A stretch of 59,619 nt of DNA, taken from assembly GCA_900617105.1 (NCBI GenBank), contig UYFQ01000369.1, positions 1 through 59,619 on the forward strand, written 5' to 3'. The position numbers and the translations under genes are program-made. Source of the DNA: Hydrurus foetidus. Taxonomy: Eukaryota. This document shows, piece after piece, positions 1-59,619 of the stretch; the first letter of the stretch is position 1, and every line of letters starts with the position of its first letter. The notes beneath the pieces were generated by a model. That model worked only from the letters and a program-made list of their open reading frames with translations, ran no database searches and was not told the DNA's origin.

Positions 1-745
1 GACTCCCCGTATTGTGATACGGCGAGGTGTTAATCCGGTGGTTATAGTTGAACGAGTGGGTAACGCAAGCATATGCCATTGCAAGATCCCAATACTTCTG
101 TGGAACAGGTGGTGTTGGTGCGAGCATTGCAATGTTTGTCTTTGTCTCTATTGTCTGAACTGTTCGTTCAGCAATTCCATTAGCATGTTTATCGCGGGCT
201 GGGGTGCGTTCTATACGGTACCCAAATGCAGATGCACATGCAGTGAATTCCTCGGACCGGTAACTTTTCTCAGAATCAACTCTGATAAAACGGTCACATG
301 GTGTGGCAGGGTCTTTCCACCATGGATGGGCAACAAGAAATATGGTCAATTGATGACAAATATCTTCTGAAGAACGATCTTTAGTGAATAGTGGGAAAAT
401 TTGCCCTGTGGCTATGTCAGTCAATAAATCACAATACTTAGATCTACGATAAGATAAAGAAGTATGTGTATATGCATCAAGCGAAAACTGCTGTCCGGCG
501 ACAGTAGGTTGTTCGCGATGTTGACGACGGTGATCGGTATTGGTTTGTCTCATGCCTCCGTAAACACAGGAAGCGCACACGGGACGAGAGGCCGATGCAT
601 CACGGAAGGTGTATGCGGCGTTTACGGTATTTTTCTGATGCCATGCCATGCCAGCGTAGCCGGGATGTCCTAGTACAGAGTGGACGTGGTCATATAAGGA
701 GGGGACAGAGTGACTCGTGACCAACAAGTCAGCCCTCGGTTGGAC
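1..745 (-). CDS. Copia A GAG-pre-integrase and integrase core (partial, open at the window edge)
   Basis: Manual translation gives SLYDHVHSVLGHPG...CASCVYG...FSLDAY...TDIATG...KDRS...PQKYWDLAMAYAC, which aligns with the integrase in ORF 52501-56649. It is out of frame with ORF 746-4048. Confidence 0.85.
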
Positions 746-3700
746 CTACGGGTCCTCGATGTAGATGCCGCCTTTGACAGTTCCACGAGTGGTCTCGATA
801 CCAATCTCGGAGAATAGTTTTATAGCGGGTAAGGTGGACGCGAGTTCAAACATGCGGAAGTCTGTGCCGGTGAAGACACCAACGTGTGGTATTCCAGAGT
901 CGCCACCTTGGCAGTACTGGGATAGGGAGACTAGGGTCTGATGTCCCATACCGTCAATGACGATGGCGTCGAGTCCTAAAGGGCCAAGTTTGCCACGTTT
1001 GGATGGCTGGATGGAAGGTCCGAATGCACCTTGGACAGATAAAGTACCGCACTCAGTAACATCATGTAGGTTAGACACATGGGAGGTGCCAGTGATGGAG
1101 CATCCTGAGTCGAAAATAACCTGAGAGGTGTTGGAGAGGGCATTGAGAGTGTGTGTCTCAATGACAAGGTTGGCGCTGTGGTCTTCAGATATCTCATCAT
1201 GTTTGCGTTTTGGAGGCGTTGGTGGGCGGATCGGTAACGATGATATTGATATTGGCCTTAAGGCGTCGTCAGCATAACCATCTGTAGTGTCTGCAATAGG
1301 TGGACCGAAAGCGGTATCACGAGGTGCATGGGTAGTAGCAGAGGTAGATGCGACAAATGAGGAAGATTGCGACAATGCAGTCGAGGATACCGGGGGGTAG
1401 GTGTATGGAGAAGGTCCATGATGGCGAACCAAGAATGGCTCTAGCCGATATTCTACACCCTCCACTTGAGGTTCGCCAATTTGTAGTACTGGTAGGTTCT
1501 CGGGTACGAGATCCTCTATGTCCTCTTCTGGAACATATCGCTGAAAGGTTGTTGAAGGTACGTCGGCGTACTGAATCTGAGGAGATAGCAGGGGGGGACG
1601 TGTGTATCGATGGTGCGTCCGAGGTGTAGTGAACTTTTGGGCGCGAGTGTCCGGTGTAGGTAGTTCATCTGCGAACTGATATGGGATAGGACAAATCTCT
1701 GTGATGATGGCTTGAAACACTTCAAACAGATGAAGGTGTGGTTCTGAGCGGTCAAACTTGTCGGTATAGATCTGATGGAGAGAGTCTTTCATTAGATCGC
1801 GTAGTCCGGCTAGGTTGTTGGCAGTACCTTCACGATGTCCTATGAGTGTACGCATTGTCTGAGCTGTGAATGCCATAAAGTCAAAGATGAGGGCGAGGAC
1901 ATAATACATTTTAATAGACTCTGGTATTTGTTTCCTGAGAATATTTGCATATGTGGCACCGTACACTTGTATGTTAGTTATACTAGATACATATGAGCCT
2001 TCTTCACCCGGCTTATGGTATGCCGTGTCTACGGGATCAAACGTCATAAACGCGCGGGCTTCCCATACAGGATCTGGAATCATGTAGGTGACTTCAGCAT
2101 CGAGGTAGTGGCGTCCAATTGTGTAGATCACGTGCATAAGTGGTAGTGACGCTCCCCGGATGTCTGCACGCACATTAGAATGATGGAATGAACGGCTCCG
2201 GTCAAGCCAGCCGAAGATGGTAAGAATTGGTGTGCCATTCTTAGCATCACGTGAGGAGGATATAAATTGACGGTAGTCGGATATATCTCCTAAGTCGTCG
2301 GGGTCTTGAATAGTAGTGTTATACTGGTTTATCATACGTAAGAGGAGTGTGTGAGTCGTCGTGGTAAGCTGGAGTGCTCGAGGTGGAGGGTCACGTACAC
2401 TTGGTACCCGGATAGCTGATGCAGCAGGTGAGTGTAGGTCGGGCTGCTCATCGAGATCTGTGTCGATGCGACGAGGTGCGCGAACAGGTGTTGAAGGCGC
2501 TGCATCAAGTGTGCGTGGTACAATGATGCCTGTGGCATTATCAATGAGGGGTGGGATGGCATCCCCTTCATCGTCGGTCTCGGTGTTGACTCGAAGCATG
2601 TTCATGTGTCCGCGCTTCTGTCCTGCTGTAGACCCACCCTGTGCTGCCGCTAGAATTGAGCCATCGCGCCAATTATCCCCTGTGCTTCCATTGTTGGATG
2701 GAGTGTCGGAGTTTCTTGTAAGCACGTTTAGCGCGTACATCTGCTTGCGGGAGTACCCTATAGGGTTCCCTTCACGTGGTCGGCCCATGGGTGGTCCGAC
2801 TAGCTCCCGGTGCATGGCGGTGATGTAAGATGGCGGATTCTTCTTTGCTTTTGGTGCAGGTTTGTCGGTGGAAGTAGGTTTTGAAGGTGGTGGTGGAGTA
2901 CTGGCAGTGGCGGGTGATGGTCCCCTATGAAGGTACTTGCATTTATCTCCAAATTTGCACTTCCCGGCGGCAAAGCCACGGCAAAGTTCTGTCTTCTTGT
3001 CCGTCGCGGTAAGTGTCTTCATCTGATGGCGCGTGTGGGTTGAGTCGATGGCGTTGGCGAGTTCCATGATGGCAATGATGGCTTGGCCATATCCGAAGTT
3101 GCAAAATGAAATCTGGGCCATGCATGCTTCCACTCCTGGTCGCTTGTCAAACTGAAATAGTGACATGAGTTGTGCCATCTTGAGCTCCTCATGCATCGTC
3201 TTTTCCATGGCGGCGTCCAGTTCGCGGTAATAGTTGTCCAATCTGATAACATCCTTCTGTATTGGAACGCTGTTATCGACTTTGAACTCGTTGATCAGAC
3301 GGTTGATTCTGATCATATCTTTGCCGGCGTGACCACTAAAATACTCTTTGAGAGCGGCGTAAATCAGATTTGGGTTCTGATTCAGGAATCCCTCTTGGGC
3401 AAGATAGTAGATAGACCGGTGGCAAAGGTAGAATAAGAGCGGGAAACATCTTGAGAAGTCGTGGTCGAACTTCCCAACGTCATCAGCGGAGAGTCGGTAT
3501 TCGATGCCCTTATATGTGACGACATATGGCAATCGATATCCCGTTGGGTTCGAAGGTGATGGCTCCGGTTGTTGGCGCACGCCGTTCATGAGAGTCAGCA
3601 AGTTGTTCATGCTGAAGATGGATTCAGCTGTCCTGAACGTCTCATGGCTCTTGTGAAGGTTCTCGCTGGTGATTGCGACAGCTTTCATAGCGTCAAAATC

Positions 3701-4048
3701 GGCTTGCGAGGTCTTCTGGTAATTTGAGTAGTGGATGGGAGGATGGCCGATGATTGGCGCTCCCTTAACAGGCGAAGAAGCCTCCTCAGACCTCCTGTAG
3801 TTGGAAGGAATCGGTGATGAGGCCTGCCTTTCCATTCTCTCGATGTCTTTGACGACAAGGTCCTTCAATCGGACATCATATGCAGATGTCTCGACAGCTT
3901 CTTTTCGAAGTGACGGCGGCGTAAGTGGCGATCTTACGGTCGTCGTAGGAAGTCGCAACCCACCGAGAGCGGATGAGCTGCGTGTCGTGGCTGGTCTTGT
4001 GAAGCCTGCTTGCTTCATAGATGCCAATTTTTCCTCTGATTCGGTCAT
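746..4048 (-). CDS. gag-pol: Copia A Gag (CCCH finger), unknown domain and aspartic protease
   Basis: CRGFAAGKCKFGDKCKYLH is a CCCH finger. VIFDSGCS is the protease motif. Homologous to the ORFs at 49548-53580. Confidence 0.88.
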   Translation of the reverse strand: MTESEEKLASMKQAGFTRPATTRSSSALGGLRLPTTTVRSPLTPPSLRKEAVETSAYDVRLKDLVVKDIERMERQASSPIPSNYRRSEEASSPVKGAPIIGHPPIHYSNYQKTSQADFDAMKAVAITSENLHKSHETFRTAESIFSMNNLLTLMNGVRQQPEPSPSNPTGYRLPYVVTYKGIEYRLSADDVGKFDHDFSRCFPLLFYLCHRSIYYLAQEGFLNQNPNLIYAALKEYFSGHAGKDMIRINRLINEFKVDNSVPIQKDVIRLDNYYRELDAAMEKTMHEELKMAQLMSLFQFDKRPGVEACMAQISFCNFGYGQAIIAIMELANAIDSTHTRHQMKTLTATDKKTELCRGFAAGKCKFGDKCKYLHRGPSPATASTPPPPSKPTSTDKPAPKAKKNPPSYITAMHRELVGPPMGRPREGNPIGYSRKQMYALNVLTRNSDTPSNNGSTGDNWRDGSILAAAQGGSTAGQKRGHMNMLRVNTETDDEGDAIPPLIDNATGIIVPRTLDAAPSTPVRAPRRIDTDLDEQPDLHSPAASAIRVPSVRDPPPRALQLTTTTHTLLLRMINQYNTTIQDPDDLGDISDYRQFISSSRDAKNGTPILTIFGWLDRSRSFHHSNVRADIRGASLPLMHVIYTIGRHYLDAEVTYMIPDPVWEARAFMTFDPVDTAYHKPGEEGSYVSSITNIQVYGATYANILRKQIPESIKMYYVLALIFDFMAFTAQTMRTLIGHREGTANNLAGLRDLMKDSLHQIYTDKFDRSEPHLHLFEVFQAIITEICPIPYQFADELPTPDTRAQKFTTPRTHHRYTRPPLLSPQIQYADVPSTTFQRYVPEEDIEDLVPENLPVLQIGEPQVEGVEYRLEPFLVRHHGPSPYTYPPVSSTALSQSSSFVASTSATTHAPRDTAFGPPIADTTDGYADDALRPISISSLPIRPPTPPKRKHDEISEDHSANLVIETHTLNALSNTSQVIFDSGCSITGTSHVSNLHDVTECGTLSVQGAFGPSIQPSKRGKLGPLGLDAIVIDGMGHQTLVSLSQYCQGGDSGIPHVGVFTGTDFRMFELASTLPAIKLFSEIGIETTRGTVKGGIYIEDP

Positions 4049-4180
4049 GTCGTTTCGTCGAGGCTGATGAGTCGAGTTTTCAGATAAGACGAGTTAGACG
4101 AAGCCGTTGAGTGATTCGGGCGAGAATATTCAAATAGTTACAGCTTCTGTATCGGTTATTTGACTACTCAATCGCTACCA

Positions 4181-4582
4181 TGTCATATGGGTTGCATTAC
4201 CTGATGTCGCTGACACTCAGGTAGATCGTCTGCTGCAGGCAGAGCTCTCAGTCAAATAAAGAATATTGTCCGGCGACAATTCTGTAGACTATGCTTGATT
4301 AGATTACTGACAGGCAAAAGGAAACAACAAAGCTATTCTGCAAGAATTCACGTGGATAACCTAGCAGTTGAGAAGATCATGAAATGATGTCATTTCTCAC
4401 TGCGGAGACCAACGGAGGGTATCGGATTGCCGGTTGGGTGTTGGATTTCAAAATAATTATTTTTGAATTGTGGGATCCTGGACCTATCTGAAATCATACT
4501 TCAATGTATCTTTTTACGTAACGGCTACTATACGTACATACTATATCCGTATACTATATCAATGAATTACAATCGCATGACA
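4181..4582 (-). repeat. 5' LTR of Copia A (402 bp)
   Basis: TG...CA ends with a 6-bp inverted repeat. PBS abuts at 4180 and array sequence resumes at 4583. Confidence 0.85.
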
Positions 4583-4613
4583 GATACTATTTTGCATCCC
4601 TCTTCGTCTCCTC

Positions 4614-4768
4614 ATACTTACCTGTTCGTCGGATGTAGAGGATCAACCAGCTCTATACCGGTACGCGGAGCAAACCATGGCATAACTGGTGCTTGTGATG
4701 CGTATTGCAGTCAGAAAGGATTCGCAACGGAATAATTTTTTGTCATTGGGGTAGCGTTTACGCACCCC
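4614..4768 (+). ncRNA. U1: U1 snRNA (first copy, slightly variant)
   Basis: ATACTTACCTG start, Sm site and SL4 present. C>A change in SL3 (GTCAGAAAGGA). Confidence 0.85.
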
Positions 4769-5114
4769 TTCCCTTCCACTTCAACCTGTACGACACCACA
4801 CTGTACAACACGACACAACACAAACAAAACAAAAACACACACATACTCACTATTCTACCCTACCTGCCAACTACATCAAATGAGTTACTGTTTACTCATT
4901 TCACATTACAATATCAATTACGCAATCAAGCAATGCAACTTGCAATCATCGATTAATTGACAATGTCGCGACGATGTGCATGATCTAGACATCGATGTGG
5001 CGGCTAGCTATATTATGGAATATACCTCATTAGTCGAAATGTGTATATACACATCTGGTGTACATATGATGCATATTAGGACTGATACTATTTTGCATCC
5101 CTCTTCGTCTCCTC

Positions 5115-5268
5115 ATACTTACCTGTTCGTCGGATGTAGAGGATCAACCAGCTCTATACCGGTACGCGGAGCAAACCATGGCATAACTGGTGCTTGTGAT
5201 GCGTATTGCAGTCCGAAAGGATTCGCAACGGAATAATTTTTGTCATTGGGGTAGCGTTTACGCACCCC
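5115..5268 (+). ncRNA. U1: U1 snRNA (representative copy, ~154 nt)
   Basis: 5' ATACTTACCTG; helix H TTCG/CGGA; SL1 stem ending AGAG/CTCT with loop GATCAACCAG (human GAUCACGAAG); SL2 TACGC...GCGTA; SL3 with a GAAA loop; Sm site ATAATTTTTG; SL4 GGGGTAGCG-TTTA-CGCACCCC. Confidence 0.95.
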
Positions 5269-5528
5269 TTCCCTTCCCTTACCAACACAACACAACACTA
5301 CAAACCAAACAAAACAAAACAAAACCACACACATACTCACTATTCTACCCTACCTGCCAACTACATCAAATGAGTTACTGTTTACTCATTTCACATTACA
5401 ATATCAATTACGCAATCAAGCAATGCAACTTGCAATCATCGATTAATTGACAATGTCGCGACGATGTGCATGATCTAGACATCGATGTGGCGGCTAGCTA
5501 TATTATGGAATATACCTCATTAGTCGAA

Positions 5529-5606
5529 ATGTGTATATACACATCTGGTGTGTACATATGATGCATATTAGGACTGATACTATTTTGCATCCCTCTTCGT
5601 CTCCTC
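5529..5606 (+). promoter_or_regulatory. Putative snRNA proximal promoter region (representative; present in every unit)
   Basis: Near-invariant sequence upstream of U1, including the 16-bp palindrome ATGTGTATATACACAT at -78 to -63, about where PSE/USE elements lie. Function is inferred from position only. Confidence 0.4.
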
Positions 5607-8600
5607 ATACTTACCTGTTCGTCGGATGTAGAGGATCAACCAGCTCTATACCGGTACGCGGAGCAAACCATGGCATAACTGGTGCTTGTGATGCGTATTG
5701 CAGTCCGAAAGGATTCGCAACGGAATAATTTTTGTCATTGGGGTAGCGTTTACGCACCCCTTCCCTTCCCTTACCAACACAACACAACACAACACAACAC
5801 AAACAAAACAAAACAAAACCACACACATACTCACTATTCTACCCTACCTGCCAACTACATCAAATGAGTTACTGTTTACTCATTTCACATTACAATATCA
5901 ATTACGCAATCAAGCAATGCAACTTGCAATCATCGATTAATTGACAATGTCGCGACGATGTGCATGATCTAGACATCGATGTGGCGGCTAGCTATATTAT
6001 GGAATATACCTCATTAGTCGAAATGTGTATATACACATCTGGTGTGTACATATGATGCATATTAGGACTGATACTATTTTGCATCCCTCTTCGTCTCCTC
6101 ATACTTACCTGTTCGTCGGATGTAGAGGATCAACCAGCTCTATACCGGTACGCGGAGCAAACCATGGCATAACTGGTGCTTGTGATGCGTATTGCAGTCC
6201 GAAAGGATTCGCAACGGAATAATTTTTGTCATTGGGGTAGCGTTTACACCCCCCTTCCCACCAACACAACACAACACAACACAAACAAAACAAAACAAAA
6301 ACAAAACCACACACATACTCACTATTCTACCCTACCTGCCAACTACATCAAATGAGTTACTGTTTACTCATTTCACATTACAATATCAATTACGCAATCA
6401 AGCAATGCAACTTGCAATCATCGATTAATTGACAATGTCGCGACGATGTGCATGATCTAGACATCGATGTGGCGGCTAGCTATATTATGGAATATACCTC
6501 ATTAGTCGAAATGTGTATATACACATCTGGTGTGTACATATGATGCATATTAGGACTGATACTATTTTGCATCCCTCTTCGTCTCCTCATACTTACCTGT
6601 TCGTCGGATGTAGAGGATCAACCAGCTCTATACCGGTACGCGGAGCAAACCATGGCATAACTGGTGCTTGTGATGCGTATTGCAGTCCGAAAGGATTCGC
6701 AACGGAATAATTTTGTCATTGGGGTAGCGTTTACGCACCCTTCCCTTCCATTACCAACACAACCAACACAACACAAACAAACAAAACAAAACCACACACA
6801 TACTCACTATTCTACCCTACCTGCCAACTACATCAAATGAGTTACTGTTTACTCATTTCACATTACAATATCAATTACGCAATCAAGCAATGCAACTTGC
6901 AATCATCGATTAATTGACAATGTCGCGACGATGTGCATGATCTAGACATCGATGTGGCGGCTAGCTATATTATGGAATATACCTCATTAGTCGAAATGTG
7001 TATATACACATCTGGTGTGTACATATGATGCATATTAGGACTGATACTATTTTGCATCCCTCTTCGTCTCCTCATACTTACCTGTTCGTCGGATGTAGAG
7101 GATCAACCAGCTCTATACCGGTACGCGGAGCAAACCATGGCATAACTGGTGCTTGTGATGCGTATTGCAGTCCGAAAGGATTCGCAACGGAATAATTTTT
7201 GTCATTGGGGTAGCGTTTACGCACCCCTTCCCTTCCCTTACCAACACAACACAACACAACACAAACAAAACAAAACAAAACAAAACCACACACATACTCA
7301 CTATTCTACCCTACCTGCCAACTACATCAAATGAGTTACTGTTTACTCATTTCACATTACAATATCAATTACGCAATCAAGCAATGCAACTTGCAATCAT
7401 CGATTAATTGACAATGTCGCGACGATGTGCATGATCTAGACATCGATGTGGCGGCTAGCTATATTATGGAATATACCTCATTAGTCGAAATGTGTATATA
7501 CACATCTGGTGTGTACATATGATGCATATTAGGACTGATACTATTTTGCATCCCTCTTCGTCTCCTCATACTTACCTGTTCGTCGGATGTAGAGGATCAA
7601 CCAGCTCTATACCGGTACGCGGAGCAAACCATGGCATAACTGGTGCTTGTGATGCGTATTGCAGTCCGAAAGGATTCGCAACGGAATAATTTTTGTCATT
7701 GGGGTAGCGTTTACGCACCCCTTCCCTTACCAACACAACACAACACAACACAATACAAACCAAACAAAACAAAACAAAACAAAACCACACACATACTCAC
7801 TATTCTACCCTACCTGCCAACTACATCAAATGAGTTACTGTTTACTCATTTCACATTACAATATCAATTACGCAATCAAGCAATGCAACTTGCAATCATC
7901 GATTAATTGACAATGTCGCGACGATGTGCATGATCTAGACATCGATGTGGCGGCTAGCTATATTATGGAATATACCTCATTAGTCGAAATGTGTATATAC
8001 ACATCTGGTGTGTACATATGATGCATATTAGGACTGATACTATTTTGCATCCCTCTTCGTCTCCTCATACTTACCTGTTCGTCGGATGTAGAGGATCAAC
8101 CAGCTCTATACCGGTACGCGGAGCAAACCATGGCATAACTGGTGCTTGTGATGCGTATTGCAGTCCGAGTTCGGCGTTAACAATGGTAGCGTTTACGCAC
8201 CCCTTCCCTTCCCTTCCCTTACCAACACAACACAACACAACACAACACAAACAAAACCACACACATACTCACTATTCTACCCTACCTGCCAACTACATCA
8301 AATGAGTTACTGTTTACTCATTTCACATTACAATATCAATTACGCAATCAAGCAATGCAACTTGCAATCATCGATTAATTGACAATGTCGCGACGATGTG
8401 CATGATCTAGACATCGATGTGGCGGCTAGCATATTATGGTGCCATCATTAGTTAAATGTGTATATACACATCGGTGTGCTGGTGCATAAGACTGATACTA
8501 TTTTGCATCCCTCTGCTCATCCCCTTTTCGTCGGATGGATAACCAGCTCACGGTTGCGCAGACCATGGATAACTGGTGTTGTGATGCGTGGCAGTCCGAA

Positions 8601-8955
8601 AGGATTCGCAACGGTACATTGGCCGGGTGGCATTTTGCTTCCTTCCGCCACAGCTGGCTGGCGGCACAAACACGTGAAGCTGAAAACAAACAAAACCTTC
8701 TTCATTTAGCAACTTACCATCAAATGAGTTACTGTTTTACCATTTACTGCATTTTCAGCATCGGTGCTCAAGCAATGCAACTTGCAATCATCAGATTAAT
8801 TGACAATTAGAACAGTGCATGATCTAGACATCGATGTGGCGGCTAGCTATATTATGGAATATACCTCATTAGTCGAAATGTGTATATACACATCTGGTGT
8901 GTACATATGATGCATATTAGGACTGATACTATTTTGCATCCCTCTTCGTCTCCTC

Positions 8956-9005
8956 ATACTTACCTGTTCGTCGGATGTAGAGGATCAACCAGCTCTATAC
9001 CGGTA
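8956..9005 (+). pseudogene. U1: U1 snRNA 5' fragment interrupted at +50 by DNA transposon 1
   Basis: U1 sequence stops at ...CCGGTA and is followed by the transposon end TTACGACCGCAGAATAAAA. Confidence 0.9.
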
Positions 9006-9208
9006 TTACGACCGCAGAATAAAAGTAGCAGTTTCGCACTGAAATCGTGGACAAGGGGGGGTACACACTCACTTCGAAGTGTGGAAGGGTGGGGGTGCAC
9101 GACATGAATATAGTGAGAACAAAGAAGACCTCATCTAGCCTGAGCACTTCTTATCCCTGCTTAATGTCAGTACTCTCATCACTTTATTGCGGTTGAGTTC
9201 AATTTGCG

Positions 9209-10231
9209 ATGACGAAAGACAAATCTCATCGTCAACTATTCGTGTCAAAAGTTTTGAATGATCATTTTTCAGTGAAGGATGCAGCTATCCACTGTAATAT
9301 TTCTTACAACACTGGAAGAAATTGGATGAGGATGCTGAATCGCATTGGGAATTACTATCCTCTGCGACATCGAAGGTCTATCCCTGGTGTGATGTCCCTG
9401 GATCATCAGGAGATATTGCAGATGGTCATTAGCAATAACAGGATGGCCATGATTGACGAAATTACTCAGTCTATGAGTGAGGAAACTGGATTTCATTATT
9501 CACCTCGCCTCATAAGACAAGTAATGTCTCGCCATAAGTATGTTTCTCGGCTAGCTAACGAGTTATCACCTCTTGAGCGTGATAATGAGTTGAGACGCTA
9601 CTATCGAGAACAAGTCATGCATCCTGGTGGAAACTTTACGTCAACTCAACTAGTTTTTGTTGACGAATGTTCGAAGAAACTGGGGAATGCGACAAGAAAA
9701 AGAGCATGGCGTGTCAAAGGCGACAAAGTCTCATTGCCTGTTATTCATTCCGGAAGTGGTAATGCAGCTTCATTGATAGCTTCAATGACTGTTCGAGGTA
9801 TTCAATCGGTCTCTGTCATTGATGTGGTAGAGGAAGGAAATGTAAACGGAGATCGCTTCATGGAGGCTTTTGTCAATGACATATTGGTTTACTGTGAGCC
9901 TTATCCTGGTCGTTGTTCTGTCATTGTTATGGATAATGCTGCGGTTCACATGAAATTATTGATTTCAGCAGCTTGTCAGGAGAGAGGAGTCATTGTCATT
10001 TATCTCCCACCTTATAGTTTTGATTTCAATCCTATTGAGCTCGTTTTTAATACAGCCTTGTCTAAATTGTTGAAGGTCTATGGTAGAACTCTCCTTCCTC
10101 CCAACTCTAAAATAGGTGATTTATTTAGAGATTGCCTCCTGAATTGTTTGACACCTGATAAAGCATGTAACATGTTTGAAAAGTGTCATATCTCTGTTTC
10201 TGTCCAAGATAGAGAATGGGCAAATGTGTAA
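9209..10231 (+). CDS. Tc1/IS630-family DD34E transposase
   Basis: N-terminal HTH-like region; LVFVDE...MDNAAVH...LPPYSFDFNPIE with 34 residues between the second D and the E. Confidence 0.93.
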   Translation: MTKDKSHRQLFVSKVLNDHFSVKDAAIHCNISYNTGRNWMRMLNRIGNYYPLRHRRSIPGVMSLDHQEILQMVISNNRMAMIDEITQSMSEETGFHYSPRLIRQVMSRHKYVSRLANELSPLERDNELRRYYREQVMHPGGNFTSTQLVFVDECSKKLGNATRKRAWRVKGDKVSLPVIHSGSGNAASLIASMTVRGIQSVSVIDVVEEGNVNGDRFMEAFVNDILVYCEPYPGRCSVIVMDNAAVHMKLLISAACQERGVIVIYLPPYSFDFNPIELVFNTALSKLLKVYGRTLLPPNSKIGDLFRDCLLNCLTPDKACNMFEKCHISVSVQDREWANV

Positions 10232-10268
10232 TTGTTATTTCCATTTTATTCTCATTATTTTTATGGTT

Positions 10269-10345
10269 AAGTCACCGCGATTTTTCAAACAATCACGGTG
10301 ACTTCTCAAAAAATCACGGTGACTTTTTTTGAATCACGGTGACTT
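10269..10345. repeat. Cluster of AATCACGGTGACTT motifs (4 copies)
   Basis: Inverted variant at 10269; direct copies at 10291, 10312 and 10332. Confidence 0.85.
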
Positions 10346-10885
10346 CTATTTTTCAATAACCGAACTACTATTACATTGCTATAGTAATGTAATTAATTGA
10401 AGTAGATGCAAAACCATTTTTCATTTTGATCCTAAAGTGACGTTTAATTTGAATTATAAATTTCACTATCGTGGATACCAGCCTATCAAATGTAACAATT
10501 GGATACCGCCGTCTAGTGGATAATCGACTCTCCTCGACTCCTTATTTTCTCAAGCCACGAAATATGATTTTTGTATCGTTGCTTTTGTTATATATTAATG
10601 TCAAACTATGATTATTTATTATCGATCATCATTATCATCACGCAAGTATATCTTATCATTGCGCTTACAAATTACTCTAGGATACTATTTTCCTATCGTT
10701 TATTGATGCAGTAATTCATATCGCACTGTGTATTCATATCATTATATATGTCACGAAAGAAGATTTTATTAGTGCGCCGAAATACCATATGAATCGAGTA
10801 GAATTACGATTTGTATCATGACCGATTTGTTTCATCATTTACATTGAATTATGTGCACCTTTTATTTAGTATTTTTTGCCCTAAT

Positions 10886-12998
10886 CTATAAGGACTCTGG
10901 AGTTAGTAATAGATCATCGACAATGAAAGAATCAATATTCAGTTTATATGTTTTAATTTTCTTTAAACTCTTAGTTGTCATATCATGATTTGGATCAACA
11001 ATCTGAATTCTGTCTTTGTAAATACCGACAACCACCACATAGTCTCCTTCCTTTAATTTAAAAGTGTTTTCTTTCTCCACCGGTTTTGTTATTTTCCATT
11101 CGTGTGTGCCCGTTTCTCCACTGAATTTTCTATTTAACGATGCTGTTTTCATAATATTAAATTCTATTTCAATTTGAGTATTGTCCTGTTGTTTGATTGA
11201 TGCCGTACCGATTTTACAGTTGTTGCCAATATCAAGATCATATTCATTCATTGACAATTGATTTGATTTTCTAGCATTTGTTATTTTTTTAGCTTTTGCA
11301 ATTACGTCATCATTTTCATGGATATAGGTAGTAAATGTATTATAATTATCTTCGTCAAAAATTTGTTCCTCTGACTTTGTAATAGGTGTAACAAACATTG
11401 ATGATGACGACGAGGAGGAGGAAGAGGAGGAAGAGGAGGAGGAACAGGAGGGATTTCTGTTTTTATTCCGGATAAATGCTCGGTCAAGAAGAGATTTTCC
11501 TATATTATTGTTTTTTTGAATGTCGATGATTGATGGAAAATTCATTTTCCAATTTACTTTTAATTGAGCTTTAATTTCTAACTTATCTTCTATTAGATTG
11601 ACAGGAGTCAAATCATCGGGGAAACAGGATACACCATGATTGTATGATCCTGCAAAAATTATTGATAAAACATCAGCTAAATGTTTGCTCTGTGGATCTT
11701 TTATTCCAGTATACTCTGATTCTTGGGAGTCAAATTTAAAAAGACGTTCAATATCTTTACTTTTAATTTCCTTCAATTCTTCGAATATTGCTATCTTTTT
11801 ATTTTGCACATTTTTTGTATTCATATTATTTGCTAATACATTTGCTCCATGATATCCGTTAGCCGCAATTCTATTTTTTGCATTTTTAAATGAATAGTTG
11901 TCTATGTTAGGATCATCTTCAAAATCATCTTGACCCCATTGCATTAGTAGGGGTTTTTTACTATGGGGAAACCACGTGTCATCTAAACCGTAAAAATAAG
12001 TTTGACCTACGGTTATTGATGTTCCTATGCTAGCACCATCTGCTGCCCTAATAATATTAAATTAAACTATCTTAATTTTTCATGTTTTTAAAGTAATAAA
12101 GTGAAGCTAAAGATATTCATTTATTCAACTTACTTTAAATACCCAGCCAGATCGTTGTGAATATTCATCAAAGAGGAGGAATTGATGAAGATGTTTCTTG
12201 GATCATTATATTCCTCATTTAATTTCATTTGCAAGTGATAACGCGCTTGTGGACTTATTTTTGGATGTCCTTTGACCTACAAAGAAGCAATAACAATTTT
12301 GAGAGTCCATTCAAATACTCGTCAAACTATATTTCATATAGTTATTTGGACATACCTCCATTAGTCCAACACTAATAGTCCAAGGTGCTACGAAGATTTG
12401 TTTATTTGAAAATTTCGATGGAAAGACATCTAATTGGTCATCGACATCAGGTACTCGAATGAGTGTCTTCTTTAGGAAAAAGAATGGACCCGAAGTACAG
12501 TACTGCAATAGATAAATTGATAAATAAATTGATAATTAAGTTTTAAGTAAATGCGTGTATACACGAATTTGAAAATCTTACATTGTATTCGGGATTATTT
12601 GTATTCGACAATTTGCTAGAATTTTGAGGATCACTTCCTACTTTGATTTGGTTAAGTACGTTTCGAGCCAACTCCCCAAAATGACTTATAACCAAACTGT
12701 GCAAGACGCTTGCATTTATCGTTGGGGGCTCAATATTGTTTCGGGCGTCGTCCATATCAATTCTAGAGAGGTATCTGCCTGATTGGTTTAGTTCAATCTT
12801 TAAGCTTTTCTTTGTTTGAGAAAATGCCAATGTTTCTTTATTTACTGAGATGATATACACAGTGATTGTCAGTTTCCCATCCGTGGATGGCATTATGATA
12901 TCTTCATCTCTCCTTCTTTTTCGTGGAGCGATGACAACAACGTCGGTGTTGGTTTCCTCTTCAATGATAACATCGGGTACAGATGGAAAGTCACTCAT
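10886..12998 (-). CDS. Multi-exon accessory protein of transposon 1, unknown function
   Basis: ORF pieces 12543-12998, 12311-12508 and 10886-11944 are joined by GT-AG introns (e.g. ~12503-12581, GTAAG...TTGCAG). NLS-like PRKRRR. Homologous to 43342-45527. Confidence 0.8.
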
Positions 12999-13119
12999 TT
13001 TTGATGAGGCTCTGAAGCATACTGCGACGATTTAAAACTGTGATCAGTGACCGAACAAGAGGAATGTTAGGATTTGACATTTTGAACGGACTTTAATGTC
13101 AACTTTGACAGCAACACTC

Positions 13120-13181
13120 GTCACCGTGATTGAAAAAGTCACCGTGATTTTGGTCCTAAAACCGCAAAAGTCACCGTGATT
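13120..13181. repeat. Cluster of (AA)GTCACCGTGATT motifs (3 copies) in the divergent promoter region
   Basis: Copies at 13120, 13136 and 13168; reverse complement of the 10.3-kb motif. Confidence 0.85.
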
Positions 13182-13243
13182 GTCGCTGAACCCTCGCACG
13201 AATCATGCTCAGAGGATGAGTCACCTTATCTCACATATTCACG

Positions 13244-14083
13244 ATGAGTAAATGTGAAGCGGACGTCGATGGTGAACCCTGTGGAAAGGAGAAGCACATA
13301 CAGCCAAATGGTCAAATCAGAGCATTGTGCAAAATTCATTTCATGGAGAAAAACCAAATGAGAAAAAGGCAATTAAAACTGACCTTGTCAATGGAGCATC
13401 TCAAAGACAAAAGAGCCAAGGAAATTGACCAAGACAGGAAGAGAAGAATCCGATATGTGGCTTCAAGAGCAGCAACGTTGGCGGCGATCCCTGCGGCGAA
13501 CGTCAGAAGAATCGCTGAGCAGCTTGACAAGATCAAAAATGATCAGGAATATGTGATAATAGGAACTGTCATCGAGGATACATTGGATCTCCTGGATGTA
13601 GTCACTGAAGGAGAGATAGAGCCAATCACTTTCTCAGAAGAAGCTGGGCCACCTTTGAGAACAATGCAGAAAGTTAGCAATGAGAGAGACATCATCGGTG
13701 ATGTGCTCGAAGCGATAGAGATTGTTTTCCCAGGATGCAAAACTATCGGCGTCAAGCTCCTTAGATCAGAGAAAGGTAATCTAGCACAAAAACTTCATAC
13801 TGATCACGTGCCAGATCCAAAATCATCCAAAAGACTCAAAGACTTAAAAGTCTTCCACTACTCTGCATTGATAGCGTTGATGGAAAATACATTCTTGTAT
13901 GTTGGATCACTAGATGAAAAAGTACGCATTCCTAAATCAAGCATGCTTTTCTTCAGAGGTGATATGGTTCACGCAGGATCAGATTATCAGATTGAAAATT
14001 ACAGACTATTCATTTCTGCTTCATCCATTGACTATCCCTCAACTTTGGACGTTTCGATTAACTATCCCTCGACTGAAAAATGA
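13244..14083 (+). CDS. 2OG-Fe(II) dioxygenase (PhyH-like fold) with a putative N-terminal Zn finger
   Basis: QKLHTDH (HxD)...FFRGDMVHAG (distal H)...NYRLFIS (2OG-binding R). N-terminus has a C...C...CKIH pattern. Confidence 0.75.
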   Translation: MSKCEADVDGEPCGKEKHIQPNGQIRALCKIHFMEKNQMRKRQLKLTLSMEHLKDKRAKEIDQDRKRRIRYVASRAATLAAIPAANVRRIAEQLDKIKNDQEYVIIGTVIEDTLDLLDVVTEGEIEPITFSEEAGPPLRTMQKVSNERDIIGDVLEAIEIVFPGCKTIGVKLLRSEKGNLAQKLHTDHVPDPKSSKRLKDLKVFHYSALIALMENTFLYVGSLDEKVRIPKSSMLFFRGDMVHAGSDYQIENYRLFISASSIDYPSTLDVSINYPSTEK

Positions 14084-14262
14084 AACGTTACATCCCTCGA
14101 CTAAATAAAAAAAGGTTACATTCGAATGAAAGAAACTTTTACGGCAAACTTTCGAACAAGTCACACATGTAAAAGACATGAGGAGTTCAATGGCAATTGC
14201 AATTTGCGTGAAACAGTGAGAGAATAGCGTGGCCTATTGAAAGATTACCTTTAATACTAAAA

Positions 14263-14477
14263 AATCACGGTGACTTTTTCAGAAGTCACCGTGATTAGAA
14301 GAGCGGATACCTTAAAGACATCAGAATAGTCAACACAGTAGAAACAACAGACATCAGAAGAAGGTGAGTCATGGTTATTTTGTTAAGAGTAAAAAGCGGT
14401 AACCAAATATTGTAAATACAAAGCATAAATCACGGTGACTTTCAAAAAAGTTGATAAGTGATATGACACGGTGACTT
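14263..14477. repeat. Third cluster of AATCACGGTGACTT motifs
   Basis: Inverted pair at 14263/14283; further copies at 14428 and 14467 (partial). Confidence 0.8.
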
Positions 14478-14559
14478 GGCATTTCAATGGAGCTGATTGA
14501 ATAGAAAATGGGAAAGTACCTGCTCAAGATAAGTAATATATCGATTGAAATTTTTAACT

Positions 14560-15300
14560 TTTAGTTAAGACAAGACCACATCAGAAGGGTCAGAGCACGA
14601 AGAACTGTTGTTCCTATCATGATACGGCCTTGTCCGACTTCAAAATTGGGTTTCACCCGAATAAAATAATCAATTGATATTACAAATATTTCAAATCAAA
14701 AATGTAGCAGCAGCTAACATCAGACATTTTGTTGGCTAAACTGTCCGCGGTAAGTTTTAAAGAAATGTTGCGCATGGAGTTGTCATAAAGTAAATGCTCA
14801 TCAGCAGCACGAATGAATACACCAACAGCATGATACAGATTGCTTTGTTCCGTTAGCAATGATGCCGTATAATTTGAATCAATTCGTTCATACCGGTACG
14901 CACGCAATCTCTTCATCTGCTTCCGATGCGCATCATTATTCCACTTAGCTTTCCCAAAAGAATGTACTGACCAACACGACCATTCATTAGTTTATAAACA
15001 CTGGCACCATTGAACTTAGAGGTGCTATTTCACTTTTTTTACCCTTCGCCAAACACATTCAACATTGATGTTTCTGTAGATAAGTCTGATTTAGCCATCT
15101 AAGATATAAATTTACATCCAATCAGAAATGCCTTTGGTAACCTTCTGACATGGGTAGCAATTATGGTCTTCTTGCAAGATTCATCGACGACAATTCCCGT
15201 CCATCTGAAAGGGTAAGGAGATAATATGGAGAATTGCATCCAAAATTGAATGGGTTTGGCCTTAAATGCAATTTGATAATTGGATTCCTCAAAATCAGCT
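14560..15300 (-). CDS. Possible further transposon-borne gene (fragmented or spliced)
   Basis: ORF pieces 14680-14916 and 15099-15300 have protein-like composition. The 5' part is lost in the garbled region. Confidence 0.3.
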
Positions 15301-16124
15301 TTGGAGAGGAGTACACATCTCCCAAATAGTACAACAACACAAACAGTCATGCGTATTGCATTCCGGGATTCGCAACGGAATTTCTTTGTCATTGCCTTCT
15401 TTGCACCCTGACTTCTTTTACTCATTTTCACTTTCACAACAATCAAAACAAACAAGAATGCAAACTTGCAAAGATTTCGACCAATGTTCAACTTTGAATA
15501 TCAGACAATCGACAGTCGCGCAATTGCATGGATTAGACAAGTTGGAGATAGCATGATTGACATATACCTCATCGAAAGTGTATACATATCTGGTATGTAC
15601 ATATGATGCATATTAGACTTCTTGTGCACCCTCTGCGTCCTGATACTTCCTGTTCGTCTCTGTACTCTATTCCCAGTCTATACCGGTACGCGGAGCAAAC
15701 CATGGCATAACTGGTGCTTGTGATGCGTATTGCAGTCCGAAAGGATTCGCAACGGAATAATTTTTGTCATTGGGGTAGCGTTTACGCACCCCTTCCCTTC
15801 CCTTACCAACACAACACAACACACAAACAAAACAAAACAAAACCACACACATACTCACTATTCTACCCTACCTGCCAACTACATCAAATGAGTTACTGTT
15901 TACTCATTTCACATTACAATATCAATTACGCAATCAAGCAATGCAACTTGCAATCATCGATTAATTGACAATGTCGCGACGATGTGCATGATCTAGACAT
16001 CGATGTGGCGGCTAGCTATATTATGGAATATACCTCATTAGTCGAAATGTGTATATACACATCTGGTGTGTACATATGATGCATATTAGGACTGATACTA
16101 TTTTGCATCCCTCTTCGTCTCCTC

Positions 16125-16278
16125 ATACTTACCTGTTCGTCGGATGTAGAGGATCAACCAGCTCTATACCGGTACGCGGAGCAAACCATGGCATAACTGG
16201 TGCTTGTGATGCGTATTGCAGTCCGAAAGGATTCGCAACGGAATAATTTTTGTCATTGGGGTAGCGTTTACGCACCCC
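16125..16278 (+). ncRNA. U1: U1 snRNA (first intact copy of block B)
   Basis: Same sequence as the representative copy. Confidence 0.95.
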
Positions 16279-19200
16279 TTCCCTTCCCTTCCAACACAAC
16301 ACAACACAACACAAACAAAACAAAACAAAACCACACACATACTCACTATTCTACCCTACCTGCCAACTACATCAAATGAGTTACTGTTTACTCATTTCAC
16401 ATTACAATATCAATTACGCAATCAAGCAATGCAACTTGCAATCATCGATTAATTGACAATGTCGCGACGATGTGCATGATCTAGACATCGATGTGGCGGC
16501 TAGCTATATTATGGAATATACCTCATTAGTCGAAATGTGTATATACACATCTGGTGTGTACATATGATGCATATTAGGACTGATACTATTTTGCATCCCT
16601 CTTCGTCTCCTCATACTTACCTGTTCGTCGGATGTAGAGGATCAACCAGCTCTATACCGGTACGCGGAGCAAACCATGGCATAACTGGTGCTTGTGATGC
16701 GTATTGCAGTCCGAAAGGATTCGCAACGGAATAATTTTTGTCATTGGGGTAGCGTTTACGCACCCCTTCCCTTCCCTTCCCAACACAACACAACACAACA
16801 CAAACAAAACAAAACACACACACACTCACTATTCTACCCTACCTGCCAACTACATCAAATGAGTTACTGTTTACTCATTTCACATTACAATATCAATTAC
16901 GCAATCAAGCAATGCAACTTGCAATCATCGATTAATTGACAATGTCGCGACGATGTGCATGATCTAGACATCGATGTGGCGGCTAGCTATATTATGGAAT
17001 ATACCTCATTAGTCGAAATGTGTATATACACATCTGGTGTGTACATATGATGCATATTAGGACTGATACTATTTTGCATCCCTCTTCGTCTCCTCATACT
17101 TACCTGTTCGTCGGATGTAGAGGATCAACCAGCTCTATACCGGTACGCGGAGCAAACCATGGCATAACTGGTGCTTGTGATGCGTATTGCAGTCCGAAAG
17201 GATTCGCAACGGAATAATTTTTGTCATTGGGGTAGCGTTTACGCACCCCTTCCCTTCCCTTCCCAACACAACACAACACAACACAACACAAAACAAAACA
17301 AAACCACACACACACTCACTATTCTACCCTACCTGCCAACTACATCAAATGAGTTACTGTTTACTCATTTCACATTACAATATCAATTACGCAATCAAGC
17401 AATGCAACTTGCAATCATCGATTAATTGACAATGTCGCGACGATGTGCATGATCTAGACATCGATGTGGCGGCTAGCTATATTATGGAATATACCTCATT
17501 AGTCGAAATGTGTATATACACATCTGGTGTGTACATATGATGCATATTAGGACTGATACTATTTTGCATCCCTCTTCGTCTCCTCATACTTACCTGTTCG
17601 TCGGATGTAGAGGATCAACCAGCTCTATACCGGTACGCGGAGCAAACCATGGCATAACTGGTGCTTGTGATGCGTATTGCAGTCCGAAAGGATTCGCAAC
17701 GGAATAATTTTTGTCATTGGGGTAGCGTTTACGCACCCCTTCCCTTCCCTTCCCAACACAACACAACACAACACAACACAACACAAACAAAACAAAACCA
17801 CACACACACTCACTATTCTACCCTACCTGCCAACTACATCAAATGAGTTACTGTTTACTCATTTCACATTACAATATCAATTACGCAATCAAGCAATGCA
17901 ACTTGCAATCATCGATTAATTGACAATGTCGCGACGATGTGCATGATCTAGACATCGATGTGGCGGCTAGCTATATTATGGAATATACCTCATTAGTCGA
18001 AATGTGTATATACACATCTGGTGTGTACATATGATGCATATTAGGACTGATACTATTTTGCATCCCTCTTCGTCTCCTCATACTTACCTGTTCGTCGGAT
18101 GTAGAGGATCAACCAGCTCTATACCGGTACGCGGAGCAAACCATGGCATAACTGGTGCTTGTGATGCGTATTGCAGTCCGAAAGGATTCGCAACGGAATA
18201 ATTTTTGTCATTGGGGTAGCGTTTACGCACCCCTTCCCTTCCCTTCCCAACCAACACAACACAACACAACACAACACAAAACAAAACAAAACCACACACA
18301 TACTCACTATTCTACCCTACCTGCCAACTACATCAAATGAGTTACTGTTTACTCATTTCACATTACAATATCAATTACGCAATCAAGCAATGCAACTTGC
18401 AATCATCGATTAATTGACAATGTCGCGACGATGTGCATGATCTAGACATCGATGTGGCGGCTAGCTATATTATGGAATATACCTCATTAGTCGAAATGTG
18501 TATATACACATCTGGTGTGTACATATGATGCATATTAGGACTGATACTATTTTGCATCCCTCTTCGTCTCCTCATACTTACCTGTTCGTCGGATGTAGAG
18601 GATCAACCAGCTCTATACCGGTACGCGGAGCAAACCATGGCATAACTGGTGCTTGTGATGCGTATTGCAGTCCGAAAGGATTCGCAACGGAATAATTTTT
18701 GTCATTGGGGTAGCGTTTACGCACCCCTTCCCTTCCCTTCCCAACACAACACACACAACACAAACAAAACAAAACAACACACACTCACTATTCTACCCTA
18801 CCTGCCAACTACATCAAATGAGTTACTGTTTACTCATTTCACATTACAATATCAATTACGCAATCAAGCAATGCAACTTGCAATCATCGATTAATTGACA
18901 ATGTCGCGACGATGTGCATGATCTAGACATCGATGTGGCGGCTAGCTATATTATGGAATATACCTCATTAGTCGAAATGTGTATATACACATCTGGTGTG
19001 TACATATGATGCATATTAGGACTGATACTATTTTGCATCCCTCTTCGTCTCCTCATACTTACCTGTTCGTCGGATGTAGAGGATCAACCAGCTCTATACC
19101 GGTACGCGGAGCAAACCATGGCATAACTGGTGCTTGTGATGCGTATTGCAGTCCGAAAGGATTCGCAACGGAATAATTTTTGTCATTGGGGTAGCGTTTA

Positions 19201-22200
19201 CGCACCCCTTCCCTTCCCTTCCCAACACAACACAACACAAACAAAACAAAACCACACACACACTCACTATTCTACCCTACCTGCCAACTACATCAAATGA
19301 GTTACTGTTTACTCATTTCACATTACAATATCAATTACGCAATCAAGCAATGCAACTTGCAATCATCGATTAATTGACAATGTCGCGACGATGTGCATGA
19401 TCTAGACATCGATGTGGCGGCTAGCTATATTATGGAATATACCTCATTAGTCGAAATGTGTATATACACATCTGGTGTGTACATATGATGCATATTAGGA
19501 CTGATACTATTTTGCATCCCTCTTCGTCTCCTCATACTTACCTGTTCGTCGGATGTAGAGGATCAACCAGCTCTATACCGGTACGCGGAGCAAACCATGG
19601 CATAACTGGTGCTTGTGATGCGTATTGCAGTCCGAAAGGATTCGCAACGGAATAATTTTTGTCATTGGGGTAGCGTTTACGCACCCCTTCCCTTCCCTTC
19701 CCAACACAACACACAACACAAACACAAAACAAAACCACACACACACTCACTATTCTACCCTACCTGCCAACTACATCAAATGAGTTACTGTTTACTCATT
19801 TCACATTACAATATCAATTACGCAATCAAGCAATGCAACTTGCAATCATCGATTAATTGACAATGTCGCGACGATGTGCATGATCTAGACATCGATGTGG
19901 CGGCTAGCTATATTATGGAATATACCTCATTAGTCGAAATGTGTATATACACATCTGGTGTGTACATATGATGCATATTAGGACTGATACTATTTTGCAT
20001 CCCTCTTCGTCTCCTCATACTTACCTGTTCGTCGGATGTAGAGGATCAACCAGCTCTATACCGGTACGCGGAGCAAACCATGGCATAACTGGTGCTTGTG
20101 ATGCGTATTGCAGTCCGAAAGGATTCGCAACGGAATAATTTTTGTCATTGGGGTAGCGTTTACGCACCCCTTCCCATCCCTTCCCAACACAACACACAAA
20201 CACAAACAAAACAAAACCACACACACACTCACTATTCTACCCTACCTGCCAACTACATCAAATGAGTTACTGTTTACTCATTTCACATTACAATATCAAT
20301 TACGCAATCAAGCAATGCAACTTGCAATCATCGATTAATTGACAATGTCGCGACGATGTGCATGATCTAGACATCGATGTGGCGGCTAGCTATATTATGG
20401 AATATACCTCATTAGTCGAAATGTGTATATACACATCTGGTGTGTACATATGATGCATATTAGGACTGATACTATTTTGCATCCCTCTTCGTCTCCTCAT
20501 ACTTACCTGTTCGTCGGATGTAGAGGATCAACCAGCTCTATACCGGTACGCGGAGCAAACCATGGCATAACTGGTGCTTGTGATGCGTATTGCAGTCCGA
20601 AAGGATTCGCAACGGAATAATTTTTGTCATTGGGGTAGCGTTTACGCACCCCTTCCCTTCCCTTCCCAACACAACACAACACAACACACAAAACAAAACA
20701 AAACCACACACATACTCACTATTCTACCCTACCTGCCAACTACATCAAATGAGTTACTGTTTACTCATTTCACATTACAATATCAATTACGCAATCAAGC
20801 AATGCAACTTGCAATCATCGATTAATTGACAATGTCGCGACGATGTGCATGATCTAGACATCGATGTGGCGGCTAGCTATATTATGGAATATACCTCATT
20901 AGTCGAAATGTGTATATACACATCTGGTGTGTACATATGATGCATATTAGGACTGATACTATTTTGCATCCCTCTTCGTCTCCTCATACTTACCTGTTCG
21001 TCGGATGTAGAGGATCAACCAGCTCTATACCGGTACGCGGAGCAAACCATGGCATAACTGGTGCTTGTGATGCGTATTGCAGTCCGAAAGGATTCGCAAC
21101 GGAATAATTTTTGTCATTGGGGTAGCGTTTACGCACCCCTTCCCTTCCCTTACCAACACAACACAACACAACACAAAACAAAAACACACACACTCACTAT
21201 TCTACCCTACCTGCCAACTACATCAAATGAGTTACTGTTTACTCATTTCACATTACAATATCAATTACGCAATCAAGCAATGCAACTTGCAATCATCGAT
21301 TAATTGACAATGTCGCGACGATGTGCATGATCTAGACATCGATGTGGCGGCTAGCTATATTATGGAATATACCTCATTAGTCGAAATGTGTATATACACA
21401 TCTGGTGTGTACATATGATGCATATTAGGACTGATACTATTTTGCATCCCTCTTCGTCTCCTCATACTTACCTGTTCGTCGGATGTAGAGGATCAACCAG
21501 CTCTATACCGGTACGCGGAGCAAACCATGGCATAACTGGTGCTTGTGATGCGTATTGCAGTCCGAAAGGATTCGCAACGGAATAATTTTTGTCATTGGGG
21601 TAGCGTTTACGCACCCCTTCCCTTCCCTTACCAACACAACACAACACAACACAAACAAAACACACACATACTCACTATTCTACCCTACCTGCCAACTACA
21701 TCAAATGAGTTACTGTTTACTCATTTCACATTACAATATCAATTACGCAATCAAGCAATGCAACTTGCAATCATCGATTAATTGACAATGTCGCGACGAT
21801 GTGCATGATCTAGACATCGATGTGGCGGCTAGCTATATTATGGAATATACCTCATTAGTCGAAATGTGTATATACACATCTGGTGTGTACATATGATGCA
21901 TATTAGGACTGATACTATTTTGCATCCCTCTTCGTCTCCTCATACTTACCTGTTCGTCGGATGTAGAGGATCAACCAGCTCTATACCGGTACGCGGAGCA
22001 AACCATGGCATAACTGGTGCTTGTGATGCGTATTGCAGTCCGAAAGGATTCGCAACGGAATAATTTTTGTCATTGGGGTAGCGTTTACGCACCCCTTCCC
22101 TTTCCCTTACACAACACAACACAACACAACACAACACAAACAAAACAAAACCACACACATACTCACTATTCTACCCTACCTGCCAACTACATCAAATGAG

Positions 22201-25200
22201 TTACTGTTTACTCATTTCACATTACAATATCAATTACGCAATCAAGCAATGCAACTTGCAATCATCGATTAATTGACAATGTCGCGACGATGTGCATGAT
22301 CTAGACATCGATGTGGCGGCTAGCTATATTATGGAATATACCTCATTAGTCGAAATGTGTATATACACATCTGGTGTGTACATATGATGCATATTAGGAC
22401 TGATACTATTTTGCATCCCTCTTCGTCTCCTCATACTTACCTGTTCGTCGGATGTAGAGGATCAACCAGCTCTATACCGGTACGCGGAGCAAACCATGGC
22501 ATAACTGGTGCTTGTGATGCGTATTGCAGTCCGAAAGGATTCGCAACGGAATAATTTTTGTCATTGGGGTAGCGTTTACGCACCCCTTCCCTTCCCTTCC
22601 CTTACCACAACACAACACAACACAACACAAAACCACACACACATACTCACTATTCTACCCTACCTGCCAACTACATCAAATGAGTTACTGTTTACTCATT
22701 TCACATTACAATATCAATTACGCAATCAAGCAATGCAACTTGCAATCATCGATTAATTGACAATGTCGCGACGATGTGCATGATCTAGACATCGATGTGG
22801 CGGCTAGCTATATTATGGAATATACCTCATTAGTCGAAATGTGTATATACACATCTGGTGTGTACATATGATGCATATTAGGACTGATACTATTTTGCAT
22901 CCCTCTTCGTCTCCTCATACTTACCTGTTCGTCGGATGTAGAGGATCAACCAGCTCTATACCGGTACGCGGAGCAAACCATGGCATAACTGGTGCTTGTG
23001 ATGCGTATTGCAGTCCGAAAGGATTCGCAACGGAATAATTTTTGTCATTGGGGTAGCGTTTACGCACCCCTTCCCTTCCCTTACCAACACAACACAACAC
23101 AACACAACACAAAACAAAACCACACACACACTCACTATTCTACCCTACCTGCCAACTACATCAAATGAGTTACTGTTTACTCATTTCACATTACAATATC
23201 AATTACGCAATCAAGCAATGCAACTTGCAATCATCGATTAATTGACAATGTCGCGACGATGTGCATGATCTAGACATCGATGTGGCGGCTAGCTATATTA
23301 TGGAATATACCTCATTAGTCGAAATGTGTATATACACATCTGGTGTGTACATATGATGCATATTAGGACTGATACTATTTTGCATCCCTCTTCGTCTCCT
23401 CATACTTACCTGTTCGTCGGATGTAGAGGATCAACCAGCTCTATACCGGTACGCGGAGCAAACCATGGCATAACTGGTGCTTGTGATGCGTATTGCAGTC
23501 CGAAAGGATTCGCAACGGAATAATTTTTGTCATTGGGGTAGCGTTTACGCACCCCTTCCCTTACCAACACAACACAACACAACACAACACAACACAAACA
23601 AAACAAAACCACACACATACTCACTATTCTACCCTACCTGCCAACTACATCAAATGAGTTACTGTTTACTCATTTCACATTACAATATCAATTACGCAAT
23701 CAAGCAATGCAACTTGCAATCATCGATTAATTGACAATGTCGCGACGATGTGCATGATCTAGACATCGATGTGGCGGCTAGCTATATTATGGAATATACC
23801 TCATTAGTCGAAATGTGTATATACACATCTGGTGTGTACATATGATGCATATTAGGACTGATACTATTTTGCATCCCTCTTCGTCTCCTCATACTTACCT
23901 GTTCGTCGGATGTAGAGGATCAACCAGCTCTATACCGGTACGCGGAGCAAACCATGGCATAACTGGTGCTTGTGATGCGTATTGCAGTCCGAAAGGATTC
24001 GCAACGGAATAATTTTTGTCATTGGGGTAGCGTTTACGCACCCCTTCCCTTCCCTTCCCTTACCAACACAACACAACACAACACAACACACAAACAAAAC
24101 AAAACCACACACATACTCACTATTCTACCCTACCTGCCAACTACATCAAATGAGTTACTGTTTACTCATTTCACATTACAATATCAATTACGCAATCAAG
24201 CAATGCAACTTGCAATCATCGATTAATTGACAATGTCGCGACGATGTGCATGATCTAGACATCGATGTGGCGGCTAGCTATATTATGGAATATACCTCAT
24301 TAGTCGAAATGTGTATATACACATCTGGTGTGTACATATGATGCATATTAGGACTGATACTATTTTGCATCCCTCTTCGTCTCCTCATACTTACCTGTTC
24401 GTCGGATGTAGAGGATCAACCAGCTCTATACCGGTACGCGGAGCAAACCATGGCATAACTGGTGCTTGTGATGCGTATTGCAGTCCGAAAGGATTCGCAA
24501 CGGAATAATTTTTGTCATTGGGGTAGCGTTTACGCACCCCTTCCCTTCCCTTACCAACACAACACAACACAACACAACACAAACAAAACAAAACCACACA
24601 CATACTCACTATTCTACCCTACCTGCCAACTACATCAAATGAGTTACTGTTTACTCATTTCACATTACAATATCAATTACGCAATCAAGCAATGCAACTT
24701 GCAATCATCGATTAATTGACAATGTCGCGACGATGTGCATGATCTAGACATCGATGTGGCGGCTAGCTATATTATGGAATATACCTCATTAGTCGAAATG
24801 TGTATATACACATCTGGTGTGTACATATGATGCATATTAGGACTGATACTATTTTGCATCCCTCTTCGTCTCCTCATACTTACCTGTTCGTCGGATGTAG
24901 AGGATCAACCAGCTCTATACCGGTACGCGGAGCAAACCATGGCATAACTGGTGCTTGTGATGCGTATTGCAGTCCGAAAGGATTCGCAACGGAATAATTT
25001 TTGTCATTGGGGTAGCGTTTACGCACCCCTTCCCTTCCCTTACCAACACAACACAACACAACACAACACAACACAAACAAAACAAAACCACACACATACT
25101 CACTATTCTACCCTACCTGCCAACTACATCAAATGAGTTACTGTTTACTCATTTCACATTACAATATCAATTACGCAATCAAGCAATGCAACTTGCAATC

Positions 25201-28200
25201 ATCGATTAATTGACAATGTCGCGACGATGTGCATGATCTAGACATCGATGTGGCGGCTAGCTATATTATGGAATATACCTCATTAGTCGAAATGTGTATA
25301 TACACATCTGGTGTGTACATATGATGCATATTAGGACTGATACTATTTTGCATCCCTCTTCGTCTCCTCATACTTACCTGTTCGTCGGATGTAGAGGATC
25401 AACCAGCTCTATACCGGTACGCGGAGCAAACCATGGCATAACTGGTGCTTGTGATGCGTATTGCAGTCCGAAAGGATTCGCAACGGAATAATTTTTGTCA
25501 TTGGGGTAGCGTTTACGCACCCCTTCCCTTCCCTTCCAACACAACACAACACAACACAACACAACACAAACAAAACAAACCACACACATACTCACTATTC
25601 TACCCTACCTGCCAACTACATCAAATGAGTTACTGTTTACTCATTTCACATTACAATATCAATTACGCAATCAAGCAATGCAACTTGCAATCATCGATTA
25701 ATTGACAATGTCGCGACGATGTGCATGATCTAGACATCGATGTGGCGGCTAGCTATATTATGGAATATACCTCATTAGTCGAAATGTGTATATACACATC
25801 TGGTGTGTACATATGATGCATATTAGGACTGATACTATTTTGCATCCCTCTTCGTCTCCTCATACTTACCTGTTCGTCGGATGTAGAGGATCAACCAGCT
25901 CTATACCGGTACGCGGAGCAAACCATGGCATAACTGGTGCTTGTGATGCGTATTGCAGTCCGAAAGGATTCGCAACGGAATAATTTTTGTCATTGGGGTA
26001 GCGTTTACGCACCCCTTCCTTTCCCATCCCACCCCAACACAACACAACACAACACAACACAACAACAAAACAAAACAAACACACACACACACTCACTATT
26101 CTACCCTACCTGCCAACTACATCAAATGAGTTACTGTTTACTCATTTCACATTACAATATCAATTACGCAATCAAGCAATGCAACTTGCAATCATCGATT
26201 AATTGACAATGTCGCGACGATGTGCATGATCTAGACATCGATGTGGCGGCTAGCTATATTATGGAATATACCTCATTAGTCGAAATGTGTATATACACAT
26301 CTGGTGTGTACATATGATGCATATTAGGACTGATACTATTTTGCATCCCTCTTCGTCTCCTCATACTTACCTGTTCGTCGGATGTAGAGGATCAACCAGC
26401 TCTATACCGGTACGCGGAGCAAACCATGGCATAACTGGTGCTTGTGATGCGTATTGCAGTCCGAAAGGATTCGCAACGGAATAATTTTTGTCATTGGGGT
26501 AGCGTTTACGCACCCCTTCCCTTCCCTTCCCTTACCAACACAACACAACACAACACAAACAAAACAAAACCACACACATACTCACTATTCTACCCTACCT
26601 GCCAACTACATCAAATGAGTTACTGTTTACTCATTTCACATTACAATATCAATTACGCAATCAAGCAATGCAACTTGCAATCATCGATTAATTGACAATG
26701 TCGCGACGATGTGCATGATCTAGACATCGATGTGGCGGCTAGCTATATTATGGAATATACCTCATTAGTCGAAATGTGTATATACACATCTGGTGTGTAC
26801 ATATGATGCATATTAGGACTGATACTATTTTGCATCCCTCTTCGTCTCCTCATACTTACCTGTTCGTCGGATGTAGAGGATCAACCAGCTCTATACCGGT
26901 ACGCGGAGCAAACCATGGCATAACTGGTGCTTGTGATGCGTATTGCAGTCCGAAAGGATTCGCAACGGAATAATTTTTGTCATTGGGGTAGCGTTTACGC
27001 ACCCCTTCCCTTCCCTTACCAACACAACACAACACAACACAAAACAAAACCACACACATACTCACTATTCTACCCTACCTGCCAACTACATCAAATGAGT
27101 TACTGTTTACTCATTTCACATTACAATATCAATTACGCAATCAAGCAATGCAACTTGCAATCATCGATTAATTGACAATGTCGCGACGATGTGCATGATC
27201 TAGACATCGATGTGGCGGCTAGCTATATTATGGAATATACCTCATTAGTCGAAATGTGTATATACACATCTGGTGTGTACATATGATGCATATTAGGACT
27301 GATACTATTTTGCATCCCTCTTCGTCTCCTCATACTTACCTGTTCGTCGGATGTAGAGGATCAACCAGCTCTATACCGGTACGCGGAGCAAACCATGGCA
27401 TAACTGGTGCTTGTGATGCGTATTGCAGTCCGAAAGGATTCGCAACGGAATAATTTTTGTCATTGGGGTAGCGTTTACGCACCCCTTCCCTTCCCTTCCC
27501 TTACCAACACAACACAACACAACACAAAACAAACCACACACACACTCACTATTCTACCCTACCTGCCAACTACATCAAATGAGTTACTGTTTACTCATTT
27601 CACATTACAATATCAATTACGCAATCAAGCAATGCAACTTGCAATCATCGATTAATTGACAATGTCGCGACGATGTGCATGATCTAGACATCGATGTGGC
27701 GGCTAGCTATATTATGGAATATACCTCATTAGTCGAAATGTGTATATACACATCTGGTGTGTACATATGATGCATATTAGGACTGATACTATTTTGCATC
27801 CCTCTTCGTCTCCTCATACTTACCTGTTCGTCGGATGTAGAGGATCAACCAGCTCTATACCGGTACGCGGAGCAAACCATGGCATAACTGGTGCTTGTGA
27901 TGCGTATTGCAGTCCGAAAGGATTCGCAACGGAATAATTTTTGTCATTGGGGTAGCGTTTACGCACCCCTTCCCTTCCCTTCCCTTACCAACACAACACA
28001 ACACAACAACACAAACAAAACAAAACAAAACCACACACATACTCACTATTCTACCCTACCTGCCAACTACATCAAATGAGTTACTGTTTACTCATTTCAC
28101 ATTACAATATCAATTACGCAATCAAGCAATGCAACTTGCAATCATCGATTAATTGACAATGTCGCGACGATGTGCATGATCTAGACATCGATGTGGCGGC

Positions 28201-28312
28201 TAGCTATATTATGGAATATACCTCATTAGTCGAAATGTGTATATACACATCTGGTGTGTACATATGATGCATATTAGGACTGATACTATTTTGCATCCCT
28301 CTTCGTCTCCTC

Positions 28313-28466
28313 ATACTTACCTGTTCGTCGGATGTAGAGGATCAACCAGCTCTATACCGGTACGCGGAGCAAACCATGGCATAACTGGTGCTTGTGATGC
28401 GTATTGCAGTCCGAAAGGATTCGCAACGGAATAATTTTTGTCATTGGGGTAGCGTTTACGCACCCC
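28313..28466 (+). ncRNA. U1: U1 snRNA (last copy of block B)
   Basis: Same sequence as the representative copy. Confidence 0.95.
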
Positions 28467-28767
28467 TTCCCTTCCCTTCCATTACCAACACAACACAACA
28501 CAAACAAAACAAAACCACACACATACTCACTATTCTACCCTACCTGCCAACTACATCAAATGAGTTACTGTTTACTCATTTCACATTACAATATCAATTA
28601 CGCAATCAAGCAATGCAACTTGCAATCATCGATTAATTGACAATGTCGCGACGATGTGCATGATCTAGACATCGATGTGGCGGCTAGCTATATTATGGAA
28701 TATACCTCATTAGTCGAAATGTGTATATACACATCTGGTGTGTACATATGATGCATATTAGGACTGA

Positions 28768-29029
28768 TGTAGCCTTATTGCATTCCTAAGGGGATACAAT
28801 GTGTCTAGGTTAACTAGGTACAATAGGTATATTACGCCCAGATTCCACTTTTAGGTCTTAGTTCCACATATGACGTGAATGCACTTTAGCGTACACATCA
28901 CTTGTAGATACTCAACTGTAAAATACTAACACAAGTTTACTCCACCTATCCTTCCTTCCCTTGCCCACCGCTTGCATCAACCGACCACCACTTTTAGCTC
29001 CAACGTCCTAGGCCCCGCCCAAGACCACA
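28768..29029 (+). repeat. Gypsy A 5' LTR
   Basis: Direct repeat of 34234-34495. Confidence 0.95.
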
Positions 29030-29128
29030 ATATCGATATTTGGTCGATACCAAAGTTTTTTCGAGAGAAGTTCGTTTCTCCGCTCCATCAATTTTAAATC
29101 CATCACGTAATTCCGACAGTCGAAGACA

Positions 29129-32100
29129 ATGGCTCTCCGACGCCAGGACAAGAGGATTAGCACCATCAACTCCCTTCGCCGACAACGACAGCCTCCTAGA
29201 GCTGTCGCCGTCGCCTTCCGACAACGTTACGAGGAGCACCACAATCGTGGAGGAGATAGCATCGAGTCTCCTGGGCCACCTGCGGCTCAGGACCCCGCCG
29301 GCGACCTGTCTGCACCGATTCCTCAGCGGAATTCGGAGCCTGCGGTCTCGTCTGTTATTGATGCTCCTGTTTTATCTGCTTTATCCGCTCTAACGTTATC
29401 ACCAGTTTCGACTGCGACACCAGCTTCGGCTGAGATACCAGCTTCGGCTGCGACACCAGATTCGTCTGCGACACCAGCTTCGGCTGAGATTCCTCGTTCG
29501 ATGGCACCACCTCAGCACTATGTGCAAACGGGTGAGAGAGCTCCTAAGTTGAGCGCCGTGCCCTCTCGTCAGGAAGTACTACGGGTAATGGAGGTCCTCC
29601 TTTCAAATGGAACTCCATTTAAACCAGTTGATGTAATCCATGTTTCCAACCATCAATCGTTTACAACGCTTCTCAAGCGTAAGTTTGCAACTGATCCCGA
29701 TCGTCGCGACTCCTGTAACAATTGGAAACATTGGTCGAATCAATTGTTCTGTAGAGAACTCAATCTCACAGTTCCTACATCAGCTGTCAATCGAACTGAC
29801 AAGCTGAGTTTCATTGAAACTGTCTCTCAGGTCGCACTTCAATTCGACCTGAAGGATAAATCAGTGGAAGACAAGACAGATCAGCTTTTAGCTGATATTG
29901 TTGATGGATTCCCTGATGCAACACCCGCTCTCCAACTTCAGGCAACCAAAATTCTAATCGATAAGTTGCCTGTCGAACCTATCAATTGGAGAGCAGTGTT
30001 ACAGCGTAGTCTTAACAATACAACGCCAAGACTCATTACAATCGAAGACTTTCGATTCGTATGGCTTGCGCAGCTTGCTAAGCTACGAGAATCAATTGAT
30101 GCCTTACGGTTCATTGATGTCTCTCCTTTGTATGGTGATCACTCTCGCCAAATCAAAGCTCCTCCTCGTTCCTCTCAGGACAAAATCAAAAACGTCCACG
30201 AGAGAGCGAACAATCTGTGCAATCAGACAAGTCTGACAAATTCGAAAGACCTCTGTGCACAGGTTGTGGGAGACTCGGCCATTTCGTCGCCACGTGTTTT
30301 TACACTACGTCTCCGTACTATAACAGTACAGACGCACCCTATATCAACTCTGAGGGTCATAAGCAGTTGTTGAAAGTCGATTCAAAGGCTAAGTTTATTC
30401 CAACTTTACCTAAGACATCGACCTCTTCTTCATCGTCTTCCTCTTCTTCTTCCTCTTCGTCAAAACCTGCTACATCAACAGCAGACTCGACAAACGCTGC
30501 GAAGAAACACAAAGGTGAGCAACTATGCAACCTAAATTCATCATCTATTCTTTCCGATGATCCAGAACTTATTCCTTTCTTCGTATCTCCCCTCTCACAG
30601 GAGGTTATGCTGGAAAAAAGTAATAGAGTCTTTACTCTCCTGGACACCGGCTCTTTTGCTGGCAACTTTATACATCGCCGCATCATAATTAATCATAATT
30701 TCACACAATTCGTATCTAACTCTTCAAAGAAATTGTGTAAAGTTTGTAGTGGATTAGATAATCATTGTTATGATATTTCTGACACTATAGACTTAACTCT
30801 TTCTTATTTTTGCCCTGATTTAAATAATTATTATACTTTTCAAATCACGGCTTATGTTTTAGACGATTCGAAATTTGATCTAATAGTGGGACGAAAAACA
30901 ATTCGCGAATTGAATTTATTTTCACGTTTCCCCGATCAAATATCTGCCAATGCTTCATCAAACACTACCTCATTAGCGGAAGTTTTATCTTCTGAACAAG
31001 TGGATATAACGTGTGGCTGTCAGCCTAAGGAGAAGTTGCAACCCTCTGATGGCTCCCCAAAGGTCGATCCTTTAACCCAAAAGGTGAAACCGGCAGTAAC
31101 CCAAACACACGTTATTCTAGCTTCACTAATACAAGAGTCTGAAAGACTTTTTGAGGCTGTGCCCCCTGATGAGGACGAAATCGACGACTCGATCAAGGAC
31201 TCGTTTTCACCTTGGATAGATGAATTTCCTGATACTGACCCACTCTCGCTAATAAACTTAGCAGGTGATGAAGATCAGAAAAATAAACTTCGGTTACTAG
31301 TACACGAATTCAAGGATATATTTAGCAGTGAACTTTCGGCCACTCCTGCTAATATTCCACCCTTTGACTTTCATGTCAATGACGACCAATGGAGAGTCTC
31401 TAAAAATAGACAACCTCCATGGTCTAAATCAACAGTTGATCAAGCTGACATTCTTAGTCAAATTAAAAACTTGAAAAACAAAATATTGTTGAAAAATCAA
31501 ACGCGGCTTATTATAGCCAAGTTTTACTAGTTCCTAAATCTGATGGAACTAAGCGCATGTGTATTGATTTTCGGAATCTCAACAATTGTACCGAAGATAA
31601 ATCACATCCTATTCCACACATCGGTGAGATGTTGCGTCGAATAGGTGCACATAAAGCAAAAGTGTTTGCTGTACTTGATCTCACTCAAGGTTACCATCAA
31701 GCACCACTTACACTCGCTGCACGTGCTTATACTGCATTCATACTATTCTGCGGAGTATATCAATTCACTCGTTTACCCTTTGGGCCAAAACAAGCACCCT
31801 CCTATTTCCAACAGATTATGACGACTGTTGTGTTAGCAGGGCTGATATACTCTATATGCGAAATGTACATAGATGATTGCAATGTTTTCGGTAAAGACAT
31901 TGACGAACTCATTTCTAGACTTCGTCTTGTTTTTGAACGTTTTAGAAAACACAAAATATTCCTTAAACCGAATAAGTGTTATCTAGGCTATGCCGAAATA
32001 GATTATGTTGGCAAAGTTCTATCTGCAGATGGACTTAGAATGTCACAAGAAAAAATACGGACTGTCTTAGATTTTCCTAAACCAGTACTATCTAAACAAC

Positions 32101-34033
32101 TCAAAAGTTTTTAGGATTGGTTAATTATTTTCACGACTTTGTTAGAAACGCTTCTACTGTTGTATACCCGTTACATCAGTTGCTTCTTAACTATAATAAG
32201 TATAAGAAAATAACTTGGACAATAGAAGCTCTCAGAGCATTCAATTTGATCAAATCCGAGATTTCAAAATGCACGACTATGCACTTTTTAAGTGACACCG
32301 ATCCGATTTACTTGCACACTGATGCATCGGACTATGGTGTAGGTGCCTATCTTTTCCAGCTAGTTGACGGTCAAGAGACGCCCATAGCATTTGTCAGTAA
32401 ATCACTTAACAAAGCTCAGCTTCGTTGGGCTGTTATACAAAAAGAAGCATATGCTATCTTTTATTCGTGCACGTATTTAAAATCGCTATTACGTGATCGT
32501 ACGTTCACATTGCGTACAGATCATCGTAACTTGTTATACATCAAGGATAATTCAAATCCAATGATTGTTCGGTGGTTTATGGCCTTATCCGAATATTCAT
32601 TTAAAATTGAATATATACCTGGTGCTAACAATGATATAGCTGATTCGATGTCTCGACTCTGTCGCAATAACATGGTTGATTTCCCTCAGGAATATACTCC
32701 TGATGCAATCATGTCTGCTAATACTATTGAAAAATTCAAACTAACACGTGATCAGTACAATACAATCAGTAAAGTACACAATTCACAAGTTGGGCATTTT
32801 GGCCTTGAGCGCACTTTAAAGCGTCTCATTGACAAAAAATAGTATGGCAATATATGCGTCAGCATGTCAGGTGGTTCATAGATCACTGTTCGTGTTGTCA
32901 GAAAATGAGTATGTTAAAGATACCAATACATGCTCATGGTTTCTCGACTTCTACTTACACACCTATGGAATGCCTTAACATAGACTTCATAGGACCGTTT
33001 CCAGACGGCGGGTACGTACTCGTAATTATCGATACGTTCACAAGATGGGTTGAACTGTTTCATACAGAAGATGCTACAGCACTTTCAACAGCTAAATGCC
33101 TCTTGCAACACTTCGGTCGTTTCGGCGCACCTCTCCAACTCCGTTCTGATAATGGGCCACACTTCATTTCCGAAGTTATTAGAGAGTTTCTAACTCTTAT
33201 TGGCACTCAACATTGTCTTACTTTAGCATATTCTAAAGAAGAAAATGCTATTGTTGAGCGCATGAATAAAGAAGTTAATAGACATCTTCGTGCATTAACA
33301 TTCGATAATGTCACACTAGAAGATTATAAAACGTCACTTCCATTTGTGCAACGAATTTTAAATTCTAATCACAGTGATCGTTTAAAAATATCATCTTCTC
33401 AACTTCTTTTCGGAAATGTACTCAAACTCGATAGAGGTATTTTTTACCTCCTGCTGAGCGAAATGTTACTGATGACAAACCTTTGTCAAAGCGTATGAGC
33501 AATCTACTCAAAACGCAAGACAGTCTTCTTAAAGCTTCTGCTAAAGAACTTCTTCGCACAGATTTGCTTCATCAAAGTCAGTCTCAAGTTTTTCAGCATG
33601 TAGATTATCCAAAAGACTCTTATGTCTTAGTGCACTATCGCGATGGATCCCTCCTTCACGTCTTCACACGCATTGGAGAGGCCCATTAAAAGTCGTTAGT
33701 GGCGAAAATTCGCGTTACACACTTTATGATTTAGTCACTCAGAAAACTTCAGAGTTTCATGTTTCTGCAATGAAACCTTTTCTATTTGACCCTTCAATCA
33801 CAAATCCGTTGGATGTTGCACGACGTGATCACATGGAATACTTTGTTGAAGACATTCTTGATCATCGTGGCAAACACCAACGTACCCACATAGAGTTTTT
33901 AGTCAAATGGTTAAATTACCCTTCAGACAAAAACACTTGGGAACCTTATTCAAGTCTTCGTGATGTTGATAAACTTCATGATTATTTACGTCATAATAAC
34001 ATGACTAAATTAATCAATAAGCAACATAGATGA
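29129..34033 (+). CDS. gag-pol: Gypsy A gag-pol (frameshifted into several ORFs)
   Basis: CCHC knuckle CTGCGRLGHFVATC; protease LLDTGS; RT MCIDFR/LPFG/YIDD; RNase H TDAS; integrase HHCC with IDFIG/SDNG/ER; chromodomain VEDILDHR...FLVKW...TWEP. Confidence 0.93.
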
Positions 34034-34233
34034 CTTAATATATTTGAAACTTTATCCATGAGGATTCTCTCCTATTTTTTTTACCTACGGGTCTTTTTTG
34101 GAGAGTTTAGTCAGTAAAAGTCTGACATCATCGTTTCATCTATATCTCATATATATGTTTTACATATCTTTTCTTTTTTTTCATTTTTTTTGTATATCAT
34201 ATCAAAGATCTTCAAAAAAGGAAGAAGGGGTAG

Positions 34234-34495
34234 TGTAGCCTTATTGCATTCCTAAGGGGATACAATGTGTCTAGGTTAACTAGGTACAATAGGTATATTA
34301 CGCCCAGATTCCACTTTTAGGTCTTAGTTCCACATATGACGTGAATGCACTTTAGCGTACACATCACTTGTAGATACTCAACTGTAAAATACTAACACAA
34401 GTTTACTCCACCTATCCTTCCTTCCCTTGCCCACCGCTTGCATCAACCGACCACCACTTTTAGCTCCAACGTCCTAGGCCCCGCCCAAGACCACA
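34234..34495 (+). repeat. Gypsy A 3' LTR
   Basis: Follows the PPT; direct repeat of 28768-29029. Confidence 0.95.
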
Positions 34496-34528
34496 CTGAT
34501 ACTATTTTGCATCCCTCTTCGCCTCCTC

Positions 34529-34682
34529 ATACTTACCTGTTCGTCGGATGTAGAGGATCAACCAGCTCTATACCGGTACGCGGAGCAAACCATGGCATAA
34601 CTGGTGCTTGTGATGCGTATTGCAGTCCGAAAGGATTCGCAACGGAATAATTTTTGTCATTGGGGTAGCGTTTACGCACCCC
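34529..34682 (+). ncRNA. U1: U1 snRNA copy separated from its upstream promoter by Gypsy A
   Basis: Intact U1 sequence 33 bp downstream of the 3' LTR. Confidence 0.9.
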
Positions 34683-37600
34683 TTCCCTTCCCTTCCATTA
34701 CCAACACAACACAACACAACACAAACAAAACAAAACCACACACATACTCACTATTCTACCCTACCTGCCAACTACATCAAATGAGTTACTGTTTACTCAT
34801 TTCACATTACAATATCAATTACGCAATCAAGCAATGCAACTTGCAATCATCGATTAATTGACAATGTCGCGATGATGTGCATGATCTAGACATCGATGTG
34901 GCGGCTAGCTATATTATGGAATATACCTCATTAGTCGAAATGTGTATATACACATCTGGTGTGTACATATGATGCATATTAGGACTGATACTATTTTGCA
35001 TCCCTCTTCGTCTCCTCATACTTACCTGTTCGTCGGATGTAGAGGATCAACCAGCTCTATACCGGTACGCGGAGCAAACCATGGCATAACTGGTGCTTGT
35101 GATGCGTATTGCAGTCCGAAAGGATTCGCAACGGAATAATTTTTGTCATTGGGGTAGCGTTTACGCACCCCTTCCCTTCCCTTCCCTTACCAACACAACA
35201 CAACACAACACAAACAAAACAAAACCACACACATACTCACTATTCTACCCTACCTGCCAACTACATCAAATGAGTTACTGTTTACTCATTTCACATTACA
35301 ATATCAATTACGCAATCAAGCAATGCAACTTGCAATCATCGATTAATTGACAATGTCGCGACGATGTGCATGATCTAGACATCGATGTGGCGGCTAGCTA
35401 TATTATGGAATATACCTCATTAGTCGAAATGTGTATATACACATCTGGTGTGTACATATGATGCATATTAGGACTGATACTATTTTGCATCCCTCTTCGT
35501 CTCCTCATACTTACCTGTTCGTCGGATGTAGAGGATCAACCAGCTCTATACCGGTACGCGGAGCAAACCATGGCATAACTGGTGCTTGTGATGCGTATTG
35601 CAGTCCGAAAGGATTCGCAACGGAATAATTTTTGTCATTGGGGTAGCGTTTACGCACCCCTTCCCTTCCATTACCAACACAACACAACACAACACAAACA
35701 AAACAAAACCACACACATACTCACTATTCTACCCTACCTGCCAACTACATCAAATGAGTTACTGTTTACTCATTTCACATTACAATATCAATTACGCAAT
35801 CAAGCAATGCAACTTGCAATCATCGATTAATTGACAATGTCGCGACGATGTGCATGATCTAGACATCGATGTGGCGGCTAGCTATATTATGGAATATACC
35901 TCATTAGTCGAAATGTGTATATACACATCTGGTGTGTACATATGATGCATATTAGGACTGATACTATTTTGCATCCCTCTTCGTCTCCTCATACTTACCT
36001 GTTCGTCGGATGTAGAGGATCAACCAGCTCTATACCGGTACGCGGAGCAAACCATGGCATAACTGGTGCTTGTGATGCGTATTGCAGTCCGAAAGGATTC
36101 GCAACGGAATAATTTTTGTCATTGGGGTAGCGTTTACGCACCCCTTCCCTTCCCTTCCCTTACCAACACAACACAACACAAACAAAACAAAACCACACAC
36201 ACACTCACTATTCTACCCTACCTGCCAACTACATCAAATGAGTTACTGTTTACTCATTTCACATTACAATATCAATTACGCAATCAAGCAATGCAACTTG
36301 CAATCATCGATTAATTGACAATGTCGCGACGATGTGCATGATCTAGACATCGATGTGGCGGCTAGCTATATTATGGAATATACCTCATTAGTCGAAATGT
36401 GTATATACACATCTGGTGTGTACATATGATGCATATTAGGACTGATACTATTTTGCATCCCTCTTCGTCTCCTCATACTTACCTGTTCGTCGGATGTAGA
36501 GGATCAACCAGCTCTATACCGGTACGCGGAGCAAACCATGGCATAACTGGTGCTTGTGATGCGTATTGCAGTCCGAAAGGATTCGCAACGGAATAATTTT
36601 TGTCATTGGGGTAGCGTTTACGCACCCCTTCCCTTCCATTACCAACACAACACAACACAAACAAAACAAAACCACACACATACTCACTATTCTACCCTAC
36701 CTGCCAACTACATCAAATGAGTTACTGTTTACTCATTTCACATTACAATATCAATTACGCAATCAAGCAATGCAACTTGCAATCATCGATTAATTGACAA
36801 TGTCGCGACGATGTGCATGATCTAGACATCGATGTGGCGGCTAGCTATATTATGGAATATACCTCATTAGTCGAAATGTGTATATACACATCTGGTGTGT
36901 ACATATGATGCATATTAGGACTGATACTATTTTGCATCCCTCTTCGTCTCCTCATACTTACCTGTTCGTCGGATGTAGAGGATCAACCAGCTCTATACCG
37001 GTACGCGGAGCAAACCATGGCATAACTGGTGCTTGTGATGCGTATTGCAGTCCGAAAGGATTCGCAACGGAATAATTTTTGTCATTGGGGTAGCGTTTAC
37101 GCACCCCTTCCCTTCCCTTACCAACACAACACAACACAACACAAACAAAACAAAACAAAACCACACACATACTCACTATTCTACCCTACCTGCCAACTAC
37201 ATCAAATGAGTTACTGTTTACTCATTTCACATTACAATATCAATTACGCAATCAAGCAATGCAACTTGCAATCATCGATTAATTGACAATGTCGCGACGA
37301 TGTGCATGATCTAGACATCGATGTGGCGGCTAGCTATATTATGGAATATACCTCATTAGTCGAAATGTGTATATACACATCTGGTGTGTACATATGATGC
37401 ATATTAGGACTGATACTATTTTGCATCCCTCTTCGTCTCCTCATACTTACCTGTTCGTCGGATGTAGAGGATCAACCAGCTCTATACCGGTACGCGGAGC
37501 AAACCATGGCATAACTGGTGCTTGTGATGCGTATTGCAGTCCGAAAGGATTCGCAACGGAATAATTTTTGTCATTGGGGTAGCGTTTACGCACCCCTTCC

Positions 37601-40600
37601 CTTCCCTTCCATTACCAACACAACACAACACAAACAAAACAAAACAAAACCACACACATACTCACTATTCTACCCTACCTGCCAACTACATCAAATGAGT
37701 TACTGTTTACTCATTTCACATTACAATATCAATTACGCAATCAAGCAATGCAACTTGCAATCATCGATTAATTGACAATGTCGCGACGATGTGCATGATC
37801 TAGACATCGATGTGGCGGCTAGCTATATTATGGAATATACCTCATTAGTCGAAATGTGTATATACACATCTGGTGTGTACATATGATGCATATTAGGACT
37901 GATACTATTTTGCATCCCTCTTCGTCTCCTCATACTTACCTGTTCGTCGGATGTAGAGGATCAACCAGCTCTATACCGGTACGCGGAGCAAACCATGGCA
38001 TAACTGGTGCTTGTGATGCGTATTGCAGTCCGAAAGGATTCGCAACGGAATAATTTTTGTCATTGGGGTAGCGTTTACGCACCCCTTCCCTTCCCTTCCC
38101 ACCCCAACACAACACAACACAAACAAAACAAAACCACACACATACTCACTATTCTACCCTACCTGCCAACTACATCAAATGAGTTACTGTTTACTCATTT
38201 CACATTACAATATCAATTACGCAATCAAGCAATGCAACTTGCAATCATCGATTAATTGACAATGTCGCGACGATGTGCATGATCTAGACATCGATGTGGC
38301 GGCTAGCTATATTATGGAATATACCTCATTAGTCGAAATGTGTATATACACATCTGGTGTGTACATATGATGCATATTAGGACTGATACTATTTTGCATC
38401 CCTCTTCGTCTCCTCATACTTACCTGTTCGTCGGATGTAGAGGATCAACCAGCTCTATACCGGTACGCGGAGCAAACCATGGCATAACTGGTGCTTGTGA
38501 TGCGTATTGCAGTCCGAAAGGATTCGCAACGGAATAATTTTTGTCATTGGGGTAGCGTTTACGCACCCTTCCCTTCCCTTCCATTACCAACACAACACAA
38601 CACAACACAAAACAAAAAAACCACACACATACTCACTATTCTACCCTACCTGCCAACTACATCAAATGAGTTACTGTTTACTCATTTCACATTACAATAT
38701 CAATTACGCAATCAAGCAATGCAACTTGCAATCATCGATTAATTGACAATGTCGCGACGATGTGCATGATCTAGACATCGATGTGGCGGCTAGCTATATT
38801 ATGGAATATACCTCATTAGTCGAAATGTGTATATACACATCTGGTGTGTACATATGATGCATATTAGGACTGATACTATTTTGCATCCCTCTTCGTCTCC
38901 TCATACTTACCTGTTCGTCGGATGTAGAGGATCAACCAGCTCTATACCGGTACGCGGAGCAAACCATGGCATAACTGGTGCTTGTGATGCGTATTGCAGT
39001 CCGAAAGGATTCGCAACGGAATAATTTTTGTCATTGGGGTAGCGTTTACGCACCCCTTCCCTTCCCTTCCATTACCAACACAACACAACACAAACAAAAC
39101 AAAACCACACACATACTCACTATTCTACCCTACCTGCCAACTACATCAAATGAGTTACTGTTTACTCATTTCACATTACAATATCAATTACGCAATCAAG
39201 CAATGCAACTTGCAATCATCGATTAATTGACAATGTCGCGACGATGTGCATGATCTAGACATCGATGTGGCGGCTAGCTATATTATGGAATATACCTCAT
39301 TAGTCGAAATGTGTATATACACATCTGGTGTGTACATATGATGCATATTAGGACTGATACTATTTTGCATCCCTCTTCGTCTCCTCATACTTACCTGTTC
39401 GTCGGATGTAGAGGATCAACCAGCTCTATACCGGTACGCGGAGCAAACCATGGCATAACTGGTGCTTGTGATGCGTATTGCAGTCCGAAAGGATTCGCAA
39501 CGGAATAATTTTTGTCATTGGGGTAGCGTTTACGCACCCCTTCCCTTACCAACACAACACAACACAAACAAAACAAAACCACACACACTCACTATTCTAC
39601 CCTACCTGCCAACTACATCAAATGAGTTACTGTTTACTCATTTCACATTACAATATCAATTACGCAATCAAGCAATGCAACTTGCAATCATCGATTAATT
39701 GACAATGTCGCGACGATGTGCATGATCTAGACATCGATGTGGCGGCTAGCTATATTATGGAATATACCTCATTAGTCGAAATGTGTATATACACATCTGG
39801 TGTGTACATATGATGCATATTAGGACTGATACTATTTTGCATCCCTCTTCGTCTCCTCATACTTACCTGTTCGTCGGATGTAGAGGATCAACCAGCTCTA
39901 TACCGGTACGCGGAGCAAACCATGGCATAACTGGTGCTTGTGATGCGTATTGCAGTCCGAAAGGATTCGCAACGGAATAATTTTTGTCATTGGGGTAGCG
40001 TTTACGCACCCCTTCCCTTCCCTTACCAACACAACACAACACAAACAAAACAAAATAAAACAAAACAAAACCACACACACTCACTATTCTACCCTATCTG
40101 CCAACTACATCAAATGAGTTACTGTTTACTCATTTCACATTACAATATCAATTACGCAATCAAGCAATGCAACTTGCAATCATCGATTAATTGACAATGT
40201 CGCGACGATGTGCATGATCTAGACATCGATGTGGCGGCTAGCTATATTATGGAATATACCTCATTAGTCGAAATGTGTATATACACATCTGGTGTGTACA
40301 TATGATGCATATTAGGACTGATACTATTTTGCATCCCTCTTCGTCTCCTCATACTTACCTGTTCGTCGGATGTAGAGGATCAACCAGCTCTATACCGGTA
40401 CGCGGAGCAAACCATGGCATAACTGGTGCTTGTGATGCGTATTGCAGTCCGAAAGGATTCGCAACGGAATAATTTTTGTCATTGGGGTAGCGTTTACGCA
40501 CCCCTTCCCTTCCCTTCCCTTACCAACACAACACAACACAAACAAAACAACACACACACTCACTATTCTACCCTACCTGCCAACTACATCAAATGAGTTA

Positions 40601-41823
40601 CTGTTTACTCATTTCACATTACAATATCAATTACGCAATCAAGCAATGCAACTTGCAATCATCGATTAATTGACAATGTCGCGACGATGTGCATGATCTA
40701 GACATCGATGTGGCGGCTAGCTATATTATGGAATATACCTCATTAGTCGAAATGTGTATATACACATCTGGTGTGTACATATGATGCATATTAGGACTGA
40801 TACTATTTTGCATCCCTCTTCGTCTCCTCATACTTACCTGTTCGTCGGATGTAGAGGATCAACCAGCTCTATACCGGTACGCGGAGCAAACCATGGCATA
40901 ACTGGTGCTTGTGATGCGTATTGCAGTCCGAAAGGATTCGCAACGGAATAATTTTTGTCATTGGGGTAGCGTTTACGCACCCCTTCCTTTCCCATCCCAA
41001 CACAACACACAACACAACACAACACAACACAAACAAAACAAAACCAGATCACACACACACTCACTATTCTACCCTACCTGCCAACTACATCAAATGAGTT
41101 ACTGTTTACTCATTTCACATTACAATATCAATTACGCAATCAAGCAATGCAACTTGCAATCATCGATTAATTGACAATGTCGCGACGATGTGCATGATCT
41201 AGACATCGATGTGGCGGCTAGCTATATTATGGAATATACCTCATTAGTCGAAATGTGTATATACACATCTGGTGTGTACATATGATGCATATTAGGACTG
41301 ATACTATTTTGCATCCCTCTTCGTCTCCTCATACTTACCTGTTCGTCGGATGTAGAGGATCAACCAGCTCTATACCGGTACGCGGAGCAAACCATGGCAT
41401 AACTGGTGCTTGTGATGCGTATTGCAGTCCGAAAGGATTCGCAACGGAATAATTTTTGTCATTGGGGTAGCGTTTACGCACCCCTTCCCTTCCCTTCCAT
41501 TACCAACACAACACAACACAACACACACAAACAAAACAAAACCACACACACACTCACTATTCTACCCTACCTGCCAACTACATCAAATGAGTTACTGTTT
41601 ACTCATTTCACATTACAATATCAATTACGCAATCAAGCAATGCAACTTGCAATCATCGATTAATTGACAATGTCGCGACGATGTGCATGATCTAGACATC
41701 GATGTGGCGGCTAGCTGTATTATGGAATATACCTCATTAGTCGAAATGTGTATATACACATCTGGTGTGTACATATGATGCATATTAGGACTGATACTAT
41801 TTTGCATCCCTCTTCGTCTCCTC

Positions 41824-41865
41824 ATACTGACCTGTTCGTCGGATGTAGAGGATCAACCAGCTCTA
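41824..41865 (+). pseudogene. U1: U1 5' fragment (variant ATACTGACCTG) interrupted at +42 by DNA transposon 2
   Basis: U1 stops at ...CAGCTCTA and is followed by the TIR. Confidence 0.9.
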
Positions 41866-42031
41866 TTACAACAGCAGAATAAAATGGCACTTTTTACCGA
41901 AAAAAAAACTCAGATGGACTGATGATGAACTGAGAACTTGGACCTCTTATATTTTGAGAGGTCGCTTCCGAGTTTGATTTCAACTTGACTTTCAGCTTGG
42001 TGATCTATTTCTTCATCCGGAATCCAGATCG

Positions 42032-43081
42032 ATGACACTTCTTCATTCAGAATCCACATCAATGACTCTTTGCCGGAGGTCTTTCTTAAAAAGATTTCTC
42101 GTCGACCACCGTCCCATGCGCTTGGCCTGTCATGAAGCTGATATTGGATATCGCACAGGTCGAAGATGGTTAGCAGAACATCGTTTAAATGGGAAAACGG
42201 CAGCTCTCAGAATTCGAAAGTCAATACCGGGCGTAATGTCACAGCGGGATCAGGATATCTTATTTGTTGTTGTCCACAACCATCCGACATACCAACATAG
42301 CGAGTATGCTGAGGAGTTGTACCGAGAATCAGGGCACGCTTATAGCACCCGTCAAATCAGACAGGTTATGAGTCGCCAAAATTTTGTCTTCAAACTGGCT
42401 AATCAGCAATCGCCCATAGAACGGGATTTAGAATTTCGACGATTTTGGAGGGAGCAAGTAATTTTTCCCGGTGGATTACTTAGGGCTGAACATCTGCTTT
42501 ACGTCGATGAGACGAACAAGAGAAACGGTGACTGTAATCGCAGTCGAGTCCATTGTGTAAGAGGTCAACTATTGCAAATTCCAGTGCGAGCAGGGAACAA
42601 GGGTCTCTCAGCAAGCATTATTGCTAGCATTTCTATCGAAGGCATCCAGAGTTGCAGTGCTGTCGACATAGCGCGCGATGGAAACGTTGATGCTGGCCTT
42701 TTTCTTGAGCTCTTCAAGCGTGATATTCTGGTCTTGTGTCAACCTTGGCCCGGAAAAAGATCTGTTATTATCTTAGACAATGCAGCAGTTCATATGAAAT
42801 ATCTCATAGATGCAGAGTGTGCTGCGCATGGTGTTCATGTGTTTTACTTACCACCTTATTCCTTCGATTATAATCCTATAGAACTAGCTTTTAATATTGC
42901 TAAGATGAAATTAAAACGTGACTACGGTCGTGGCATATTACCACTCAATGCGCGAATATGTGATTTATTTAGAGAGTCTATCAACACATGCATTACACCA
43001 GATGTAGCATGTAATATGTTCGAACACTGTTTTATACCTGTTACAGCCGAGGAACGAGATTGGGCCAATCGTGTAGGGTAG
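42032..43081 (+). CDS. Tc1/IS630-family DD34E transposase
   Basis: LLYVDE...LDNAAVH...LPPYSFDYNPIE; homologous to 9209-10231 along its length. Confidence 0.93.
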   Translation: MTLLHSESTSMTLCRRSFLKRFLVDHRPMRLACHEADIGYRTGRRWLAEHRLNGKTAALRIRKSIPGVMSQRDQDILFVVVHNHPTYQHSEYAEELYRESGHAYSTRQIRQVMSRQNFVFKLANQQSPIERDLEFRRFWREQVIFPGGLLRAEHLLYVDETNKRNGDCNRSRVHCVRGQLLQIPVRAGNKGLSASIIASISIEGIQSCSAVDIARDGNVDAGLFLELFKRDILVLCQPWPGKRSVIILDNAAVHMKYLIDAECAAHGVHVFYLPPYSFDYNPIELAFNIAKMKLKRDYGRGILPLNARICDLFRESINTCITPDVACNMFEHCFIPVTAEERDWANRVG

Positions 43082-43341
43082 CCAAGTCATTTTCTGATTA
43101 CCTTAGATGCTCAGTATAATATATTATCCTTTGTTAAAAAAATTTGTTGCTGAACCTCTTCTTAAAAGTTATCAGCATGGAAGTCGGCCTACAAACAAAA
43201 CGAGATTGTAATGTCGTCTCCCATTACAAGCTACCATTGCTACTACTAAAGGCATGTAGCCGAATAAAAAAAAGGTGGAGGAGGACTAAAAAGTAGCTGA
43301 TTCATCGAGAGTGAAAGAAAAATAGTTAATAAGAAATAACA

Positions 43342-45527
43342 TTATACTTCAATTATCAGAGGAGCAGTACACAGCACTTCAGGAATTCTAAAATAATCCA
43401 TGTTAACTCTGTACATCTGTGGTGAGCCTTCTGACAAGATGTCCGCCGGACCCACTATCTCAGTACAGCATGTAATTTTCTTGTTGATGTCAATCGAGAT
43501 AATTGACATAAAGAGACCAGCATATACTTTGATGTTCTCTGTTGCGATGTCCTTATAAAGCATCCACCTGTGAGTGCCTGGCAGGCAAGGGAATGTGACT
43601 GGCTCGCTGCAGGTTTCATCCAGATTGAACTCCATCGCGAGAGGCGATGTGCCTGGTATTAACAAAGAGCAGTATCCTCTATTGCCACTTTGCATTTGGT
43701 CCAGTACATAGTGATCTGTAACGTCAGCATTTTCGAAAAGCCTCTTAATCGTCTTCATTGGTGGAGTATCGCCAAGGTCCCGAATCGTCGAAGAAGAGTT
43801 GTCGAATAGGTCGTTGCCGCCTAAGTTTTTCTCATGCAATGGTGTTGTCGTTGTTGTCGATGAGAGAGTATCATAAAATGACGCGGCTGATTTGGATGAC
43901 GAGGTTTTCGGAGTAGCTGATTTCCCAGTCTTTTTCAAGAATCCACGTGTAAAAAGATATGTTGGGATTTCTTGATTTCTTTCCAAGTCGGCCAAAGTTG
44001 GGAACAATGCTTCGTAGTTCTCTTTCCAAGAGACGCGAGGAACAGGAGTCCCTCTTTCGTTGGCGCAACTCTCTCGCCTTACAAGGAAGGGATTTTGTCT
44101 GTCGTTACAGAAAGATTTTCCACCATTCTGTGACCCGGAGAAGATGACAGCAAGGCATTCGATATGCTGCTGGCCATTTCTCGCAGCGTCTTTCACAGTG
44201 GAGTACAAAGAATCCTCGGATCCAAGGTCCAGCAGCGTCATAAGAACCGTATGCTTGATATTAGCCAGTAAAGTGCTCATCATAGACTTGATGTCAACCA
44301 TTTCTGTCACTGTTAGCCTAGCGTCGTCTAATCTTTGCGCTGTCGCCTAATTAGATAATAACAATGAATGACAAAGGAAATGAAGTTAATAATTGCTTAA
44401 TTTGTCTCATACTGTGAAAAATGAAATACCTTCATTGATGCAATAGATTTATCTTTCGCAGCGTAAGTACTCACGAGCTGGGAAGTGACGCCAGCGGAAT
44501 TATTCAAGCGCCCCCAAAAGTCAGAACAAGGGAGATCCTTCAGGGGATACCATGAAATCGGGTACGTATACAATGTCAGTTGGGCATAGCTGACACTGGT
44601 AGCCGTCGAAACTGAATTTCCAGCCCTAATGAAATCAAATTTAAAAAAACTTTAAATGTGGTGCATTAGAGTAGAATTTACTGTGTTCGGGTCGAAACTA
44701 ACTTCATGTATTTCGGAATATCTGTGTTGCCCGTGTTAATTAGGGATTGGGAAGTTATGTCTCCCTCATTCGCATCTGAAAGCCGAATATACAGCTGTGA
44801 CTGTAGTTGCAGTGCTGGCAACGGCCGTAAGGTAGGGGTCCCCTGAAGCTAAAATGAACGTAACAGATTTTAGCAAAAGGGCTGATGTTAAATTGTCTTA
44901 GTCATGGCAGTGAAATATTTACCAGTAGTAGCCCAACAGCTGCATAGAATGGTGCCCCATATGATCCGGTTGAAAATCGATTTTTCCCGTACGTTGTTGG
45001 CTGTATCGAGAGAACGCTTGTAGCAGAGCATAATAAACGCACGCTATCATCAGCGTCAAAGAAAGGCCCTGAGAGATTGAACTACACATACGATTACAAA
45101 TTGCATTAGTCCTATGCGGTGAAGTTCACTCGTCCTTAAAAATTTAATTATTCTTCACCTTATAATCTGCGTGGCCGTCACCAACGAGACTATTTTCGGT
45201 GACCTCTCCATCACCCGAAGCAATTTTCTCCATTGTTCGATCAGCCAACTGACCAAAATATTTTACTACTAGGCTGTGTAGCCTCCCAGAAAGGATGGTT
45301 GGACTGGAGTTCGTGGGATTGGTAATATGCGCAACGGCAACCGGAATTTCAATTTCACGTGAGAAACGAGACTTCGTGAATGAGTCGGTTCCACCCTTCA
45401 GAACAATGCTGTGGACAGTAATAATCAGAGGCCCATCGTTAGGAGGTGATGCTACAGCGCGCGGCCTTTTCTTCACGACTGGTGCCTTCGTAGATACTGG
45501 ATTAAGGTCGATGTCCTCTTCTTCCAT
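43342..45527 (-). CDS. Multi-exon accessory protein of transposon 2, unknown function
   Basis: ORF pieces 45144-45527 and 43342-44310 plus small internal exons; NLS-like KKRPR; homologous to 10886-12998. Confidence 0.8.
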
Positions 45528-45667
45528 TTTGGTTCAAGAATGTGTTGTGTTTCACTCCACGAGAAGCCTCATCAACATCTCAGTCAATACTCCGACTTCA
45601 ATGTGTCGTCTCATTCCCACATTCTAGGAACCGGAATTTTTTCATGGCGAAGTGAATAATTTTTTTT

Positions 45668-47650
45668 TCATGCGAGGTCGAACCCGGAACTTCTACATGC
45701 AATTTGATACAGTAATAAAAATCGTGTCTTCAACTCTAACTTCCACGAAGCAGATAATCGCCTTTCATCAGTGCTGCTCTCTTGACGCTGTTCACTAACA
45801 CCCATCGCTATACTGCTTTGTACAGTGCCAACGTCACAGCCAGCAACACCTCCTAGTGCAGAGCCAAGCATAGTGCCTACCTCAGCATCGACTGGTGCAC
45901 CAACGTCACAGCCAGCAACACCTCCTAGTGCAGAGCCAAGCATAGTGCCTACCTCAGCATCGACTGGTGCACCAACGTCACAGCCAGCAACACCTCCTAG
46001 TGCAGAGCCAAGCATAGTGCCTACCTCAGCATCGACTGGTGCACCAACGTCACAGCCAGCAACACCTCCTAGTGCAGAGCCAAGCATAGTGCCTACCTCA
46101 GCATCGACTGGTGCACCAACGTCACAGCCAGCAACACCTCCTAGTGCAGAGCCAAGCATAGTGCCTACCTCAGCATCGACTGGTGCACCAACGTCACAGC
46201 CAGCAACACCTCCTAGTGCAGAGCCAAGCATAGTGCCTACCTCAGCATCGACTGGTGCACCAACGTCACAGCCAGCAACACCTCCTAGTGCAGAGCCAAG
46301 CATAGTGCCTACCTCAGCATCGACTGGTGCACCAACGTCACAGCCAGCAACACCTCCTAGTGCAGAGCCAAGCATAGTGCCTATCTCGGTCATCAATGCC
46401 GCATCGTTGATCTTCTCCTCCGCCACCGGACCCTCCTCCCCTCCAACTCACACACACGTCTCTCAGCTGCTGCATTCGCAGTCATCAATGCCGAGGTAGG
46501 GGAGTAAGATCGAATTCACATAGGCGTAATTTTCATTTTCAGGAGTGTCGCCGCAACGCAACCTCTAGAATAGGCACGACGCGGGCTGTACATCATAAAC
46601 ACTCTACGAGACCAAACGAACTTGCTCCTCAATAGAGGGACTGATTGCCGACTCATCGCATATTTCTTAAATTTTACAGGAAATCTTAATTGGCGTATTG
46701 GCAGTTATCATAGCTGTCCCTAATGAAAATGCAGATCATGATAATGATTAGGATTGGAATGTCGGGTGAAATAATCGAAGCCCATCAATGCTTGAGGATA
46801 CCTGAGTGTAAGGTTAGCTTTGGAATCAATTTATCCTTCGCAAATATTGCGAACCCTTCATCGCATATAGCCACGGTATGCAGGGAAGATGCCAATTGAA
46901 GACCAGAGAAGAATGACGACTGGAGCGGAGATAATTTGTCTTAGATTATGGGTTGAATGAAAAGCGTTATGATAAATGTGATGTTAAAAGAACAGCAGAA
47001 GGCAACCATTTTCTTCCTCCTCAGAGAGAGAATTCCCTTCGTCGATAATGTGTGATGGGCCGTCTGAGAGTTCGCCACTTCAAGATAGACAGCGCTTTTC
47101 AGATGTGATTAACACATTCAAAACCTGAGTGCTCGTTGAATTTCCACTCAGCAGAAATCAATTGATCTCTATGCAATACCTATGGTTACGGTGTCAAGTG
47201 TCCACAGAGAAGAGAGAATAGTGTAAATTCGTGAAGCTAAGAAATCGACGATAAAATAAGCAGGGTCGATTTGCTTTCATACAGTGATTTAACGAAATCT
47301 AATTGAGAGGAAAGCTGAAGCTTTGTCTCAGCACATCAGGCGCAGAAGAGTAGCTCCTCATTCGAGAGACTTCCAATATAGCATAACAAAGAGTCAACAA
47401 TAATCTCGAGGAAAAAATTCTGACTTCAGCTTCAAAATGGAAAGTGGCCAACCTGTCTTGAGCCAACCATCGACATTTGGATGAAGACCCGTGCCAATCC
47501 TGACTTTTTCAGCGCTCTTAATGACCTCAAACGATGTAGAAAGGAAATAGCCAGGATCAGAAAAATCGAATGACGACTGCCTAACGCAAAAAAAGATTTG
47601 GGGAGCTGTCAAGCAGCCGTAAACGCATACCTGGCAAATCAGTCATCCTA
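45668..47650 (-). CDS. Possible spliced or degenerate third gene of transposon 2
   Basis: Short minus-strand ORFs (47394-47612, 45668-46426) with GT/AG-bounded spacers. No recognisable domain, and some stops. Confidence 0.3.
45824..46384. repeat. 72-bp minisatellite, ~7.7 near-perfect copies
   Basis: Unit CCAACGTCACAGCCAGCAACACCTCC... starts at 45828, 45900, 45972 ... 46332; open reading frames on both strands. Confidence 0.95.
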
Positions 47651-47855
47651 GAAAGAGCGCTGGTGGTCCAGGGCTGAGAGGTCGCCGAACTTTTGGACTT
47701 CTGATATGAATTGCAGATAGCGATTGTGAAGAGTTTGGAATCATCACGATTGCTTTGGGAACGTACCACTTTCTGTGCGTTGTACAACGGTTTTCATCAT
47801 CAGTCCATCTGAGTTTTTTCGGTAAAAGGTGCCATTTTATTCTGCTATTGTAATA

Positions 47856-49044
47856 TACAGCGCATTTTGAATTCTTCAATTCACAGCAGTACAAATGCCT
47901 CCCCAGCAAGTTTATTGTTTGGTCACCAAATCAATCTTGATTCGGGCATACTTTCACCATTTCCACAACTAACGGAAGTGGAAACTTCCGCTTCTAAAGT
48001 GATCTGTGAGATGTATAACATTCAAGACGCCCTGATCGCCCAAGCACAAACTGCTTTGCGCACAATGGACGCGGCTCACATTGCCACAACTCCACAGGAT
48101 ATTACAGTTTTCCCTGTAGGTTCATATGTGTTGGCTAGATACACCACACAGCCGCCCACACGCTTACACACGTTGTGGCGGGGACCGTTTCAAGTGGTGT
48201 CGATCCACAACTCTGATTATACGTTGTTAGATATAACTACGAAGAAACATAAACATCTTCATATTAGTAATCTGAAACAATTTGTTTTCAATCCGAAACA
48301 TACGGATCCTGCTGATGTAGCACGCCGCGATTATATGGAATTCTTTATTGATTCCATTCTTCAACACCAAGGCAACTCCAGACGCAAAACCCAAATGCGG
48401 TTTTTAGTCAAATGGGCTGACTTTGATGACTCTTCGTATTAGTAATCTGAAACAATTTGTTTTCAATCCGAAACATACGGATCCTGCTGATGTAGCACGC
48501 CGCGATTATATGGAATTCTTTATTGATTCCATTCTTCAACACCAAGGCAATTCCAGACGCAAAACCCAAATGCGGTTCTTAGTCAAATGGGCTGACTTTG
48601 ATGACATTAGTAATCTGAAACAATTTGTTTTCAATCCGAAACATACGACCTGCTGATGTAGCACGCCGCGATTTGGAATTTTTTCTTGATTCCATTCTTC
48701 ACACCATCCAGACGCAAAACCCAAATGCGGAGTCAAATGGGCTGACTTTGATGACTCACACAACACGTGGGAGTCGAATAACTTGTCTTACAGACGCTCT
48801 TCACACATATTTACGCCTTCACGGCATGTCGAAAATAATTCCGACAGAAAAGTAAGTTCCCCAGGAACGACCTACACATTATCTTTTGAAGATTCCTCCT
48901 CATTTTTACAACGTTACGTTGCTTTTCAGGAGGTTTAGTCAGTAAAAATCTGACATAAATGTGTAGGGGAACAATTAGATACAACACATCTAGGCATTCT
49001 CGTTTCTCACTCTCTCCATCTCTCACATGTATAAATATCTGTAT
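47856..49044 (+). mobile_element. Gypsy B 3' fragment: integrase C-terminus, chromodomain and 3' UTR
   Basis: (V)QRILNSS...LLFG...WRGPF...DVARRDYMEFFIDSIL...FLVKW, homologous to the Gypsy A C-terminus. The chromodomain segment is tandemly triplicated (48262, 48438, 48607). Confidence 0.88.
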
Positions 49045-49560
49045 TGTCGGTATATAACAGCGATAAGTGCTAGTTATAGCTGTATATTACCATTTGTATA
49101 ATCAACAATTAGCATGATAGGATATCATAAGTAAACACATTTTGTAGGTTGTTATTGGTGTGCAATGTGCACCAAGTCGCTTCCTCAATGCCAATTCGTA
49201 TCACGTATATTGCCATTGTTACACCATAATAACCACAGCTGTATAGTATTTATCCGGTACTTGGTACCAAAAGTCTAGCTTTTAGTACAAACGTCATATT
49301 TACAGTTGAGTAGCTACTATCTCGCCTATACAACAACGTAGATGTAAATCTACGAGAGCCAGTCAAATTGCATGCGCATGACGATTGAGATCTTATTATT
49401 GTACGGCAGGTAGAAATGATGTGCAACATGATTTTATGCTTTGTGGCCTCCGTGCCAGTTTCTAATTCTTAAATCGAATTTACTAACCAAACCTTCCCAT
49501 CTTCATTTGGCCATCCACGATATGTCCTCCCGACTTCGTGCCAACCCGTGGCAACTCACA
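49045..49560 (+). repeat. Copia B 5' LTR
   Basis: TG...CA; direct repeat of 56896-57411. Confidence 0.95.
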
Positions 49561-52516
49561 TGGTAGCGATTGAAGCCTTCAAGACTTCAGAGATAGTTTT
49601 TAGAGCCTCCGTCCAAGAGAATCATGGCAAAGGAAAGAAAGGCCCGGGGCCATTCTCGTCAGAAGAAGACGAAGAGCCACCGTTGCCAACACCTAACCCA
49701 CTAATACCTACTCTCCCTCTGACTCCTGCATTAGGAATTGAGGAGCCTCCCATCGGTGTTGTAATCGATGAGGAAAGCCCTCAATTCCGGGCAGCTTTAG
49801 ATAGAAGAATCGCTCAACTCCAGTTGTTAAGAGATGAGAGCCCGATTATAGATAACCCGTTAGGGTTAATCGACATCGCGCCAAGGGTGGATCTGCCGCT
49901 AGGCGATCAACCCTCGTCTAGGAACACTGAGACTAGAGCGATTCTTACAAACCTCCGTCCGTCAAGTCCGTCTAGTCCTGTGCCGTCCGATGATGAATCG
50001 TCTTTTAGCAGTAGCAAAATTTCTAGTAGATTGAATAACGGGGGAAACCCTCGCAAAAATTTTTCGAGCGAGTCCTCAATAACGACAATGAAGGGTCGAA
50101 AGGACTCTAATAATAACAACAATAACAAAATCGGATCGACGCCGAAGCAATCAGAATTTTGGGATAAGGATAGTAGCAGTAGTGACGAGGAACAAAATAA
50201 TGAATATTCAAAGAAGAAACCATGTGAAAAGATGGTCAAACGAATACATTACCAACGAAATTCAACAGTGCTAATATCAGAAATCTCAAAATATATCATT
50301 GACATCAATACGCCAGACAAATTTCACCGTCTGCGAATGATACATTCGGTACTATCAACAACGGGGCTACTTACCCTTATTGAAGGTCATCGTACCGAGC
50401 CAATAATGACAGACGAAAATATTCATGGGTTCTCAAATAGAAAAATTATATTAGTTCCTAGAGTTGAATATGAAGATGAGAAATCAATTGACTCACTATC
50501 ATCGGAGCCAATTATCGAAAGAGTAGTTCTCGAAGAAGATGATGCATTCCATTATATTCATGATAATGATAGACTATTTTCTCTAGTTTACATTATGTTT
50601 TCAAAAACTTTGCATCATAATATATCAATAATAAATCAAAAGTTACGAAACGGAATTGCATCTTATCGAGAAATGATCAATTACATCTTCGGTCAAAAGC
50701 AACAGGACGTGAAATTCGCAAGAAGAGCGTTGGACACCTACCAGATAAATCCAAGTGTTCATTTTAGATTAGAATATTCAAAATGGGAACAATTATTCTC
50801 CAATCTAGAACACGCACAGAGTAGAATGATGACTGACGTCGAGAAAATGGCTTGGGTATCAGATCGGTTAGATTCTGACCCAAGACCTAAGATCGCTTCA
50901 TCATTTGCTGCATGTGTCGTGAATAACACAAGTTATAATGAGTCGATGGGAATTATGTTGAGAGTCGCAGATGCAATGCCGCCTGAAACAGCGGTCATTC
51001 GCATGGCGAGTGTAACATCTTTTCCTGAAACGTCAAGTAGCTCTGAATATTCTCTATATCAAAATACAATTCAAAATCAGTCTCAAGCAAAATTAAATCA
51101 ATATCAATCCTTGTCAAATCCGCCGCAAAATCCGGGTAAACAACACAATATAATCCAGCTTATAATTATGATATTAATAACAAGAATAAAATTCAAGATG
51201 CTAGATCATTACCTGACAATACTGGAGAAAGCAAAAGACCGGTTAAGAATGGTGGTTATTGTTTTGGATTTCAAAAAGGAACTTGTAACAGACCAACATG
51301 CAAATACAAGCATGAAATGAATCCAGACAATGAAAATAAAATCCAACAACCCCAACCAAATACAATTCCTTACAAAAAGTCAGTACAATTTGATTTAAGT
51401 CAAGCACAAATTGACTCAGTAGGACCGAAGGTTGGTGATCCGAATGTACGGGGTGGATATTCAAAAGCGCAAATTAAAAGATTAAATTGGATGAGATCTC
51501 AAGATACTGAAACTGAACATCAGGTGCGTGCATTCTCAAGTTGGGGTAACCCTTCTGCACCACCTTATCAGTCCAATGAAGAAAAACACAATACATTAAT
51601 GCGAGTGCGAATAACACCAAATGATCAAAGAATAATAAAAACTGATAGGCAGAATCAAGAATATAAAAATAAAATTTACAATGGAAAAATGAATCAAAAT
51701 GAAATGAAAAGTCATCAAAGATCTCTACTCCAGAATGTACAAAATAATTATTCTGCATGTTCTATTCCCCAAAGGGCAATAAATGCCGCAATATTGTTAG
51801 CTGAACAATACTATTTGTTTCATTTATACGTCATGGAATATAATAGAAATGATCCTGCAACAACAATAGTTCCGTATATTTTCTTATTCAAAAACAAAAG
51901 AACAATTAAAGATAATCAAGAAAGAGCAAATCAATATACTGATCTCTTTGGGTGGCATAAAAATCCATCTACTACACGTAGAAAGGATATAAGAACTCCA
52001 ACAGTTAAATGGATGCACCTGATGTATCAGATTGGAGCCACACTATTACAAGCATGTATAGTTCTACCTCCTGCTGATGAAAAAGCCGGACCTCATCACT
52101 TTATGAAATTCAATCCATACTGTATTGACGGGGTGACGGAAAAATACATTCCCTCAACGAGACCAGGACACTATTGGTCTCAAATGACTTGTGTTAGTGA
52201 ATATGCGGAAGTAATAAAACGTCTTGATCAATATACACAATTCAATGAAGTAATTAATAACACATTATTCATTGATACAGTTTTGCACGCAATAATATTC
52301 GACTTTGTCGCATTTGCGGGACAACATGTTGGATATTATCACGAGAATTCAAATCTGGATAAAGAAGACTTATTAAGAAGATCACTAAAAATGGATATAC
52401 TTAAAGAAAATGATCCATCGTTTGTTATGTTTGGAATTAGAGATGCATTCTTAGTAATAGCAAGACTAGTAAGACCAATTAATGACTTGGTAAAAGAACA
52501 TTGTCATCACCATTAA
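49548..52516 (+). CDS. gag: Copia B Gag with CCCH finger and unknown domain (frameshifted)
   Basis: ORFs 49548-51320 and 51317-52516. CFGFQKGTCNRPTCKYKH lies in the second frame near 51260-51315. Homologous to the Copia A ORF. Confidence 0.82.
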
Positions 52517-55500
52517 CAAATGAATTAGATGAATTAATACACTCACATCAATCGTCAAAAGACGTCGTCAAAAAACCAATGATAACAGTCCTATATGACA
52601 GAGCTCAATCACCGATTTTTGATGTAGATGTAGTAACAAGAACAACTGAAGAATTGTCTCCAATGTATATACATACATCAGATCAAAGTGATAATGAATC
52701 AAGTGATATGTCGTATGATAGAGTTGATATTCCTGATAGTCCAATATCAATGGAATCTATTAAATCACCTCCATTTAGTATTGAAACACCTAAATACATT
52801 GAATATGTTGGAGGTGTAAGAATTGTAGATTATGATAAGCTTGGAAAATACAGAAACTTAAAAGGATATGATGTGAATCAACCAGAACCAGAACCAGAAT
52901 TAGATAGTAATATAAATGAACGTGAAGAAGCTGTAGTATATAAAGATGCAATAACAGAATTTGAAAAAGATATTAGTGATGATGATGATGAAAATGAAAA
53001 TGAAAATTTGGAAGAAAGACAACTCAGATATAAAAATAAATTTGAAAGTTTAATAAAAGAACATGATTCAAAAAGACTAAAACTAAATGAATCTGAAGAT
53101 AATGACAATATGAACGAATCAAATGAAATAAATGAAAGTACTGATATTCAACCAATAGAAAACCAATTGAAATCTCTAAGAATAAATCATAATATTAAAT
53201 CAATGAAAATGCAAGGGCAAATAATATTCGACTCTGGTGCATCAACATGTGCCACTTCTGATCCTACACTCCTACGTCACATAATATATGGTCAGGGTAT
53301 CAAAGCAACTCCAGCTTTCGGTCCCGCCATAGAATCAAAAGCGACAGGACTATATGGACCATTAGGTCTCGACATTATACTTATGGAAGGGATGAAAGAA
53401 ACACTAATTTCAATATCCCAACTATGTAATGGCGGAATATCTGGATCACAAAATGTTGTTATATTTACATCAGAAGGAATGAGATGTTTTTCAATAGAAT
53501 CTATTAGAGAAGCATTAGCATTAATAGATAAATTAGGAGTGGAGATTATTCGTGGATACATATCAAATGGTGTATATGTATATAATCAAAATGAGGAAAA
53601 ATTTATAAGTAAAGTTGTCAGTAAGGAGGAGATAGTTCACAAAACACTTTCTCCTGTTTGTAAAGAACCAATAATAAAAATAAATATATCACCAACGTTA
53701 TATTTGACACAATTTAAACCCGTGTCATTATATGACCATGTACACATGGTTACCGGACATCCCGGAAATATTGGAATGTTATGGCATTTAAAAAATTCTA
53801 CCAATGCAAAATTTACTGAAGAAGATGCAAATAAACAACGAGGTCCTTGCAAAGGTTGCGTTTATGGCACCATGCATCAAACTGGAACTGATCACAGAAG
53901 AGAACATAGAGATCTTCCTGTTAAACCAGGACAATGTTTCTCTCTGGATGCATACCAGCACAATTGCTATTCCGCAAGAGGATATAAGCATTGTGATATT
54001 TATACGGATTTAGCAACGCGTCGTTGTTATCCGGTATACACTAAAGATAGGTCAGCTCATGAATTATGTGCTCAGAGTTTAAAATTATTTAATCAACACC
54101 CTGAATGGCAATATGTCCATGATACCGATACTCGGCGGTTCATTCGACTTGACCCAGAAAGAAATTATCGATCAAATGAATTCTCAGCGTTTGTAAGTTC
54201 AAAAGGATACCAACTCGAACGCACACCATCCAGAGACAAACATGCTGGTGGTGTAGCAGAAAGAGCTGTAGGAGTAATTGTAGCGAAAACAAATGTTGCA
54301 ATGCTGAGCCCAGACAATCCAGTCCCTCAAATATATTGGGATTTAGCAATGACATATGCATGCGATACAGCATCATATAATTTCTCAAAAGTAATAGGAA
54401 CATCCCCATATATGAAAATAACGGGACAACCAATTAATATAAAATACTTACAACCTTTTTGGTCGTCATGCTATGTATTCATACCTTTAGCTGAACGTGT
54501 CAAATTAGGTGCAAGAAGAGCGTATAAAGCTAAGTTTTGTGGATACTCAAATACATTCCTTCTTTTTCCTAACTACTTCGTAATTCCATATGAAAATGGT
54601 AAATATGGACGAATCCGTGAAAGTAAAGATGTAATATTTGACCCAACAATAGACTTTAGTATATACACAAATGATGAAGAACCGTACGATCGTGAATTCG
54701 TATACACAGATCATTATGTACCATTCTTACATCGGAAAGCCGCACCCGATGAACTCCAGGGAGAATTAGCTCAACCATATGTTGAACCAGCTGGTGAAAC
54801 ATTCGAACCTGATTTCCCGGAAAGAGCAGATGTCTTAGCAGAACAAAATAGAAATGAACCTATTCCTTTTGAAGACACAAATGAGAATAATATTAATATA
54901 GTCAATATGCCATACACAGATGAAAATAATGATCCTGTATATTGGTATAATATGAATGTAAGAAATGAAGAATACGCTCTTAGTATGTGTGAAACACAAC
55001 ACTACACAAAATTAGGTGTACCAATAGATCCTCGTGTACCCAAATGCTTTAAACAAGCAGTACATATACCAGCTTGGAAAGCTGCAATAGACAAGGAATG
55101 TGAAAAATTTGACAAAAATGATTGTTTCACAGTTGTTCCATATAATGGACAACAACTCGTATCAATGATGTGGCTATTCAACATCAAAACTGATGGCACA
55201 CTGAAAGCGCGCCTTGTAGCACGGGGTGATTTAATGAAGCCATACGTCCACTACCATCCAAATGATGTGTATTGTGGCAATGTATCAGCAACATCAATCA
55301 AAATAGCCGTAGCTATTGCTGCTGCTTATAAATGCACAATGCGGGGTGGAGATTTGGAAGGTGCATATTTAGTTACAAGAGCAAATGAAGCATATCCAAT
55401 ATTCATTAAGACTCCTGAAGGATACAGTATTCCTGAAGGAATGTGCATCCAATCATTAGGAAATGTATACGGGAATCCCAATTCAGGAAGAAATTTCAGT

Positions 55501-56649
55501 ATTAAGTTAGACATGTGTGTCAAAGAATGTGGATACAAGAATACTCCATGGGATCCCAAACTATTTCACAAATGGAAAGAAGAAAGAATAATAATTCTAA
55601 TAGTACATAGCGATGACTTTCGCTGGTTTGGAGATAAGAAAGATTTAAATGAGTGGGATGCCCTACTAAAGAATTTTAATAAACACAAATATAAAGTAAC
55701 AGACTGTTCAGATAAAGAATTTGTTGGAATCCGTATCACATGTGATGAGAACTTTAATTATTTTATGGATCAAACAAGAATGGTTGAAGAAATTATAGAC
55801 GGTATTGGAATGAAAAACGCGAAAGATGAATCATTACCATATCCGCTAGACAAAACTAGTCTATCCAAATTAGACAATGCATCTCCTGCACAATTATCTG
55901 AGTGTAGCAAATTTCCATATCGTAGAGTTGTCGGTCAATTAATGTATGGTATGGTACATACATTAGTGTCAATAATGTACGCACTAAATGTATTGTCCCG
56001 ATACGGTAACAATCCTGGACCACGACATATAGAATTTGCTAAACATTTATTAAGATATGTTAAAATGTCAAAATCAGATAGATTAAAGTTTAAGACTCAT
56101 GATGGTCCCAAAGACATTGATACAATGACTGAGTTTCTTCAGTTAAGATTTCAATGCGATGCTGACTTAGCAGGCAATCTTGATAACCTACATTCGCAGA
56201 CATCATATCTCGGATATTTAGGTCCATCATTAATATGCTGGTGCTCAACAGATCAGGGCAGCATATCAACGTCAACAGCAGAATCTGAAATAAAAGCGGT
56301 TAATCACACTCTTAAGGCTGAGGTGATAGCAAACCGTGGAATGCTGAGCCAAATGGGTTGGTTACAGGCACCCACGAGAATTGAAGAAGACAATAAGGCA
56401 TGTGTAGATGCATCAATAATTACTCATATGACAAGAGGACTACGTCACTTAGAAATAACTGAGAACTTCCTAAAAGAAAAATATGCCGATGGAACGTGTG
56501 TGCTAGTCAAAATAGCATCATCTGATAATAATTCAGATATTGGAACAAAAAGAGTAACAAAACAAGTATTTGAAAAGTTAACAAATGAGATTGTTGATAA
56601 ATCATTGAGAATAATAAAAGTAAAGCACAGTGACAAAATGTCAAAGTAA
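52501..56649 (+). CDS. pol: Copia B Pol (protease, integrase, RT, RNase H)
   Basis: IIFDSGAS; HHCC with DAY/LDPE/AER; KARLVARG; HSDD; QCDADLAG; STSTAESE; EDN. Confidence 0.95.
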   Translation: MSSPLTNELDELIHSHQSSKDVVKKPMITVLYDRAQSPIFDVDVVTRTTEELSPMYIHTSDQSDNESSDMSYDRVDIPDSPISMESIKSPPFSIETPKYIEYVGGVRIVDYDKLGKYRNLKGYDVNQPEPEPELDSNINEREEAVVYKDAITEFEKDISDDDDENENENLEERQLRYKNKFESLIKEHDSKRLKLNESEDNDNMNESNEINESTDIQPIENQLKSLRINHNIKSMKMQGQIIFDSGASTCATSDPTLLRHIIYGQGIKATPAFGPAIESKATGLYGPLGLDIILMEGMKETLISISQLCNGGISGSQNVVIFTSEGMRCFSIESIREALALIDKLGVEIIRGYISNGVYVYNQNEEKFISKVVSKEEIVHKTLSPVCKEPIIKINISPTLYLTQFKPVSLYDHVHMVTGHPGNIGMLWHLKNSTNAKFTEEDANKQRGPCKGCVYGTMHQTGTDHRREHRDLPVKPGQCFSLDAYQHNCYSARGYKHCDIYTDLATRRCYPVYTKDRSAHELCAQSLKLFNQHPEWQYVHDTDTRRFIRLDPERNYRSNEFSAFVSSKGYQLERTPSRDKHAGGVAERAVGVIVAKTNVAMLSPDNPVPQIYWDLAMTYACDTASYNFSKVIGTSPYMKITGQPINIKYLQPFWSSCYVFIPLAERVKLGARRAYKAKFCGYSNTFLLFPNYFVIPYENGKYGRIRESKDVIFDPTIDFSIYTNDEEPYDREFVYTDHYVPFLHRKAAPDELQGELAQPYVEPAGETFEPDFPERADVLAEQNRNEPIPFEDTNENNINIVNMPYTDENNDPVYWYNMNVRNEEYALSMCETQHYTKLGVPIDPRVPKCFKQAVHIPAWKAAIDKECEKFDKNDCFTVVPYNGQQLVSMMWLFNIKTDGTLKARLVARGDLMKPYVHYHPNDVYCGNVSATSIKIAVAIAAAYKCTMRGGDLEGAYLVTRANEAYPIFIKTPEGYSIPEGMCIQSLGNVYGNPNSGRNFSIKLDMCVKECGYKNTPWDPKLFHKWKEERIIILIVHSDDFRWFGDKKDLNEWDALLKNFNKHKYKVTDCSDKEFVGIRITCDENFNYFMDQTRMVEEIIDGIGMKNAKDESLPYPLDKTSLSKLDNASPAQLSECSKFPYRRVVGQLMYGMVHTLVSIMYALNVLSRYGNNPGPRHIEFAKHLLRYVKMSKSDRLKFKTHDGPKDIDTMTEFLQLRFQCDADLAGNLDNLHSQTSYLGYLGPSLICWCSTDQGSISTSTAESEIKAVNHTLKAEVIANRGMLSQMGWLQAPTRIEEDNKACVDASIITHMTRGLRHLEITENFLKEKYADGTCVLVKIASSDNNSDIGTKRVTKQVFEKLTNEIVDKSLRIIKVKHSDKMSK

Positions 56650-56660
56650 AGAGTTCTGGA

Positions 56661-56850
56661 TATCATGATTGTTTAATCAGAGATGACATGAATCCAAACA
56701 GAAATATTAAATATAAAAATATCATGATTATCTGATCAGAGATGACATGCATATGAAGTAAATAATAAGATTAAATATTATGATTGTCTAATCAAAGATG
56801 ACATAAGATAGTTACATAAGCTCATGATTGTTTGATCAGAGACGACATGA
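56661..56850 (+). repeat. Four degenerate TCATGATTGTTTAATCAGAGATGACATG repeats in the Copia B 3' UTR
   Basis: Copies at about 56661, 56721, 56776 and 56822. Confidence 0.8.
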
Positions 56851-56895
56851 TGACTTCTAAGAAAATAATATAAAGCAATTGATGATTACGGGGTG

Positions 56896-57411
56896 TGTCG
56901 GTATATAACAGCGATAAGTGCTAGTTATAGCTGTATATTACCATTTGTATAATCAACAATTAGCATGATAGGATATCATAAGTAAACACATTTTGTAGAT
57001 TGTTATTGGTGTGCAATGTGCACCAAGTCGCTTCCTCAATGCCAATTCGTATCACGTATATTGCCATTGTTACACCATAATAACCACAGCTGTATAGTAT
57101 TTATCCGGTACTTGGTACCAAAAGTCTAGCTTTTAGTACAAACGTCATATTTACAGTTGAGTAGCTACTATCTCGCCTATACAACAACGTAGATGTAAAT
57201 CTACGAGAGCCAGTCAAATTGCATGCGCATGACGATTGAGATCTTATTATTGTACGGCAGGTAGAAATGATGTGCAACATGATTTTATGCTTTGTGGCCT
57301 CCGTGCCAGTTTCTAATTCTTAAATCGAATTTACTAACCAAACCTTCCCATCTTCATTTGGCCATCCACGATATGTCCTCCCGACTTCATGCCATCCCGT
57401 GGCAACTCACA
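56896..57411 (+). repeat. Copia B 3' LTR
   Basis: Direct repeat of the 5' LTR, followed by the TSD. Confidence 0.95.
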
Positions 57412-57631
57412 TGTATTTATCGTACGTATCTCTTCTTGTATTTCTTTTTTATTTATTTTTCTGCATTTTTTCTCAAGCTTGAGTCGTATTTGTTTTGTTA
57501 CACATTGTGGATAGCGACCCACCAGTAGAGAGAGAGGGAGAGGGAGAAAGAAATGAGAAAACGAGAGAAAAGTAGGGGTAGTGTGGCTCTCTCAGGGTCT
57601 GCTACCCCATTCAGCCGATAAGATGCTTAGA
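57412..57631 (+). mobile_element. Remainder of Gypsy B: 3' UTR, PPT and truncated LTR start
   Basis: Purine tract ends in GGGGTAG, as in Gypsy A, followed by TGTGG at 57582. Confidence 0.65.
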
Positions 57632-59619
57632 GGTTGGACCTTGGACCCATCCCATGATGTTTAGGATGCCTCTGTTGGCTATGACCTCTGCTTTGAGTGT
57701 GTGGTTGACAGCCTTGATTTCCGACCCTGCCGTTGATGTTGATATGCTGCCTTGGTCGGTGGAACACCAGCAGATAAGGTTACGGCCGAGGTATCCAAGG
57801 TATGCAGTCTGGGAGTGGCTATTGTCGGGATTACCACCCAAATCTGCATCGCATTGAAACCGGAGTTGGAGTAGCGTTGTCATAGTCTCGATGTCTCTGG
57901 GTCCATCGTGTCCATGGAACACTAGTCGATCACTTCGTGCGTACTTGCAGTACTGCAATAAGTGTTTGAGGAATTTAATATGTCTGGGACCTGGGTTGTT
58001 ACCATAACGGGATAGTACATTGAGTGCATACAGAATGCCGACCATGGTATGTACCATACCGTACATTAGTTGACCCACGACCCTCCTGTACGGGTACTTC
58101 ATACACTGCATACGTTCCTCAGGGGTAGAAGCGTTGTCTAGTTTCGACAATGCAGGTTCTTGGTCCCCAGTCGGGTATGGTAAGTGCATGTCCTTTGCAC
58201 CAGATATATTAGCCTCTTTTATTATTGAATCAATCATGCGATGTTGATCCATATAATATGTGCCATCTTCATCACGCTGAATACGAATACCAACGAACTC
58301 CTTGTCAGTTGCATCAGTGACTTCATATTTGTGTGCATTGAAGGTGGCGATGATCAGATCCCATTCATCAAGTTTGTCCGAAGGACCAAACCATCTGAAG
58401 TCATCACTGTGAGCGATGATAAGCATGGGTCTACCATCTGTGGTCCATTTAAAGAAGAACTTGAGGTCCCAGGGTGTGTTCTTGTAACCACACTCGAAGA
58501 TACAAATATCAAACTCAATGGAAAGTTTTGCCCTGCAGGTGGGAATCCATAAAGATTGCCGACAGCCTGAAAGCAGAAACCGGGTGGGCAAGTGTATCCC
58601 TGCGGTGTCTTTATGTGCACCGGGAAGTTAACATTTGCTCTTGTAATGAGGTAAGCACCAATGAGGTCACCTCCTTTCATTACTAGTCCATATGCTGCTG
58701 CAATGCTTAGTGCCATCTTGATGGAACACGATGATACATTTCCGCAGTATACGGCGTCGGGGTCGAAGTCCACGAGTGGTATCATCATATCTCCCCGTCC
58801 CACTAAACGGGCCTTTTCGTACCGTCGGTTTTTATACTAAAAGCCACATCATTGGTACCAGGTGTTGGTCAATGTATGGTACTACATGTAAACATGAGTT
58901 CTTCTCGAATTTCTTTAATTCAGTATCTATTGCGTTTTTCCATTCAGGTATAGCCATAGCTTTCCAGAATGATTTTGGCACATTGAGTTGATCGAAATTG
59001 ATGAATAGTTTTTCGTGATGACTTGCTTCAATCAATGAGAGAAAATGTTCGTGATTTCTAACATGAGTAGAGTACCAGTAGACAGCATCGTCATTTTCAA
59101 TGTTTTGAATCGGTGTATTAATACCAATGTCATTATCATCGATGTCGGATTTGTTAATTGTATCTCTAATTGGTGTTGGATCAAACGGTATATTCTGTTT
59201 TGTTGATTTGATATTAGTCGATCCAGATTTATTAACAATTTTGTTATTGTTAATCACATTTGGATTTATTTTCGCTGGAATAGGATTTTCAGGAGTTCGA
59301 TTCTGAATAATGCAAGGTATTACAGGTACAGGGTGTATTGGAATAGCTGGAGTTGCTAGTTGTTGTTCAGAATCTTTTTCAACTACCTTGTTAGCTGGTA
59401 GGACTGCAGAGATATCGTTATTGATATTCTGGTGTAAATTAGAAAAGTCAAGATCGGATGGGTACTCGTCCGTGTAATTATAATTATTGTCTTTGTCGAA
59501 AATGACGTCCTTACTTGTCCTAATTTTGCCGAAGATTCCGGTTGGTAGTATTTCGATGACCTTAAAACAAGGCTCGAGCGTTCTCGATAAATCGTAACCA
59601 ACGAATCTGGCTTTGTATG
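57632..59619 (-). pseudogene. pol: Copia pol fragment: integrase C-terminus, RT and truncated RNase H
   Basis: AYKARFVGY...TSKDVIFD; VPKSF...WKNAIDTEL; HSDD; QCDADLGG. Frameshifted. Homology ends at MGWVQGPT. Confidence 0.9.

Follow-up and report, generated by a model that had tools for sequence, protein, structure and literature searches.

DNA transposons residing inside U1 small nuclear RNA (snRNA) genes have been described in zebrafish, namely Dada-U1A and Dada-U1B (PMC3706591, PMC8869645), and as of 2015 the part of the literature consulted named Dada-U1 as the only U1-targeting elements (PMC4640811). A family is counted as target-specific when more than 20% of its copies are flanked by the target, according to the consulted part of PMC4494074. 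Among the LTR retrotransposons that the consulted sections describe next to small-RNA genes, 18 of 20 DGLT-A copies were on target and 13 of 17 Tj1 copies lay at tRNA genes (PMC6101501, PMC4600332).

The window analysed here is a 59,619-bp stretch of Hydrurus foetidus DNA (contig UYFQ01000369.1), and its features are listed in Table 1. In a preliminary description it had been read as an array of about 48 nearly identical U1 genes in a compact unit of ~490 bp, and both points were borne out. The Rfam U1 model (RF00003) was run on the window, and 45 matches reached at least the gathering score of 69.5 bits, 44 of them at 71.9 bits (E = 7e-16, full length of the model covered) and one at 71.2 bits, which identified the array as U1. 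Alignment gave 44 exact copies of 157 nt and four with one or two differences (starting at 4614, 6101, 6589, and 38416), 48 in all, together with three noisy copies (8067, ~8516, and ~15637), one fragment (15346-15394), and two genes interrupted by elements (8956 and 41824). The RF00003 alignment showed the 5' splice-site pairing end, three stem-loops, the Sm site, and the terminal stem-loop, with loops I and II deviating from the consensus. The fold had a z-score of -2.26, and 3 of 200 shuffles were equally stable. In the oligo-dT RNA run X21 (31 reads in total), up to 25 strand-specific reads lay over U1 compared with at most 0.7 over the spacer, the copy of origin being indistinguishable among identical genes.

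The unit measured 472-501 bp across 47 units, contained 40 TA sites, and varied almost exclusively in a CCCTT/CAACA/CAAAA microsatellite directly 3' of U1. Adjoining units carried a like microsatellite type in 28 of 49 pairs, a number reached in none of 100,000 permutations. Homogenised tandem U1 arrays are also found in Xenopus and sea urchins, where the units of 1-2 kb are longer than the one found here. All non-array DNA identified in the window was transposon. These results showed that the tandem U1 array is genuine, locally homogenised, and located inside a transposon nest.

Table 1 Positions of the U1 array segments, transposable elements, and genes in the window
Feature	Position	Strand	Remarks
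U1 array segment 1	4583-9005	+	7 genes intact or nearly so; ~8170-8820 has 2 noisy units; final gene cut at +50
U1 array segment 2	15346-28767	+	noisy until ~15680, then 26 exact genes; stops at -30 of the next gene
U1 array segment 3	34496-41865	+	15 genes; final gene cut at +42
Example U1 gene, 157 nt	17096-17252	+	intact 5' splice-site pairing end, Sm site
Copia-type LTR retrotransposon	1-4582	-	402-bp 5' LTR at 4181-4582, PBS, junction at U1 -31
Copia gag ORF with CCCH finger	746-4093	-	start of integrase follows
IS630-like DD34E transposon 1, ~6.3 kb	9006-15345	+	after TA at U1 +49/50
DD34E transposase of element 1, 340 aa	9209-10231	+	intact
Element 1 accessory gene pieces	10886-12061, 12543-13031	-	common to element 2
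Element 1 accessory ORF	13244-14083	+	four invariant Cys/His near N-terminus; predicted Fe(II)/2-oxoglutarate dioxygenase fold
Ty3/Gypsy chromovirus	28768-34495	+	LTRs at 28768-29029 and 34234-34495; TSD CTGA at U1 -33 to -30
IS630-like DD34E transposon 2, 5988 bp	41866-47853	+	TIRs of ~61-64 bp with termini TTAC...GTAA; TA on either side
DD34E transposase of element 2, 339 aa	42062-43081	+	49% identical to element 1 transposase
Element 2 accessory gene pieces	43342-44346, 45147-45533	-	homologues of the element 1 pieces

Four insertions between -33 and +50 of the U1 start, forming two tight pairs, had also been claimed, and this was confirmed. The junction of the chromovirus lay at -33 with a 4-bp target-site duplication (TSD), that of the Copia-type element at -31, and those of the two DD34E elements at +42 and +50, each after TA, so that the spacing was 2 bp in the LTR pair and 8 bp in the TA pair. 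A two-sided insertion with a TSD was verified for one of the four, the chromovirus. Under a model of uniform insertion, the LTR pair had a probability of 0.010, the TA pair of 0.056, and the placement of all four junctions within an 83-bp arc of 0.022; the joint probability of both pairs was 6e-4, calculated post hoc from four junctions in one window. That four unrelated junctions met by chance in a transposon-saturated region, with the pairs and the range from -33 to +50 drawn afterwards, is unlikely. The modest probabilities of the single pairs and of the arc are in line with it, as are the selection of the window for this very pattern and the fact that two of the junctions form its borders with the array, but the joint probability, the sorting of the pairs by element class (LTR versus DD34E), and the rarity of the common target motif described below argue against it. 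The clustering on the U1 array was thus upheld as real and as unlikely under the uniform model.

The assignment of the insertions to three superfamilies held for the chromovirus and, judged by the part inside the window, probably for the Copia-type element. In the chromovirus we found the order reverse transcriptase (RT)-RNase H-integrase, a chromodomain, TG..CA LTRs, and the TSD; its LTRs of 262 bp were identical to each other, and its coding region was spread over several frames. In the left Copia-type element, the 5' LTR was directly followed by U1 upstream sequence, and the integrase directly followed gag-protease, with the RT and the 3' end beyond the window. In its best segments, this integrase shared 51-56% identity with that of a complete RVT_2-bearing Copia at 49045-57411, which has the same PBS and sits in non-U1 DNA. 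The third label, Tc1, is better replaced by IS630-like DD34E. A Tc1 element in the narrow sense is short, has a single gene, and ends in CAG, whereas the elements found here are ~6 kb long, have several genes, and end in TTAC. Pfam DDE_3 was found in the DD34E transposases, NCBIfam IS630 scored 108.3 and 103.9 bits for the two (cut-off 100), the DD34E spacing was counted in their alignment, and element 2 had the terminal inverted repeats (TIRs) and the TA at both ends of IS630-Tc1-mariner elements.

The flanks of element 2 were then compared. On the left it joins U1 at the TA of +41/42, and on the right it joins the interior of another chromovirus integrase. A contig of X1 reproduced the +42 junction without differences, although its U1 part is just 22 letters long, short of the 31-letter bridging rule, and X1 may stem from the very source of the window. 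In X1 the internal contig of element 2 had a depth of 243, indicating low copy number, and the U1-joined left end had a depth of 125, about half, which may reflect one event; contig depth is an indirect measure here and not a copy number. A further left-end flank in X1, to which eight loose letters were assigned via depth arithmetic, appeared to be non-U1. Among the 6 of 37 loose ends listed for X1, one was a plain U1 continuation and three were presumably adapter. Two of the three known flanks of element 2 were non-U1, unlike a strictly target-specific element, whose copies almost without exception share one site of the target. The motif TA-TAC(C/A)G was common to the U1 site, the right flank in the window, and the further X1 flank. 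It occurred at 12 of 2325 TA sites of the non-array window DNA (0.5%) and once per U1 unit, at +41; it is derived from three sites, one of which may have arisen from the U1 site through a microhomology deletion.

For element 1, only the left end was seen. Its right TIR was not found in the noisy stretch at ~15300-15345, where equally good scores were reached by 189 of 300 and 203 of 300 shuffles, and to the right U1 picked up from ~+82. Its insertion site deviates from the TA-TAC(C/A)G motif. To the left of element 1, the segment 8067-8955 showed 103 deleted letters versus 46 mismatches. Deletion-rich segments on both sides of element 1, its missing right end, and the several frame changes of a chromovirus with identical LTRs would fit an assembly artefact in which noisy long reads or repeat-driven misjoins made some of the junctions. 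However, the junctions coincide exactly with the ends of the elements (TG..CA plus TSD; TA followed by TTAC), the X1 contig repeats the junction at +42, and the pattern of microsatellite variants runs on from one side of the chromovirus to the other, both flanks having one and the same type, a minority variant present in 9 of 50 units. Such an artefact is therefore very improbable.

We next considered how much of each family sits in U1. In single contigs of X3, a sediment metagenome, the chromovirus interior had a depth of 909.5 and U1 a depth of 895.8, and the contigs crossing -33 unbroken had a total depth of 852.4, or 95% of the U1 depth. By depth, an indirect measure, in this one metagenome, at most ~5% of the chromovirus family was at U1 -33, far from the more than 20% of target-flanked copies expected of a target-specific element. 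The chromovirus is therefore likely a very abundant generalist family and not a U1 specialist, and the idea of specialists using a safe haven found no support in its case. None of the contigs listed in X1, X2, and X3 joined U1 to the start of the chromovirus LTR; this was not weighed as evidence because contigs drop rare junctions and the X1 contigs over U1 are very short. For element 1, contigs with close relatives of its dioxygenase gene measured 9084 and 7916 bp, exceeding the length of the element with a U1 unit at either end, which points weakly away from a U1-only location of the family.

For the DD34E elements the strict specialist reading is doubtful given the non-U1 flanks of element 2, while a weaker U1 preference is possible because U1 harbours two DD34E families whose transposases share only 49% identity. 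In that alternative, the DD34E lineage would be a true U1-preferring group kept at low copy number in U1 arrays, like Pokey in rDNA, and the Copia-type element might be recruited by the snRNA promoter complex in the way that tRNA-gene factors tether Ty3 and DGLT-A. The low copy number of element 2 and the half of its X1 depth at the U1 junction suggest such a preference, as does the presence of two divergent subfamilies at a distance of 8 bp and in the same orientation; the conserved accessory gene common to both could carry the targeting, and weak specificity is known among snRNA-targeting elements (consulted part of PMC4640811). Against this, the two subfamilies use different sites, compared with the identical site of Dada-U1A and Dada-U1B (PMC3706591, as far as the consulted part goes), two of the three element 2 flanks are non-U1, and the chromovirus fails by depth. 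Nor did the scans yield a relative with U1 flanks: the TIR pattern in metagenome contigs gave 20 loci with likeness limited to the pattern and no RNA-family match in any, viral contigs contained nothing close to the transposase, chromovirus, Copia, U1, or TIR used as queries, and matches in prokaryote genomes were limited to distant IS630 elements, 26-50% identical over parts. We therefore regard this alternative as tentative and rather less probable than the reading below.

U1 is a Pol II gene in the eukaryotes studied. It is doubtful, and in our view improbable, that the 5' part of U1 genes became a preferred target of a lineage of large multi-gene IS630-like DD34E transposons, the first such case in Tc1/mariner within the literature searched, and that in addition two unrelated LTR integrases attach to the U1 promoter around -30 as a Pol II snRNA counterpart of Ty3/DGLT-A targeting.

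The best explanation, to which we give a probability of about 50%, is that the junctions mark two local hotspots for elements that also insert elsewhere, and not four U1 specialists. The transposase of element 2 would prefer TA followed by TAC(C/A)G, which U1 would offer at +41 of every unit and hence hundreds of times over, and element 1, a relative, would have used a TA 8 bp off, inside the same TACCGGTA palindrome. Two LTR integrases, one of them from a very abundant generalist family, may have used a putative exposed or bent promoter position near -30. Unequal exchange would maintain the uniformity of the units and make the loss of a single unit cheap, and therefore insertions would persist for a while. 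A later rearrangement at the right end of element 2, either an adjacent deletion made by the transposase or a deletion via 5-bp microhomology, may have truncated the array.

The comparison with known systems gave likenesses and differences on each side; the statements refer to the consulted parts of the cited sources. Like Dada-U1A/U1B, the locus has DDE transposons in U1, a host with hundreds of U1 copies, and low element copy number, but Dada elements have no TIRs, produce TSDs of 6-7 bp, and all insert at a single identical site, whereas the IS630-like DD34E elements here have TIRs and TA, two sites, and non-U1 flanks as well (PMC3706591, PMC8869645). A non-exclusive preference for a multicopy RNA gene, as in Pokey (28S rDNA) and the weak-specificity Utopia families (U2), would match the U1-preference alternative (PMC3706591, PMC4640811), although these belong to other superfamilies and targets and their preference was shown on many copies versus one to three here. 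If the preference is true, the short list of U1-targeting elements would gain a superfamily that inserts at TA and is generally held to be unspecific, and a test of tethering to snRNA promoters would open. No report of a Tc1/IS630, Copia, or chromovirus element preferring U1 was found in the openly accessible literature searched.

Ty3, DGLT-A, and Tj1 are also LTR elements that lie upstream of small-RNA genes at a short and constant distance, but these target Pol III genes with most of their copies, compared with at most ~5% at the U1 site for the chromovirus here (PMC6101501, PMC4600332). Promoter-proximal or chromatin-guided integration without gene specificity is described for Tf1 at Pol II promoters and for heterochromatin-directed chromoviruses, which share the chromodomain with the chromovirus found here (PMC4600332); no description of such guidance at snRNA arrays was found in the consulted parts of the literature searched. 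Even if the junctions mark no more than local hotspots, the large and very compact U1 array is a repeated natural target, on which one read set could map the preferences of several superfamilies at base resolution.

Both DD34E elements were observed to be multi-gene transposons of ~6 kb, element 1 with a predicted 2-oxoglutarate dioxygenase. Pfam, NCBIfam, and PDB sequence searches gave no name for any accessory ORF, and an Atlas look-up of the accessory protein common to both gave scores all at or below 0.84. In P0046, the end of the dioxygenase-like ORF was fused to the transposase start. These elements form an uncharacterised family with relatives seen in this analysis only in metagenomes. 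They resemble the ciliate transposons TBE and Tec in combining a DD34E transposase with extra ORFs, with TIRs of ~60 bp compared with ~80 bp in TBE, but differ in their accessory genes (the conserved gene and the predicted 2-oxoglutarate dioxygenase) and in frames that are open in the standard code (PMC7325037, consulted part).

The window was found to hold the compact U1 array that the preliminary description had read from sequence alone. An Infernal search with the Rfam U1 model gave 45 matches at or above threshold, all full length and on the + strand between 5115 and 41487. Letter-by-letter comparison showed 44 copies identical over 157 nt and 4 more with 1-2 differences, which gives the 48 genes expected, and the unit, described as about 490 bp, was 472-501 bp long in 47 units measured. 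Infernal alignment and folding showed an intact Sm site and 5' splice-site pairing end and the expected stem-loops. Variation was almost wholly confined to a microsatellite lying directly 3' to the gene, and the 273-bp remainder of the unit was identical in 43 of the 47 units, first letter excepted. The microsatellite types lay in blocks, with 28 of 49 neighbouring pairs alike, a value reached in none of 100,000 permutations, a pattern that favours a genuine, locally homogenised array over a collapsed consensus. In a single oligo-dT RNA run labelled as the same species (31 reads in total), U1 reads were strand-specific and reached up to 25, with at most 0.7 over the spacer.

Loops I and II of U1 departed in several places from the Rfam consensus (e.g., the gene at 17096-17252), and co-evolved U1-70K and U1A proteins may be implied. 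One contig from the sediment metagenome run X3 matched the unit from about -78 relative to the U1 start onward (window 34940), with different sequence upstream; it could come from a variant locus of U1 or from a different gene with a common promoter, and either would delimit the U1 promoter. Deletion-rich stretches at about 8170-8820 and 15300-15680 are probably unpolished long-read error, unlike the perfect 185 bp adjoining the left end of element 1.

Positions and structure of the transposons in and beside the U1 array
Feature	Coordinates	Strand	Details
Left Copia 5' LTR	ends 4582	-	402 bp; U1 upstream DNA resumes at -31; far end beyond window
Element 1	9006-15345		starts with TTAC after TA at U1 +49/50
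Accessory ORF of element 1	13244-14083		279 aa; possible N-terminal zinc finger
Chromovirus	28768-34495		identical 262-bp LTRs; RT, RNase H, integrase, chromodomain; 4-bp TSD at -33..-30
Element 2	41866-47853		starts with TTAC after TA at U1 +41/42
Second chromovirus	47854-49044		5'-truncated; chromodomain region in three 175-bp copies, quality declining
Right Copia	49045-57411		complete, in non-U1 DNA; 516-bp LTRs (3 differences); 5-bp TSD; 1387-aa pol frame; PBS same as left Copia
Nest end	57582-59619		purine tract and apparent LTR start broken by reversed Copia RT region; part of transposon nest

The four insertion junctions fell between -33 and +50 of the U1 start as first noted, in two tight pairs, the LTR junctions (-33 and -31) 2 bp apart and the TA junctions 8 bp apart. 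Only the chromovirus is a complete two-sided insertion, and both units flanking it carry the same minority microsatellite type. Beyond element 1, U1 sequence resumes from about +82; its right TIR was looked for in the noisy stretch and not found. Element 2 has both TIRs; on the right it is flanked by the middle of the second chromovirus integrase, with no U1 afterwards. Both elements encode DD34E transposases (49% identical) that exceed the NCBIfam IS630 cut-off, so 'IS630-like' is a more exact name than 'Tc1-type'. The chromovirus PBS region (29030-29060) opens with a short palindrome and has no obvious tRNA match, raising the possibility of self-priming as in Tf1. The 175-bp chromodomain copies are possibly a read artefact.

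All DNA identified in the window outside the array is transposon, so the presence of elements in the array is unremarkable; their positions were compared with a model of uniform insertion into a unit of 489 bp containing 40 TA sites. With distance thresholds chosen after the data were seen, two insertions lay within 2 bp at p=0.010, two TA insertions within 8 bp at p=0.056, the full set of four inside an arc of 83 bp at p=0.022, and both pairs jointly at p=6e-4, values that suggest rather than prove a hotspot. Harmlessness would not account for the positions, since all four insertions probably disable the unit they are in and an insertion into the spacer would do less damage.

The most likely reading, with a probability of about 0.5, is that a homogenised U1 array lies within a transposon nest and has two local hotspots. 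The first would be a TA context in the U1 gene, favoured in sequence by DD34E transposases and supported by three sites; the other would be an exposed promoter position near -30, used by LTR integrases from generalist families, an idea drawn from Ty3, Tj1 and Tf1 by analogy. Among the alternatives, chance placement is considered unlikely and misassembly very unlikely.

Whether the elements are U1 specialists was examined in public runs, of which 20 of 22 contained the window wholly or partly, and depths were taken from four. Single-contig depth in X3 was 909.5 inside the chromovirus versus 895.8 over U1, and contigs crossing -33 unbroken summed to 852.4, so that the family roughly equals U1 in abundance and no more than about 5% of its copies could lie at -33. 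Summed depths in runs X1 and X2 pointed in the same direction. This indirect evidence excludes a strict U1 specialist for the chromovirus, and enrichment at U1 relative to the genome may still exist.

Element 2 is a low-copy family, as its internal contig had a depth of 243 in X1 against summed U1 depths of at least 79,000. A 78-nt X1 contig (depth 125) joined U1 +21..+42 to its TIR without differences; it holds only 22 U1 letters, fewer than the 31 required to count as bridging, and X1 may itself be the run from which the window derives. Depth arithmetic implied that a further left end exists, with a depth of 58, to which a loose flank preceding the TA was assigned; read together with its TA, this flank is non-U1 sequence and agrees with the right-Copia LTR start (49045) at 9 of 10 positions. 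A DD34E lineage with true U1 preference would account for a low-copy element with about half its X1 depth at the U1 junction, but two of its three known flanks are not U1, and we consider it rather doubtful. In favour of the hotspot reading, the three sites of element 2 all have TA-TAC(C/A)G on one side; the same context occurs once in each U1 unit, at +41, and at 12 of the 2325 TA sites outside the array. A microhomology deletion could alternatively explain the match at the right flank, and the element 1 site does not fit. The array and clustering of the preliminary description are confirmed, and its interpretation is partly supported.

Both elements are about 6 kb and multi-gene, with TTAC termini, and both carry, on the reverse strand, an accessory gene that falls into two pieces, which are 25% (E=1e-15) and 29% (E=1e-13) identical between the elements. 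Transposase relatives formed 47 clusters at 45-99% identity in metagenomes, and relatives of the accessory ORF of element 1 lie on contigs of 7.9 and 9.1 kb, a weak hint of flanks outside the array. The 279-aa protein of element 1 is predicted to have an Fe(II)/2-oxoglutarate dioxygenase fold: its structure model (mean pLDDT 83) matched such enzymes at best E=3e-7, with 432 chains matching at E of 0.001 or below and TM-scores of only 0.3-0.5, and H185, D187 and R254 were invariant and H243 near-invariant; 19 relatives of it were found. Metagenome protein P0046 fuses the transposase start to the end of this ORF, indicating that it travels in the element. Element 2 showed no homologue of it, which makes a role as the shared targeting factor unlikely. 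Inside element 2, a 72-bp repeat (7.8 copies, 99% identity, 45828-46387) is open in a Pro/Thr-rich frame.

In the available text of one paper, the snRNA-gene elements reported as of 2015 were only Keno, Utopia, Dada-U1 and Dada-U6, some Utopia families being weakly specific (PMC4640811); a specificity test described elsewhere, in the part available, takes more than 20% of flanks in the target (PMC4494074). No U1-preferring Tc1/IS630, Copia or chromovirus was found in the literature searched, on which supplements or Repbase family lists could bear. Dada-U1 is described, in the portions available, as using one fixed site without TIRs and with 6-bp TSDs (PMC3706591; PMC8869645), whereas element 2 has TIRs and elements 1 and 2 lie at TA in two separate sites. 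Most copies of Ty3, DGLT-A and Tj1 lie just upstream of Pol III genes according to the sections available (PMC6101501, PMC4600332), in contrast to the chromovirus here, with at most about 5% of its family at U1 -33 in X3. The accessible text on TBE and Tec offers a precedent for multi-ORF DD34E elements (PMC7325037), which elements 1 and 2 resemble in being DD34E with multiple genes.

Follow-up and report, generated by a model that had tools for sequence, protein, structure and literature searches.

Background and summary

In the window (the whole stretch of 59,619 nucleotides that was analysed), two diverged DNA transposons, here called E1 and E2, each reach with their left end into a U1 snRNA gene of a tandem array, and together they represent a two-gene lineage that is real, has apparently not been described before, shows a target bias extending past TA and is truly present in U1. 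Judged from sequence, the transposases and terminal inverted repeats (TIRs) place both elements in the IS630/Tc1/mariner superfamily. The main transposon tools come from Tc1/mariner, whose elements insert nearly at random at TA dinucleotides. E1 and E2 probably insert preferentially, though not only, in U1, and our preferred reading, to which we give a probability of about 0.5, is that the transposase reads an extended target motif and that the many-copy U1 array is thereby a preferred, non-exclusive site.

If true, a GC-containing extended motif or a preference for snRNA genes would join the few target-biased DNA transposons, with Dada, Pokey and CryptonV as the target-specific eukaryotic examples (PMC8869645), and the family would give compact transposases for studies of target choice. 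A literature search, which did not cover Repbase, supplements or subscription journals, returned no report of IS630/Tc1 elements in snRNA genes, and the accessible parts of PMC11544213 and PMC13565253 hold nothing on snRNA targeting. The features that we describe are collected in Table 1.

Table 1. Coordinates of the U1 array and of the features of E1 and E2 in the window.
Feature	Position	Strand	Remarks
U1 snRNA tandem array	4583..41865	+	~490-bp units, ~25 kb minus inserts
E1 target TA	9004..9005	+	U1 +49/+50 (U1 start 8956), at end of palindrome TACCGGTA
E1 left end	9006..9044	+	putative ~39-bp TIR; contigs branch behind 9044
E1 transposase	9209..10231	+	340 aa, HTH + DD34E, open frame
E1 accessory gene	10886..12998	-	several exons, without known domain
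E1-only ORF	13244..14083	+	280 aa, HTD...H motif
E1 right part	14400..15680	.	error-rich consensus running into degraded U1 unit
E2 left target TA	41864..41865	+	U1 +41/+42 (U1 start 41824); intact U1 reads TA-TACCG
E2 left TIR	41866..41929	+	64 bp
E2 transposase	42032..43081	+	349 aa, DD34E, open frame
E2 accessory gene	43342..45527	-	several exons, without known domain
E2-only 75-bp tandem repeat	45786..46499	+	open Pro/Thr/Ser-rich frame; PT repeat E 1.5e-6
E2 right TIR	47793..47853	-	61 bp, 2 mismatches to left TIR
E2 right flank TATACAG	47854..47860	+	native TA of 5'-truncated gypsy integrase (in-frame IQRILNS), non-U1

Transposases and gene content

Both transposases exceed the Pfam DDE_3 and NCBIfam IS630 cut-offs (E1: DDE_3 E 1.8e-20, NF033545 IS630 108 bits; E2: DDE_3 E 7.7e-17, NF033545 104 bits), carry the motif YSFD(F/Y)NPIE and are 49% identical to each other. 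A 19-nt end motif occurs three times against 0.05 expected. The original prediction of two clearly diverged elements with shared ends and a DD34E transposase in each was thus borne out. For the transposase profile, no PDB chain was found at E 0.01.

The transposase search returned 56 proteins at E <=1e-20 from 3475 candidates, 50 of them at 42-99% identity and 6 at 28-38%. A quick IQ-TREE tree was built from 65 rows, comprising the 2 window proteins, 44 close hits (the first 46 minus 2 under 230 aa), 4 distant hits and 15 locus pieces; P0047-50, P0052 and P0056, as well as TBE, Tec and named Tc1 references, stood outside it. All 46 close rows group in a single clade (SH-aLRT 100) in which E1 and E2 fall into different subclades, and the nearest database relatives of this long-stemmed clade are at 28-38% identity. 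The spacing of 34 was found in 42 of the 43 clade rows with the motif read, and Y(S/T)F(D/N)xNPIE in all 43 where the pattern matched, as well as in P0051 and P0053 outside the clade. The motif had been called atypical, and it does differ from the YSPD of the outgroup transposases; it is nevertheless a clade marker one residue off the usual motif and common to the sister group. The tree also supports the earlier view of E1 and E2 as an old multi-gene IS630/Tc1 DD34E family.

The accessory gene sits after the transposase in both elements, the two copies are homologous (tblastn E 1e-12 and 8e-11) and one intron position matches. Relatives of the protein numbered 14 in a word search and 65 in a profile search, and the 600-aa protein P0087, homologous to the E1 gene (E 1e-30 and 4e-11), maps to accessory exons of both E1 and E2. 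Searches of Pfam, PDB sequences and folds gave no named match, and a model covering the last exon only reached a best fold Z of 3.9. An Atlas hint to a PLD nuclease, a family with an HKD motif and a PLD fold, scored 0.84, under the lead level of 0.9, and Pfam gave no hit, so the assignment is tentative at best. The protein probably assists or regulates transposition as a cofactor or regulator, and the gene, kept with its introns across subfamilies diverged to 49% identity, represents an uncharacterised protein family.

A common gene layout had also been proposed, and this holds for the first two genes, whereas the third regions of E1 and E2 differ and gave no cross-match. The HTD...H motif of the third ORF in E1 is one that we take to be 2OG-Fe(II) oxygenase-like, after the HxD...H triad that such enzymes carry in a double-stranded beta-helix fold. 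The ORF has 5 homologs, no Pfam match, a best relevant PDB row at E 1.4 and a model with pLDDT 45 and no fold match, and an oxygenase identity is confirmed by none of these libraries (Pfam, PDB, fold). The ORF does belong to the element, since the protein P0049 fuses the transposase N-terminus (9209-9592) to the C-terminus of the third ORF (13877-14077), at 96% identity each.

P0049 is itself an internally deleted E1 copy, and the lowest contig depth of E1 lies across the accessory gene. In a poly(A) RNA run (X21), of which 6% was sampled, almost no reads fell within E1, a scarcity to which we attach no meaning. Between the E1 genes, at 10264-10345, 13120-13185 and 14261-14460, there are clusters of 12-14 base repeats (AATCACGGTGACTT) in both orientations, which may serve as binding sites or form a MITE-like structure inside the element.

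The U1 array and the element junctions

The window comes from a eukaryote with spliceosomal introns and holds 45 Rfam U1 matches; 51 U1 units have an intact 5' end, two of which are interrupted by the E1/E2 family. Four inserts lie in the array, namely a copia element at its left edge, E1, a gypsy element and E2, at which the array ends. Two degraded or truncated U1 units lie directly left of E1 (8150-8830), through true decay or assembly error.

Both left ends lie in U1 in the same orientation at sites 8 bp apart, with U1 clean up to the element for 50 bases at E1 and 42 bases at E2, and a TA is present at all three visible junctions. Neither element retains both original flanks, and because the right flank of E2 is gypsy, there is no case of a U1 gene interrupted by an element with the duplicated TA on either side of it. 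The proposed same-orientation insertions at +49 and +41 were therefore confirmed for both left ends, but a completely split U1 was found in neither case. At least five contigs of the isolate run X1 depart from E1 at 9044 and at least one contig of the isolate run X2 begins at 9015, among the matches listed. The Illumina contigs also contain the 3 extra A of the E2 left TIR, and gypsy contigs match the window from 47854 on.

The size of about 6 kb that had been assigned to both elements is upheld for E2 (41866-47853). For E1, an end near 15687 and hence a 6-kb size are unverified, since a search of the window that tolerated 3 mismatches found no right TIR, the Illumina contigs have many indels across 14400-15322, and a degraded U1-like unit follows at 15330-15680. 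An interpretation of 15560-15700 as a blend of U1 and the E1 right TIR found no support (434 of 1000 shuffles scored equally well). A 12-base match between the E1 interior (14890) and U1 +42 to +53 has a chance probability of 0.076, and the Illumina contigs depart from it at 3 positions and by 2 indels in or beside it; we see no guide-like element there.

These features bear on the possibility that the long-read assembly, noisy in a repeat array, wrongly joined the sequence at the gypsy junction or at either or both of the U1 junctions. Degraded units flank E1 on both sides, indels relative to the Illumina contigs are frequent, the gypsy ORFs of the window carry frameshifts, and no contig bridges any of the three window junctions among the matches listed. 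All three junctions, however, consist of exactly a TIR tip plus TA, which is rare for random mis-joins, and the runs of clean U1 before both left ends also speak for real insertions; we regard mis-joining as very improbable.

The clustering had been presented as occurring despite many other TAs in each unit. A U1 unit does contain 38 TA sites, yet two random TAs of 38 would lie within 8 bp with a probability of 0.06, which falls to 0.03 if the orientation must also agree; this is suggestive of non-random insertion but not decisive. The modest odds leave room for the array as a general sink in which TA-inserting mobile DNA was caught, the array being redundant, transcribed and accessible at fixed spots set by promoter factors. 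Copia (-31) and gypsy (-33 to -30) insertions in the same array agree with this, as do distant relatives of the same layout at varied non-RNA sites. We consider such a sink improbable in view of the flanks described below.

Flanking sequences and a probable target motif

Further flanks of E2-type ends were read from two sediment metagenomes of one study (X3 and X5) and from the deep isolate runs X1 and X2; for the E2 right end, the contigs considered were the best 32 of 218 pieces and the best 24 of 36 loose-end rows. In X3, two contigs cover the E2-type TIR tip at depths of 3.73 and ~2.1, which sum to the 5.83 of the bin, and in X5 one contig does so at a depth of 4.87. All three match TA followed by TAC and then depart into non-U1 sequence, with two distinct flanks. 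The X5 flank reads TATACCG with non-U1 beyond. A mixture of this flank and a second one is consistent with the X3 consensus (shuffle p 0.0003), with which a U1 continuation is incompatible, assuming alphabetical tie-breaking. Together with the gypsy site in the window there are three distinct non-U1 flanks of E2, all beginning with TATAC. In non-array DNA (~34 kb), only 81 of 4591 TA sites (1.8%) continue with TAC and five with TACCG, and +41 is the sole TA of the 38 in the U1 unit with TACCG directly after it. A sink for mobile DNA leaves the TATAC at all three flanks unexplained.

Because E2 copies outside U1 adjoin the same short motif, U1 appears favoured and not exclusive. A preference beyond bare TA, as had been proposed for the family, is accordingly upheld for E2-type ends, from which all the motif evidence comes, none of the three distinct non-U1 flanks being from E1. 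The E1 site agrees with the E2 motif at 2 of 10 flanking positions and adjoins TACCG on the opposite strand. The proposal of a retained, Dada-U1-like U1 target, on the other hand, was not borne out: the three X3 and X5 flanks that are legible beyond 10 bases are non-U1, the right flank in the window is gypsy, and E1 and E2 each sit at a TA of their own.

In the isolate runs, at least four end contigs, of right and left type, read TATAC plus five letters, and one X1 end contig (record 3, among the matches listed) continues from TA into 20 unlike letters; all of these may represent U1, read in one orientation or the other, or different DNA. Neither TIR has a multi-contig loose end beside it in X1 or X2, among the matches listed, and in these deep contigs the E2 ends share flanks rather than scatter. 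Assuming that 30-base overlaps were counted, this argues against many unique TA-only sites; it agrees with flanks that are shared and repeated, for example U1, and a sink would not account for so few unique flanks at the TIRs.

The same data bear on near-strict, Dada-like targeting of U1 at +41 to +50, perhaps via the accessory protein, in which case the non-U1 flanks would result from one-ended moves or deletions. That elements of different subclades each reach into U1, with ends 8 bp from one another, speaks for it, as do the shared flanks in X1 and X2, where record 3 may be U1 upstream and the TATAC-plus-five ends may be downstream U1 sequence in one orientation or the other. About half of the X3 depth entering the TIR is unexplained by the flanks, and links to high-copy U1 may have been pruned; Dada copies, too, have one-sided non-target flanks (PMC3706591). 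Against strict targeting stand the non-U1 sequence in every contig with a readable flank, the use of different TAs by E1 and E2, and an occupancy of 2 of 51 units in a family with at least 44 other transposase clusters. Moreover, among the best 20 of 105 rows, no site in U1 +1 to +50 has two or more departing contigs. We hold this reading to be rather unlikely. Equally doubtful to us is that E1 and E2 are the first IS630/Tc1 lineage to have evolved an aimed U1 insertion, kept since the deepest split of the 46-member clade, with a 340-aa transposase guided to its target by the conserved ~600-aa accessory protein.

In the motif-based reading that we prefer, the transposases would prefer a TA within a longer motif, for E2 TA-TAC and at best TA-TACCG, and U1 would offer this motif in many copies, making the array a favoured and non-exclusive target. 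The transposase would read or bend the flanking bases directly, and insertion would proceed by cut-and-paste with duplication of the TA. E2 would first have entered U1 at +41; its right end would later have moved one-endedly to TATACAG in the gypsy that lies downstream, with loss of the remaining array and of the 5' half of that gypsy. A gypsy that lacks its 5' half and an array that stops there would fit such a one-ended move with adjacent deletion. A 7-base motif alone would give U1 a small share of sites, so that two subfamilies in a 25-kb array may need more than this. The TATAC(CG) could also be a U1 leftover after later deletions, which would count against the motif model.

Close relatives were further sought in other assemblies. 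Metagenome contigs gave 59 loci, all at 24-50% best-segment identity, and genome contigs 16 loci, all distant; viral contigs gave no relatives by protein or TIR pattern. Across all 59 metagenome loci there was no U1 match under E 0.4, and in the 20 of them that were scanned there was no Rfam match. On the question whether homologues sit in snRNA genes or elsewhere, the distant relatives with the same layout are at varied non-RNA sites.

Over the TIR tip (47824-47853), X1 has ~1,680 depth units besides the three contigs among the matches listed, which may point to a larger family, sibling or non-autonomous, whose ends resemble those of E2.

Comparison with known elements

With IS630/Tc1/mariner elements, E1 and E2 share a transposase with HTH and DD34E, TIRs and a TA at each junction seen. 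They differ by the intron-containing accessory gene, by YSFD in place of YSPD and by forming a long-stemmed clade of their own, and E2 also by its length of ~6 kb and its apparent motif beyond TA.

To our knowledge, no such accessory gene is known from Pokey, the piggyBac-type element of Daphnia 28S rDNA. Pokey is nevertheless similar as a TIR-bearing DDE element found at a specific spot of a multicopy RNA array and elsewhere, and E2 resembles it with ends both inside U1 (window) and outside U1 (window, X3, X5). Pokey inserts within its array and outside it (PMC4912750); it belongs to another superfamily, and its target in 28S rDNA is TTAA (PMC13565253). From this comparison, E1 and E2 would behave more like Pokey than like Dada.

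Dada-U1 is likewise a DNA transposon of ~5-11 kb in U1 genes. Dada elements encode a MuDR/hAT-like DDE protein of ~1400 aa with C/DxxH and zinc fingers, have no TIRs, and produce a 6-7 bp target duplication at one fixed site in a small-RNA gene, in which each copy has one end or both (PMC3706591). In contrast, E1 and E2 have IS630-type proteins of 340-349 aa and occupy two sites, and E2 has TIRs of 61-64 bp at TA. Membership in Dada was rejected on account of the transposases, TIRs and TA.

The original prediction treated a long, multi-gene element as unusual for this superfamily, a claim that loses weight: TBE and Tec of ciliates carry three ORFs, a DD34E transposase and TIRs (PMC7325037), and 3-9 kb distant relatives exist. 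E2, however, has 61-64 bp TIRs without telomere repeats, unlike the telomere-like tips of TBE and the ~700-bp TIRs of Tec, and no zinc-finger or kinase (TBE) or recombinase (Tec) Pfam domain was present in the E1 and E2 ORFs scanned. Extended target preferences have a parallel in Sleeping Beauty, which has an extended palindromic target consensus that single residues shift or sharpen (PMC8934666).

Of the 13 distant loci that we looked at, seven hold TIR elements of 3-9 kb (L005, L008, L012, L021, L022, L023 and L032). Like E1 and E2 they have the transposase near the left end, a long multi-ORF body and TA-like ends; they differ in being 28-35% identical, in having YSPD where read and in their TIRs. 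None of the seven matched the accessory genes, and the flanks scanned held no RNA gene. Five of them are 5-9 kb long (L008 640-9541, L022 10-8248, L023 65-8291, L032 1-8264 and L012 19-4972), with intron-containing IS630/Tc1 transposases, several further ORFs and varied sites, and apparently form a separate multi-gene lineage.

Other mobile DNA in the window

The copia element at 4582/4583 adjoins a U1 unit at -31, with its 5' LTR on the minus strand and a PBS present. The gypsy element, a chromovirus at 28764-34499, has aligned 261-bp LTRs that are 100% identical and a duplication of CTGA at U1 -33 to -30. That two LTR superfamilies lie at most 3 bp apart at the U1 promoter suggests another hot spot for insertion there. 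Beyond E2, the 5'-truncated gypsy at 47854-57600 consists of an integrase end and LTR, and within this LTR a copia element is nested (~49046-57413) with LTRs that are 99.4% identical and a duplication of TGTAT; a further copia fragment occupies 57611-59619.
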